Source: Malacoraja senta (lineage: Eukaryota). From it: a stretch of 64,000 nt of DNA. The stretch's first letter is position 1; every line of letters begins with the position of its first letter. Under the pieces are notes generated by a model. That model saw only the letters and a list, made by a program, of their open reading frames with translations. It had not been told where the DNA came from and ran no database searches. The DNA lies in contig CM075987.1 of the NCBI GenBank assembly GCA_038087875.1, positions 22,756,001 to 22,820,000 on the forward strand. Reading direction: 5' to 3'. Both the position numbers and the translations under genes were made by a program. Positions 1 through 64,000 of this stretch are shown here, piece after piece.

Positions 1-1524
1 TAAAGGCAATTAGGGATGGATGATTAAAGGGATGGGTCCGAAGAAGGGTCCTGACTCGAAACGTCACCTATCCATGTTCTCCGTGGATGTTGCCTGACCC
101 GCCTAGTTACTCCAGCACTTTGCGTCCTTTTTTAAAATGGTTAATTGATGTTGGGTTTGCCAGCAATATTTCCATTTTATGAATCATCTGTGCCCGATCC
201 CTTTTATTTATGAGTATTGGTCCTATTCATTAGTTCCAGACTCGTAAGGAGGACGCCTGCGATTCTGCCTGCTTGGTTTATGATTGTAATCAGACTGGGT
301 GGCTATGGCTCCCACAGTCAAAGATCTAGTAGCTAGTCAATATAGAGATGAGTCAGATCAGCAGCTTCCAACTTCAGGGCTGAGCTTCACAAAAGAGTTA
401 GGAGAACACAAACCAGGACACATTGCTAGCTTGCAGGCGGGAAATAGGAAAGGATTTCAGAAAAAATTATGGAGCGTTTGATCGGAGTCAATATGAGGGG
501 GCTCGGCAGAAGGCTTAGAGACCACCGAGCCCAGGTGTGACAAGCAAAAGGACCCAGGAGCAACATAAGAAGGATTGCCAGGATGGTGCCTGAATTGGAG
601 GGTATTAGCCACAAGGAGAGGTCAGAAAAACTGGGATTGTTCACTCTCCCGATGCCGGAGTTTGAGGGGAGATCGGATCGGATTTGACTGCTGTGTGGTG
701 TCTTTTAAATTGCTGTTTCTTCTTTTCTTTCCTTCTCTCCCACAAATATGTAATTACTGATTCTGTTCTGTTCTGGTTTGTAGTATTTTTGCACAAATCC
801 GCGAGCATTGCCACTTTTCATTTCACTGCACAGCTCGTATGCGTATGTGACGAATAAACTTGACTTGACTTGACTATATATATATATATATATAAAGCTA
901 TGACAGACAAAGATAGGGGAGACAGTTTTTTTCCCAGGTTATTAATGTCAAAGATTAGAGAGCACAGCTTTAAGTTGAGAGAGGCAAAATTTAGCGGAGA
1001 CGTGCGGGGCAAGATTTTGGAGCGAAACGTTGCCTCTTTCCTTCATTACCAGCGGTGGCAGTGGAAGCAGATAGGGGCATTTAAGAGGTTTTTAGACAGG
1101 CACACGGAAATGAAGGGAAGACAGGGGAATGGATCACTTGCAGGCAGAGGAGATTAGTTTATCTTGTCTGGCACAGAGGGCCATTGTGGGCCAAAGGGCC
1201 TGTTCCCGTGCTGTAATGTTCTCTGTAAGAAAAAAGTGATTCTATTCCGTGTGTGTTGATCTACAGCAGGCTGCTTCTGTTATGGTGGAAGCAAGTGGAA
1301 CAAGAACAATGGGATTGTGTAAATATTAGGATGGGGACAGAATTGTGCCGGAAAAAGGCAGAGTGGTTGCGATGAATGAACCCGGTGGGTGAAGTGAGAG
1401 GATGGGTCCAAAAATGAAAAAGGGTCTTAACCCGAAACGTCACCCATGCCTTCGCTCCAGAGTTGCTGCCTGTCCCGCTGAATTATTATGGCATTTTGTG
1501 TCGATCTTCGATGTAAAATAAATG

Positions 1525-2110
1525 CTTAATTTGTACATAAGCTGCTTCTTGGCCGTTCAGAGTGATGCGAGGCAGAGAAATATTTCCCAAACTCCAGCTT
1601 CCAAAATAAGGAAGGGAGATATCCTTTCCTGATTTCCGGAGTCCACACAAAACAGTTGGACTCGATGACCACCGAATTTTCATCAGGGCTTGAACCCAAG
1701 GTGGAGGAGGGGGGGGAGTGGGGGGGGGGAAATGAGAGGGGGAGAGTGGGAGTGGATGGGCGAGCGGGGCCGATAGGCATTCCCTCCGCTCGCCCATCTC
1801 GTGCCCATCCACGTCTGTCTGCCTGCAGCTGGAGGCGCGACAGGAAGCTGCCACCCAGATGTTTCCTGCCAGATTAGCGGCTTCAGTCACAGCACTGTGG
1901 GAAGAGTGACACAATGAGCCCCTCTTGTCCCCACCCCACCCCCGTCCCCTCCCCCACACGTCTCACTTGCAACACGACAGAGTCTTCAATATCAAACCTT
2001 TTCCCAGCCCTCAGTCTCTGTGCTAATTATAATCCCCCTGCAGCCTGGAACTCACTCCCAGAGTGGAGACTTGGCCAGGTTTGACACGGAGATCCCGAGA
2101 AAATGTTATC
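1525..2110. promoter_or_regulatory. Candidate intron-4 enhancer
   Basis: Repeat-free island with TGTGGGAA 1896-1903, two ETS-like cores (acaggaag, tttcctg), CAGCTG and ACAATG. Motif evidence only. Confidence 0.35.
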
Positions 2111-2134
2111 CCATAATGTGACAGGTGGCTGTCG

Positions 2135-2465
2135 ATCATGGTGGGGCAGCGGTAGAGTTGCTGCCTTACAGCGAATGCAGCGCCGGAGACCCGGGTTCCA
2201 TCCCGACTACGGGTGCTGTCTGTGCGGAGTTTGTACGTTCCTCCCCATGACCTGTGTGGGTTTTCTCCGAGATTGTCGGATTCCTCCCACATTCCAAAGA
2301 CGTACAGGGTTGTAGGTCAATTGGCTCGGTATATGTAAAAATGGTCCCTAGTGGGTGTAGGATGGTGTAAATGTGTGGGGATTGCTGGTCGGCACGGACG
2401 CGATGGGCCGAAGGGCCTGTTTCCGCGCTGTATTTCTAAACTAAACTAGACTAGACTAAACTAGC
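2135..2465 (+). mobile_element. tRNA-derived V-SINE (HE1-like)
   Basis: A/B-box head (gtggggcagcggtagag...ggttccatcc), V-domain (ggagtttgtacgttc...gtgggttttctcc) and (aaact)n tail. Confidence 0.85.
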
Positions 2466-2718
2466 AATTTTTCATCGACTTGACAGAAATGCTTTGTGTG
2501 ACGGCTGTTTACTTTGTACTAGTTTGTACCTTCTCCCTGTGACCGTGTGGGTTTTCTCCAGCAGCTCTGGTCTCCTGCCACATTCCAAAGACATGCAGGT
2601 TTGTAGGTGAATTGGCTTCAGTAAATAGTTGCTAGTGTGTAGGATAGAACCAGTGTAAGAGGTGAACGTGGGTCAGCACAGACTTGGTGGGCTGAAGGGC
2701 CTCTTTCCATGCTGTTCA

Positions 2719-3100
2719 TGAGTTCTAGGAGCAAAATTGGGCAATTCGGCCCATCAAGTCTACTCCATCGTTCAATCATGACTGATCTATCTTTCCCTCT
2801 CGATCCCATTCTCCTGCCTTCTCCCCATAACCCAACACCCGTACTAATCAACAATCTGTCAATCTCCGCCTTAAAAATATCCATTGACTTGGCCTCCACA
2901 GATGTCTGTGGCAATGAATTCCACCCATTCGCCACCCTCTGACTAAAGAAATTCCTCCTCATCTCCTTTCTAAAGGTACTTCCTTTTATTCCCAGACTGT
3001 GGCCTCTGGTCCTAGACTCTCCCACGTGTGGAAACTTCCTCTGCACATCCACCCTATCCAGGCCTTTCAGTATTCGGTGTTTCCATGAGGCCCCCCATCA
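2719..3100 (-). mobile_element. CR1 3' fragment just downstream of exon 4
   Basis: GESRTRGHSLGIKG...RNFFSQRVANGWNSLP. Confidence 0.85.
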
Positions 3101-3174
3101 TCCTTGTGAAAGGAGGATTTTACAAGCTGTGTCTGTGAACCAGACTAACGCTGGGCAGGGAGGGCAACACTTAC

Positions 3175-3513
3175 CGGGCAGGCAGGTGCAGTCGTAGTGG
3201 GCATCCCCCAGGGGTCGGCAGGTGCCTCCATTCTGACAGGGCGAGGGGGCGCAGGGCACGTAGCGGTCCTCACAGCGACGGCCGGTGTACTCGGGAGGGC
3301 AGGTGCACTGGTAGGAGCCGATCTCGTTCAGGCAGGTGCCGCCATTGCCGCAGGGCGACGGCGAGATGCCGCACTCGTTGACGTCCTGCTTGCAGATGGG
3401 CCCGTGGAATCCCGAGGTGCACATGCAGATGTAGTAGTCTTCGAACGCCACGCACTGCCCTCCGTTGGCGCAGGGGTTGGAGGCGCACGTGTCCGCCTGC
3501 TGGCACTGCTTGC
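3175..3513 (-). CDS. notch1: Notch receptor (notch1-like) exon 4, EGF4-EGF6
   Basis: 339 nt, acceptor ggtgcccAG, donor CCG|GTAAGT, phase 1/1, in frame with exon 3. Translates GKQCQQADTCASNPCANGGQCVAFEDYYICMCTSGFHGPICKQDVNECGISPSPCGNGGTCLNEIGSYQCTCPPEYTGRRCEDRYVPCAPSPCQNGGTCRPLGDAHYDCTCLPG, with a calcium-binding DVNEC motif. Confidence 0.93.
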
Positions 3514-3796
3514 CTGGGCACCGGAGCAAAGCAAGCACTTAGAGTCACAAACAGCGTGGAGACTGGCCCCATCGGCTCAACTAGCCCACACCCGCCAACG
3601 TGTCCCAGCTGCACTAATCCAACCAGCCTGCCTTTGGTCCACATCCCTCCAAACCTGTCCGATCCATGTACCTGCCTACCTGTTTCTTAAACGTTGGGAT
3701 AGTCCCAGCCTCAACTACCTCCTCTGGCAGCTCGTTCCATACACCCACCACCCTTTGTGTGAAAAAGTCAGATTCCTATTCAATCTTTTCCCCCGA

Positions 3797-4002
3797 GTTA
3801 GACACAAAACGCTGGAGTAACTCAGCGGGACAGGCAGCATCTCTGGAGAGAAGGAATGGGTGACGTTTCGGGTGGAGACCCTTCTTCAGACTGAAAGGTC
3901 ACCCATTCCTTCTCCCAAGATATGCTGCCTGTCCCACTGAGTTACTCCAGTATTTTGTGTCTATCTTCGGTTTAAACCAGCATCTGCTGTTCCTTCCTAC
4001 AC
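3797..4002. mobile_element. Hairpin PLE-derived insertion in notch1 intron 3 with minus-strand hammerhead core (3862-3889)
   Basis: Inverted arms. caatcttttccc is repeated on both sides (3781 and 4002). Confidence 0.75.
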
Positions 4003-4284
4003 AATCTTTTCCCTTCCACCTTTAGTTCAACACCAGGCCAAGAGTCCACTTCCATCTCCTGGCTCAAGTACACTCTTCACCATCTGAGACTCCATCCACA
4101 CACTGAATCCCCTATCAGTATCTCTGCTCAGCCACTGAACCTCCCCCACTCCCCACAGCCCATCAATTTGGTAAATTATCAAATCCTCCTGGGGCCAGTA
4201 AGACCGTCGAGCCCATTGAGACCATGACAGCTTTTAATTCCACCATTGTCCCAAATAGGTCCATTCATCAATAAGGCCATTGTT

Positions 4285-4740
4285 AGGCCATTCGGCCCAT
4301 CAACTATACTCCGCCATTCAATCATGGCTGATCTACCTTTCCCTCTGAACCCCATTCTCCTGCCTTCTTCCCATAACCCCTAACACCCGTACCAATCTCT
4401 GCCTTAAAATATCCATTGACTTGGCCTCCACAGCCTTCTGTGGCGATGAATTCCACAGGTTCACCACCCACTGACTAAAGTAATTTCTCTTTATCCCCTT
4501 TCTAAAAGTACGTCCTTTAATTCTGAGGCTACGGCCTTTGGTGCTAGACACTCCCACAAGTGGGAACATCCTCGCCACATCCACTCTATCCAGACCTTTC
4601 ACTATTTGGCAAGTTTCAATGAGGTCCCCCCCCGCATCCTTGGAAACTCCAGCGAGTTGAAGCCCCGTTCCGTATGTTCACCCAAACATTCCCGGCATCA
4701 TTCCCGTCAACCTCCGCTCGACCCTCCCCAACTCTCCAAG
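4285..4740 (-). mobile_element. CR1 3' fragment in intron 3
   Basis: KGLDRVDVARMFPLVG...NYFSQWVVNLWNS. Confidence 0.85.
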
Positions 4741-4851
4741 TTCCAGAACTCTTCAGACAATCCCTTAGCAGTGAGGGTTGGTGTGTGTGTGTGTGGGACC
4801 TGTGCCCCAGTGAGGGTCAGTGTGTGTGTGTGGGGCGTATCAGGCACGTAC

Positions 4852-5117
4852 CTGCCCATCCAGGGGGGCAGCGACACTTGTACTCCTGGCGGCTGGTTGT
4901 CAGCTGGCAGCTGCCCCCGTTGCGGCAGGGATGGCTGAGGCAGGCGTTGTCCTGGGGGGTGAGGCAGAGGCGGTCGGTGAACCCCAGCCGGCAGCTGCAG
5001 GTGTAGTCGACGGTCTGGCCCTGGACAACGGGGCTGCAGGTCCCCTCGTTCTTGCAGGGCGAGCTGAGGCAGGGATCGTGGAACTGACACCGATCTCCCA
5101 GATACCCTGGGCTGCAG
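4852..5117 (-). CDS. notch1: Notch receptor (notch1-like) exon 3, end of EGF1 through EGF3
   Basis: 266 nt between acceptor (cttcacctgcAG) and donor (GCAG|GTACGT), phase 2 to phase 1. Translates CSPGYLGDRCQFHDPCLSSPCKNEGTCSPVVQGQTVDYTCSCRLGFTDRLCLTPQDNACLSHPCRNGGSCQLTTSRQEYKCRCPPGWAG. The CLTPxDNAC...CRNGG...EYKCRCPPGW motif matches vertebrate Notch1. This frame is not in the ORF track. Confidence 0.92.
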
Positions 5118-6294
5118 CTGCAGGTGAAGATCAGACCACGGCGTCAAGAGCCAAGTGTCATATGTACTGACAATGGAGCAAAGAAATCGTAGAGAAATAG
5201 AAAATAGGTGAAGGAGTAGGCCATTCGGCCCTTCGAGCCAGCACCGCCATTCAATATGATCATGGCTGATCACCCTTATCCCTTGATTCCATTAGCCCGA
5301 AGAGCTCTATCTAACTCTCTCTTGAAAACATCCAGTGAATTGGCCTCCACTGCCTTCTGTGGCAGAGAATTCCACAGAATTCCTTACTCAATGCAGCATA
5401 ACAGGCCTGTGGACACAATACATACACATAAGGGCGACATGGTGGAGCAGCGGTTAGAGTTGCTGCCTCAATACACATGGAACACGACAGAGCAGGAGTA
5501 GGCCCTAATGTCCATGAGCCAAACCAAACTAATCTCACCTGCCTCCACATCCCTCCATTCCTGCATATCCACGTGCTGGCCCGATGGGCTGAAGTACCCG
5601 TGACCGTGCTGTATCTCTCTCTGTCCTCTGTCAGACAGTGCGATCCTCCAACCACACCTTCTCTCGCCTACTAATTGAATTAGCGACGATTAAATGTGAT
5701 TAAACCAGCATCTGCGGTTCCATCCAGTCCTGGGCCCGGTACTTAGCAACAAGCTTCTCCTCCCCAAGGGAAGGGTGAGATAAAACAATTTAAGGAGCAA
5801 ATGCTTCCAAAGTTTTTTCCACAACCTCCATTGGAGCGGGAGATCAGAAATCATGTCCATTAAAACAGCTCCGCCTCATGCTTGCTCCGACACACGCACA
5901 CACGGGTAGGAAGCAGAGATTCCCAACGCCAAAAGCCAACCTTGCTGGCCCATTCAATGAAAACAAGCCCATTTGGTGACCCTCCCCCCCTCCCCTTCCT
6001 CCTCCCCTCCCACCCAACCACCCACCGCCCCAACCCTGCAACATTCACACATGGCCCACGGCTTATGGTTTGAGCACAGACTTCAAGAGAAACAATAAAC
6101 ATGTTGGGAGCTGGGTGTGAACCTCGTCAAACCATCTGCTACCAAAGGGAAGCGGAATGCAGCTCATTGGCTGCCCGTGGTGGACAAAAGGACAATTAAG
6201 GCAGGGACATCTTCAATTGACCTGACCAGTTTACGACTGTTTGCTTTACATAGTTGCCAGAGAGTTAGTGGGTGAGGAGAAAGTCTGATGGACA

Positions 6295-6560
6295 GAGAGG
6301 GAAGAGAGAGAGAGAGAGAGAGACAAAGAGAGGAGAGCAAGAAAGAGAGATGAGAAGAGAGAGAGGGAGAGAGAAGGGAGGAGAGAGGAAGAGCAAGAGG
6401 GAAAGAGGGGATAGAAGAATAAAAGAGAGAGAGAGAGGAGTGAGAGAGAGAGAGAGGGAGAGGAGTGAGAGAGAGAGAGAGGGAGAGGAGAGAGAGGGGA
6501 GAGAGCGAGAGAGAGAGAGAGACAAAGAGAGGAGAGCAAGAAAGAGAGATGAGAAGAGAG

Positions 6561-6600
<40 letters not shown>

Positions 6601-6604
6601 CAGA

Positions 6605-6647
<43 letters not shown>

Positions 6648-6658
6648 GAGAGAAGAGG

Positions 6659-6696
<38 letters not shown>

Positions 6697-6866
6697 GGAG
6701 AGAGAGAGGGGAGAGAGAGAGAGTGAGAGAGTGAGAGAGAGAGAGAGAGGGAGAGATAGAGGCGTGAGGGAGGAGGGGAGAGGGAGAGAGAGCGAGAGAG
6801 AGGAGGAGCAAAAGAGAGATGAGAGTAGTGAGAGACAGAGATAGAGTGATAGAGAGATAGGTGAGA

Positions 6867-6900
<34 letters not shown>

Positions 6901-7075
6901 TGGAGAGGGAGCGAGAGAGAGGGAGAGCGCGAGAGAGAGATGGGAGAGGAGAGCGAGAGAGGAGGGGGAGAGAGAGAGGAGAGAGGATGGCGAGCAAGTG
7001 AGAGAAGCAAGAGTGGAGAAGAGGCAATGGAGAAACAGACATACAGACAGACAGACAAAAGACAGAGACAACAAA
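6295..7075 (+). repeat. Degenerate (GA)n polypurine tract
   Basis: ~780 bp, almost entirely A/G. Confidence 0.97.
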
Positions 7076-7953
7076 GAGCGCTGTTGAGGTCACTGTTCAC
7101 CAAGGAAGCTGAAGCCATCAGTGTCTTTCACATGATGTTACTTCAAACTCCTGAAGTGATTAAAATCCCTCCCACTTCCCTCTCCCGTCTCGTGCTCTGC
7201 GATTGAAAACTCTGTCGGGATATTCTCCTAGGAAGCAGGACTTACACAGTCACCCCGGCTGGAAGGGGGAGGCATTAACAACTCTCTCCCCACCTCCTCT
7301 GCCAGACTCCAGACACTTGAGCCACAGACCTGTGGAATGTGGAAATATGGCAACCAATTCAAGCAACACCCAGCCAGGTAATGTATCCGAGCACAGAACA
7401 CAGCACCACACAGGAACAGGCCATTCGGCCCACAATGTCTGTGCTGAACACGATGCCACGATAGATTAATCTCATCAGCCTGCACATGATCCATTTCAAT
7501 AGACAATAGACAACAGGTGCAGGAGTAGGCCATTCGGCCCTTCGAGCCAGCACCGCCATTCATTGTGATCATGGCTGATCATCCCCAATCAGTACCCCGT
7601 TCCTGCCTTCTCCCCATATCCCCTGACTCCGCTATATTTTAAGAGCCCTATCTAGTTCTCTCTTGAAAGCATTTCCTTCCATTCCCTGCATATCTATTTG
7701 TTATCTAAACGCCTGCAAAATGCCACTATGGTATCTGGCTCCATCGCCATCCCTGACAGCACATTCCAGGCACCCAACAGCCTCTGTGTAAACAACTTGC
7801 CCCGCACATGTCCTTTAAACTTTGCCCCTCTCACCTTAAAGCTGCGCCCTTTAGTCTTTGACATTTCCACATCTGGGAAACAGTTGCCAGTTCCAACTTG
7901 AAACATCATCTGCATCACACTGTCCTGATTTTCTGTTTTTTCTCTTTTTTTTT

Positions 7954-8153
7954 NNNNNNNNNNNNNNNNNNNNNNNNNNNNNNNNNNNNNNNNNNNNNNN
8001 NNNNNNNNNNNNNNNNNNNNNNNNNNNNNNNNNNNNNNNNNNNNNNNNNNNNNNNNNNNNNNNNNNNNNNNNNNNNNNNNNNNNNNNNNNNNNNNNNNNN
8101 NNNNNNNNNNNNNNNNNNNNNNNNNNNNNNNNNNNNNNNNNNNNNNNNNNNNN
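7954..8153. other. Assembly gap (200 N)
   Basis: Run of N. Confidence 1.
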
Positions 8154-8407
8154 CACAACAGACTGATGTTGTGACTCAAGCATCATCATATTTTCCTGTG
8201 TCTAAATTGGATTATACTTAGGAAATGTTTGAGAAACTGCGATTTTTAGACAATGCTTTTCAATACACTTGGATGAACAAAATGCTTTCTAGCCAATTAA
8301 CTATTTTAAGGAGACACGCGGGGCTGCAGAATCTGGAATCGTGCGCAGAACGTATCTCTAAAACTAAACTGTACTAAACACCAAGCGTTGGAGTAACCCG
8401 GTGACTC

Positions 8408-8692
8408 AACTGGGGAAAGAACTGCAGATGCTGCAACAGCACCTTGGGTAGCTTACACCCCAACGGTATGAATATTGACTTCTCGAACTTCAAATAGCCC
8501 TCTTTCTCTCCACCCCTTCTCCCATCTCAGTTCTCCCACCAGTGTTACTGTCCCCGACCACATTCTATCTCTGTCCTCCCCACTCCCCTGACATCAGTCT
8601 GAAGAAGGGTCTCGACCCCAAACCTCACCCATTCCTTCTAACCAGAGATGCTGCTGCTTGTCCCGCTGAGTTACTCCAGCATTTTGTGTCTA
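8408..8692 (+). mobile_element. Penelope-like element 3' end nested in another PLE terminal repeat
   Basis: LGSLHPNGMNIDFSNFK* at ~8443-8496 and a degenerate hammerhead at ~8599-8626. Flanks repeat aacycrgtgactca. Confidence 0.75.
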
Positions 8693-8908
8693 AAACTCAG
8701 TGACTCAGGCAGCATCTCTGGAGGACATGGACAGGCGGTGCTTCGGGTCAGGACCCTTCAAACTGCAACTCAAGTACTGCGATAGAGGAAACACTATTTC
8801 CAATTAATACACAACGTTCCCAGAGCACCAACATGTCGTTTTTCAGATACCCCGCTTTTAGTGCCATTTGTCCTGATATAATTTCCAAACTACCAGGAAA
8901 TTATTTTT

Positions 8909-9060
8909 AGGGCCTGTCCCATTTTCACGACCTAATTCACGACCTCTGCCGAGTTTGCCCTTGACATACTCGCAGCATGGCCGTCACGAGGTCGTAGGAG
9001 GTCGTGGATGGGTCATGATGTTAGTCGTGGGTAATCGCGGCATCAAGTAGATCGGTAGGC
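8909..9060. mobile_element. Truncated Harbinger-like MITE end
   Basis: tta|gggcctgtccca terminus like the other two MITEs. No second TIR seen. Confidence 0.5.
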
Positions 9061-9431
9061 TGTTTCCCTATCCCATGACTCTGTCCGAAGAAAGGTCTCG
9101 ACTCGAAACGTCACCTATTCCTTCTCTCCAGAGACGCTGAGTTACTCCAGCTTTTTGTGTCTATCTTCGGTGTAAACCAGCATCTGCAGTTCCTTCCTAC
9201 TCCTAACCGGAGGTGAGAGAGTGCGCCACCGAAACACAGTTGACACATTCAGACGATTTCTTTATGAGGGCGAAGAAATTCCTTATGTAAATATTAAAAC
9301 AAGGACAGAGTGTGATATTACAACGAGGGCCGGGTGTCGCATTTGCACCCAGATCTCGTTACCCCACCCGCTAAACCCACTTGGAGTAAATTTAGTCGGA
9401 TTGAGATCCCTGCTTTTATATTTGGGCCCCT

Positions 9432-9960
9432 TTGACAGTTCCATGGGAAGATGGTGTTGAAGAAGCTTATGAGAGGAAAAAGACCCAGTACTCTGAACTG
9501 GCGACCGAAGCTGCCCAGAATGGCTGGAAGACCAAGATTTTCCCTGTCGAAGTGGGATGCAGGGGATTTGTTGCTACATCTATGACCAGGCTATTAAAGA
9601 AAATGGGGGTGAGGGGTCGCTCCCTCCAACAAGCAATCAAATCATTATCAAATTCTGCGGGAAAAAAAGCAGCAATTGGATTTGGATCAAAAGGAGAGAC
9701 AACAATTGGGCTGCAAGATGAAGACAGGAGGGTATGGAATTGAGGGAGGGGGGGTGTAACTGGGACGCCAGGTATCACCGTTGGAGATGTTGTGGGCTTA
9801 TCAATGAAACTTCAAAGAAGGAGGGTGCCCACCTGATGACCTCGATGACGTACCTACCCTACCTTTCACCACTCCAATCCCACTGCAAATAGCAAGAGTG
9901 CCGACTTACTACAGGGATTGAAACACCAAGTCCTAGCTCGACTCTACTATCAGCAATAGC
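9432..9960 (+). mobile_element. 5'-truncated Hero-like (RLE) non-LTR retrotransposon
   Basis: LTVPWEDGVEEAYERKKTQY...GWKTKIFPVEVGCRGF..., then after a frameshift in an A-run SSNWIWIKRRDNNWAAR* (stop ends 9721). This resembles the restriction-like endonuclease C-terminus of Hero elements. Confidence 0.8.
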
Positions 9961-10247
9961 CTGCAAACGGGGCGGGCGTGAGTGAGGCATTTTACTCGCC
10001 TCCTACGAATCTCTCGGCCACTTTACTCGCCAATTTCCCATTCTCTATGACGATTCAAAAACCCTGTCAGTAATTCTCGGACTGCGTTTAGTCCATGTGG
10101 TCTGTCTTATTTTTTTACTATTAAAAAATAAACTTTATTTGATATATATATATATATATACACATACATAGAGAGAGATAATTTGCGCGCTTTTTGTATT
10201 ATATATACATATGACAAATACGGCGCAAATGTCCCCATATATTCGGG

Positions 10248-10560
10248 TAGAGTGGCGCAGCGGTAGAACTGCTGCCTAATAGCGCCAGAGACCCAGATTC
10301 CATCCTGACCTCGGGTGCTGTCTGCGTGGAGTTTGCAGGTTCTCCCTGTGTCCGCGTGGGTTTCCTCCGGGTGCTCCGGCTTCCTCCTACAGCCAAAGGC
10401 GCGCGGGTTTGTAGGTTAATTGGTCTCTGTAAATCGCCCCATAGTGTGTGGGCAGTGGACGGGAAAGTGGGATAACGTGGTACTAGTGTGGACTTGTGAT
10501 CGATGGTCAGGGTGGTGTCGATGGGCCGAAGCGTCTATTCCACGTGTTTAGTTTAGTTCA
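10248..10560 (+). mobile_element. V-SINE (HE1-like)
   Basis: Same head, V-domain and tail. Confidence 0.8.
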
Positions 10561-11253
10561 TTGTCACGTGCACCGAGGTACAGTGAAACGTTTTTGATGC
10601 TGTATCTTTCAATCAATAAATCAATACAATTCAATATTGCCAGTGTTTTACCCAATAGAGTTCACACCTGAATTGGCACTGTGCTGGAGTAACTCAGCGG
10701 TCAGGCAGCATCTCTGGAGAACATGGATAGGCAATGTTTCGGATCGGGACCCTTCTTCAGATTCTACCTGACCCGCTGATTACTCCAGCACTTTTTTTTT
10801 GATGTTTCTATTTGGTAAAGCAGCATCTGCAGTTCCTCGTGTCGAGAGTGCACACCGGTCTTTACACAACCCTTCCCCCAATTACCACTTGTGTGGCCTC
10901 CCTGGGGTGACATCCCTTCCCTTGTTTGAGGGTTACTCTGGCGCTCAATGTCGGGCAGAGGAAAGACCCAGGTCTGTGGTCGTTCCCCCCCCTACAGAGA
11001 GCCCTCAAGTCGGCGGCTGCACCCACCCCCAGCACACACACACACGCCCTCCTGCAGTCTGGGACGTTGCTCTTTCTCTGCCGGCCCACCTTCCTCAAGC
11101 CAGGGACATTATTGAACCACCCACCGGTCAGTGAAATGTGTCTCCTGCGGCTGCCGGGTTCCCTCACCGCCCTGCGTGGATTCCACCGCCCCATTGTTGC
11201 AGCAAGCCGATGCTTCATGTCAGCTGTTGTTTGGTCGTGCGGCGAGGCTCAGG

Positions 11254-11314
11254 GAGCTCAGCTGTAACACACATGCTCAGCTGTAACACACATGCTCAGC
11301 TGTAACACACATGC
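11254..11314 (+). repeat. 19-bp tandem repeat, 3 copies
   Basis: gctcagctgtaacacacat. Confidence 0.9.
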
Positions 11315-12576
11315 ATGCATGTCACCCTTGTTGTAAACATGCCCCGAACCTGAGTTTATTAAAATCATTCCTACATGAAAACATGCTGCCACGTTGTCCC
11401 CAGTGTAACAGCAATAACGTTGCAAACATGTCCTTCTTTGTACACCAAGTTTTGGGGGAGTCTGGAGTCTGTCTGAAGAAGGGTCTCGACCTGTAACCTC
11501 ACCTATTTCTTTTCTCCAGCGATGTAGTCTGACCCAGCTGGATGTTGTTACTCCAGCTTCGTGCGTGTTTTCTTGCAGTTAGTTTAGTTTTGCTTAGAGA
11601 TACCGCGCGGAAACGGCACCTTGTCCGAGACGACCCCGTACGTTGACACTATCCTACACGTTAGGGACAATATATTTTTTTTTAACCAAAGCCAATTAAG
11701 CTATAATCAGTACGTTTTTGGAGTGTGGGAAGAGACCGGAGCTCCCGGAGAAAACCCAGGAGAACGTACAAAGTCCACACAGACACAGCACCCGTGGTCA
11801 GGATCGAACCCGGGTATCTGGCGCTGGAAAAGGCAGCAACTCTATATCGCTGCCGCCCTAAGGTTATGGGAGAGGCAGAGCACGTCTCCTTGTAGTTCCC
11901 AGACCTGCAACTGGATTGTGATTTCCCCCCCCCCCCCCCCCCATAGTGGAGAGAAAAATCCCTCCAGGGTTTCTCCGGACTGCCCCCTGACTGCCCAATG
12001 TGTGTGTGTGTGTGTATGTGTGTGTGTGTGTTGGCCGGAGAGGTGGGGAATGCACCCGAGGTTCTATAACCGGGCCACTCCACACAGCCAACATTTACAC
12101 AGTCAGTGCAAGTTGTAAAATTAAAACGGCAGCCCCACCCTCCCTGTGTAACCAAACTCTGGCAAGAGTCAGCAAAAAGCAGCTCGGGGGGGAAACAGAG
12201 GGGGAGATTGTTTTGTTTTGAAAGGCTGTGATTGCAGCGTGCTTATTTATCATGCCCGCACTTGTTGCTGGTGGCACCGCCGATGACTGGAGGGGTCGAG
12301 AGATCACAGCGAGTTCTTGCAGGCTCGGATTGTCATCGGGATAATTAGCTCAGGTACTTGAGGCTTACACCTGTGTGTGGGGGCGTGTGTGTGTGTGCGC
12401 TGTTACCCAAGTGTTGCACGATGGTGGTCCCTACTAAGCCCCCCCCCCCCCCCCTAATCCTAAAATTGAGTTCAAATCCTAAAGTGGGGTGTGTGCGGAT
12501 TTTAAGTCAGTCATTTATAACAGAGAACGATAGACACAAAATGCTGGAGTAGCTCAGGCAGCATCTCTGGAGAGAC

Positions 12577-12622
12577 GGAATAGGTCTGAAGAAGGGTCTC
12601 GACCCGAAACGTCACCCATTCC
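12577..12622 (+). ncRNA. Minimal type I hammerhead ribozyme motif (PLE-derived)
   Basis: ggaauaggu CUGAAGA A GGGUC uc GACCC GAAA C GUC^ acccauucc: intact core, 5-bp stem II, stem I with 8 of 9 pairs, palindromic ACGU in place of stem III. Confidence 0.7.
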
Positions 12623-13533
12623 TTCCCTCCAGAGATGCTGCCTGTCCCACTGAGTTACTCCAGCATTTTGAGTCTGGCTCCGGTAAATCAGCATCTGCAG
12701 TTCCTTCCTACATATTTTTTAAAGAGCCTGGGTTGTACAAAACTAACCACGATTGCCATAATCCAAGCAGTTAAGTAACTTTCAGTCCTTTAGGGAAGGG
12801 TTTTTATTAAATACCTGCTCGGTTTTCAAGATGTGGCAATATTTACCAGAATGCTGCCTGGATTAGAGGTATTAATAAGGAGAGGTTGGACAGACGCCCT
12901 GTGGAATGTGAGTGATTGAGGTTGAGGAGACCTAGAAAAACATAGACATAGAAAACATAGAAAATAGGTGCAGGAGGAGGCCATTCGGCCCTTCGAGCCA
13001 GCACCACCATTCATTGCAATCATGGCTGATCGTCCCCAATCAATAACCTGTGCCTGCCTTCTCCCCATATCCCTTGACTCCACTAGCCCCCAGAGCTCTA
13101 TCTAACTCTCTCTTAAATCCACCCAGTGACTTGGCCTCCACTGCCCTCCGTGGCAGGGAATTCCACAAATTCACAACTCTCTGGGTGAAAACGTTTTTTC
13201 TCACCTCAGTCTTAAATGACCTCCCCTTTATTCATATGATAGAGGTATATAAAAACTATGAGGCATAGATAGTGTAGGCAGTCAGATTATTTTTCACAGA
13301 TGGAAATGTCAAAGATCAGAGGGCAGAGCTTTAAGGTGAGAGGGGCAATGTTGGGGGGACAAGTTTTTGTTTTTCCATATTCAGAGTGGTGGGAGCCTGA
13401 ATCATGCTGCCAGGGGTAGTGGAGACAGATATGATAGTGGTGTTTAATAGGATTTTACATGGGCACATGGAAGACTTTAGACTTTAGACTTTAGAGCAAC
13501 TGTGCAGAAATAGGCCATTCGGCCTACCAAGTC

Positions 13534-14002
13534 GGCAACTTGGTTCGGCAACTTGAGCGGCCTGGAGAGGAAAAGACTACAAAAAGTAGTAAACACTGCC
13601 CAGTCCATCATCGGCTCTGACCTCCCTTCCATCGAGGGGATCTATCACAGTCGCTGCCTCAAAAAGGCTGGCAGTATCATCAAGGACCCACACCATCCTG
13701 GCCACACACTCATCTCCCTACTACCTTCAGGTAGAAGGTACAGGAGCCTGAAGACTGCAACGACCAGGTTCAGGAATAGCTACTTCCCCACAGCCATCAG
13801 GCTATTAAACCTGGCTCGGACAAAACACTGAACTTTAGTAGCCAATTAACTGTTATTTGCACTTTATCAGTATATTGATTCATGTGTGTATATATTTATA
13901 GAATGCCTTGTAGTCAATGCCTACTATGTTCTGTTGTGCTGAAGCAAAGCAAGAATTTCATTGTCCTATCAGGGACACATGACAATAAACTCACTTGACT
14001 TG
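13534..14002 (+). mobile_element. Rex1/Babar LINE 3' fragment
   Basis: RKRLQKVVNTAQSIIG...IIKDPHHPGH...LLPSGRRYRSLKTATTRFRNSYFPTAIRLLN*, (cttga)n tail, and aagtc duplication at 13529-13533 and 14003-14007 within a SINE. Confidence 0.9.
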
Positions 14003-14744
14003 AAGTCCGTGCCGACCAGCGATCATCCCGTACACTAGCACTGTCTCACAAACTAGGGAGAATTTCCAATTTTATCGAAGCCAATTAACCTACAAACCTA
14101 TACTTTTTTTTTGGAGTGTGGGAGGAAGCCAGAGCACCCAGAGAAACCCCACACGGTCACAAGGAGAACATACAAATTCGTACAGACAGCACCCGTAGTC
14201 AGATCCAAACCCATCTCTCTGGCACTGTATGGTAGCAACTCTCCTGCTGTGCCACCGTGCCGTCCCCTAAGTGAAGGGAATGGAGGGATACGGACCGGGT
14301 ACAAGCAGAGCGGATTAGTTTAATTTGGCACAAACATTGTGGGCCGAAGGGCCTGATCCTGTGCTGTACAGTTCTATGCCAGCATCTATCATCTATCCTT
14401 AATTGCCCTAACAGAGAAGAACAGGAGTGGTGATTGAGACAGGTATTATTGTGGCATTTAAGAGACTTCAGTTCAGAGAATGGAGGGGTATGGAATAAGT
14501 GCAGACAGAGAAGAGTTGGGCTTGGCACAGACATTGCGGGCTGAAGGGCCAGTTTCTTGCACTGTACTGTTCTGAGACCCCCTATGGCAATGAAGGGGAG
14601 ACAATAGATGCTGGCCTCTCCAGCAGCAACTACACCTTAAAGAAATATCTCTTAGCAATAAGTGCCAGAAGGGGAGTGCAAATGCACTTTACGGCACGAC
14701 TGCCCGTTCAAGGTCCTGGGTCACAGTACGAACCTGCTCTAGGA

Positions 14745-15050
14745 AAGGCACGGTGGTGTAGTGGTAGAGCTGCTGCCTCACAGCGCCAGAGACCCGGGTT
14801 CGACCCTGACTACGGGTGCTGGCTGTACAGAGTTTGTACCTTCTCCCCGTGTCACCTGCCTGGGTTTTCTCCGTGACCTTCAGTTTCCTTCCACACTCCA
14901 AAGACGTACAGGTTTGGCTTGGTATAAAATTTGTAAAACTGTCCCTAGTGTGTGTAGGGTGGTGTTAATGTGCAGGGATCGCTGGTCGGTGTGGACTCGG
15001 TGGGCCGTCGAAGCGCTTGTTTCAGCGCCGTATCTCTAAACTAATCTAAA
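14745..15050 (+). mobile_element. V-SINE (HE1-like)
   Basis: Same head, V-domain and tail. Confidence 0.8.
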
Positions 15051-15876
15051 GGAGGACAAATGGTGGAGGATGGAACCTGGGAAGAATAGATTACAGGGAA
15101 AATGAGTGGAGAGAGGGTCTGCTCTCTAACCGGCACAGACTCAATGGGCCACATGGCTCCCGTCTATGTCAGAAGGGAATATGAAAATATAGAATCAGGG
15201 GGAGGGTGTGTTTAACGTCTGTTTTAACTCATGTTTCGATCTTCTAATTCTGACGTTAAACATCTCCTCTGTTGACATTTGATTAACTTCAAAGACAATT
15301 AAAACAATTCCTGCTTAGTTCTCTAATGAAAGCAAAAGCTTTTTGGTGACTCTTTGAACAAGGGTGTATTCTGTTGATAATCTTGCCAGACCACAATCAG
15401 ACTGCCATTGGAGGCAAATATGTAGCAGCGATGGGATCACCTACAGCTAAAGTTCAACTTAAAGTTCTATAAATCAACACCATCTTTGATCAATGTGTTT
15501 ACATACTACAAAGCAAACATCACAAAGAACCGCAGTGTATTTTTGAAGTGTAATCACTGAAGCAATTTAGGGAAACTCAATACCAATTTGCAGTATCGGT
15601 ATGATCCAGATCTTTCAGGGGTACTCTTGGTCTGGAAAGAATTTTAGCTCCAGAACACGGTAGAGATTCAAGGCACGAGTCACGATCTGTCCTGAACCCA
15701 GCACAATAATGTAATCATAAAGTAAGCACATCAACGCCTCTACCTCCTTAGAAGATTGAGGAGATTCGGTATGTTTACTCTCAACTGGTTGAGAGGAATA
15801 TAGAAACATAGAAAATAGTGCTGGAGTAGGTAGGCCATTCAGCCTTTTGAGCCAGCACCGCCATTTAATATGGTCA

Positions 15877-16132
15877 CTGCTCGCTGGACACCACCACCAC
15901 CACCCAGAAATGGCCAGCAAACGAGGTTGTGCTGTGGGAAACTACCCATGGAAGACCTGACCCGGGACGGCCAACCAAGACGATGCTGAAGATGTTGATG
16001 GAAGACGCACGTGCAGAGACAAAAGAGGAGCTTGCCAGCTGCATGGAGGACGGAGATGTGAGGTGCATCCGTCACCGTGCCCGTCGGAAACCAGCACCAC
16101 TGCGTCGCTAATGTTTTTAACCGAGGATGATC
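15877..16132 (+). mobile_element. RTE-clade LINE 3' fragment
   Basis: Frameshifted LAGHHHHHPE..VVLWETTHGRPDPGRPTKT...EELASCMED with a gatgat tail, inserted in a CR1-type tail. Confidence 0.7.
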
Positions 16133-16220
16133 ATACAATATAAGTAGCCCGTTCCTGCTTTCTCCCCATTCCCCTTGATCCCGTTAGCCCTAAGAGCTAA
16201 CTCTCTCTTGAATAATCTAA

Positions 16221-16518
16221 AAGCCTTGTCCCACAGTACGAGTTCATTCCAAGAGCTCTCCCAGATTTAAAAAAATCAAACCCCTGGGAAGCACGGAGAA
16301 TTAACATAGCGGGTACGTCGGAGCTCGGGGACGTCTCTTAGCGGCTCGTAACGCTAACGGCAGGTACTCGGGAAGACTCGCTAACGGCAGGTAAGCTCGG
16401 GAAAATGTCCACGAGAGCCCCGAGTACCGACGAGTGGCCATTACCTTAAATCTCCGAGTTCGAATCAGGGCAACTCAGCAGAGCTCTTGGAATGAACTCG
16501 TACCGTGGGACAGGGCTT
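16221..16518. mobile_element. PIF/Harbinger-like MITE
   Basis: TIRs aagccttgtcccacagtacgagttcattccaagagctc / gagctcttggaatgaactcgtaccgtgggacagggctt, TAA TSD. Confidence 0.88.
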
Positions 16519-17435
16519 TAACTCACTCTTAAATACATTACGGCCTGGTTCGCCCAGGAACAAAGGAGATTTACAAAAAGTAGTGGACTTCGGAAGAAGG
16601 ATCTTGACCCAAAACGCACCCATTCCTTCTCTCCAGGGATGCTGCCTGTCCTGCTGAGTTACTCCACAATGTGGGAAGGATGTAGAGGTTTTGTAGTGGG
16701 TGAGAAACAGGTTCACTCGGACGTTACTTGGATTAGGGTGTATTATCTAGAAGGACAATTTGGGCGCTTGGATTGTTTACTCTGCAGTTTTGGAGTCTGA
16801 GGGGAGATATGATTGAAGTATATAAAATGATGAGAGGAACAGATTGGATAGAATCTTTTTCCAGGGTGTGAGTTTGAAGTGAGAGTGGAGAACTTTAAGG
16901 AGATTTGTGAGGCAAACTTTAATTTTTACACAGAGATAGTTGCCTGGAACATGCCGCCAGGGGAATGGTAGAAATGGATATGATAACAACATTTAAGAGG
17001 CATTTTGGGGGCACATACTGTTAACACGCAGGAATAGAGGCATATAGACCACATGCAGGCAGGTGGAAATCATTGGATCGGCACCATGGTCTGCACACAC
17101 ACGGTGGGCCGAATGGCCTGTTCTTGTGCTGTGCCGTGGTGTGTTCTATGATGTTTCCTCACTTTGACCTCGGCACAGTGGCACAGCGGTAGAGTTGCTG
17201 CCTCACAGCGCCAGAGACCTGGGTTCCATTCTGACCACGGGTGCTGTCTGTGTGGAGTCTGCACGTTCTCCCCGTGACCGCGTGGGTTTTCTCCGGGTGC
17301 TCCTGTTTCCTCCCACATTTCAAAGACTTGTGGTTTTGTAGGATAATTGGCTTCTGTGAATTGTCCCTAGTGTGTAGGGTAGTGTTACTGTATGGGGACG
17401 ATCGCTGGTCGGCACGGACTCGGTGGGCTGAAGGG

Positions 17436-17880
17436 CTGGATAGACTGGATAGACTCGGCTTGCACTCGCTAGAATTTAGAAGATTGAGGGGGGGATCTTA
17501 TAGAAACTTACAAAATTCTTAAGGGGTTGGACAGGCTAGATGCAGGAAGATTGTTCCCGATGTTGGGGAAGTCCAGAACACGGGGTCACAGTTTAAGGAT
17601 AAGGGGGAAGTCTTTTAGGACCGAGATGAGGAAAACATTTTTCACACAGAGAGTGGTGAATCTGTGGAGTTCTCTGCCACAGAGGGTAGTTGAGGCCAGT
17701 TCATTGGCTATATTTAAGAGGGAGTTAGATGTGGCCCTTGTGGCTAAAGGGATCAGGGGGTATGGAGAGAAAGCAGGTACGGGATACTGAGTTGGATGAT
17801 CAGCCATGATCATATTGAATGGCGGTGCAGGATCGAAGGGCCGAATGGCCTACTCCTGCACCTATTTTCTATGTTTCTAT
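17436..17880 (+). mobile_element. CR1 (HER1-like) LINE 3' fragment inside a SINE tail
   Basis: LGLHSLEFRRLRG...SRTRGHSLRIRG...FFTQRVVNLW with a (tttctatg)n tail. Confidence 0.9.
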
Positions 17881-18529
17881 GTTTCCACGCTGTATCTCTA
17901 AACTAAACTAAACCTCACTTTTGATCCTCTCTCCTGATGTGAGACAGTCTCTAATTATAGTGTGAATGTACTCTGGTGCAGCCCCACTTTACCTTCTAGA
18001 AGGTGCTATATCAAAGCATGCTGACCCACTCTTGTCCTTTCACTCCTGTGTCAGTCAGCTATTTGGAGATAGCAACTGAGGAAGGTAGTTAACATCCACT
18101 GGAACACAACGTGATTCAACACTCCTCTTCACTGTTAAATACAGGGCTGGAAACTTGACTTAGGCTGGACTCCCAGCACACTGTGTTTTTAATCAGCAAA
18201 CAATACCTATTTGAACAGGGCCCAATGCAAGCAATCTACAGGGTCCATTTAAACAGAGCCTCTGTGAAGTGCATTTTGACTGGCATTGACTGACTCCAGG
18301 CCCAGCCCAGGGTCACATGAGTTGCAGGAGTATAAGGATACATGCAATATATACACAAATTAATCTATAGACAATGCGAATGTCGGAAGAGTTTTTTGCA
18401 CAGCTCTTTCATTTGTATCTATCATTTATTCTGAATAATAAAGTTTATTTTTGGGAAACAAAATGCCACCGTTTTAAAGTATCCATCCTTGTTTTCAATT
18501 CCTCCACAGCCTTTTTTTTTATTATTATT

Positions 18530-18925
18530 ATTTTTTTTTAAAATTTCTTATGATATAAATTTTTATTAGAAGCAAACATATTACAATGTAGAGTAACATA
18601 TTATAATAGAAGAAAAAACTTTTCATATACATCAATCACTCATACATTATTAAATTTGTCAATTGTCAGTTAATTCTGCTTCTAGTGTTTTTTTTTATAT
18701 AGAAGATAGAAAAAGAAAAATAGAGAGAAAGAAGAAAGAAGAGAGAGAAAGAAGAATTACAATATCAAAAAAGAAAAAGAGGTGGAATGAATAACTTATA
18801 ATACGTCATAGGAGATAAGTTCGTAGGTTATGAAATATAATTACATCTAATCCTGAGTTCAAGCTACAGTCGGGCTTTCGCGCTGGGCCACTCTATCCCT
18901 TCAAATAGGCAATGAATGGAGCCCA
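18530..18925 (-). mobile_element. L1-clade 3' end
   Basis: The minus strand ends WAPFIAYLKG*, followed by a T-rich UTR, aataaa and an A tail. Confidence 0.6.
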
Positions 18926-20370
18926 AAGGCTGACGAAAGGTCATCAACCCGAAACAATGATCATTTTTGTCCCCACGTGCTGCCTGACCTGCTGAGTGCT
19001 TCTACCATCCTCTGCTATTTTTCACTTAAATACGTTTTATCCCATTTACTCAAGATACTATAGCAGAGATGCATATAACCCAGTTTTAAAAAAAAGTCTT
19101 GCCATCAACAGCAACAAAACTCATATCTAACCCTGCATCAAACTCTTGATAAAAGCCGGGTAATATCACCAGCTGCACATGAAGCGGGCTGTAATTATAT
19201 TATACACATCATTAGTTCCAGTGGCCTGCAGAATGCTGTCTCGTGCCAGGTTCGGTGATGTTAGACATGCAATCCCTTTTATAAATACAGTGAAAGATGC
19301 CAAGTGCTAGTATTTCATTCGAGCACAAAGTGCTGGAGTAACTCAATGGGTCATGCAGCATCTCTGGAGGACATGGATAGGCGACGCTTCGGGTCGGGAC
19401 TCTCCTTCAGAGTTCCTTGCATCTCTATTTTACTGCTTCACTGCGAGTCTGAAGAAGGGTCATGACATGAGACGTTGTCCATCCATGTATTCCGCAGATG
19501 CTGCCTGACCTGCTGAGTTACTCCGTCACTTTGTGTTCTAAGCAAGATTCCAGCATCTGCAGTTCCTTGTGTCACCATGATATTTCACTTCCTAATTAAG
19601 AGGCGCGCTCTCAAGTAGTTATTTCTTTCCTCGACAAACCTCAGCCATTCTTAAAGCGCCAGCACAATTTGTAGCTACTCACATAGAGTCAAAGAATCAT
19701 TGGGTCATACAGTGTGGAAACCAGGCCTTTGGCCCAACTTGCCCACAATTGCCCACATGTCCCATCTACACTAGTCCCACTTGCCTGCATTTGGCCCACA
19801 TCCCTCTAATCCTGTCCTATCCATATACCTGCCTAATTGCTTCTTAAACGTTGCAATAGTCCCTGCGTGGGACTATTCCTCTACGTGGAGTGCTTTTTCT
19901 GCTGGGGGTAAGTCTTCTATTCTGTTGGGCAATGACATTAACCGGAGAGACTCACCATTCGGACGACAGGCCGTGGTGATCAAGACCAACTTGGCTGGAG
20001 TCTGCTGTCTTGGTGTCACCTGTAGGACCCCTCTTGATCCTTGGTTTGATGGAAGAGATGCTCACCTGGGGCTTCCATTCCTTACCATTCTCCGGTGGCA
20101 GCCTGCGGTGAAACAGAGTGTCGTGCACGTTAGGGGAGGACAGGAATGGGCTTGCTACATCACTGTAAGTCGACACAGTCTAGACCTTTCACTCCGTCAG
20201 TGGTTTGGCGATACCACCCCAGGCAAGCAACTAAGGGGCTGATGTTCAACACATATGATTCAATGTTCTTTATTAAATGTCAAATACTAACGACAACCCA
20301 GAAGTGATGTGGGAAACTGGAGCAGCTGGAGGAAAAGCTCATAGTTGCAGGTGTAACATGTGGACAGACT

Positions 20371-20410
<40 letters not shown>

Positions 20411-21031
20411 CGCCCGAGGCCAGGCTCGGGACTCCAGGGCTGTGAAGCAGCAGCTCATAAGTTCATAAGTGATAGGAGCAGAATTAGGCCATTCGGCCCA
20501 TCAAGTCTACTCTGCCATTCAATTTAAGCGGATCTATCTTTCCTTCTTAACCCCATTCTCCTGCTTTCTCCCCATAACCCTGGACACCTGCAACAGGGTT
20601 GATTGGTCTCTGTAATTGCCCCGAGTGTGTAGGGAGTGAATGCGTAAGTGGGATAACATAGAACTAGTGTGAATGGGCGTTGATGGTCAGCACGTGCTCG
20701 GTGAACCTGTTTCCATGCTGTATCTTTCAATAGGACTGCAGCAGTTCAACAAAGTTGCCCCCCACCACTATCCCAAGGACAATTAGGCCAGGGGTTGCCA
20801 ATGACACCAAGATTACAAAAATGAGTAATTAATAACGATGAACGGATTACTGATGGCTTCTGTGGGCTGGGGAGCAGATCAAGGGATAATGTCGGAGCCC
20901 ATGCGATGGATATTGGCCCAGTGGCACTGACGGAGCCCGTCAATGGAGGAATGAGCCTGGCATGGTGAAGACAGGCACAGGCTGGGGAGACCTGCAATAA
21001 TGGAGAGATGTAGGGATTAGGGCAATGTAAT

Positions 21032-21525
21032 GGTGGGGTCTAGAGGTGGGGTCTAGAGGTGGGGTCTAGAGGTGGGGTCTAGAAGGGTCTAGAGGTGGGG
21101 TCTAGAGGTGGGGTCTCAAGGTGGGGTCTAGAGGTGGGGTCTAGAGGTGGGGTCTAGAGGTGGGGTCTAGAGGTGGGGTCTAGAGGTGGGGTCTAGAGGT
21201 GGGGTCTAGAAGGGTCTAGAGGTGGGGACTAGAGGTGGGGTCTAGAGGTGGGGTCTAGAGGTGGGGTCTAGAGGTGGGGTCTAGAGGTGGGGTTTAGAGG
21301 TGGGGTCTAGAGGTGGGGTCTAGAGGGGTCTAGAGGTGGGGTCTAGAGGTGGGGTCTAGAGGTGGGGTCTAGAGGTGGGGTCTAGAGGGGTCTAGAGGTG
21401 GGGTCTAGAGGTGGGGTCTAGAGTTGGGGTCTAGAGGGGTCTAGAGGTGGGGTCTAGAGGTGGGGTCTAGAGGTGGGGTCTCAAGGTGGGGTCTAGAGGG
21501 GTCTAGAGGTGGGGACTAGTGGGGA
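21032..21525 (+). repeat. 13-bp minisatellite (gaggtggggtcta)n
   Basis: About 38 units with occasional 10-bp variants. Confidence 0.97.
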
Positions 21526-23154
21526 CCGCGGATCAGGCAGATCTCTTGGTGCAGGTGGAGTTGCACAACTGCTTAGCATTTTCTGATTCTCCAGAATACA
21601 TTTCTTTTATACATCAATAATAACAATGAGAATCATGGTATCCTTAAGCTAAGATAACACCACAGGACAGTTAGCAAAGAGAAAGTTATAGTGAAGTGCC
21701 GAAGGGGCAACTGGGCAGAGAACCAGGAGATTGGTCAATGAGGTAGTTTTAAGGAGAGAAGAGAAAGGTGGAGAGCAGGGAGGCAGCGGGGATTAAGGAG
21801 GGAATTTTGCCAGCGAATGTCACTGAAGCCACTGTGCTACTAGGAGAGTAACTAATACCAAAAGCATTAAATAGGCACGAAAAGAAGGAATGCAGAGATC
21901 CCAGAGGGTTATCTGGCTGTGGGTGGCTACGGAGATAAGGAGGGTTGCAGGGAACAGAAATTGGGGGGTGTGGTACCCTGGAGGGATTTCAGATTAAAGA
22001 TGAGATATTTAAATCTGATCCATGGAAGTAAGTGTAAGTCAGGTAGCACAGGGCTAGCGAGCAAATTGGGCTTGGTATGAATCTGGAATTAAAGAATATT
22101 AATAGTACCAATACAAAATGGATGACTGCAGACTGGAGATGTCCTGCAATAGGAAAGGGTTGCTCACTCTGTGGGTGACTTCAGAGGATTAAAGTGAGCA
22201 ATATCATGTGAGACTATGTATGTGTAGCCATGGTGTGTCAGTCTATGCTTCAGCTCTACGCTGTGGGTGCTTGGGCCCTGTGGAGCAGGGTTTGCACTGA
22301 GCCCCAAAAACTGGGGCAGCACGAACTGACCTCGGGCAGGCCAAGGTGGGCAAGGGAATAAAATCAGGGAGAGGCGCCAGTGAGAAGGCACAGTTGCGCC
22401 CTGTAACCCAGCAAGTTCTTTTGCTGTTCGACAAATAGCTGCCAATGCTTAGGAAGGAACTGCAGATGCTGGTTAAAACTGAAGATAGACACAAAATGCT
22501 GGTGTAATTCCGCGGGACAGGAGAGAAAGAATGGGTGACGTTTCGGGTCAAGACGCAGAAGGTTCTGAAGAAGGGTCTGGACCTGAAGCGTCACCCATTC
22601 CTTCTCTCCAGAGATGTTGCCTGTCCCGCTGAGTTACTCCAGCAGTTTGTGTTAAGAAACATAAGGTGGTGGAGTTACTCAGTGGGTCAGGCAGCATCAT
22701 TGGAGGACATGGATAGGCGATGTTTCAGGTTGGGTGATTGTAGACTGATTGTATTAGGGGGGAGAAGGCTGCAAATAGGTGGGGACAGGACAAAGCCTGG
22801 CCCGTAACGTTACCTATCCATGTCCTCCAGAGATGCTGCCAGCTTTCAATGGTTCGAGGTACAGTGAAATGCCTTTTTTTGCATACAGTTCAGTAAAGTA
22901 TTACTGTGCATAAACACAATGTTAGATAAGTACAAGTGTCTCGGAATAGTACATTGAGACAGCATACAAGAGTCGCCATGTTTTGGCGCCATCTTTGAAG
23001 ATTCAAGTGTGAAAGTTGGTACAAATGTAACAGCAGAGGCATCTCCCACACCACTTAATCCAAGCGTGCTGATCCCATCCTTTCTATTCCTTCCTCCTTC
23101 ATATACTTCCCTAAATCCTACATTTAAAGTTACCGGTGGAGGCAATTGAATCCT

Positions 23155-23450
23155 TTAAGTCTGTTCTGCAGGGACAGTTTCTTCCCAGCTGTTATCAGGC
23201 AGCGGAACCATCCTACCACAACCTGAGAGCAGTGCTGACCTACTATCTCCCACGTTGGTGACCCTCGGACTATCCTTGATCGGACTTTGCTGGCTTTACC
23301 TTGCACTAAACGTTATTCCCTTATCATGCATCTATACCCTGTAAATGACACGATAGTAATCATATGTTGTCTTTCCGCTGACTGGATAGCACGCAGCAAA
23401 AGCTTTTCACTGCACCTCGGTACATGTGACGATAAATTAAACTGTAACTA
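23155..23450 (+). mobile_element. Rex1-like 3' end
   Basis: DSFFPAVIRQ.N motif followed by a typical 3' UTR ending aaagcttttcactgcacctcggtacatgtgacgataaa. Confidence 0.65.
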
Positions 23451-23964
23451 ACATATTGGCCACATACTGGTCGTGGATTTCATTTCTTTTTGCGCTGGAA
23501 GTTGAGACGGGGCTTTTTTTTGGTCACGAGTTCATAACCTCTCCATAGATTAGAGCATAGAATCCAGGATGCCTTGCACAACGCACTAGCATTCTCAGTA
23601 TGTGGACCTAATGGGTGGTATCTGAAGGAGAGCACAACAGTTCGCCTCAGCATCCAGGCCAACGTTTATACTTCAGCCAGCATGACTAATATAGAAAGAG
23701 GATGTGGTCAAGGTCACATTATTATTCGGGGGAGGCTGGCGTGTGCAAACTGTCTCATGTCGGACATGAGTAAAGTGACTAGACTTCAAAGAGCACTTCA
23801 TTGGTTGCACCGTACCCACTGTGACAACATTCAAGTCTTGAGATGGATAGCAAGGAGGTTAAAGGTTACCGTGGTATTCAGGAATGCACAATTAAGGTGA
23901 CAATCAGATCAACCACAATGGTGGAGCAGGCTTGAGAGAGCGACTGGCCTTACTTTCACTCCTA

Positions 23965-24625
23965 ATGGGGCGGCATGGTGGCACAGCTGGTAGAGCTGCT
24001 GCCTCACGGCATCAGAGACCATGGGTTCGATCCTAACCCCAGCTGCTGTCTGTGTGGAGTTTTCTACCTGAGACCATGTGGATTTCCTTGCTTCCCACAT
24101 CCCAAACACGTGCAGGTTTGTGGGTTAATTGGCCTCTGTAAATTGCCCCGAATGTGTAGGGAGTGGATGAGAAGTGAATCACATGGCACTGGTGTGAATG
24201 GGGCACCGATGGTGGGTGTGGATCGAAGGGCCTATTTCCACGCTGCATCTCTAAACTAAACGTGCATTCAGAATTTTGTGACTTCATCAGAAGCTGTTGA
24301 TTGGATTGAGGGGGGTTTTATTGTTTAGTTTAGTTCAGAGATACGGAGTGGAAACAGGTCCTTGGGCCCACCGAATGCACGACAACCAGCAATACCTGCA
24401 CACCGACACGATCGTAGACACACTAGGCAATTTACAATTATTCCGAAGTCAGTTAACCTACAACCCAATGCGCCTTTGGAGTGTGGGAGGAAAGTGGAGC
24501 ACCCGGAGAAAAGCTCCGCAGGTCACGTGGAGAATGTACAAACTCAGTACAGACAGCACCCGTGATCAGGATCAAACCCGGGTCTCTGGCGCTGTGAGGC
24601 AGCAACTCTACCGCTGCGCCCGGGT
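23965..24625. mobile_element. Tail-to-tail pair of V-SINEs
   Basis: Plus copy ~23965-24260 and minus copy ~24320-24625. Confidence 0.8.
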
Positions 24626-25375
24626 ATAGAACATCACTCAGGTGGTGGGAAGTTGGCGTCAGGGAGGGACTAACTGGAAAGTGTCCCAGTTACTTGCCCC
24701 AAACCACTCCTGTTACCAGGACAGCATCCTTCCCTTCACCACACTCTCTCAAGCCCACTGAAACACTGCCACTATTACCATGGCAACGGCATGGACGTGT
24801 CGGGCCTAGCTTTTTCCTAACAGTTTTCCCTCAGCAAAAACTAGGTTGCTTGATATTTGTTGTAGGAAAAACATGAATCAGCCCGGAGTAAGCCGCACAT
24901 TTGTTTGCAGGGCCGGTTTACATCAACTTGAATCAGCTTTTTAAACTCTGGCTGCGAGGTTAAAAGGACAATCTCCCACATCCTGTTACTGAAATAGATC
25001 ACTGTACACACAGGAAAAAGGTGGCGGGATCTCACAACCATTTTATTTTTAGGTTAATTCATCCCTTTTATTTCGTGCTGATTTATGATGTTCCTTTCCA
25101 CTTCACTATCAATGAATTTGTTTCCCTCTGTGAGCTTCGACAAAGCTAAGGCAGGCCGGATGGGGTCTGGACTTCATTTACACTCAGTAAGGATGGATGC
25201 AGGCCTTGATTTAGTTTTAATTTAGTTTAGTTTAGAGATACAGCGCGGAAACAGGCCCTTCGGCCCATCGAGTCCGCACCAGCCACCGATCCCCGCACAC
25301 TGACACTATCCTACACATACTAGGGACAATTTTATATTTATACAATTATACCAAGCCAATTAACCTACAAACCTG

Positions 25376-25584
25376 AAGGTACACAAAAATGCTGGAGAAA
25401 CTCAGCGGGTGCAGCAGCATCTATGGAGCGAAGGAAATAGGTAACGTTTCGGGCCGAAACCCTTCTTCAGGCCCGAAACTTTACCTATTTCCTTCGCTCC
25501 ATAGATGCTGCTGCACCCGCTGAGTTTCTCCAGCATTTTTGTGTACCTTCGATTTTCCAGCATCTGCAGTTCCTTCTTTAACAC
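25376..25584. mobile_element. Hairpin-shaped PLE-derived insertion with minus-strand hammerhead core (25443-25470)
   Basis: Inverted arms. The 14-nt duplication aacctacaaacctg lies at 25362-25375 and 25585-25598. It interrupts a SINE. Confidence 0.8.
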
Positions 25585-25913
25585 AACCTACAAACCTGTA
25601 CGTCGTTGTAGTGTGGCAGGAAACCGAAGCACCCGGAGACAACCCACGCAGGTCACGGGGAGAACGTAAACACTTTGTACAGACAGCTCCCGCAGTCAGG
25701 ATCGAACCCGGGTCTCTTTAGCACTGTAAGGCAGCTACACTACTGCTGCGCCACCGTGGCGCTGTTAGGTTGGTTGTGCTGCACAGGTAGGCAAAGGGAT
25801 TTGGGAGAGTAAGAGGGTGAACAGGAGAGAGGGATGGAAATAGAGATGAGGAAGAGTAAAAGGGAACTCTTACGAGTGGCACAGTGATGCAGCTGGTGGA
25901 GCTTCTGCCTCAC

Positions 25914-26236
25914 CGTGTGCGGACGTGGCGACGACGGACAAGAAGCCGAAGCAAAGAACGGAATGGAAACGAGGCCGAAACGACAGTAAACCGAATGAGT
26001 CCGAAGACGAAACTCCTACTAACCGAAAGGATGGGACGCCTAAATACAAACTTTGGGATTTAGTTGTCCCGCCCTTTCGGTTAGTTTGCATTTAGGCGTC
26101 CCATCCTTTCGGTTAGTAGGAGTTTCGTCTTCGGACTCTTTCGGTTTATTGGCGTTTCGGCCTCGTTTCCATTCCGTTCTTTGGCTTTGACTTCTTTGCT
26201 TCGGCTTCTTGTCTGTCGGCACCACGTCCGGGTACC
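25914..26236. mobile_element. Foldback element with 9-bp TSD (MULE-like)
   Basis: Inverted arms of ~130 bp rich in ccgaa/ttcgg subrepeats. TSD ctgcctcac at 25905-25913 and 26237-26245. Confidence 0.75.
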
Positions 26237-26589
26237 CTGCCTCACAGCCCCAGAGAACCGGATTCGATGCTGACATCTGGTGCTCATGTTCATACGTTAA
26301 AGGCGCATTTGGCCCATCAAGAGTTTCGACCCGAAACATCACCTATTGTTTTTCTCACAGGTGAAAGTAACACTGTATTTATTCTGAATATTTTCACAGG
26401 ATCTTTCACATTAGAATGAAGATTATATTGAATGGAGTTTTAGGCCTTGGGATAGAGGATAGACCCCATGTTATTCTGAGCCACAATGGCGGTACAAATC
26501 GCAGAGCAGACACTGACAGCTGATCCATGCACTGCAAACACGGCCTTGCCTCACAGCTTGGTGTGCTATCCCCAGGTCTTGCACATCAC

Positions 26590-26832
26590 TTTTTTTTTTC
26601 AAAATATACTTTATTCGAGAAATAAATATATACAATACATGATCCTTACAAAACTCCATCCGACATTCTTTAAGGCTGTACATACATTCAATACTCCTTA
26701 CACAAATTACACACATTTATCCCCCACCCTTGCCACTCGTGTGGCCCACTGGCTTGGAATCCCTTCCCTTATTTTGAGGGGCGTATCCACCACACCCTGC
26801 CCCCCATGTCCAGCAGCGGAAGGACCCTAGAC
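26590..26832 (-). mobile_element. L1/Tx1-like 3' end
   Basis: Minus-strand aataaa plus poly(A) tail (ttttttttttcaaaatatactttatt on +). Confidence 0.5.
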
Positions 26833-26987
26833 AATGGAGGCCAATGGAGTCTTACTGGTCAGTCTATCACTGACCCAGCAGGTCCTGACACCCAACCCAG
26901 CGGAGCCACCGTGGCTCAGTTAATAGAGCTGCTGCCTCGCAGCTCCAGCAACCCAGGTTCAATCCTGACACCCAGTGCTGACTATGT

Positions 26988-27231
26988 TGTCCCTAGAGAG
27001 GGAACACGTGGTGTCCACGGGGACTGTGGAGGTCTTCTGTGAACGCTGGTCACCGCAGGAGGTTGAATATATTATAGATAAAAATGTTAATATTTTAATT
27101 TGATAGTTTTGTGTAAATGTTTTTTAAATTGTGTGAGCTTTCTACCCTTCCTTGTAAATTGTACATTTGTTTAAAAATCTAATAAAAAAACATTTACAGT
27201 AAAAAAAATTAAAACAAAAGAAGAAAAAAAA
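26988..27231 (+). mobile_element. Tx1-clade LINE 3' end
   Basis: LEREHVVSTGTVEVFCERWSPQEVEYIID, A-rich tail, and a 14-bp TSD agtgctgactatgt (26974-26987 and 27232-27245) inside a SINE. Confidence 0.8.
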
Positions 27232-27291
27232 AGTGCTGACTATGTGGAGTTTGCACGTTCTCCCAGTGGGAGAAAAAGGGTGGGTTTTCCC

Positions 27292-27530
27292 TCTAAAAAA
27301 AATATTACAAGCTAAAATTATTATTAACAATAATATTTACAGTACAAAATAAAAGAAAACAAAACCCACCCCGATAATACATGTCAAACAACCTATACAA
27401 CTAAATTACAATCCTTGTTCAGGAAAACTTCCACCATACGTGTTGCCCAGCGGTCCAGGAAATCCCCCAGGGCGCCCGTGGACAGTGCGTAGTCCCCCTC
27501 GTGCCACCCAGGCGCGGACGTAACCCCGGA
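27292..27530 (-). mobile_element. Second Tx1-clade 3' fragment, opposite strand
   Basis: RGYVRAWV..DYALSTGALGDFLDRWA, flanked by an imperfect gtgggttt(t)ccc duplication. Confidence 0.65.
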
Positions 27531-27769
27531 AGTGGGTTTCCCCTTGGTGTGCTGGTTTCCTTCCACATCTCAAGGGAGTGCAGAATGATAGGTTAATTCA
27601 CTACTGTACCTTGTGTGTGGATGAGTGTTGGCATTTGGGGAGTGTTAATGGGAATATGGGGAGAATTAAATGGGATGGGGGCAAAGTTGTGCACTGAATG
27701 GTTAGTGTGTAATCAGTGGATTGAAAGGGCTGTTTCTGTGCTGTATTTCTCTGGACTCTTGCTACATAA

Positions 27770-27830
27770 CCAGTGAGGGTCCGTGTGTGTGTGTGTGTGT
27801 GTGTGTGTGGGACCTGTACCCCAGTGAGGG

Positions 27831-27864
<34 letters not shown>

Positions 27865-28204
27865 ACCTGTACCCCAGTGAGGGTCAGTGTGTGTATGGGG
27901 CCCGTACCCCAGTGAGGGTCAGTGTATGTATGGGGCCTGTACCCCAGTGAGGGTCAGTGTGTGTGTGTGTGTGTGGGGGACCCGTACCCCAGTGAGGGTC
28001 AGTGTGTGTGTGTGTGTGTGGGACCCGTACCCCAGTGAGGGTCAGTGTGTGAGTGTGGGACCTGTACCCCAGTGAGGGTCAGTGTGTGTGTGGGGGACCT
28101 GTACCCCAGTGAGGGTCAGTGTGTGTGTGGGTGTGTGAGGGACCTGTACCCCAGTGAGGGTCAGTGTGTGTGTTTGTGTGTGGGACCTGTACCCCAGTGA
28201 GGGT

Positions 28205-28246
<42 letters not shown>

Positions 28247-28542
28247 GACCCGTACCCCAGTGAGGGTCCGTGTGTGTGTGTATGTGTGTGTGGGACCTGT
28301 ATCCCAGTGAGGGTCAGTGTGTGTGTGGGTGTGTGAGGGACCTGTACCCCAGTGAGGGTCAGTGTGTGTGTGTGTGTGTGTGTGTGTTTAGGACCCGTAC
28401 CCCAGTGAGGGGCAGTGTGTGTGTGTGTGCAGGACCTGTATCCCAGTGAGGGTCAGTGTGTGTGTGGGTGTGTGGGGGACCTGTACCCCAGTGAGGGGCA
28501 GTGTGTGTGTGTGTGTGTGTGTAGGACCCGTACCCCAGTGAG
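27770..28542 (+). repeat. Minisatellite ccagtgagggtcag(tg)n ggacctgtacc
   Basis: Tandem units with long, variable TG tracts. Confidence 0.97.
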
Positions 28543-29019
28543 TGGAGAAAGGGATTTGGAACCAAGCAGTGAAGGTGATGTTAGACCTGTATACAGAATG
28601 GTTTTCCGCCCCATTGATGTGTTAATAGCACGGTGATGTTAATGACTGGTTAGGATGTAATCGAGTGTGAGAGTGAAAGACAACAGGTAGCTTTGAAGGT
28701 GGAATTTGGGCACCAGGTGTGGGGAACTGTTTAAACGCAGAATAAATGAGGGGATCAAACAAGGTGACAACAACACCCAGCGGTCGGTAGCATCAAACAC
28801 CTCTGAGGTTATAAATCCCAGTGTCAAAAGTAAATTGGAAGGACAGAGGACAAAATAAAACGGCCAGCTGTTTCATCTCAGTTTCCTCTCCAGAGCGCTG
28901 GGGCTCCATGGACTGTGAATTCCTCAGTACCTGCGGATCTGAGCATCGCTCCAATACCCAAGACCGGTCAAAGGTGTAGAAGCTTGGAAGAGCACACCAC
29001 AACACTCGGCATCAGCTTC

Positions 29020-29340
29020 TTAGTTTAGTTTAGTGATACAGCGCGGAAACAGGCCCTTCGGCCCACCGGGTCCGCGCCGCCCGGCGATCCCCGCACATTA
29101 ACACTATCCTACACACACTAGGGACAATTTTTTTTACATTTACCAGCCAATTAACCTACACACCTGCACGTCTTTGGAGTGTGGGAGGAAACCGGAGATC
29201 TCGGACAAAACCCACGCAGGTCACGGGGAGAACATACAAACTCCGTACAGGCAGCACCCGTGGTCGGGATCGAACCCGGGTCTCTGGCGCTGCAAGCACT
29301 GCAAGGCAGCAACTCTACCGCTGCGCCACCGTGACCGCCT
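29020..29340 (-). mobile_element. Well-preserved V-SINE (HE1-like)
   Basis: CpG-rich, intact A/B boxes on the minus strand. Further copies lie near 11580, 14000, 17170, 25210, 38470, 39705, 41320, 45930, 50015, 52825 and 54090. Confidence 0.85.
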
Positions 29341-29926
29341 TCTTCCCCTGTGATATCATTCTTCAGAACGGTCCTTCCATAAGCTACGGTACTTACTGTC
29401 CGAGTCACCTCCACCCCATTGCGGACATTGGACTTTGGAACTCTGGGTCTTTGGAACTGTTGCGCTAAAATGCTGAGAACTATATTCATAATTTCTAGGA
29501 GCAGTTATTAGGCCATTCGGCCCATCAAGTCTACTCCGCCATTCAATCATGGCTGATCTATCTCTCCCTCCCAACTCCATTCTCCTGCCTTCTCCCCATA
29601 ACCTCTGACACCCGCACTAATCAAAAATGTGTCTAGCTCCGCCATAAAAATATCCATTGACTTGGTCTCCACAGCCATCTGTAGCAATGAATTCCACAGA
29701 TGTACCACCCCCTGATTGAAGAAATTCCTTCTCATCTCCTTTCTAAAGGTCCGGCCTTTCATTCTGAGGCTATTCTGCTCTCTGCATATTTCTCTTCCCG
29801 CGAAACCTATTATACTTGATTTTGACTTAATTGTATTTATATTTAATATGTTGATGGCATAGCCTGCAAAACAATGTTTTTCACTGTACTTTGGTAATAC
29901 TAAAGCTTAACCTACACCTGAAGATT

Positions 29927-30284
29927 TTTTTTTTAAAATTATTTATTAGAAGTACATTACATTACAACCACATACATTAGTACTCGTCACTTATGTCTTC
30001 TTACAATTAATGTACTCCATTTGTTTTTTACACTAGTAAAAGGAAAGGATAAGATTGAAAGAAAGAAGAAAGTGAAGGAAAAAGTGAGAGTGTAGAAAAT
30101 GTGACAACAAAAAAGGACGAAGACCCTATAAGAACAAAATTAAAAACAAAAGAAAAAGAGTTAAGAAATAGACCCTAGAAAAGAAGGAGAAAGAGAAAGA
30201 GGAAAAAGAGAGAAACAAATATTTTTTATGAGCATTACGCAAATGGGACATACCAACTCTTCAACTATCATCCCCCCTTACCTG
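29927..30284 (-). mobile_element. L1-like 3' UTR insertion
   Basis: 15-bp TSD ctacacctgaagatt (29912-29926 and 30285-30299), poly(A) on the minus strand, similar to the 18530 element. Confidence 0.7.
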
Positions 30285-31479
30285 CTACACCTGAAGATTA
30301 AGTACCGTGATGCATAGCCCAGTATATTGACTACTTTACCTGAGAACAATCTTAGTGCATTCTATACTGTACCAATGTACCATACATGCCCCCATTCCCC
30401 CACTATCCTCCAGCACTCTGACACTCATTACAATAATCAAACTTAGGAACAAGATTTTTTAATTGTCGTGTGTACAAACAACAGAACAATTACATTTGTA
30501 TAGGAAGGAACTGATGTTATTACTTTCGGCAGCATAACAGGCCCATGAACACAATACACACAAAATAATGAGTCCGGATTTTTTTAATTCAACAATTTTC
30601 TGCAATCCTTGTTCAGACGTGGGTTTAAAATTAAATCCTGACAGTTAGATGTAGTTTTACTATTTTAACAAGAACAACAAATTGCATTTGCTTAGCACCT
30701 TCAACATCGCAAAATAACCCAGCGTCGTTTTTATCAAATAAAAATGAACATCTGCTGTAACCACATGAGATGTTACGGTTGATCTAAAATGACTGGTCAA
30801 AGAGGCAGATTTAAAATCTTTGAACAATCTTTTTCCTTGGGTGGAAATGTCCAATACTAGAGGGCATAGCTGTAAGGTGAGAGGGGTAAGTTGAAAGGAG
30901 ACGTCAGGGTTAAGGCTTTTTTACATAGAGAGTGGTGGGGGCCTGGAACTCACTCGCCCGGGATGGTGGTGGAGGCAGATACAATTGTGCCGTTTAAGAG
31001 GCTACTGGATAGGCACATGGAAGTGCAGGGAATAGAGGGATATAGATGATGTACAGGAGGACAAAGTCAGCATCATAGATGGACACAAAATGCCGGACTA
31101 GCTCAGCGGGACAGGCAGCATCTCTGGAGAAAAGGAATGGGTGACGTTTTGTGTCGAGACCCTTCTTCCGACTGAGAGTCAGGGGAGAGGGAATGGAAGG
31201 GTAAGGCGTGAAAACACAGGTCAAAGGGAACGATGATCAAGGAAAATGTAGAATGGTTCATTGTTGGCTGAGGGGAAGGTGACAACGAGGCATACAATCA
31301 GTAAAATTTAAGCAGGAGGACAGTCAAACTAGTTGGAGAACTAGAATGGGCATCTTGTTCGGCACAAACATTGTGGGCCGAAGGGCCAGTTCCTGTGCTG
31401 TACTGTTCTATGTTTGATCCTTGGTCAAGTGTCGATCAACTTTCTGGTCAAGTGTCGTTTGACTTCCTTCGAGGCACAA

Positions 31480-31880
31480 TACAAATGCAAACTACTGACG
31501 GTGGCGTTGCAGGGTGATTTAGTGACATTAGCATTATTTAGGAAGCGGCATCCTTTCCTCCAATCTGCACATTTTAATGGGAGTTCAAAGAGGTGATGGA
31601 TTCCCACGAGTTCTGGCTCCTGCGGAACAACACAGAAGTACAGAAGCAGAGAGAAACTAAATGGAGTGAAATACAACGATAAATGCATTCAGCGCCGGAG
31701 CAAAGGCCATTGTTCTGCTAATTTTCTATTGTTTCAGCTGTCTTGAATCCACTTCCGATACTCTCATGGGCTGTGTCTCAAATCAACAAATTCTCAGGGA
31801 ATTGTTTATTGATAGTCAAGAAAGGACGTTACAGCTATTTAAAAAAAACCTCTGTGCCAATCCCCATGCCTCCCGGCCTC
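31480..31880. promoter_or_regulatory. Candidate intronic enhancer (CSL, TCF, Sox, E-box motifs)
   Basis: Repeat-free island with TTCCCACG 31601-31608, TTCAAAG 31584-31590, CATTGTT 31708-31714 and CAGCTG 31735-31740. Motif evidence only. Confidence 0.4.
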
Positions 31881-34394
31881 CTTGTTACCTCAAGCTTGCC
31901 CCCAGCAATTCAATAAGTTGTTGAGGTCGTGGCGGATCCATGTTTGTGTAGGTGGTTTAAACCGAAGACAGACCCAAAAGGCTGGAGTAACTCAGTGGGT
32001 CAGGCAGCATCTCTGGAGAAAAGGAATAGGCAACGTTTTGGGTCGAGACGCTTTTTCATGGATGTCTCGACTCGAAACGTCACCTATTCCTTTTCTCCAG
32101 AGATGCTGCCTGACCCACTGAGTTACTACATCAGTGTACATCTGTCTGCGGATTCATGTTTGCTCCCCGCCCCCCCCCCCCACCCCCCACACACACACAC
32201 ACACAAAATTGAATCCGTCTCAGAGCTGCAAGGCTCTATGCATTACATACAAGTCTGTTTTGGGTTTGCTAAATAATGTTTAGAAGCCCTCTTACATCTG
32301 TTCCATCGCCCGCACGCTGTTTTACTATTTGCCTGGTTTGTGGATCTGAAACAGAGCCCTGCCCAGGGAAGATAAACAAAGGCCGTGAATGATGACAAAT
32401 TAAACAACAGCTATGAAAGCAGTCAAGAGTCTCAGAGTGCACTGTCGACGGCAGAGGGGAAATTTAATTAATTTTCAGCCTGTGCCTCTTTCAATCCGAG
32501 GCACGTTTTTTACCGACGGCATAACACAGTGAAATGCCTCCCACGTGGGATTTGGGAATCCTGCTGATTTCAATCGGATACATAAATAACAGCATCCTTT
32601 CCAGAAACAGGCTGGAAACAGGCCTCAGCAGATGGCTCCTGGAGTAGCGGGGCTATGGGGAAGCCACTGGCAGTGAGCAACAGATGGGCAGTAGTGGGGC
32701 ATGTGATAGGCCCAGAGTAACAAGAGCAGTTTGATATTCTGTCTTGTGTGGGGCTTCTTGTCTCAGCGAGACAATGACCCTCCTCGGCTGATAGTCCCTT
32801 CAGCTGCCGACGCCGAACGCTGAACAATCGGGCACAGGATGTGGGCTCACTCCCCCGCCCCCTGCCTTTGTGCTTTGCCAATTAGCCGCTCAGTTGCCCG
32901 ATTTAACAATTGCCATGGCAATCTCTCACATACACACGCATCTCTGGGAATACTGATACACCAGGAACGGAGCGGGGAATGCTCGGTAGTGGACAAGCAA
33001 CAAGTGGGTAGAGAGACAGAGACACACACACTCATGGACACACAGACAACATATACAAAGCTGGTACAAAACACATACTGGTTAGAATGCGACAAAAGAT
33101 TTTCACCGCACCTTGCTGCACGTGACAATACACTCAACTAAACTAACACACACACGCACACGCGCGCACACACACACACACAACCCCACGTGTAAACAGA
33201 CATTGAGAGAGGGTAATTGAGACAGAGTTGTGGGAGAGATGGCATGAAAACAAACAAGGGAGATGGAAGGAGGGAATGAAAGAAAGGAGTAATAGAGAAA
33301 AAGAGAGCAAACAAATGACAAAAGGAAAGCATGCGAGGCAAATGGGGAAAAAGGAGGAATGGAAAGGAAGGCAAAATGAGTTGGGAGATAGAATGATCCA
33401 GGACAATATAGTGATACAAAGAGATGGGGATAGTGAAGGATAGAACAGAGCAACAAAGAGAGGGACTCACATAGAAAGACTGAGAATGAAACAGAGATAC
33501 TGATAGAGACTGAGATAGATATAGACACAAATATACACATACATAGATGAACATAAATATACCTTCATACATAACGCAAAGTTTTCTCTGTAACTAATAG
33601 TGATTATGTATAAATAGGTGAAGGAATGTTGATCCAGAACGGTTTCCACAACTCATGTGGAACTAAGGCAGGGGTCCGAGCTTCGATTGCAGCAAGACTG
33701 GTGTCAGACTAGTAGCTAAACAAGTAACTGGGTCACTTAAAGGGTCGTGCATGAATATACTAAAGATTATACCCAAGTTACTTCATAAATTAAAGCGGGT
33801 TGTTTTCTGAACGATTCTTCAACCATACACGTTTCATCGCAAGTCACATCAAGGACAGGACGGGCACTGCCAAGAACTTCCATTTGTCCAATTCTCCAGC
33901 TTTTAATTGTCCCGTCACTGGCCGCTGTTCTTGGCAATGGCTGAATCGGGAGAATGTAAGAACATAAGATGCAGGAGGAAGCCAATTAGCCTGTCAAGCC
34001 TACTCAGCCACTCAATAAGATTGCGGCTGATCCAAATCGTGGCTTCATCGCCACTTTCCCGCTCTCTCCCCATACTCTCTGACTCTCTTGAAGCTGAAAT
34101 GTGTGTTGCAGAGAAACAGGCCATTTGGTACATTGAGGCTACACTGGCCCTCAAATACTCATTATCACTGAGAGGAATAGATAGGGTAAACGCACAGGCT
34201 TTTGCCCAGAGTATGGGAATCTAGAACCATAGGTTTAAGGTAAGGGGGGGTGGGCGATTTAATTAGGGGTAACTTTTCTTTTTACACAAAGGGTGCTGGG
34301 TGTATGGAATAAGCTGCCAGAGGAGGTAGTTGAGGCTGGTACAATCGCAACATTTAAGAAGCATTTAAACATGTACAGTACATGGATAGGACAT

Positions 34395-34612
34395 GTGGGG
34401 GAAGGAACTGCAGATGCTGGTTTAAATGGAAGATAGACACAAAATGCTGGAGTAACCCAGCGGGACAGGCAGCATCTCTGGAGAGAAGGAATGGGTGACG
34501 TTTTGGGGCGAAGAAGGATCAGTCTGAAGAAGGATCTCGACCCGAAACGTCACCCATTCCTTCTCTCCAGAGATGCTGCCTGTCCCGCTGAGTTACTCCA
34601 GCATTTGTGTCC
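34395..34612. mobile_element. Hairpin PLE-derived insertion with plus-strand hammerhead core (34524-34551)
   Basis: Inverted arms around ctgaagaaggatctcgacccgaaacgtc. Flanks repeat cayggatagga. Confidence 0.75.
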
Positions 34613-36319
34613 ACACGGATAGGATCGTTTTGGAGGGTTATGGTACCAACGCAGGCAAGTGGGACTAGTGTAGATGGGGCATGTTGGTCGGCATGGGCAA
34701 GTTGGGCCGAAGGGCCTGTTCCAACATGGTAAGACTCTATGATATTAATTCCATTTTATTCTCCCCACATTCCCCTCAATCTGTGCCTTGAACATGTCGA
34801 GTGCCTCCAATTCCACAGATCACTGGGTAAAGAATCAAGCTGCTGGGAGAATAATTTCCTCCTCATGTCTGTTTTGGACGAACGACCCATATTCTGAAAC
34901 TATGCAGAAGTTCCAGATACCCTCACTCTTTTCCCTGTCAACACCCCCCCCCCCCCCCCCCAAGACTCAGAATCTTGGGTCAGCTAAGATCACCTCTCAT
35001 TTTTCTAACATCCAATGGTTTAGGTTCAACTTGTGCTCAAACATCAATCCCTTCATCCTGCAAACCCACCTCTGCTTCCCTGCGATGCAACTATATCCCT
35101 CCTCAAATGTGAAGACCAAAACTATGCACACTAATCCAGGTACAATTTCACCAGCACTTTCCTTAAAACTAAACCAAACCAAGTCTCTAAACTAAACGAC
35201 CCTACGCTTACATTCCTCACCTCCTGCAATAAAACCAACATTCCACTAGCCCTTCTACAGTCATTATCTGCCTGCCAAACGGGTTTATGGCTCATGTACT
35301 AAAATATGGCCCTAATCCATTTGTTACACTCGTATCTCAGAGTTAGAAGCTCGTGGGTTTAAATCCCACCGTGGAGATTTCAATACAAAAAAAACCCCTC
35401 TAGTTTTCAAATTCCCCCACTCTCCCAGCCCCTATTTACTGAATCCCATTATCCTTCACTTTTAATCATCGCTTTAAGGTGAGAGGACCCAATTTTAAAG
35501 GGCAATGTGTGTGGGGCAAGTGTTTCAACACAGAGAGTGGTGGGGGCCTGAAACACACTGCCAGGGAGGTGGTGGAGGCAGATACGATAATGGCATTTAA
35601 GGAGCTGTTAGTTAGACTCGTGGATGTGCAGGGAATGAGGGATATGGGTCACATCCAGGCAGAGGAGATCAAATTTAACGGCATCATGTTCGGCCTGGAC
35701 ATTGTGGTCTGGTGGACCTGTTCCTGTACTGTACTGTTCTATGTTCGCTTGCCAGCCCAGGTTTATCCCCGTCCGCCAACCCCCATTCATTTTATATCCC
35801 ACCATGCCATCTCTCTTCAACTCCCAAACTCATCCCCACTCACACATTAGTCTCCAATCCCCAGTCCTCTCCTCACCTGCCCCAATTTCCCACTCTCTCT
35901 GTCCTCACTTCCACAAGTATCCTCGTGCCCTCTCATCCCATCTCCTGGAAATCTCATTCCCCATACCATCATGTAATCCGTGTCTCTTTTCCTCATTCCT
36001 TGGGCACTGTTTTTCCCCTCAGGTCCCTTCGGTCCTCCAAAGCACATTTGAGGTGCTGCCTCTAAAAGCAGCCAGTATCTTCAAAGACCCAAGATAGACA
36101 CAAAGTGCTGGAATAAATAACTCAGCGGGTCAGGCAGCACCTCTGGAGAGAAGGAATAGGTGACGTTTCAGGTCGAGACTGAGAATCGGGAGAGGGAAAC
36201 TAGAGGTATGAAAAAGTACGAAAGAGTTAGCAGCGGGCACCGATGACTCAAGAAATGTGAAGCCCCCAATGGTCCATTGTCGCCTGTGGAAGAGGTGATA
36301 ACGAAGGGATACAAACAGC

Positions 36320-36790
36320 ATTCATTAACAAAAGACCCACACCACTCTGGCCATTGTCTCATTTCACCCCTACCATCGGGAAGGTGGTACAGGGGTCTGA
36401 AAACCGTGACCACCAGGTTCAAGAAGGAACTGCAGATGCTGGAAAACCGAAGGTAGACAAAAAATTCTGGAGAAACTCAGCGGGTGAGGCAGCATCTATG
36501 GAGCGAAGGAAATAGGCAACGTTTCGGGTCGAAACCCTTGGGTTTCGACCCGAAACGTTGCCTGTTTCCTTCGCTCCATAGATGCTGCCTCACCTGCTGT
36601 GTTTCTCCAGCATTTTTGTCTACCACCAGGTTCAAGAACAGTTTCTTCCCAACAACCATCAGACTCCTAAACACTTGTTGCGCTAGTATTGGGGTTATTA
36701 GTTTATTGACTTTTTGTTTATTATCTAGGTGTATTGTGTTTCCAAGCCTGTTATGCTGCTGCAAGAAAGGATATTTTTGCTCATATTTCA
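36320..36790 (+). mobile_element. Rex1/Babar fragment interrupted by PLE hairpin
   Basis: KDPHHSGH...LPSGRWYRGLKTVTTRFKNSFFPTTIRLLN. Confidence 0.8.
36421..36622. mobile_element. Hairpin-shaped PLE-derived insertion inside a Rex1 fragment
   Basis: Near-perfect palindrome centred ~36538. Duplication accaccaggttcaagaa at 36409-36425 and 36622-36638. Confidence 0.8.
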
Positions 36791-38127
36791 ATGAAACAAA
36801 CTTGCGATTACTAAACACAAATCTACCCGAATCTTCATTCTTGACCCCTCTTTCCCTAATCCTCATGTCCCATTCTCCCTCTTCCCCAGACCCCTATATT
36901 CCCTATATTCGGAATTCCCTTTCCCTGCCTGTGCCTCTAGCGCCTTGTCTGAAGCAGCTGCTAACTAAGGTGGGGAAAATACAGAGAAGCTGAGGGAGTA
37001 CATTAAATGACCTCTCTGATTACTTCACCATCGCGCTGTCTCCAGATTTCAAAGCCCGGAGGCTCATTTTCACTCGAAACTCAACCACAAATCAATTGTG
37101 TTTAAAAAAAAACATTTTAATGCACGAAGCCAGGGATTTGAAACTTTGTCATGGGAAACGCTTGCAACGTGGCTTCCACCTGTCCCTTCCTGCCCGTTCT
37201 TGTCTAGTTTCAACCATCAATTTTCATCTGTTTGCTTCTATCTGCTCAACCCCACTCAAGCAGTTACTTAAGACCATGACCTTATGTATAAAAAAACTTC
37301 AGCATCTAATCAAATCCCAGTGGTGGACTGGTTTACTACTAGTAAATATTCACCTTTAATACAGTAAATTATTCTATAGCAATAATACAGCAATATCCAA
37401 GGCCCTTCCTGCCAATGCAAATCAATAATACTTGATACCCTGAGATTGTAAAGTGTGACCCTCAACTTGATCACTGAGGCAGATTGCAAAGTTCAACATA
37501 TCGAAAGGCGTAGGATGGGAATTCCAGACCATTGACTCAAAGCAGAGGCTTTCAAATGCCCCCCCCCCCCCCACCTGTATCCACCTATCACTTGCCAGGC
37601 TTTGTCCCACTCCCATCTCTGTTCCCGTTTTCTCTCCCCTACGACAATGAGTCTGAGGAAGTGTCCCGACCTGCAACGTCGCCTATCCGTGTGTAGGACG
37701 GAACTGCAGATGCTGGTTTAAACCGAAGATAGGCACAAAATGCTGGAGTACCTCAGCGGGGCAGGCAGCATCTCTGGAGAGAAGGAACGGGTGACGTTTC
37801 GGGTCGGGTCCGAAGAAGGGTCTCGACCCGAAACATCACCCATTCCTTCTCTCCAGGGATGCTGCCTGTCCCGCTGAGTTACTCCAGCAAGTGGTGCCTT
37901 TTTGTAAACCAGCATCTGCAGTTCTTCGTGGCTCTATCTGAGAGCAGAGTTGTCCCTGGTGGAAGAAGGAAAATCAGGAGAAGTACGAAAGAGGCGATTA
38001 GAAGGACTAATTGTGGGAACGTCGAGCAGACACACGACAAGGGCAGCGGTGTCTGTGGCAGCGCGAGAGGAAGCTGGAGCAAATATTTGAAGTGTAATCG
38101 GTCGTGACTGAGTGGTGCGCACACTTG

Positions 38128-38409
38128 GCCCTGATCCAACAGGTCACTCCAGAGTTTCCAGCCCATGATCCAACAGGTCACTCCAGAGTTTCCAGCCCCC
38201 TGATCCAACAGGTCACTCCAGAGTTTCCAGCCCCTGATCCAACTGGTCACTCCAGAGTTTCCAGCCCCCTGATCCAACAGGTCACTCCAGAGTTTCCAGC
38301 CCATGATCCAACAGGTCACTCCAGAGTTTCCAGCCCCTGATCCAACAGGTCACTCCAGAGTTTCCAGCCCCTGATCCAACAGGTCACTCCAGAGTTTCCA
38401 GCCCATGAT
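38128..38409 (+). repeat. 34-35 bp tandem repeat, 8 copies
   Basis: Unit tgatccaacaggtcactccagagtttccagccc(a/c/cc). Confidence 0.95.
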
Positions 38410-38505
38410 GCCGCTGACACGCGCAGCACACTGAATAATGAGTGCTGCTCTGTCACAAGTGCACGTGGGTGCCCACAGTGGCGCAGCGGAAGAGTTGCTG
38501 CATTA

Positions 38506-39097
38506 TGCCCCTGTCCCACTTAGGAAACATGAACGGAAACCTCTGGAGACTTTGCGGCCCACCCAAGGTTTCTGTGCGGTTCCCGGAGGTTTTTGTCAGT
38601 CTCCCTAATGGTCGAAAGTGGTTTCCGCTTCTTCTATGTTCCGGCGATTATTTCAAAGAATTCAAAACCGGCCGCGACTACAAATAGGTTGCCGTTTTAA
38701 AAATCGGTAATTTTTTAGTCGAAGACGGTTGTGATGCTAGTTGAAGGTGGTTGCCGGAGGTTGCAGGTAGTGGAAGGTAAGACCCTTTTTTATCACCCAG
38801 TTTTATTCCGCAGGGAGGTCTTACCTTCCACCACCTGCAACCTACTGCAACCACCTTCAACTAGCATCGCAACCGGCTTCAACTAAAAAATCACCAATTT
38901 TTAAAACGGCAACCTATTTTTAGTCGCGGCCGGTTTTGAATTTTTTAAAATAATCGCCGGAACATAGAAGAAGCGGAAACCACTTTCGACCATTAGGGAG
39001 ACTGACAAAAACCTCCGGGAACCGCACGGAAACCTTGGGTGGGGGCGCAAAGTCTCCAGAGGTTTCCGTTCAGGTTTCCTAAGTGGGACAGGGGGCA
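38506..39097. mobile_element. PIF/Harbinger-like foldback MITE
   Basis: Arms of ~270 bp (tgcccctgtcccac...gtgggacagggggca), ~30-bp spacer, TTA TSD (38503-38505 and 39098-39100). Confidence 0.88.
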
Positions 39098-41544
39098 TTA
39101 CAGCTCTTGCTGCGCCGGAGACCCGGGTTCGATCCTGACTACGGGGGCTGTCTGTACGGAGTTTGTACATTCACCCCGTGACCGCGTGGGTTTTCTCCGA
39201 GATCTTCGGAGACATACATATCTGTACGTACCTCCAAAGACATACAGGTATGTAGGTTAATTGATTCGGTGTTTGTAAATTGTCCCTAGCGTGTGTGTGT
39301 GTAGGATAGTGTTGATTGGTGTGCGGGGATGGCTGGTCGGTGCGGACTCGGTGGGCCGAAGGGCCTGTTTCCGCGCTGTATCTCTAAACTAAACTAAGTG
39401 TTAATTGTCAGACGAGACAGTGATCCCGGCCCCACCTGCGCTGGGGGAGGGAAAGAGGAGAAAAGATGAGCAATTTACAAGAGATATTATTTTACAAAAG
39501 GAGCAGGGGATTTGACCACCTGGAGTGTCAGCCAACGTTTACACACACCACTAAAAACAAATGATTAACCAGTCGTTACTGTTAGTGGGATCCTGCTCTG
39601 CATAAAGTGGCTGCCACGTTTCCACTGTTACATTTCATCATGTTCGGCAGGGACATTGTGGGCCGAAGGGCCTGTCCCTGTGCTGTACTCTCTCCTGGTC
39701 TGTTAGGGCAGCACAGTGATGCTGCGGGACAGTTGCTGCCTTACAGCCGGCTTCACCCGGCTTCAATCCTGACTGCGGGTGCTGTCTGTACGGAGACTGT
39801 ACGTTCTCCCTGTGACCACGTGGGTTTTCCTCCGGGCGCTCCGGTTTCCTCCCACACTCCAAAGACGTGCAGCTTTGTAGGATAAATCGGCTTCCGCAAA
39901 TTGTAAAATTGTCCCTGGTGCGTGTAGGATAGTGCACGTGTGTACGGCGTGATCGCTGGTGGGCGCGGACTCAGTGGGCCGAAGGGCCCGTTTCCGTGCC
40001 GTCCAGCAGCTGAGAGAGTAGTTGACTGCCTGCGGAGCGCCGGGGGATGCGTGGTGTCCACGTGCGGCGCTGGCTCGCCTGCGTTGTCGTGCGCCCAGCC
40101 GCGAGGGCGGTGACAGCCACTCCTGTCTCGGCGCCTGTCTGCGGCGTGAGCTGCCCGATGCCACTCGTGTGCGAGTGTGCTGTCAGCCCTCGTGCTGAAG
40201 TACGCAGCAGTGACGGAAGACCTGAGGTCTGGCACTTCACACAAGGCAGCCTGTGCACAGGTGACAGGACGGCGGGGGGGGGGAGGCAAGTCCGCGCCTG
40301 CTGCTGTGGGAGGCAGACAGCCCCAGGGACAGGCGCACAGGGGCAGGGTGGGACCGCCGAGTTGGAATACTTACTCATGAGTGTCCAACATGTCAGGGCT
40401 CAACCAGCCACACTCAAGCATAAACACGAAACCTCAACAAAACACACAGGGCTCATGTGAAAGTCACATTTTCACACGGTCGGAGCAACCTGCCCCAGAA
40501 AATCCCTGGCAGGCAGAGGTTTCTGACGAGCCTGTCAAACACCAGGGGAAAAGCAGAGTGCCAGAAAGTTGAGGGTGGAGCCCTTGCTCTGAACTCTCAC
40601 TCCTTGTACTCTAGACACAAGATACAACACATGCCACATTAGTCAGAGTTTCAGGCGCCCACTGGTTTACATTGGTCACCGTTGATCCCCAACACTTCTG
40701 TTCAGTTTCGTTTAGAGATGCAGCACGGAAACAGGCTCTTCGGCCCAGCGAGTCCAGGCCGACCAGCCATCCCCTAACACTAGGACACATGTTCCCGATG
40801 TTGGGGGAGTCCTGAACCAGGGGCCACAGTTTAAGAAGAATAATAATAATAGATTTTATTTTAAGGGCGCCTAATACCGAGGTCTCTAGGACACCTTACA
40901 ATTTAAGAAACATATAAACATATAAACATATAATCAGAGTAAAATAAGTTATAAAGACATCACCATTACATAAATTAAAAACAGAAATTTGATCCAAAAA
41001 AGACAACAACAACATTCAGAAAACACAGCATGAAGGGAGAGCAGCGGCCGTTTAGAACAGAGACGAGGAAAGACTTTTTCTCACAGAGAGTGGTGAGTCT
41101 GCGGAAATTCTCTGCCTCAGAGGGCGGTGGAGGCAGGTTCTCTGGATGCTTTCAAGAGAGAGCTAGATAGAGCTCTTAAAAAATAGCGGAGTCAAGGGAT
41201 ATGGGGAGAAGGCAGGAACGGGGTACTGATTGGGGATGATCAGCCATGATCACATTGAATGGCGGTGCTGGCTCGAAGGGCCGAATGGCCTACTCCTGCA
41301 CCTATTGTCTATTGTCTATTGACTATCCTACACACACTAGGGACAATTAACCTACAAACCTGTGCGCCTTTGCTGTGTAGGAGGAAACCGAAGATCTCGG
41401 AGAAAACCCACGCAGGTGACGGGGAGAACGTACAAACTCCGTACAGACAGCACCCGTAGTTGGGATCGAACCCGGGTCGCTGGCACTGTAAGCGCTGTAA
41501 GGCAGCAACTCTACCGCTGCGCCACCGTGCCGCCTGTAAACAGA

Positions 41545-41880
41545 GGATTCTCTGACTTGCGGGCATTCCCCATGGGCGTATCAGGAGACAGATATCACGC
41601 ATTGCTGGAAGACCGTCGGCCCAAGACTTGTCGGTCTCCCAGCACAGCCAGATGTCCCTCAGGGAATATTGTCCACTGGCCCGCTCCAGACTGCAGGAGT
41701 AGGTGCTGAGGGACGCACTGAAACTCGGTGCAGCCAATGCCAAGGCTCTGCGGGGGAGGTCCACAGACTAAGACCCTTCCTCCGCTAGACATTGAGGGCC
41801 AGGGTCCTGTGGGGAACAACCCACAAACAAATATCACAACAGTGGGCCGCATGAGTGTTGTGTTTCAAGTTAGGTGCGAA
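41545..41880 (+). mobile_element. Tx1-clade ORF2 C-terminal fragment
   Basis: ETDITHCWKT...CPLARSRLQE*VLRDALKLGAANAKALRGRST*. Confidence 0.7.
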
Positions 41881-42049
41881 CACTAACAAGCATGACACGT
41901 GTAGGAAGGAACTGCAGATGCTAGTTTAAACCCAAGATAGACACAAAATGCTGGAGTAACTCAGCGGGACAGGCAGCATCTCTGGGGAGAAGGAATGGGT
42001 GACGTTTCGGGTCGAGGCCCTTCTTCAGACAAGAAGGGTCTCGACCCAA

Positions 42050-43945
42050 TAGACAATAGACAATAGACAATAGGTGCAGGAGTAGGCCATTCGGCCCTTC
42101 GAGCCAGCACAGCCATTCAATGTGATCATGGCTGATCATCCCCAATCAGTACCCCGTTCCTGCCTTCTCCCCATATCCCCTGACTCTGCTATTTTTAAGA
42201 GCCCTATCTATCTCTCTCTTGAAAGCATCCAGAGAACCTGCCTCCACCGCGTAGAGAATTCCACAGACTCACCACTCTCTGTGAGAAAAACTGTTTCCTC
42301 GTCTCCGTTCTAAATGGCTTACTCCTTATTCTTAAACTGTGGCCCCTGGTTCTGGACTCCCCCAACAACGGGAACATGTTTCCTGCCTCTAGCGTGTCCA
42401 AGCCCTTAACAATCTTATATGTTTCAATGAGATTCCCTCTCATCCTTCTAAACTCCAGAGTGTACAAGCCCAGCTGCTCCATTCTCTCAGCATATGACAG
42501 TCCCGCCATCCCGGGAATTAACCTTGTAAACCTACGCTGCACTCCCTCAATAGCAAGAATGTCCTTCCTCAAATTAGGGGACCAAAACTGCACACAATAC
42601 TCCAGGTGTGGTCTCACTAGGGTTCTGTACAACTGCAGAAGGACCCAAAACGCCACCCATTCCTTCTCTCCAGAGATGATGCCTGTCCCGCTGAGTGACT
42701 CCAGCTTTTAGTGTCTCACTGAGCATGACACTATTGAATGCACGCAGGCAATAACAGATACCCAGGAGTGAGTTGCAGGCTACATTGAAATAAATGGCAC
42801 AGAGCTCATGGGTCATAGAAACATAGAAACATAGAAAATAGGTGCAGGAGTAGGCCATTCGGCCCTCCGAGCCTGCACCGCCATTCAATATGATCATGGC
42901 TGATCATGCAACTCAGTATCCTGTACCTGCCTTCTCTCCATACCCCCTGACCCCTTTAGCCACAAGGGCCACATCTTACTCCCTCTTAAATATAGCCAAT
43001 GAACTGGCCTCAACTACCTTCTGTGCAGAGAATTCCACAGATTCACCACTCTCTGTGTGAAAAAAGATTTTCTCATCTCGGTCCTAAAAGACTTCCCCCT
43101 TATCCTTAAACTGTGACCCCTTGTTCTGGACTTCCCCAACATCGGGAACAATCTTCCTGCATCTAGCCTGTCCAACCCCTTAAGAATTTTGTAAGTTTCC
43201 ATAAGATCCCCCCTCAATCTTCTAAATTATAGCGAGTACATAGAAACATAGAAACATAGAAATTAGGTGCAGGAGTAGGCCATTCGGCCCTTCGAGCCTG
43301 CACCGCCATTCAATATGATCATGGCTGATCATCCAACTCAGTATCCCGTACCTGCCTTCTCTCCATACCCTCTGATCCCTTTAGCCACAAGGGCCACATC
43401 TAGCTCCCTCTTAAATATAGCCAATGAACTGGCCTCGACTACCCTCTGTGGCAGAGAGTTCCAGAGATTCACCACTCTCTGTGTGAAAAAGTTCTTCTCA
43501 TCTCGGTTTTAAAGGATTTCCCCCTTATCCTTAAGCTGTGACCCCTTGTCCTGGACTTCCCCAACATCGGGAGCAATCTTCCTGCATCTAGCCTGTCCAA
43601 CCCCTTAAGAATTTTGTAAGTTTCTATAAGATCCCCTCTCAATCTCCTAAATTCTAGAGAGTATAAACCAAGTCTATCCAGTCTTTCTTCATAAGACAGT
43701 CCTGACATACCAGGAATCAGTCTGGTGAACCTTCTCTGTACTCCCTCTATGGCAAGAATGTCTTTCCTCAGATTAGGAGACCAAAACTGTACGCAATACT
43801 CCAGGTGTGGCCTCACCAAGACCCTGTACAACTGCAGTAGAACCTCCCTGCTCTTATACTCAAATCCTTTTGCTATGAATGCTAACATACCATTCGCTTT
43901 CTTCACTGCCTGCTGCACCTGCATGCCTACTTTCAATGACTGGTG
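42050..43945 (-). mobile_element. Three stacked CR1 3' fragments
   Basis: LLQLYRxLVRPHLEYCVQFWSP...RRFTRLIPGM...SLEFRRxRGDLIETYKI ORFs, with tails at ~42050, ~42815 and ~43240. Confidence 0.92.
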
Positions 43946-44239
43946 CAATCACCAGACCCTTGTCCTTCTGTCTGCTTCTGAGACAGGGACACCTCAAACC
44001 ACTGTGGAGATATCATCACCGCTGTGTCCACAAATCCACTGGCACGGAGAAGCAAACTAGCGTCAAATGTCCAATATAATTCAACCAGCTCCCACGGGCA
44101 AACCGCATCATTTCCATGTGGAGCTTTGTCGCGCTGAAAGACGATCACGTTTATCAGAGAAATTATTCAAGGATTATTGCCAAGGGCTTCTTGATAAAGT
44201 CAAACATCTCCACTTGCTGCTGCTCTTCCCACTCAAGGA

Positions 44240-44350
44240 GAAGGTAGACAAAAGTGCTGGAGAAACTCAGCGGGTGCGGCAGCACCCGGTGAGTTTCTCC
44301 AGCACTTTTGTCTACCTTCGATTTTCCAGCATCTGCCGTTCCTTCTTGAA
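44240..44350. mobile_element. Short hairpin PLE-derived insertion lacking the hammerhead centre
   Basis: Inverted arms. Duplication caaggagaaggta at 44234-44246 and 44351-44363. Confidence 0.75.
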
Positions 44351-44434
44351 CAAGGAGAAGGTATGTCTGGGCAATGATGTTGGGGACCTCATCCCCACCC
44401 CCTCTCCTCATTCACCCCCTCCCTCTTCACTGCT

Positions 44435-44895
44435 ATAGATATGTAAAAAGGAAGAGATGAGTGAAGACAAATGTAGGTCCCTTACAATCAGAGACAGGTG
44501 AATTTATAATGGGAAACGCGGAAATGACAGAACAGTTAAACAAGTACTTTGGTTCTGTCTTCACTAAGGAAGACACAAACAATCTCCCAGAAATACTAGG
44601 TGACCGAGGACCCATTGGGAGGGAAGAACTGAAGGGAATCCACATTAGTCAGGAAATGGTGTTAGGTAAACTGTTGGGACTGAAGGCAGATAAATCCCCA
44701 GGGCCTGATGGTCTGCATCCCAGAGTGCTCAAGGAGGTGGCCCTAGAAATCGTGGATGCATTGGTGATCATTTTCCAATGGTCTCTTGACTCTGGATCAG
44801 CTCCTGTGGACTGGAGGGTAGCCAATGTAACCCCACTTTTTAAGAAAGGAGGGGAGAGAGAAAACGGGGAATTATAGACCAGTTAGCCTTACAAT
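44435..44895 (+). mobile_element. CR1 ORF2 internal fragment
   Basis: LNKYFGSVFTKED...KSPGPDGLHPRVLKE...DWRVANVTPLFKKG. Confidence 0.92.
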
Positions 44896-44905
44896 CTGTA
44901 ATTGG

Positions 44906-45105
44906 NNNNNNNNNNNNNNNNNNNNNNNNNNNNNNNNNNNNNNNNNNNNNNNNNNNNNNNNNNNNNNNNNNNNNNNNNNNNNNNNNNNNNNNNNNNNNNN
45001 NNNNNNNNNNNNNNNNNNNNNNNNNNNNNNNNNNNNNNNNNNNNNNNNNNNNNNNNNNNNNNNNNNNNNNNNNNNNNNNNNNNNNNNNNNNNNNNNNNNN
45101 NNNNN
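44906..45105. other. Assembly gap (200 N)
   Basis: Run of N. Confidence 1.
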
Positions 45106-45144
45106 TCTCCACTTCCCCTCACTGTACTGATCGAACTGATGGCA

Positions 45145-45660
45145 ATTAGCATTTTAACTCCCCCCCCCCCCCCCATTCCCACACTGACCTTTCTGTCCTG
45201 GCCTCCTCCATTGTCAAAGTGAGGCCCAACTCAAATTGGAGGAACAGCATCTCATATTTCGCTTGGGCAGATTACAACCCAGCGCTATGAATATTGATTT
45301 CTCTAACTTCAAGTAACCATTGGTTTCCCTCTCTCTCCCTCTCCCTCCCCCACCCTAGTTCTCTGACTAGTTCTACTATCCTCCTGATTAAAGATTACTG
45401 ATTGTATGCCGAGTTGTCACCTTCCCTCAGCTAACAATGAACCATTCTACATTTCCTTTAACATCATCTGCTTTGATCTGTCATTTTCACGCGTTACCCT
45501 TCCATATCTCGACACTCCCTCTCCCCTGACTCTCAGTCTGAGGAAGGGTCTCAACCCGAAATGTCACCGTTCCTTCTCTCCAGAGATGCTGCCTGACCCG
45601 CTGAGTTACTCCAGCATTTTGCGTCTATGTTCGGTGTTAACCAGCATCTGCAGTTTCTCC
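45145..45660 (+). mobile_element. Penelope-like element 3' end: GIY-YIG C-terminus plus terminal repeat with hammerhead motif
   Basis: 45203-45316 translates LLHCQSEAQLKLEEQHLIFRLGRLQPSAMNIDFSNFK*, a typical PLE endonuclease end, preceded by frameshifted HFNS..HSHTDLSVL. Hammerhead-like ctgaggaagggtctcaacccgaaatgtc starts at 45538. Confidence 0.85.
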
Positions 45661-47193
45661 CTCCGCAACTTAGCGAGTGGGTGGCCGGGAGTGAGGTGCG
45701 ATTTGTCTCACTTCCTGCCAGGTTAGTGAGAGGAGGAACGACAAGCCTGAGACTGGGGCTCTGAATGCAGAGTTCGTGCAGAGACCCATTGCTTTGATGA
45801 GGGGCAGGAATTCTCTCAGACGATGCACACGTGATGAAAGCCTGGATTCTCTTCACATCGAACTGTTCATTGAGTATCTGCAGCTCCCTGATTCAGAATT
45901 ATGTTGATGGACAAGGTTGTTGGTTTTTGGTGACACAGTAGCTAGTAGAGTTGCTATCCCACAGCGCCAGAGACCCGGGCTCAATTCTGACCTCGGGTGC
46001 TGCCTGGGTGGAGTTTGCACGTTCCCCTGTGACCGCATGGGATTTCACCGGCTGCTCAAATTCTCCTCACATCCCAAAGACGTGCGGGTTGGTAGGTTAA
46101 TTGGCCTGGATAACATTGCCCCAAGTGGAGGGTGGTTGAGAAAGTGGGATAACATAGAACGAGTATGAATGGGTGATTGAAGGTGGACACCAAGTTCTGG
46201 AGTAACTCAGCGGGACTGGCAGCATCTCTGGAGAGAAGATAGATTGATGATGGATGTGGACTCAGTGGGCCGAAGAGCCTCTTTCCATGCCTTATCTCTA
46301 AACTAAACCAAGTGGGCCCACCTTGCCTCTTTCTATGCCCTGGGCTTCCTGCATTATGATCAGTTTCTGTATTATATGTAACTATGTTTGTGGGTTTGTA
46401 GGAATAAACCTTCACAGTGAACTGCAACCCTCGACCTCTTGGTTAATGGGACAAATTGCTAATCCACAAGATGGGGATTACTTCTATCTGGGCATTGGGA
46501 GGATTACTGGGCCGACGCAATCCTGATTCCAGCCTGGTATTTCCCGGCAGGTGGCCTGTCCTCTCCTTGGGAGTGAAGGGCGGCTCAGCTGGGAGGAGGG
46601 AAGATCAAGTGTCGGGTGGAGGCAGCTGCAAACGCTGGAGACCCAAGATCAGCCCGTGGCCCAACTAGCTGACCAATATAAAAAGCACCAGGGCTGCCTT
46701 TCAGCAGCACATTCCACAACCCCTGGCAGCCCCAAGGAGGGGTTACTACCAATGAAGTGTGAAGTGTTATCACTGTTGTGGTGTAGGAAACATAACAGAG
46801 CGTTTACACACAGACATCCACAGACACCAATGCCACTTAGAGATGATGATTAACAATTATCACGGAGAAATCCCCAGCTGCTCTTCAAAAACACAGTGGT
46901 GGGATTTTAACCAGAGGGCTGATAGGATCATAGATTAATAAGTGCAGCGCTCCCTCAGTACCAAAGATGCCTCTCTGACAGTGCGGCACTCCCTCAGAAC
47001 TGAGAATTTAGCAGATCCCAGATTGTCATAACTGCCTTATTTTCACAGACATAAAGCCTCATATTGTCTACGGTGGGATTCCTTTTCCAAGACATTATTC
47101 CAGTTTATAGAGTCACGACACTTTACTTAAATAAACTAAAAACATCTATAATTTAAAAAAAGAGTCTGGTTGTGGAAGATGAAATCCGTTCCG

Positions 47194-48918
47194 CAGTGAG
47201 GATCAGTGTGTGCGTGAGACCCGGACCCCAGTGAGGATCAGTGTGTGCGTGGGACCCGGACCCCAGTGAGGGTCAGTGTGTGTGTGGGACCCGGACCCCA
47301 GTGAGGGTCAGTGTGTGCGTGAGACCCGGACCCCAGTGAGGGTCAGTGTGTGTGTGGGACCCGGACCCCAGTGTGTATGGGACCCATGCCCCAGTGAGGG
47401 TCAGTGTGTGTGTGAGATCCGGACCCCAGTGAGGGTCAGTGTTGTGTGGGACCCGGACCCCAGTGTGTATGGGACCCATGCCCCAGTGAGGGTCAGTGTG
47501 TGTGTGAGATCCGGACCCCAGTGAGGGTCAGTGTGTGCGTGGGACTCGGACCCCAGTGAGGGTCAGTGTGTGTATGGGACCCATGCCCCAGTGAGGATCA
47601 GTGTGTGCGTGAGACCCGGACCCCAGTGAGGGTCAGTGTGTGTGTGAGACCCGGACCCCAGTGAGGGTCAGTGTGTGTGGGACCCGGACCCCAGTGAGGG
47701 TCAGTGTGTGCGTGAGACCCGGACCCCAGTGAGGGTCAGTGTGTGTGTGGGACCCGGACCCCAGTGAGGGTCAGTGTGTGCGTGAGACCCGGACCCCAGT
47801 GAGGGTCAGTGTGTGTGTGGGACCCGGACCCCAGTGTGTATGGGACCCATGCCCCAGTGAGGGTCAGTGTGTGTGTGGGACCCGGACCCCAGTGTTTATA
47901 GGACCCATGCCCCAGTGAGGGTTCAGTGTGTGTGTGGGACCCGGACCCCAGTGAGGGTCAGTGTGTGTGTGGGACCCGGACCCCAGTGTGTGTGGGACCC
48001 ATTGCCCCAGTGAGGGTCAGTGTGTGTGTGGGGCCCGGACCCCAGTGTGTATGGGACCCATGCCCCAGTGAGGGTCAGTGTGTGTGTGGGGACCCATGCC
48101 CCAGTGAGGGTCAGTGTGTGCGTGGGACCCGGACCCCAGTGACGGTCAGTGTGTGTGTGGGACCCGGACCCCAGTGTGTGTGGGACCCGGACCCCAGTGA
48201 GGGTCAGTGTGTGTGTGGGACCCGGACCCCAGTGTGTGTGGGACCCATGCCCCAGTGAGGGTCAGTGTGTGTGTGGGGCCCGGACCCCAGTGTGTATGGG
48301 ACCCATGCCCCAGTGAGGGTCAGTGTGTGCGTGGGACCCGGACCCCAGTGACGGTCAGTGTGTGTGGGGACCCGGACCCCAGTGTGGGACCCATGCCCCA
48401 GTGAGGGTCAGTGTGTGTGTGGGGCCCGGACCCCAGTGTGTATGGGACCCATGCCCCAGTGAGGGTCAGTGTGTGTGTGGGACCCATGCCCCAGTGAGGG
48501 TCAGTGTGTGCGTGGGACCCGGACCCCAGTGACGGTCAGTGTGTGTGTGGGACCCGGACCCCAGTGAGGGTCAGTGTGTGTGTGGGACCCGGACCCCAGT
48601 GTGTGTGGGACCCATGCCCCAGTGAGGGTCAGTGTGTGTGTGGGGCCCGGACCCCAGTGTGTATGGGACCCATGCCCCAGTGAGGGTCAGTGTGTGCGTG
48701 GGACCCGGACCCCAGTGACGGTCAGTGTGTGTGTGGGACCCGGACCCCAGTGTGTGTGGGACCCGGACCCCAGTGACGGTCAGTGTGTGTGTGGGACCCG
48801 GACCCCAGTGTGTGTGGGACCCATGCCCCAGTGAGGGTCAGTGTGTGTGTGAGACCCGGACCCCAGTGAGGGTCAGTGTGTGTATGGGACCCATGCCCCA
48901 GTGAGGGTCAGTGTGTGT
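47194..48918 (+). repeat. Same minisatellite family, ggacccggacc/ggacccatgcc variants
   Basis: Tandem units with long/short alternation. Confidence 0.97.
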
Positions 48919-50944
48919 GGGGTTGTTCAGTGAGCAGGGTGTGAGCTGTTGGTCAGGCAGAGAGCTGGAAACTGGAGGCTCAGGATTCTGCTGTCAATGG
49001 TTCCCAGTTGTTTGCTGACAAAGTGATGATTGGAGTGGACGGTGAAGCGGAGAATGTGGCGGAAACTTTATCCACACTCATTCGGAAGCTAGCTATTTGC
49101 AGCAGGGCTGTCTGCTGCTTCTGAGGTTATGCTGAGCTGGCAGCACCTAGTTAGGGGTCGGGGGGGGGGGGGCGGGGCGGGGGGGGAAGGGGGTAGCTCT
49201 AACGGAGCTCGGTGACGGAGGGGTAGAGAGAGACAGTGGACCACGGCGTGCAGGAGAGGAGCAGAGATGAGTCTGGTGGCTCTGTGGAATTATCACCCCA
49301 GTTGGCCAATGGAGACGGGGTCACTGAGGGTTCAATGGTGCCACTGCTTCTTCCGTATGGCGTGCACAGCCTAAAGTTGGAGGACAACTTGTTCTATTTG
49401 ATCTTATTTGATTGTGCACGCCAGGTTGATTGCATTCGTTGAAACAGTGCGGACCACGTGAAGGTTTCAATCTCCCACCCCTCCAATGGTGCTGCGCTTG
49501 CCACAGTGAAATTCTCTTTGCATGTATTACACATGCGGGCAGCGCCATGCTTTGACACAAGTTCCAAAGTCCAAAGTGCTGTCGGCCCGCATGCTCGATG
49601 TACTGGAACTGTTCCCACGTCCCTCCCCTCCCCTCCCCTCTCCTCTCCTCGCCCGGCCACCCTTGTGTCCCGGGGGCAGCTCCAGCAGCCAATCTTGAAG
49701 GTGCTGGCTTCACCCTCCTACCAGCCCTTGCTCCTCTGGTCCAACCTCTCCAGCTCCCTCCTGCTTCCGCCGTCCGATGAGACTTTTGAGGCAGGTTCCA
49801 GTCCCGCCGCCGATGAGCTTTAAGGTCTCCTGGGCGGGCAGATATTTAGTCACTAAGGGAAATAAGGTGTTGGTGCTGGAACCTGACGCTGGGACCCACT
49901 GTAATCTTCCTGCATGGAGGAGCAGCACAAGAGGCTGAATACCCACTCACTCCTGCTCCCGTTTCCCTCTCTTCCTGCGTCCTCAAGACAGCACCATCCC
50001 ACCATCCTCTGATATCGGCACAGTGGTGCGGAGGGTACAGCTGCTGCCTCACGGTGCCAGAGACCCTGGTTCCATCCTGACTTCTGCTGCTGTTCGTGTG
50101 GAATTTGCAAGTTCCCCTGTGACCTGCATGGGTTTCCTCCGGCTGCTCCGGTTTCCTGCCACACTCCAAAGACGTGTAGGTTTGTAGGTTAATTGGCTTT
50201 GGTAAAAATTGTCGATTGTCCCTAATGTGCGCAGGATGGTGTCAGTGTAAGGCACGAACTCGGTGGGCCAAAGGGCCTGTTTCCGCACTGTATCCCTCAA
50301 CTAAACTGCGTGAGATACCTCCAGGTGCTCTGGTTTCCTCCCACATCCCAAAGACGTGCGGGTTTGTAAGTTAATTGGCCTCTGTACTGTAAATAGCCTC
50401 TAGTATGTAGGGGGGGACAAGAAAGTGGACGGGTGATGGATGGTCAGCGAGGACTCGGTGGGCTGAAGGGCCTGTTTCTTTGCTGTATCTCTGAACTATT
50501 GAGCTGTGCTCTCTTTGGGAAGTGGCCCAGACACTACGTCAAAGAGGAGGCGCAGCCCCCTGGAGGAGCAGAGCATTAGAAATGACTGGGACACAATGGC
50601 TCCGCAGACTTGCAGGTGATGTTGCCGAGTCAGATCTTTCTGCGCATTTTCTGCAGAAGGTACCGAAGCGGAAATGATTATCCGCGCAAAACGCAGCCCG
50701 CGACAGATATGGGAAACCCACAGCAATCCGGGACAATGCAGCTGGGTTTGGCAAGGAGAGGGGAACCAGGATGCAGCCGCAGAGAGGAGAGAAGAGACAG
50801 AGGAAGTGGGGAACAACAAACGACAGAACAAGGACAGCATACAAAGAGGTGGAATTCGACAGGGTGAGAAATGTGAAGAGTGCGTTATAACAAAGCAATG
50901 CAGAAAGGACACGTTGGCACCTGGGATGAGATTATAACTACCAC

Positions 50945-52052
50945 TCTAATTAGTGGGCAAAATTAGAGCACATGGTATTGGGGGTAGGGTATTGACATGG
51001 ATAGAGAACTGGTTGGCAGACAGGAAGCAAAGAGTAGGGATTAACGGGTCCTTTTCGGAACGGCAGGCAGTGACGAGTGGGGTGCCACAAGGCTCGATGC
51101 TGGGACCCCAGTTATTTACAATATATATTAATGAATTAGACGAAGTGTAACATCTCCAAGCTTGTGGACGACACAAAGCTGGGTGGCAGTGTGAGCTGCG
51201 AGGAGGATGCTATGAGGCTGCAGGGTGGGTAGCTTGGATAGGTTGGGTGAGTGGGCAGATGCATGGCAGATGCAGTATCATGTGGATAAATGTGAGGTTA
51301 TCCATTTTGGTGGCAAGAACAAGAAGGCAGATTATTATCTGAATGGTGTCAGATTAGGAAAAGGGGGGGGTACAACGAGACCTGGGTGTGCTTGTACATC
51401 AGGCAGTGATGAAAGCTAATGACATTATGGACTTCATTGTGAGAGGATTTGAATTTAGGAGCAAGGAGGTCCTACTGCAGTTGGACAAGACCCAGGTGAG
51501 ACCGCACCTGGAGTATTGTGTGCAATTTTGGTCCGCTGGTTTGGTCTCTTGTTATTGAGGGAGTGCAGTGTAGGTTCACCAGGTTAATTCCCGGGATGGC
51601 GGGACTGACATATGATGAAAGGTTGGATCGACTGGGCTTGTATTCACTGGAATTTAGAAGGATGAGAGGGTATCTTATGGGAACATGTAAAATTATTAAG
51701 GGATTGGACAGGCTAGATGCAGAATTTTTTTTCCTGATGTTGGGGGAGTCCAGAACCAGGGGTCAGCGTTTAAGAATAAGGGTAGGCCATTTAGGACTGA
51801 GATGAGGAAAATCTTTTTCAGCCAGGGAGTTGTGAATCTGTGGAATTCTCTGCCTCAGAAGGCAGTGGAGGCCAATTCACTGGATGTTTTCAAGAGAGCT
51901 AGCTATAGCTCTTAGGACTAATGGAATCAGGAGATATGGGGCCAAAACAAGAACAGAGTACTGATTTAGGATGATCAGCCATGATCATATTGAATGACGA
52001 TGCTGGCTCATAGGGCCGAATGGCCTACTCCTGCACCTATTTTCTATATTTC
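50945..52052 (+). mobile_element. Degenerate CR1 RT through 3' tail
   Basis: [17 protein letters not shown]...[19 protein letters not shown]...DDTKLGG, with frameshifts. Confidence 0.92.
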
Positions 52053-55001
52053 TCATCTGACTTGAATATAGTTAGGAATGGGAAGTAAATGGGCAAAGTT
52101 ACAAAGTATGTGAAAGAAGACTTAAAACACTGGACAACATGGATAGGTGACCTTTCCAGTCGGGACTTGTCCATGTTCTCCAGAGATGCTGCCTGACCCG
52201 CTGAGTTACTCCAGCACCTTGTGCCTTTTCTGGTAAACCAGCATCTGCAGTTACATTCATCTCCATGTATTCAGAGGGATAGGATAGGAAAAAGAAGAGG
52301 GCTGTGGAGTTGGTAGTGAAGGTAAGCACAAAAAGCTGGAGTAACTCAGCGGGACAGGCAGCATCTCTGGAGAAAAGGAATGGGTGACGTTTCGGGTCGA
52401 GACCTCTCTTCAGATAGTGATCTTGCTTTGATGAAGCCTCTGTTGTGCTGCCTGGTCCCTGGCCTTGGGATACTGACGGTACTGTATAAATAAGTTGTTT
52501 TTGTTGTTATTGGGTAAGACAGCGGAGAATAAATCAATTGGAGTTCTCTTGCAGATCATCAGCCGGAGAGCCAAACAGGAAAATGCATGTGTGGATGGGA
52601 CCAAAGGTCAGTTCTCTGCATAGAGTCTTTGTTGGTGTTAAAGAACAAGTAACATTCCTATTCCTTCATTGTTTATAACATCACCCTAATATGAAGGAGA
52701 TGGAGGATTATATCAGGGGGAATGTACAAATGATATTGCTGCAATGGAAGAGGTTTATAGTCCAGAGCAAAATGACTGAGGCATTGTTACATCAGAGGAG
52801 ACAGCACCTCACGTGTGGAAGACCGATAGAGTTGATGCCTCACAGCGCCAGAGACCCGAGTTCGATCCTGACTACGGGTGCTGTCTGTACGGGAATTGTA
52901 AGTTCTCACCGTGACTGCGTGGGTTTTCTCCAGGAGCTCCAGTTTCCTCCCACATCCAAAGATGTACAGATTTGTAGGTTAATTGGCGTGGTATAAATGT
53001 CAATTGTTCCTTAGTGTGTGTAGGGTAGTGTTTTGTGTGCGGGGATCGCTGGTCGACGTACACTCGGTGGGCCGAAGGGACTGTTTGCATGCTGACTCGG
53101 TGTCGAAAAGAAACTGTTTGGAAAAAACGCACAAACTGAGAAACTGCTATTTTCCCAACGTGCCAATACTTTTCCCAGAGCGACAGGACAAGGTGTAAAT
53201 TCCGATGGCCCAGGACTCCAGGCTAATCCAGGAGTTATTGGATACTCCGACTGGGGTGGAGGTGGATAGAGCAACCCTCTGACTAACCTCACTGGGCGAC
53301 CCCTGCTCTCTCCCTGAAATATAACGAGAGACCCTGATACAGCAGAGAAATGCCACGTCTGGAATGCAGAGTCACTTCCCCTCAACCCGGTTCCCAACCA
53401 CTCATGTTTCTCTCACCCCAATATATCGAGAGTTATTATTACAGTACTCTGCTTTAAGTCTTCCGTGACGACAAGTGACACCCAGGTCACTGGGTTTACC
53501 GGAGTTCCCAGGGTGTTCCATCAATGGACGGATTCCAACCTTGCCACCAGCACATCCTTACCCCAGCACCAGAGGGTGCTTGCTCACATAAGTGATAGAA
53601 CCAGAATTAGGCCATTCAGCCCATCAAGTCTACTCCGCCATTCAATCATGGCCGATCTATCTTTCCCTCTCATAGAAACATAGAAAAATAGGTGCAGGAG
53701 TAGGCCATTCGGCCCTTCGAGCCAGCACCGCCATTCAATATGATCATGGCTGATCATCTAAAATCAGTACCCCATTCCTGCCTTTTCCCAAATATCCCTT
53801 GATTCCTGTCGCCCTAAGAGCTAAATCTAACTCTCTCTCTCTCTCAACCCCAATCTCATGCTTTCTCCTCATACCCCTCACCACTAACTCTCCTATACCT
53901 CATAGACTCATACCTCAGATACTTTCACAATTCCACCATCCCATCCCTGAGGGCCAAACATTTAACTTCCAAGGTCACAACATATTTTCCTAAGCCACGG
54001 CCAATCTCGCAACCTGAGAACTGATCACTAAAATCCTTCCTTGATGAAGCTGTTCCCACCCTGACTTTGGGATGCTGACCGTGTGGTATTAATTTACTTT
54101 AGTTTTAAGAGATACAGCATGGAAATAGGCCCTTCGGCCCACCAAGTCCGTGCCAACCAGTACTTTAGTTTTTATCCTACACACTAGGGGCAATTTACAG
54201 AAGCCAATTAACCTACAAACGTACGTCTTTGAGATGTGGGAAGAAACCGGAGCACCCAGAGAAAACCCACGCGGTCCACAGGGTGAACGTACAAACTCCG
54301 TACAGACAGCACCCATAGTCAGGATTGAACCCGGGCCTCTGGCGCTGGAAGGCAGCAACTCTACCGCAGCGCCACCGTTCCGCCCCCAAGTGTTCTTGAT
54401 GTTATTGAGGGGCAAAGGGCAGAAGAATCAATCAGTTTAACAAACACACAAAGCGCTGGAGTAACTCAGTGGGTCGGGCAGTATCCCTGGAGGACATGGA
54501 TTGGTGACGTTTCGGATCAGAAGAAGGTTCCTCCACAGATGCTGCCCAACCCGCTGAGTTACTCCAGCACTTTGCGTCTATTTGCAAACCAGCTTCTGCA
54601 TTTCATTGTGTCTACTAGAATCAATCGGAAATTCCCTTCTAAATCTCCAGCCCAAGGGCAGAGCAGGAAAGTGAGTAAGTGGGGAAAAAAACAAGCTCAG
54701 TTCTCTTTCCCATTTAAATCGAAGAATGATTAGTGCTGATGTGATCCTGATCAATAATCCCGCAGATGTGAGTAGAAACAACACCACTGCATTTGGAGAA
54801 CCTGGGTTCTATTCAACAAATAATATGGATGTAAAAATCTAGGATCAGTAGATCATAAGATCATAAGTGATAGGAGCAGAATTAGGCCATTCGGCCCATC
54901 GTCCACTCCGCCATTCAATCATGGCTGATCTATCTCTCCCTCCTAACCCCATTCTCCTGCCTTCTCCCAACACCTCTGACATCCGAACTAGTCTGGACAT
55001 T

Positions 55002-56170
55002 CAGTGAGTGTGTGGGACCTGTATCCCAGTGAGGGTCAGTGTGTGGGGGACCTGTACCCAGTGAGTGTCAGTGTGTGTGGGACCCGTACCCCTGTGAGGG
55101 TCAGTGTGTGTGGGACCTGTACCCCAGTGGGGGTCAGTGTGTGTGGGACCCGTACCCCAATGAGGGTCAGTGTGTGTGGGACCTGTACCCCAGTGAGTGT
55201 CAGTGTGTGTGGGACCTGTACCCCAGTGAGGGTCAGTGTGTGTGGGGGTTGTACCCCAGTGAGGGTCAGTGTGGGGGGGACCTGTACCCCAGTGAGGGTC
55301 AGTGTGTGTGTGGGACGTGTACCCCAGTGAGGGTCAGTGTGTGTGGACTGTACCCCAGTGAGGGTCAGTGTGTGGGGGACCTGTTCCCCAGTGAGGGTCA
55401 GTGTGTGGGGGACCTGTTCCCCAGTGAGGGTCAGTGTGTGTGGGACCCGTACCCCAGTGAGGGTCAGTGTGTGGGGGACCCGTACCCCAGTGAGGGTCAG
55501 TGTGTGGGGGACCTGTACCCCAGTGAAGGTCAGTGTGTGTGGGACCTGTACCCCAGTGAAGGTCAGTGTGTGTGGGACATACCCCAGTGAGGGTCAGTGT
55601 GTGTGGGACTTGTACCCCAGTGAAGGTCAGTGTGTGTGGGACATACCCCAGTGAGGGTCAGTGTGTGGGGGACCTGTACCCCAGTGAAGGTCAGTGTGTG
55701 TGGGACATACCCCAGTGAGGGTCAGTGTGTGTGGGACTTGTACCCCAGTGAAGGTCAGTGTGTGTGGGACATACCCCAGTGAGGGTCAGTGTGTGGGGGA
55801 CCTTTACCCCAGTGAGGGTCAGTGTGTGTGGGACCTGTACCCCAGTGAGGGTCAGTGTGTGGGGGACCTGTACCCCAGTGAGGGTCATTGTGTGTGGGGG
55901 ACCTGTACCCCAGTGAGGGTCAGTGTGTGTGGGACATACCCCAGTGAGGGTCAGTGTGTGTGGGACATGTACCCCAGTGAGGGTCAGTGTGTGTGGGGAC
56001 CTGTACCCCAGTGAGGGTCAGTGTGTGTGGGGGACCTGTACCCCAGTGAGGGTCATTGTGTGTGGGACCCGTACCCCAGTGAGGGTCAGTGTGTGGGGGA
56101 CCTGTACCCCAGTGAGGATCAGTATGTGTGTGTGTGGGGGACCTGTACCCCAGTGAGGGTCAGTGTGTGT
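55002..56170 (+). repeat. Same minisatellite family, short-TG variant
   Basis: Units of ~31-35 bp. Confidence 0.97.
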
Positions 56171-57292
56171 GGAGTGGAGAGAAAGCAGAGACTCAGCCTA
56201 AGATATGGTGCAGCAAATTGCTCCGAACATGATGGCTGGGACAGATGGAATGTGTAGGAAGGAACTGCAGATGCTGGTTTACAGCGAAGATAGACATAAA
56301 ATGCTGGAGTAACTCAGCGGGGCGGGCAGCATCTGTGGAGAGAAGGAGTGGGTGACGTTTCTGGTCGGGACCCTGGGTGTGATCCAACAGGATTCTACGC
56401 GGTGGAGGTACATTGGCTGGAGTTTGCTCAATTGACATTTTGTTTACTTCCCGCGGGCACCAGTCAATTCTCTGCGATATCTGCATCTGTGCCCTCAAGA
56501 CCCTCGAAGGATCAAGGACGGCAGCAGAGAGGTTTAGAAACATAGAAAATAGGTGAAGGAGCAGGCCATTCGGCCCTTCGAGCCAGCACCGCCATTCAAT
56601 ATGATCAAGGCTGATCATCCTAAATCAGTACCATTCATTTCACTTGCACTTTATGTTCAATATGACGAATAAAACCGTATTGTATTGTACCCCGTTCCTG
56701 CTTTCTCCCCGTATCCTTGATTCCGTTAGCCCTGAGAGCTAAATCTAACTCTCTCTTGAAAACATCCAGTGAATTGCCCTCCACTGCCTTCTGTGGCAGA
56801 GAATTCCACAGATTCATAACTCTCTGGGTGAAAAGGTTTGTCCTCAGGTTTGTGAGCAACAAGTGGACAGAACGGCTGTGGGCTGGAGTGGAACAATGTT
56901 GGCTCACGGGGTCTGAGCGTTTGGGCAGCGAGCCTGTTATCACAGGTGCTTCACAGATACGTGCAGGTGGGGGGGGACCGCTCTGAATCCCGCCCCAGCT
57001 GCCAGCCACAGACAGCAGAGGTGAGAGGGATGTCTGGGCCCTGGCAAGGCCAGTGTGGAACATTTAAGCCCCTCCATTCTCTTGTCATCGAACAAAACAA
57101 ATCAAAATATTAAATGATTAAAAGTACAAGCTGTCGCCGTGGGAACCGTGGGGTCACTGACTCCCTTTCATTCAACGTCTGACATTGGCACAAACCTAGA
57201 AACAGGTGTCCCTGGTCCAGACAAAACCAATTGCCAGTCAATTTATCACCTCTTTAATTGTGCACACTGCTCTGTAAGCTGCGGCACTAAGG

Positions 57293-58465
57293 CCCGGGTC
57301 CCCCACACACTCACCCTCACTGGGGGTACGGGTCCCACACACACACTGACCCTCACTGGGGTACAGGTCCCACACACACACATGACCCTCACTGGGGTAC
57401 AGGTCCCACACACACACTGACCCTCACTGGGGTACGGGTCCCACACACACACTGACCCTCACTGGGGTACGGGTCCCACACACACACTGACCCTCACTGG
57501 GGTACAGGTCCCACACACACACTGACCCTCACTGGGGTACAGGTCCCACACACACACACTGACCCTCACTGGGGTACAGGTCCCACACACACACACTGAC
57601 CCTCACTGGGGTACAGGTCCCACACACACACACTGACCCTCACTGGGGTACAGGTCCCACACACACACTGACCCTCACTGGGGTACAAGTCCCACACACA
57701 CACTGACCCACACTGCGGCCCGGGTCCCACACACACACTGACCCTCACTGGGGTACAGGTCCCACACACACACACACTGACCCTCACTGGGGTACAGGTC
57801 CCACACACACACACTGACCCTCACTGGGGTACAGGTCCCACACACACACTGACCCTCACTGGGGTACAGGTCCCACACACACTGACCCTCACTGGGATAC
57901 AGGTCCCACACACACTGACCCTCACTGGGATACAGGTCCCACACACACACTGACCCCTCACTGGGGTACAGGTCCCACACACACTGACCCTCACTGGGAT
58001 ACAGGTCCCACACACACTGACCCTCACTGGGATACAGGTCCCACACACACTGACCCTCACTGGGGTACAGGTCCCACACACACTGACCCTCACTGGGGTA
58101 CAGGTCCCACACACACTGACCCTCACTGGGGTACAGGTCCCACACACACTGACCCTCACTGGGGCACGGGTCCCACACACACACACACTGACCCTCACTG
58201 GGGCACGGGTCCCACACACACACACACTGACCCTCACTGGGGCACGGGTCCCACACACACACTGACCCTCACTGGGGCACGGGTCCCACACACACACACA
58301 CTGACCCTCACTGGGGCACGGGTCCCACACACACACTGACCCTCACTGGGGCACGGGTCCCACACACACACACACTGACCCTCACTGGGGCACGGGTCCC
58401 ACACACACACACACTGACCCTCACTGGGGCACGGGTCCCACACACACACACTGATCCTCACACAC
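57293..58465 (-). repeat. Same minisatellite family, inverted
   Basis: cactgaccctcactggggtacaggtccca(ca)n units. Confidence 0.97.
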
Positions 58466-59174
58466 TTACGGGTGTATATAGAATGTATTAAACTGATACG
58501 GTGCCACAATGCTAAACAGGAAATAATGAGTTATTTTTACACAATTGTTTATTAATTCGTGTGTTCACATCACAGCATTGTCTGGAGTCTGAAGAAGGCT
58601 CTCGACCCAAAATGTCGGCTGTCCATGTCCTTTAGAGATGCTCCCTGACCATCTGAGTTTCTACAGCACTTTGGTTGTTTTTTTTTGTTGCAAACCAGCA
58701 TTTCAATTCCTGGTGCCTGCATCGCCTTAATCTTGTTGTGATAAATGTATAAAACTGCAGCAGTGAAAGAGTCAGGCCCATTTATGGCTTGCATCTGGCT
58801 TCTTACACATCGGGCCAAGAGTATTTAATTGTCATATGAGCCGTCAATAGAAGAATGAAAATCTTACTTGCAGCAGTCTAACAAGAAGTTACACACGGGT
58901 AAATATGTAATAGCCACCAATACAATAAATGTATACCCTTATTACTAGGTGACCACAATAGTGCAATCATTTTAGTCGCTAGTGCAACCAAAGATACAGT
59001 CCAAGCAGATCCTTGTTGGTGTACAGCTCCAGACACAACACACCACAATGAGCAACTACAGCTGGGAAACAGCAACCTTGCTGACTCCAATCTCTCAGTT
59101 CCTTTTATTATACTAGTTCCTTCTTCCAAGCGCTAACTGACTTTTGTACCACATCAAATGTCAATACGTGGAGT

Positions 59175-59572
59175 GAAACATAGAAAATATGTGCAGGAGG
59201 AGGCCATTCGGCCCTTCGAGCCAGCACCGCCATTCATTGTGATCATGGCTGATTGTCCCCTATCAATAACCCGTGCCTGCCTTCTCCCCGTATCCCTTGA
59301 CTCCACTAGCCCTTAGAGCTCTATCTAACTCTCTCTTAAATCCATCCAGTGACTTGGCCTCCACTGCCCACTGTGGCAGGGAATTCCATAAATTCACAAC
59401 TCTCTGGGTGAAAAGGTTTTATCTCACCTCAGTCTTAAATGACCTCCCCTTTATTCTAAGACTGTGACCCCTGGTTCTGGACTCGCCCAACATTGGGAAC
59501 ATTTTTCCTGCATCTAGCTTGTCCAGTCCTTTTATAATTTTATATGTTTCTATAAGATCACCCCTCATCCTT
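59175..59572 (-). mobile_element. CR1 3' fragment
   Basis: RMRGDLIETYKIIKGLDKLDAGKMFPMLGESRTRGHSL. Confidence 0.88.
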
Positions 59573-60310
59573 CCAGGGATTCTGGTCTGTGTTATGGACT
59601 GGGCCACATCTACAACTGAGCTGGTTCCAGACCAAGCTGTGATGCAATCCGACAGTATGCTTTCTATGCTTCAGATGTCTGTAAGAGTTATTGGAGACAT
59701 TCCACATTTCCTCATTCTGAGAAAGTAAAGGCATTACTACGCTGTTTTGGCAGTCTCTTCAATATGGTTGGTCCACCACTGATCATGGGTTGTATTTAGG
59801 CCTTGGAACTTGAAACTCTCAACCAGTTCCGCTTTGGCACCGTTGATGCTGATTGGGGCATGTACTCCACCACGCCTCCTGAAGTCAATAGTGTTTAAGA
59901 AGGAACTGCAGATGCTGGAAAATCCCAGGTACACAAAACTGCTGGAGAAACTCAGCGGGTGCAGCAGCATCTATGGAGCGAAGGAAATAGGCAACGTTTC
60001 GGGCCGAACCTCGTTGCCTATTTCCTTCGCTCCATAGATGCTGCTGCACCCGCTGAGTTTCTCCAGCATTTCTGTGTCCTGATGCCAATAACTAGCTCCT
60101 TTGTCTTGCTGCCATTGAGTAGTTATTGCCCTGACACCATGATACTAAGTTCTCTCTGTCTTTGTGGTGCTCCGTTTCATCATTGTTCACCACAGTAGCG
60201 TCATCTCAAAATGTGACGATGGTGTTAGAGTAGGATTTGGCCGCACGGTCCTAGTGTGTAGAGTGTGCAGTGGGGGACTGAGAACACATCTGTGTTCACC
60301 ATTATTGTGG
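59572..60310 (-). mobile_element. Degenerate Rex1/Babar RT fragment
   Basis: IDFRRRGGVHAPISINGAKAELVESFKFQG...WTNHI motif. Confidence 0.7.
59888..60080. mobile_element. Hairpin PLE-derived insertion inside a Rex1 fragment
   Basis: Inverted arms centred ~60005, same subfamily as the insertions at 25376 and 36421. Confidence 0.7.
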
Positions 60311-60534
60311 AGGATGCAGTGTTGTAGGTGTCACATGGTCTTGGCATGTGGACTAGTGTAGATGGGGTACCTTGGTCGACATGAACAAACTGGGCCGAGG
60401 GGCCTGTTTCTGTGCTGTATGTCGACTCTTTATGGTGAAAGGTTCGGCATTTTAAGATACCAGTTATTGTAAAATCGCAGGACACCTTGTCACGTTGTTA
60501 CAGAAGATACAAGGACCTGTTCCCCATCATTATA

Positions 60535-60735
60535 CTGCAGTCACATTCCACCACATTTCTCCTCCCCCTCCTCTTTTGGAAGGAACCATCCCTCAGTGAC
60601 TCCCTGGACCTCTCCACCAACCACCCCCCATCTCACGGTGCTTTTCCCTGCACTCGGAGGAGGTGCATTTCTTGTTCTTTTACCTCTTCCTCTTACCCCC
60701 AACAGTCTCTATCCAGGTGAAGCAGCATTCATGCA
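60535..60735 (+). mobile_element. Degenerate Neptune-type PLE RT-EN linker with zinc knuckle
   Basis: The ORF reads ...SLSDSL...HGAFPCTRRRCISCSFTSS, matching the CxxxxCxxC linker of Neptune PLEs. PLE terminal repeats follow at 60760-60975. Confidence 0.6.
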
Positions 60736-61395
60736 ACGCCACAGAAAAACAACCCGGCAGGTGCTGGAATCTTAAGCAGAATACAAAGCGCTGGAGTAAC
60801 TCAGCGAGGCAGGCAGCATCTGGAGGGGCAATTGACAGGCCACGATTCAGGCCGCGACCCTTCTTCAGACTCACCTTAAACTTTTACTCCTTGTCTCTTT
60901 CCACAGTTGCTCCCTGACCTGCTGAGAGTTTCCACCATTTCTGGTTTCTGTTTCAGATTTCCACCATCTGCAGGGTTTGGGTCATATTAATGCAAATCTT
61001 CACAACACACGTTTACAACATGTCTCTGCCACATTGTTACCTTAAAACAGGGCTTTGTGTCTTATTACAATAGTACGAGCCTCTGTGTGTAGACTGACTC
61101 TATGCAATGATAATGTACGAATAATAAAATTAGTCGTCATATCATAATAACAATAGCAATAATAATATCCAAACCATTTGCCTCTAAAATAATCCAAACT
61201 ATATCAAATAATATTACAGAATTGACCATATTAATTAAGTTGAGAGGTATATATTGTATTAACATATATATGTATAAGGCAGACACAAAATGCTGGAGTA
61301 ACTCAGCAGGACAGGCAGCATCTCTGGAGAGATGGAATGGGTGATATTTCGGGTCGAGACCCTTCTTCAGACTGGTCATGTGTATGTATGTGTGT

Positions 61396-62075
<680 letters not shown>

Positions 62076-62512
62076 TGATCATAGATGTGAAATGTGAAAC
62101 CAGAGGAAAGAATATAAGTGGAAGGGGGCGGGGGTGTAGGGGAAATCAGGGTGCATCCAGGTGGGGCACCGGGACGAGAGGGGAGGAAAAGGTGGGGAAC
62201 GTAGAGGAGAGGTTGGTGTTCGGCACTAACAATAATGTTTTCACTTCTACACATCGAGCTTTGCTCCTCGCTCCTTATCGCCACCATCAATCTCTGGCAT
62301 TTATCGACACCGCTCTCAAACTCAAGTGAACAAAGAGATTATCAGGGCTTTCAAGTCTCAGGAAGTTCTCAGGTAATTCTCAAGAGTCTGGATCAGTGCC
62401 CCCCCCCCCCCCCCCACAAACCTCCTGCCCAATATTTACTCCCTGCCAGCAGCCTCCAGTGCGTGAGCGCACTCACAATATTTATCACGTTTCACCATGG
62501 ATCCCTCACAGA

Positions 62513-63007
62513 GAGGGTTGCCAACTTTCTCACTCCCAAATAAGGGACAAAAGGTCCAAATAAGGGATAAATTTCCTAATGGCAATCATTGACTGACTCG
62601 GCCGTGGCTTGGTGAATGATGAGTTGGCCCAGGTGCTGGACTGCACACAAAGCCCAGTCGGCAGGCCAGCTGAAGAGTTTTGGTCCGGCACCCATCCAAC
62701 TCATGAACCGATGATCAGCCATGAGAAGGAGAGGTGGTGGTGTCGGTGGCAAGCGAAGGTCTGAAGGTCGGACAGCTGGCCGGGCTGCCGACCGACGGGG
62801 CACGGGCGAGGGTGCTGCTGCTGCACTCCATGAGCTGCACTACATCGGGACGGGTGAGGCGGGCCGGACGCGGCACTCCGACCCGACAGTCCCCCAGACC
62901 CAAGTAGTAGCAGTCAAATACGGGACAAGGGCGGTCCCGTATGGGACAAACCAATGTAGCCCAATATACGGGATGTCACGGCTAATACGGGACAGTTGGC
63001 AACCCTA
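62513..63007. mobile_element. Non-autonomous hAT (Tip100-like) transposon
   Basis: TIRs agggttgccaact / agttggcaaccct, subterminal gggac repeats, 8-bp TSD ctcacaga/atcacaga (7 of 8 match). Confidence 0.8.
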
Positions 63008-63056
63008 ATCACAGATGTTACTTGCTTGGCTTGCAATATTGGCCCTTGTTATTGTG

Positions 63057-63207
<151 letters not shown>

Positions 63208-64000
63208 CAAGTCAAGAAGATGGTGGCGGTGGAAGATGAAGGGAAAAGTCATCATCAAAGAGAGTCATAGTCATACAATGTGGAAACAGGCCCTTCGGCC
63301 CAACTTGCCCAGGCCCAACTGGCCCAACATGTCCCATCTACACAGGTCCCCTGCCTGCATTTCGTCCACATCCCTCTAAACCTGTCCTATCCATGCACCT
63401 GTCTAATTGTTTCTTAAACGCTGCGACAGTCCCTGCCTCTGGCGGCTATGAACTTACATCCCCCTCACGGCTGCATTCCTGGGGACAAAGGGCGACAGGT
63501 GAGTTGTCTCGGGTGTTGGTAGCAGGTGTCACCTCCTCCAGTCCCTCCCACCGCACGCCCAGGTAATCACAGAGGCATCACCCTCTACACACTCCACGCT
63601 TGCTTTATGACCCTTGGCTCCAGGCGGCTCTTATCAGGTCACAGGTTAATATTAACCGCAGAACACACAGACACTAAAGATTAAAGGCGGCAGGGTGGGG
63701 GAGCGGGAGAGTTGTTGCTGCCTTACAGCGGCAGAGACATAGAACCATAGCTACATAGAAAATAGGTGCAGGAGGAGGCCATTCGGCCCTTCGAGCCAGC
63801 ACCACCATTCATTGTGATCATGGCTGATCGTCCCCAATCAGTACCCCGTGCTTGCCTTCTCCCCATATCCCTTCATTCCACTAGCCCCTGAACTCTTCTA
63901 ACTCTCTCTTAAATCCATCCAGTGACTTGGCCTCCACTGCCCTCTGTGGCAGGGAATTCACAAATTCACAACTCTCTGGGTGAAAACGTTTTTTCTCACC

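What the first reader, a model, noticed from the sequence alone, without database searches (positions are those of the whole stretch)
30..61370. About 25 Penelope-derived minimal hammerhead ribozyme motifs dispersed through Notch introns
Seen: the common repeat ctgaagaagggtctcgacccgaaacgtc parses as CUGANGA + extra A + stem II (GGGUC/GACCC) + GAAA + C-GUC^. Plus-strand copies start near 38, 8599, 9085, 11473, 12586, 19449, 22565, 34524, 37653, 37810, 45538 and 58589. Minus-strand copies lie near 3862, 10733, 19383, 25443, 31143, 42001, 52386, 60842 and 61343. At 8443 and 45203 the motif directly follows a GIY-YIG C-terminus. Established: Penelope-like elements carry minimal hammerheads whose palindromic stem III is proposed to work as a dimer, and an extra residue after A9 occurs in natural hammerheads. 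Inference: this is a very high-copy ribozyme-bearing Neptune-type family in this lineage. Most copies are decayed.
Basis: partly seen in the sequence, partly recalled or inferred. Interest (0 to 1): 0.8.

Follow-up and report, generated by a model that had tools for sequence, protein, structure and literature searches.

The report
Penelope-element hammerhead motifs, very high copy
The repeated 28-base motif is the minimal hammerhead-ribozyme motif carried at the 3' end of a Penelope-like retrotransposon that has scattered about 200,000 mostly decayed copies through this genome, a known kind of element seen here at unusually high copy number.

Summary
All 21 listed positions are copies of one repeat of about 135 nt, and five further copies carry the motif. 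The profile finds 52 arms, about 8% of the window. The motif has 201,852 matches at 3 or fewer mismatches in the 1.94-Gb genome, against 0 in the control.

The repeat is the 3' terminal part of a Penelope-like element (PLE). The element encodes a reverse transcriptase followed by a C-terminal GIY-YIG endonuclease with the Neptune-type CX4CX2C linker. An intact tandem array elsewhere in the genome places the motif between successive ORFs.

PLE relatives on metagenome contigs carry hammerheads at the same place, with covarying helices I and II. A covariance model built only from those relatives recovers the window's copies.

Three points count against full membership:
- No Rfam hammerhead model matches.
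- Helix I is only 2 bp here.
- Cleavage is untested, and no RNA data were usable.

Only 6 of 26 window copies keep the core and helix II, and only 3 keep every feature. The intronic copies are most likely dead fragments.

Verdict: a new member of a known kind. It is notable for its copy number and for the sharp 5' end of its short copies.

The parts
12586..12613 (+). Exact copy of the 28-nt motif. Core, helix II, ACGU and GUC are intact. It lies in a head-to-head inverted pair whose left arm supplies a long helix I.
   Evidence: E 1.7e-8
3862..3889 (-). Motif copy with 1 mismatch in the helix II loop. All hammerhead features are intact. Inverted pair. Same strand as the Notch gene.
   Evidence: E 6.8e-9
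25443..25470 (-). Motif copy of subfamily B, the same variant as the intact tandem array (GGGTTTCGGCCC, GUU site). All features are intact. Inverted pair.
45538..45565 (+). Motif copy still joined to the PLE 3'UTR and the endonuclease C-terminus. ACGU has decayed to AUGU.
45188..45316 (+). C-terminal fragment of the PLE GIY-YIG endonuclease, 42 codons plus stop.
   Evidence: tblastn to the intact ORF, 62% identity, E 1.6e-8
8432..8497 (+). Decayed C-terminal fragment of the same endonuclease (...GMNIDFSNFK*).
8599..8626 (+). Motif copy joined to the PLE 3'UTR. GAAA is decayed.
31143..31170 (-). Motif copy joined to about 170 nt of PLE 3'UTR. Core is decayed.
34524..34551 (+). Motif copy with 1 mismatch in helix II. 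Inverted pair. Short type of 3' end.
42001..42028 (-). Motif copy with 1 mismatch in helix II. Preceded by a 17-nt inverted stub and a (GTCTATT)n run.
37810..37837 (+). Motif copy with 2 mismatches (C3-U4 box and ACGU). Inverted pair.
61343..61370 (-). Motif copy with 2 mismatches. Its 5' side abuts a (TG)n microsatellite.
52386..52413 (-). Motif copy with 2 mismatches. Solitary, with unrelated 5' flank.
9085..9112 (+). Motif copy with 3 mismatches and a short 3'UTR extension.
11473..11500 (+). Motif copy with 3 mismatches. Solitary, with unrelated 5' flank.
22565..22592 (+). Motif copy with 3 mismatches. Part of both a head-to-head and a tail-to-tail inverted arrangement.
58589..58616 (+). 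Motif copy with 3 mismatches. Third tail variant (..TCCATGT). Solitary.
38..65 (+). Decayed motif copy at the window edge.
   Evidence: E 2.2e-6
10733..10760 (-). Decayed motif copy. Core and helix II are kept, ACGU is lost. Inverted pair.
19383..19410 (-). Decayed motif copy, head-to-head with 19449+ across a 38-nt spacer.
19449..19476 (+). Decayed motif copy, partner of 19383-.
37653..37680 (+). Decayed partial copy (unit positions 2-41) with a 3'UTR-like 5' flank.
60841..60868 (-). Decayed motif copy.
1414..1441 (+).
16591..16618 (+).
18930..18957 (+).
32032..32059 (-). Inverted pair.
42633..42655 (+). Copy with most of helix II deleted.
3098..3538 (-). Open frame holding a Notch EGF-repeat exon. 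This is the host gene, not part of the element.

Best explanation
The motif is the minimal type I hammerhead of a Neptune-type Penelope-like retrotransposon (PLE).

**Where it sits.** In the intact element the motif lies in the spacer between tandem ORFs. It starts about 116 nt after the stop codon, and the predicted cut is about 137 nt before the next start codon. It reads C3-A9 (CUGAAGA), one extra A, a 4-bp helix II closed by G10.1-C11.1, G12-A14 (GAA), the palindrome A15.1-C-G-U16.1, and then C or U at position 17.

**Proposed mechanism (inferred from published PLE hammerheads, not shown here).** A single copy cannot close helix III. In multimeric transcripts of tandem arrays two copies would pair ACGU with ACGU. 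Each would then cut after GUC or GUU and release unit-length RNA.

**How the dispersed copies arise (partly shown).** Reverse transcription appears to start inside the RNA, about 65 or about 100 nt downstream of the cut site. This gives two classes of 3' end. The cDNA then runs 5'-wards, and most copies stop 2-5 nt upstream of C3. The result is a short 'hammerhead plus tail' fragment, often with an inverted, 5'-truncated partner.

The roughly 26 copies in the Notch introns are such fragments. Most are mutated, largely at their three CpGs. They probably have no role in Notch.
For: **Copy number.** 15 window matches against 0 in shuffles. Genome counts are 63,439 at 1 or fewer mismatches and 201,852 at 3 or fewer, with 0 in the backwards controls.

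**PLE link.**
- 25 of 29 loci fetched with the endonuclease-end plus 3'UTR query carry the motif at the expected distance. The other 4 gave no match to a substitutions-only pattern.
- The ORFs show reverse transcriptase followed by a C-terminal GIY-YIG domain.
- Relatives of 880-930 aa include P0007 and P0052, which pass Pfam cut-offs for both domains.
- The CX4CX2C linker and the CxxC between GIY and YIG are present. These are the Neptune/Nematis and PLE marks according to PMC8557442.

**Intact array.** It has at least 3 tandem units of 3,997 nt. Two aligned units differ at 3 of 3,604 positions. The ORF is 1,238 codons from its first ATG, and the motif lies between ORFs. 22 of the 147 scored N-terminal matches lie in open frames of 1,200 codons or more.

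**Hammerhead homology.**
- In 80 metagenome loci of PLE relatives (310,383 nt) a minimal-hammerhead descriptor finds 23 hits, 21 on the ORF strand. It finds 0 in reversed sequence and 0-1 in each of 20 shuffles.
- The nearest relatives have the motif 110-126 nt after the ORF or about 150 nt before it.
- On 11 aligned motifs, 82.8% of cells pair against 56% in shuffles (0 of 500 shuffles reach it). The covariation score is 0.745 against 0.197.
- Helix I was not part of the descriptor. Its three innermost pairs form in 11, 10 and 9 of 11 sequences.
- A covariance model built from the 9 relatives alone gives 20 window hits at E of 1 or less, and 19 of them fall on repeat copies. The best E-values are 6.8e-9 and 1.7e-8.

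**PLE-style insertions.**
- 15 head-to-head inverted pairs among 52 arms.
- Profile hits end mostly near unit positions 96-107 or 130-139.
- The array's last copy ends at about position 98, while internal copies run on.
- Contigs from four other coded organisms show loose ends 2-5 nt before C3 and at both 3' ends.

This matches the tandem, inverted and 'tail' signatures described in PMC8557442 and PMC11167929.
Against: - No Rfam hammerhead family matches, at gathering score or at E up to 10.
- Helix I is only 2 bp (U-A, G-C) in both subfamilies when the native 3'UTR lies upstream. Relatives have 3-5 bp.
- Predicted lowest-energy folds of the native context are not the hammerhead fold. The 5' half of the motif can pair with the start of the tail instead.
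- Helix II pairing in the alignment was imposed by my descriptor, so it counts for little. Only helix I and the model search are independent.
- No cleavage data exist. All public runs found were contigs with no RNA on record.
- Genomic copies do not begin at the predicted cut site. None of the 52 arms truly starts at unit position 34: the one hit reported there actually starts at about position 38.
- Published work found low in vitro activity for metazoan PLE minimal hammerheads (PMC4209133). It also found that hammerhead mutants did not affect insertion in vitro, and that no RNA-seq reads ended at the cut site in Anolis (PMC11167929).
Confidence: 0.6

Rival explanations
1. The motif descends from a PLE hammerhead but no longer cuts RNA in this lineage. 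It would be kept because the same bases serve another purpose at the element's terminus. That purpose could be a transcript start or promoter element, or a structure that the element's protein recognises.
For: - Helix I is reduced to 2 bp, against 3-5 bp in relatives.
- A competing fold exists in the native context.
- Copies have a sharp 5' end 2-5 nt upstream of C3. An RNA starting there would have almost no 5' strand for helix I.
- No genomic copies begin at the cut site.
- In Anolis, hammerhead mutants did not change insertion in vitro (PMC11167929, passages).
Against: - All 13 core positions, the extra base, G10.1-C11.1 and the ACGU palindrome are intact in both the older and the young, intact subfamily.
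- The three substitutions between the subfamilies are all structure-neutral: U-A to U-G, C-G to U-G, and H17 C to U.
- A 2-bp helix I is already described for the Drosophila virilis Penelope hammerhead (PMC4209133).
Confidence: 0.3
2. The short copies of about 130 nt are not random 5'-truncated PLE copies. They are a distinct non-autonomous unit (solo pseudo-LTR, SINE-like or retrozyme-like). The unit would be transcribed from its own start just upstream of the hammerhead and copied by the PLE enzyme through the shared tail. This is compatible with either view of catalysis.
For: - Of 26 window copies that contain the motif start, about 6 continue into the PLE 3'UTR, about 10 abut an inverted arm, and 9 have unrelated flanks within 5 nt of C3. 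One lies at the window edge.
- The same boundary appears as loose ends in contigs of three of the four other coded organisms that were laid.
- The motif has about 200,000 matches genome-wide, while the first look found 9,449 candidates for the N-terminal part of the ORF. Both figures are lower bounds.
- A 2026 preprint argues that animal retrozymes are non-autonomous PLE derivatives.
Against: - No head-to-tail arrays of the short unit occur in the window (0 of 52 arms). Only isolated 'goes back' joints were seen in other organisms' contigs. Retrozymes are tandem.
- Strong 5' truncation is normal for PLEs (PMC8557442).
- No transcript data exist.
Confidence: 0.3
3. The resemblance to a hammerhead is a coincidence in an abundant repeat.
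For: - No Rfam hammerhead match.
- The motif is short, and it was noticed because it looks like a hammerhead.
Against: - The repeat belongs to the one retroelement class known to carry such motifs.
- Relatives have covarying hammerheads at the same place.
- A model trained without this genome's sequences recovers the copies at E down to 6.8e-9.
Confidence: 0.02

Closest known systems
Minimal hammerheads of metazoan Penelope-like elements (Cervera and De la Pena 2014, PMC4209133; parts 1-2 of 4 read)
   Same: - CUGANGA and GAAA boxes.
- An unpaired base between positions 9 and 10.1.
- The G10.1-C11.1 pair.
- No helix III of its own, but a palindrome at 15.x-16.x.
- Location in the repeats that flank the PLE ORF.
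- Thousands of dispersed solitary copies, some close together on opposite strands.
   Different: - Helix II is 4 bp rather than 6-8 bp.
- Helix I is 2 bp rather than 4-5 bp.
- The motif sequence is rather uniform here, where the paper stresses high variability.
- The count of about 200,000 at 3 or fewer mismatches compares with about 4,000 (coelacanth) and 9,000 (Xenopus) in that paper. Those figures came from a different search method.
Drosophila virilis Penelope hammerhead (same paper)
   Same: - Helix I of only 2 bp.
- High sequence uniformity, in a genome with recently active elements.
[quoted passage not shown]
   Different: - The fly motif has a bulge inside helix II and a 2-nt palindromic insertion in helix III.
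- It abuts an intron. No intron was looked for here.
Poseidon element PAc of Anolis carolinensis (Frangieh et al. 2024, PMC11167929; passages read)
   Same: - Tandem pseudo-LTR/ORF arrangement with the hammerhead near the ORF junction.
- Two reverse-transcription start sites some tens of bases apart, downstream of the hammerhead. These explain the 'tail' and two classes of 3' end.
   Different: - PAc belongs to the Penelope/Poseidon clade, which lacks the CX2-5CxxC linker.
- Its ORF starts inside the hammerhead. Here the first ATG lies about 137 nt after the cut site.
- Biochemistry exists for PAc and none exists here.
Animal non-LTR retrozymes (Cervera and De la Pena 2020, PMC7229834, listing only; Li et al. 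2026 preprint, abstract and Results part 1)
   Same: - Short, non-coding, hammerhead-bearing units related to PLE termini.
- Monomers are dispersed, including in introns.
   Different: - Retrozymes are head-to-tail tandem repeats with fuller type I hammerheads and give circular RNAs.
- Here the short units are solitary or head-to-head inverted.
Rfam hammerhead families
   Same: The catalytic core letters.
   Different: No model matches even at E up to 10. The motif lacks helix III and has almost no helix I.

Membership tests
PLE minimal hammerhead (PMC4209133) | Conserved core: C3 U4 G5 A6 N7 G8 A9 ... G12 A13 A14 A15.1 ... U16.1 H17 | tested here: met
   Intact in window 12586+, 3862- and 25443-, and in the intact array. 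It is decayed in most other window copies: only 6 of 26 keep the boxes plus helix II.
PLE minimal hammerhead (PMC4209133) | Unpaired base between positions 9 and 10.1 | tested here: met
   An extra A is present here. 10 of the 11 aligned motifs have A at that column and one has C.
PLE minimal hammerhead (PMC4209133) | Helix II closed by G10.1-C11.1 | tested here: met
   GGGU/ACCC in subfamily A and GGGU/GCCC in subfamily B, 4 bp each. G-C at that pair in 11 of 11 sequences, but my descriptor required it.
PLE minimal hammerhead (PMC4209133) | Palindromic 15.x-16.x in place of helix III (dimer model) | tested here: met
   ACGU in both subfamilies and in 8 of the 9 relatives.
PLE minimal hammerhead (PMC4209133) | Helix I of about 4-5 bp (2 bp in D. 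virilis) | tested here: inconclusive
   Only U-A and G-C form with the native 3'UTR upstream. Relatives have 3-5 bp with covariation.
PLE minimal hammerhead (PMC4209133) | Located in the repeats on both sides of a PLE ORF | tested here: met
   The tandem array in C2340 has the motif 116 nt after one ORF's stop. The predicted cut is about 137 nt before the next ATG.
PLE minimal hammerhead (PMC4209133) | Self-cleavage after H17, as a dimer | not testable with these tools
   No raw RNA reads were available. The folding result does not settle it.
Endonuclease-containing Penelope-like element | Reverse transcriptase followed by a C-terminal GIY-YIG endonuclease in one ORF | tested here: met
   RVT_1 and GIY-YIG occur in that order. 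They score below Pfam cut-offs on this genome's ORFs and above them on the relatives P0007 and P0052. 140 longer relatives were found at E of 0.001 or less.
Endonuclease-containing Penelope-like element | Two cysteines of the CCHH motif between GIY and YIG | tested here: met
   ...NLIYCIRCSRCQLIYIGET... in the intact ORF. The feature is defined in PMC8557442.
Endonuclease-containing Penelope-like element | Partial tandems (pseudo-LTRs), inverted 5'-truncated partner, optional 30-40 bp tail | tested here: met
   A tandem array of at least 3 units. 15 head-to-head pairs among 52 arms. Two classes of 3' end about 35-40 nt apart.
Neptune clade of PLEs | CX2-5CxxC linker upstream of GIY-YIG (absent in Penelope/Poseidon) | tested here: met
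   CNRKRCNTC in the intact ORF. C797, C802 and C805 are invariant in 14 relatives.
Neptune clade of PLEs | Placement with Neptune reference sequences in a reverse-transcriptase phylogeny | not tested
Nematis shares the linker.
Rfam hammerhead families | Score at or above the family's gathering threshold | tested here: not met
   No hammerhead hit at gathering score or at E up to 10.
Animal non-LTR retrozymes | Head-to-tail tandem arrays of the short hammerhead-bearing unit | tested here: not met
   0 of 52 arms in the window are in head-to-tail register.

The most novel reading that the evidence does not exclude
The unit of about 130 nt ('hammerhead plus tail') is a separately transcribed, non-autonomous retroelement whose RNA begins 2-5 nt before C3. 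The ribozyme motif would then mark the transcript start and would have no 5' strand for helix I. It could cut only when another RNA, or an inverted partner as in copy 12586, supplies that strand. With about 200,000 copies this would be the most abundant ribozyme-bearing repeat reported in a vertebrate. It would also be a natural system of trans- or partner-completed hammerheads.
Probability: 0.2. Interest if true: 0.55.

Novelty: new member of a known kind. Interest (0 to 1): 0.3.

Why it matters
This adds a vertebrate genome in which a PLE hammerhead motif reaches about 10^5 copies. The same genome also holds intact, nearly identical tandem elements. That pairing makes it a good natural system for an open question: what PLE hammerheads do.

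The question stands because these motifs cut poorly in vitro and were dispensable for insertion in the one biochemical study. The sharp 5' end of the short copies just upstream of the ribozyme, the two 3' ends, and the frequent inverted partners are concrete, testable clues to how PLE RNA is made and copied.

For annotation, the repeat explains about 8% of this window. It also explains several spurious microRNA-like hairpin hits.

Tried and rejected
- **Rfam.** No hammerhead at gathering score or at E up to 10. The E-value hits to plant microRNA families fall partly on the inverted pairs and are hairpin artefacts.
- **RNA evidence.** No RNA holder was listed. All 24 runs were Logan contigs of uncertain kind, so starts, ends and expression could not be read. 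Depths are not copy numbers and were not used as such.
- **Fetching more intact arrays.** Two smaller fetches went through.
- **Array ends.** The 5' end of the C2340 array was not reached, because the extra 1.6 kb is still array.
- **First set of ORF-bearing loci (L071-L076).** These turned out to be old, 5'-truncated copies without recognisable flanking repeats.
- **Constraint from variable sites.** Comparing the motif with the tail gave no signal: 1 listed site in 28 nt against about 5 in 98 nt. Substitutions between subfamilies A and B gave none either.
- **Folding.** The predicted dimer does not adopt the double-hammerhead form. Only copy 12586 folds as a hammerhead on its own.
- **Literature.** The motif strings gave 0 papers. 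A search for 'hammerhead ribozyme', 'Penelope' and 'shark' gave one irrelevant review. A search on chondrichthyan transposable elements gave nothing on this repeat. Repbase and Dfam could not be searched.
- **Earlier scan notes.** None were found.

Full report
**1. The observation**

The 28-mer CTGAAGAAGGGTCTCGACCCGAAACGTC occurs 15 times in the window at 3 or fewer mismatches, against none in 100 shuffles. Flank alignment shows it is the 5' part of a longer repeat that runs about 105 nt further 3'.

A profile of that unit finds 52 hits, covering 5,139 nt or 8.0% of the window. Of the 52 hits, 26 contain the start of the motif: the 21 listed plus 1414+, 16591+, 18930+, 32059- and 42633+.

The host gene is a Notch homologue on the minus strand. 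Genome-wide the motif has 63,439 matches at 1 or fewer mismatches and 201,852 at 3 or fewer. The pattern read backwards gives 0. The window's 15 copies compare with about 6.7 expected from the genome mean, so Notch is not singled out.

**2. Anatomy of the copies**

Among the 52 arms there are 15 head-to-head inverted pairs. Usually one arm starts 2-5 nt upstream of C3, and the other lacks its first 11-23 (or more) positions.

The 26 copies that hold the motif start fall into these groups:
- about 6 continue upstream into a shared pyrimidine-rich sequence;
- about 10 abut an inverted arm;
- 9 have unrelated flanks within about 5 nt of C3;
- 1 lies at the window edge.

Profile hits end mostly near unit positions 96-107 or 130-139. 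This suggests two classes of 3' end about 35-40 nt apart.

**3. Link to a Penelope-like element (PLE)**

Upstream of three copies (8599+, 31143-, 45538+) lies a shared 3'UTR. At two of them there is also the end of an ORF...EEQHLIFRLGRLQPSAMNIDFSNFK*. It stops at 45316, and a decayed version stops at 8497. The motif begins 221 and 101 nt later.

Using that ORF end plus 3'UTR as a query, the genome gave 7,196 first-look candidates. 25 of the 29 other fetched loci carry the motif at the expected place. Their differences cluster at the motif's three CpGs, as expected for old, unselected copies.

The frames upstream read as a GIY-YIG endonuclease. Longer frames give RVT_1 followed by GIY-YIG, below Pfam's cut-offs. 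Relatives of 880-930 aa from public assemblies share 40-52% identity, and P0007 and P0052 pass both cut-offs.

The ORF has the CxxC between GIY and YIG and a CX4CX2C linker. PMC8557442 gives these as the mark of canonical PLE endonucleases and of the Neptune and Nematis clades. The linker is absent in Penelope/Poseidon. No phylogeny was run, so 'Neptune-type' rests on motifs alone.

**4. An intact array**

A search with the N-terminal part of a relative found 9,449 first-look candidates. 22 of the 147 scored places lie in open frames of 1,200 codons or more.

One locus, contig C2340, holds at least three tandem units of 3,997 nt. Two aligned units differ at 3 of 3,604 positions. Each unit reads in this order:
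- an ORF of 1,238 codons from its first ATG;
- the stop codon, then 116 nt of 3'UTR;
- the motif CTGAAGAAGGGTTTCGGCCCGAAACGTT;
- about 100 nt of tail;
- the next ORF's ATG, about 137 nt after the predicted cut.

The array's last copy ends at about unit position 98, while internal copies run on. This subfamily (B) is also the variant at window 25443-. It differs from the common window variant (A) at three motif positions, and all three are structure-neutral: U-A to U-G and C-G to U-G in helix II, and C to U at position 17.

So the motif lies on both sides of the ORF, as published for PLEs.

**5. Is it a hammerhead?**

The parse follows the published PLE minimal hammerhead (PMC4209133). It has both boxes, an extra base after A9, G10.1-C11.1, and the palindrome ACGU where helix III would be.

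To test homology rather than likeness, I fetched 80 loci of PLE relatives from metagenome contigs and scanned them with a descriptor. It found 23 hits in 310,383 nt, 21 of them on the ORF strand. Reversed sequence gave 0, and each of 20 shuffles gave 0-1.

In the nearest relatives the motif lies 110-126 nt after the ORF or about 150 nt before it. It reads ...GA-N-helix II-GAAACGU(C/U).

Eleven aligned motifs gave these results:
- 82.8% of cells pair, against 56% in shuffles (0 of 500 shuffles reach it);
- the covariation score is 0.745 against 0.197, and slid controls give 0.07-0.16.

Helix II pairing was required by my descriptor and so proves little. Helix I was not required, yet its three innermost pairs form in 11, 10 and 9 of 11 sequences, with four or five pair types at each.

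A covariance model built from the 9 relatives alone gave 20 window hits at E of 1 or less. 19 of them fall on repeat copies, and 11 have E of 0.0013 or less. The best E-values are 6.8e-9 and 1.7e-8. The model's E-values are rough because calibration was shortened.

**6. What does not fit**

- No Rfam hammerhead model matches.
- With the native 3'UTR upstream, helix I is only U-A and G-C in both subfamilies. Relatives have 3-5 bp.
- Lowest-energy folds of the native context pair the motif's 5' half with the start of the tail instead. Only copy 12586 folds as a hammerhead, because its inverted arm happens to end where it can serve as a long helix I. That is 1 of 15 pairs.
- Genomic copies do not start at the predicted cut site.
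- Only 6 of the 26 window copies keep the boxes and helix II, and only 3 keep everything.
- No RNA data could be used.

Contigs from runs of four other coded organisms do carry the unit at 80% likeness or more. Only one variable place is listed inside the 28 nt, although 27 rows of that table were not shown. Loose ends lie 2-5 nt before C3 and at both 3' ends. These organisms are coded and may be close relatives.

**7. Mechanism**

*Shown:*
- The motif belongs to a Neptune-type PLE.
- It lies between tandem ORFs.
- It is homologous to covarying hammerheads of related PLEs.
- The dispersed copies are short 3' terminal fragments with PLE-style tandem, inverted and two-ended architecture.

*Inferred from the literature:*
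- Two motifs in a multimeric transcript pair through ACGU and cut after position 17 (PMC4209133).
- Reverse transcription starts internally at two sites downstream of the hammerhead, which gives the 'tail' (PMC11167929).

*My own inference, untested:*
- The sharp 5' end just upstream of C3 reflects an RNA 5' end. This could be the transcript start in the pseudo-LTR, so that priming at the first tail yields 'solo' units of about 100 or 135 nt.

Confidence, point by point:
- About 0.9 that this is a PLE hammerhead homologue.
- About 0.4 that it still cuts in vivo.
- Little chance that the intronic copies matter to Notch.

**8. Comparison and novelty**

PLE minimal hammerheads have been known since 2014, including in Neptune elements of fishes. 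Reported counts are about 4,000 in coelacanth and 9,000 in Xenopus (PMC4209133). A 2026 preprint links animal retrozymes to PLE termini and sampled one cartilaginous fish.

This is therefore a new member of a known kind. The unusual points are these:
- a count of about 2 x 10^5;
- the uniformity of the motif;
- the 2-bp helix I;
- intact, nearly identical tandem elements in the same genome.

I found no paper holding the motif string. Repbase, Dfam and the 2014 supplement were not checked.

Noticed in passing
window 7954-8153 and 44906-45105: Two runs of exactly 200 N. Each lies 280-350 nt upstream of a PLE endonuclease C-terminal fragment. They may be assembly gaps at repeats or withheld stretches. 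The rest of both PLE copies may be hidden there.
   Followed up: no
window 12512-12716: In this inverted pair the left arm ends where its reverse complement of the tail start abuts C3. This gives the hammerhead a long helix I, and the predicted lowest-energy fold is then the hammerhead fold. Only 1 of the 15 pairs is built this way.
   Followed up: partly
window 34441-34608, 25403-25523, 36480-36598, 59950-60059: Sub-threshold Rfam hits to plant microRNA precursor families (MIR1858, MIR1507). They fall on head-to-head inverted pairs of the repeat and are artefacts of long hairpins.
   Followed up: partly
window 26003-26132 and 38710-38893: Two other near-perfect palindromes score on both strands against microRNA-like Rfam models. 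They are not copies of the hammerhead unit. Their nature is unknown.
   Followed up: no
window 61375-61445 and 42029-42060: Copy 61343- abuts a (TG)n microsatellite. Copy 42001- abuts a (GTCTATT)n run on its 5' side. This fits the microsatellite insertion bias reported for PLEs with the CX2-5CxxC linker (PMC8557442).
   Followed up: no
window 27601-28387, 47902-48261, 54992-56017, 57118-58342: Long blocks of a degenerate tandem repeat that is open in several frames (peptide-like ...GTGPTHTDPHW... / ...VWDLYPSEGQC...). Unrelated to the hammerhead unit.
   Followed up: no
window 17488-17790(+), 42204-42707(-), 43469-43948(-), 51500-51805(+): Open frames with ...LEYCVQFWSP...RTRGHSL...FFTQRVV...WN.LP... 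By recall these look like C-terminal parts of CR1-like LINE reverse transcriptases. This was not tested with any tool.
   Followed up: no
window 44461-44877(+): An open frame with ...KSPGPDGLHPRVLKE...PLFKKG... ends at the N run. By recall it looks like the start of a LINE reverse-transcriptase domain, a different element from the PLE fragment that follows the gap. Not tested.
   Followed up: no
unit positions 8-16 with 34-46 (for example window 12588-12596 with 12614-12626): The motif's 5' half (GAAGAAGGG) is complementary to the first bases after the cut site (CCCAUUCCUUC). This gives a competing fold that would sequester the core. It could be an inactive conformer or a coincidence.
   Followed up: partly
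window 60574-60687(+): A further weak PLE ORF fragment matches residues 1077-1117 of the intact ORF at 49% identity (E 3e-4). It lies next to the decayed copies at 60760-60940.
   Followed up: no
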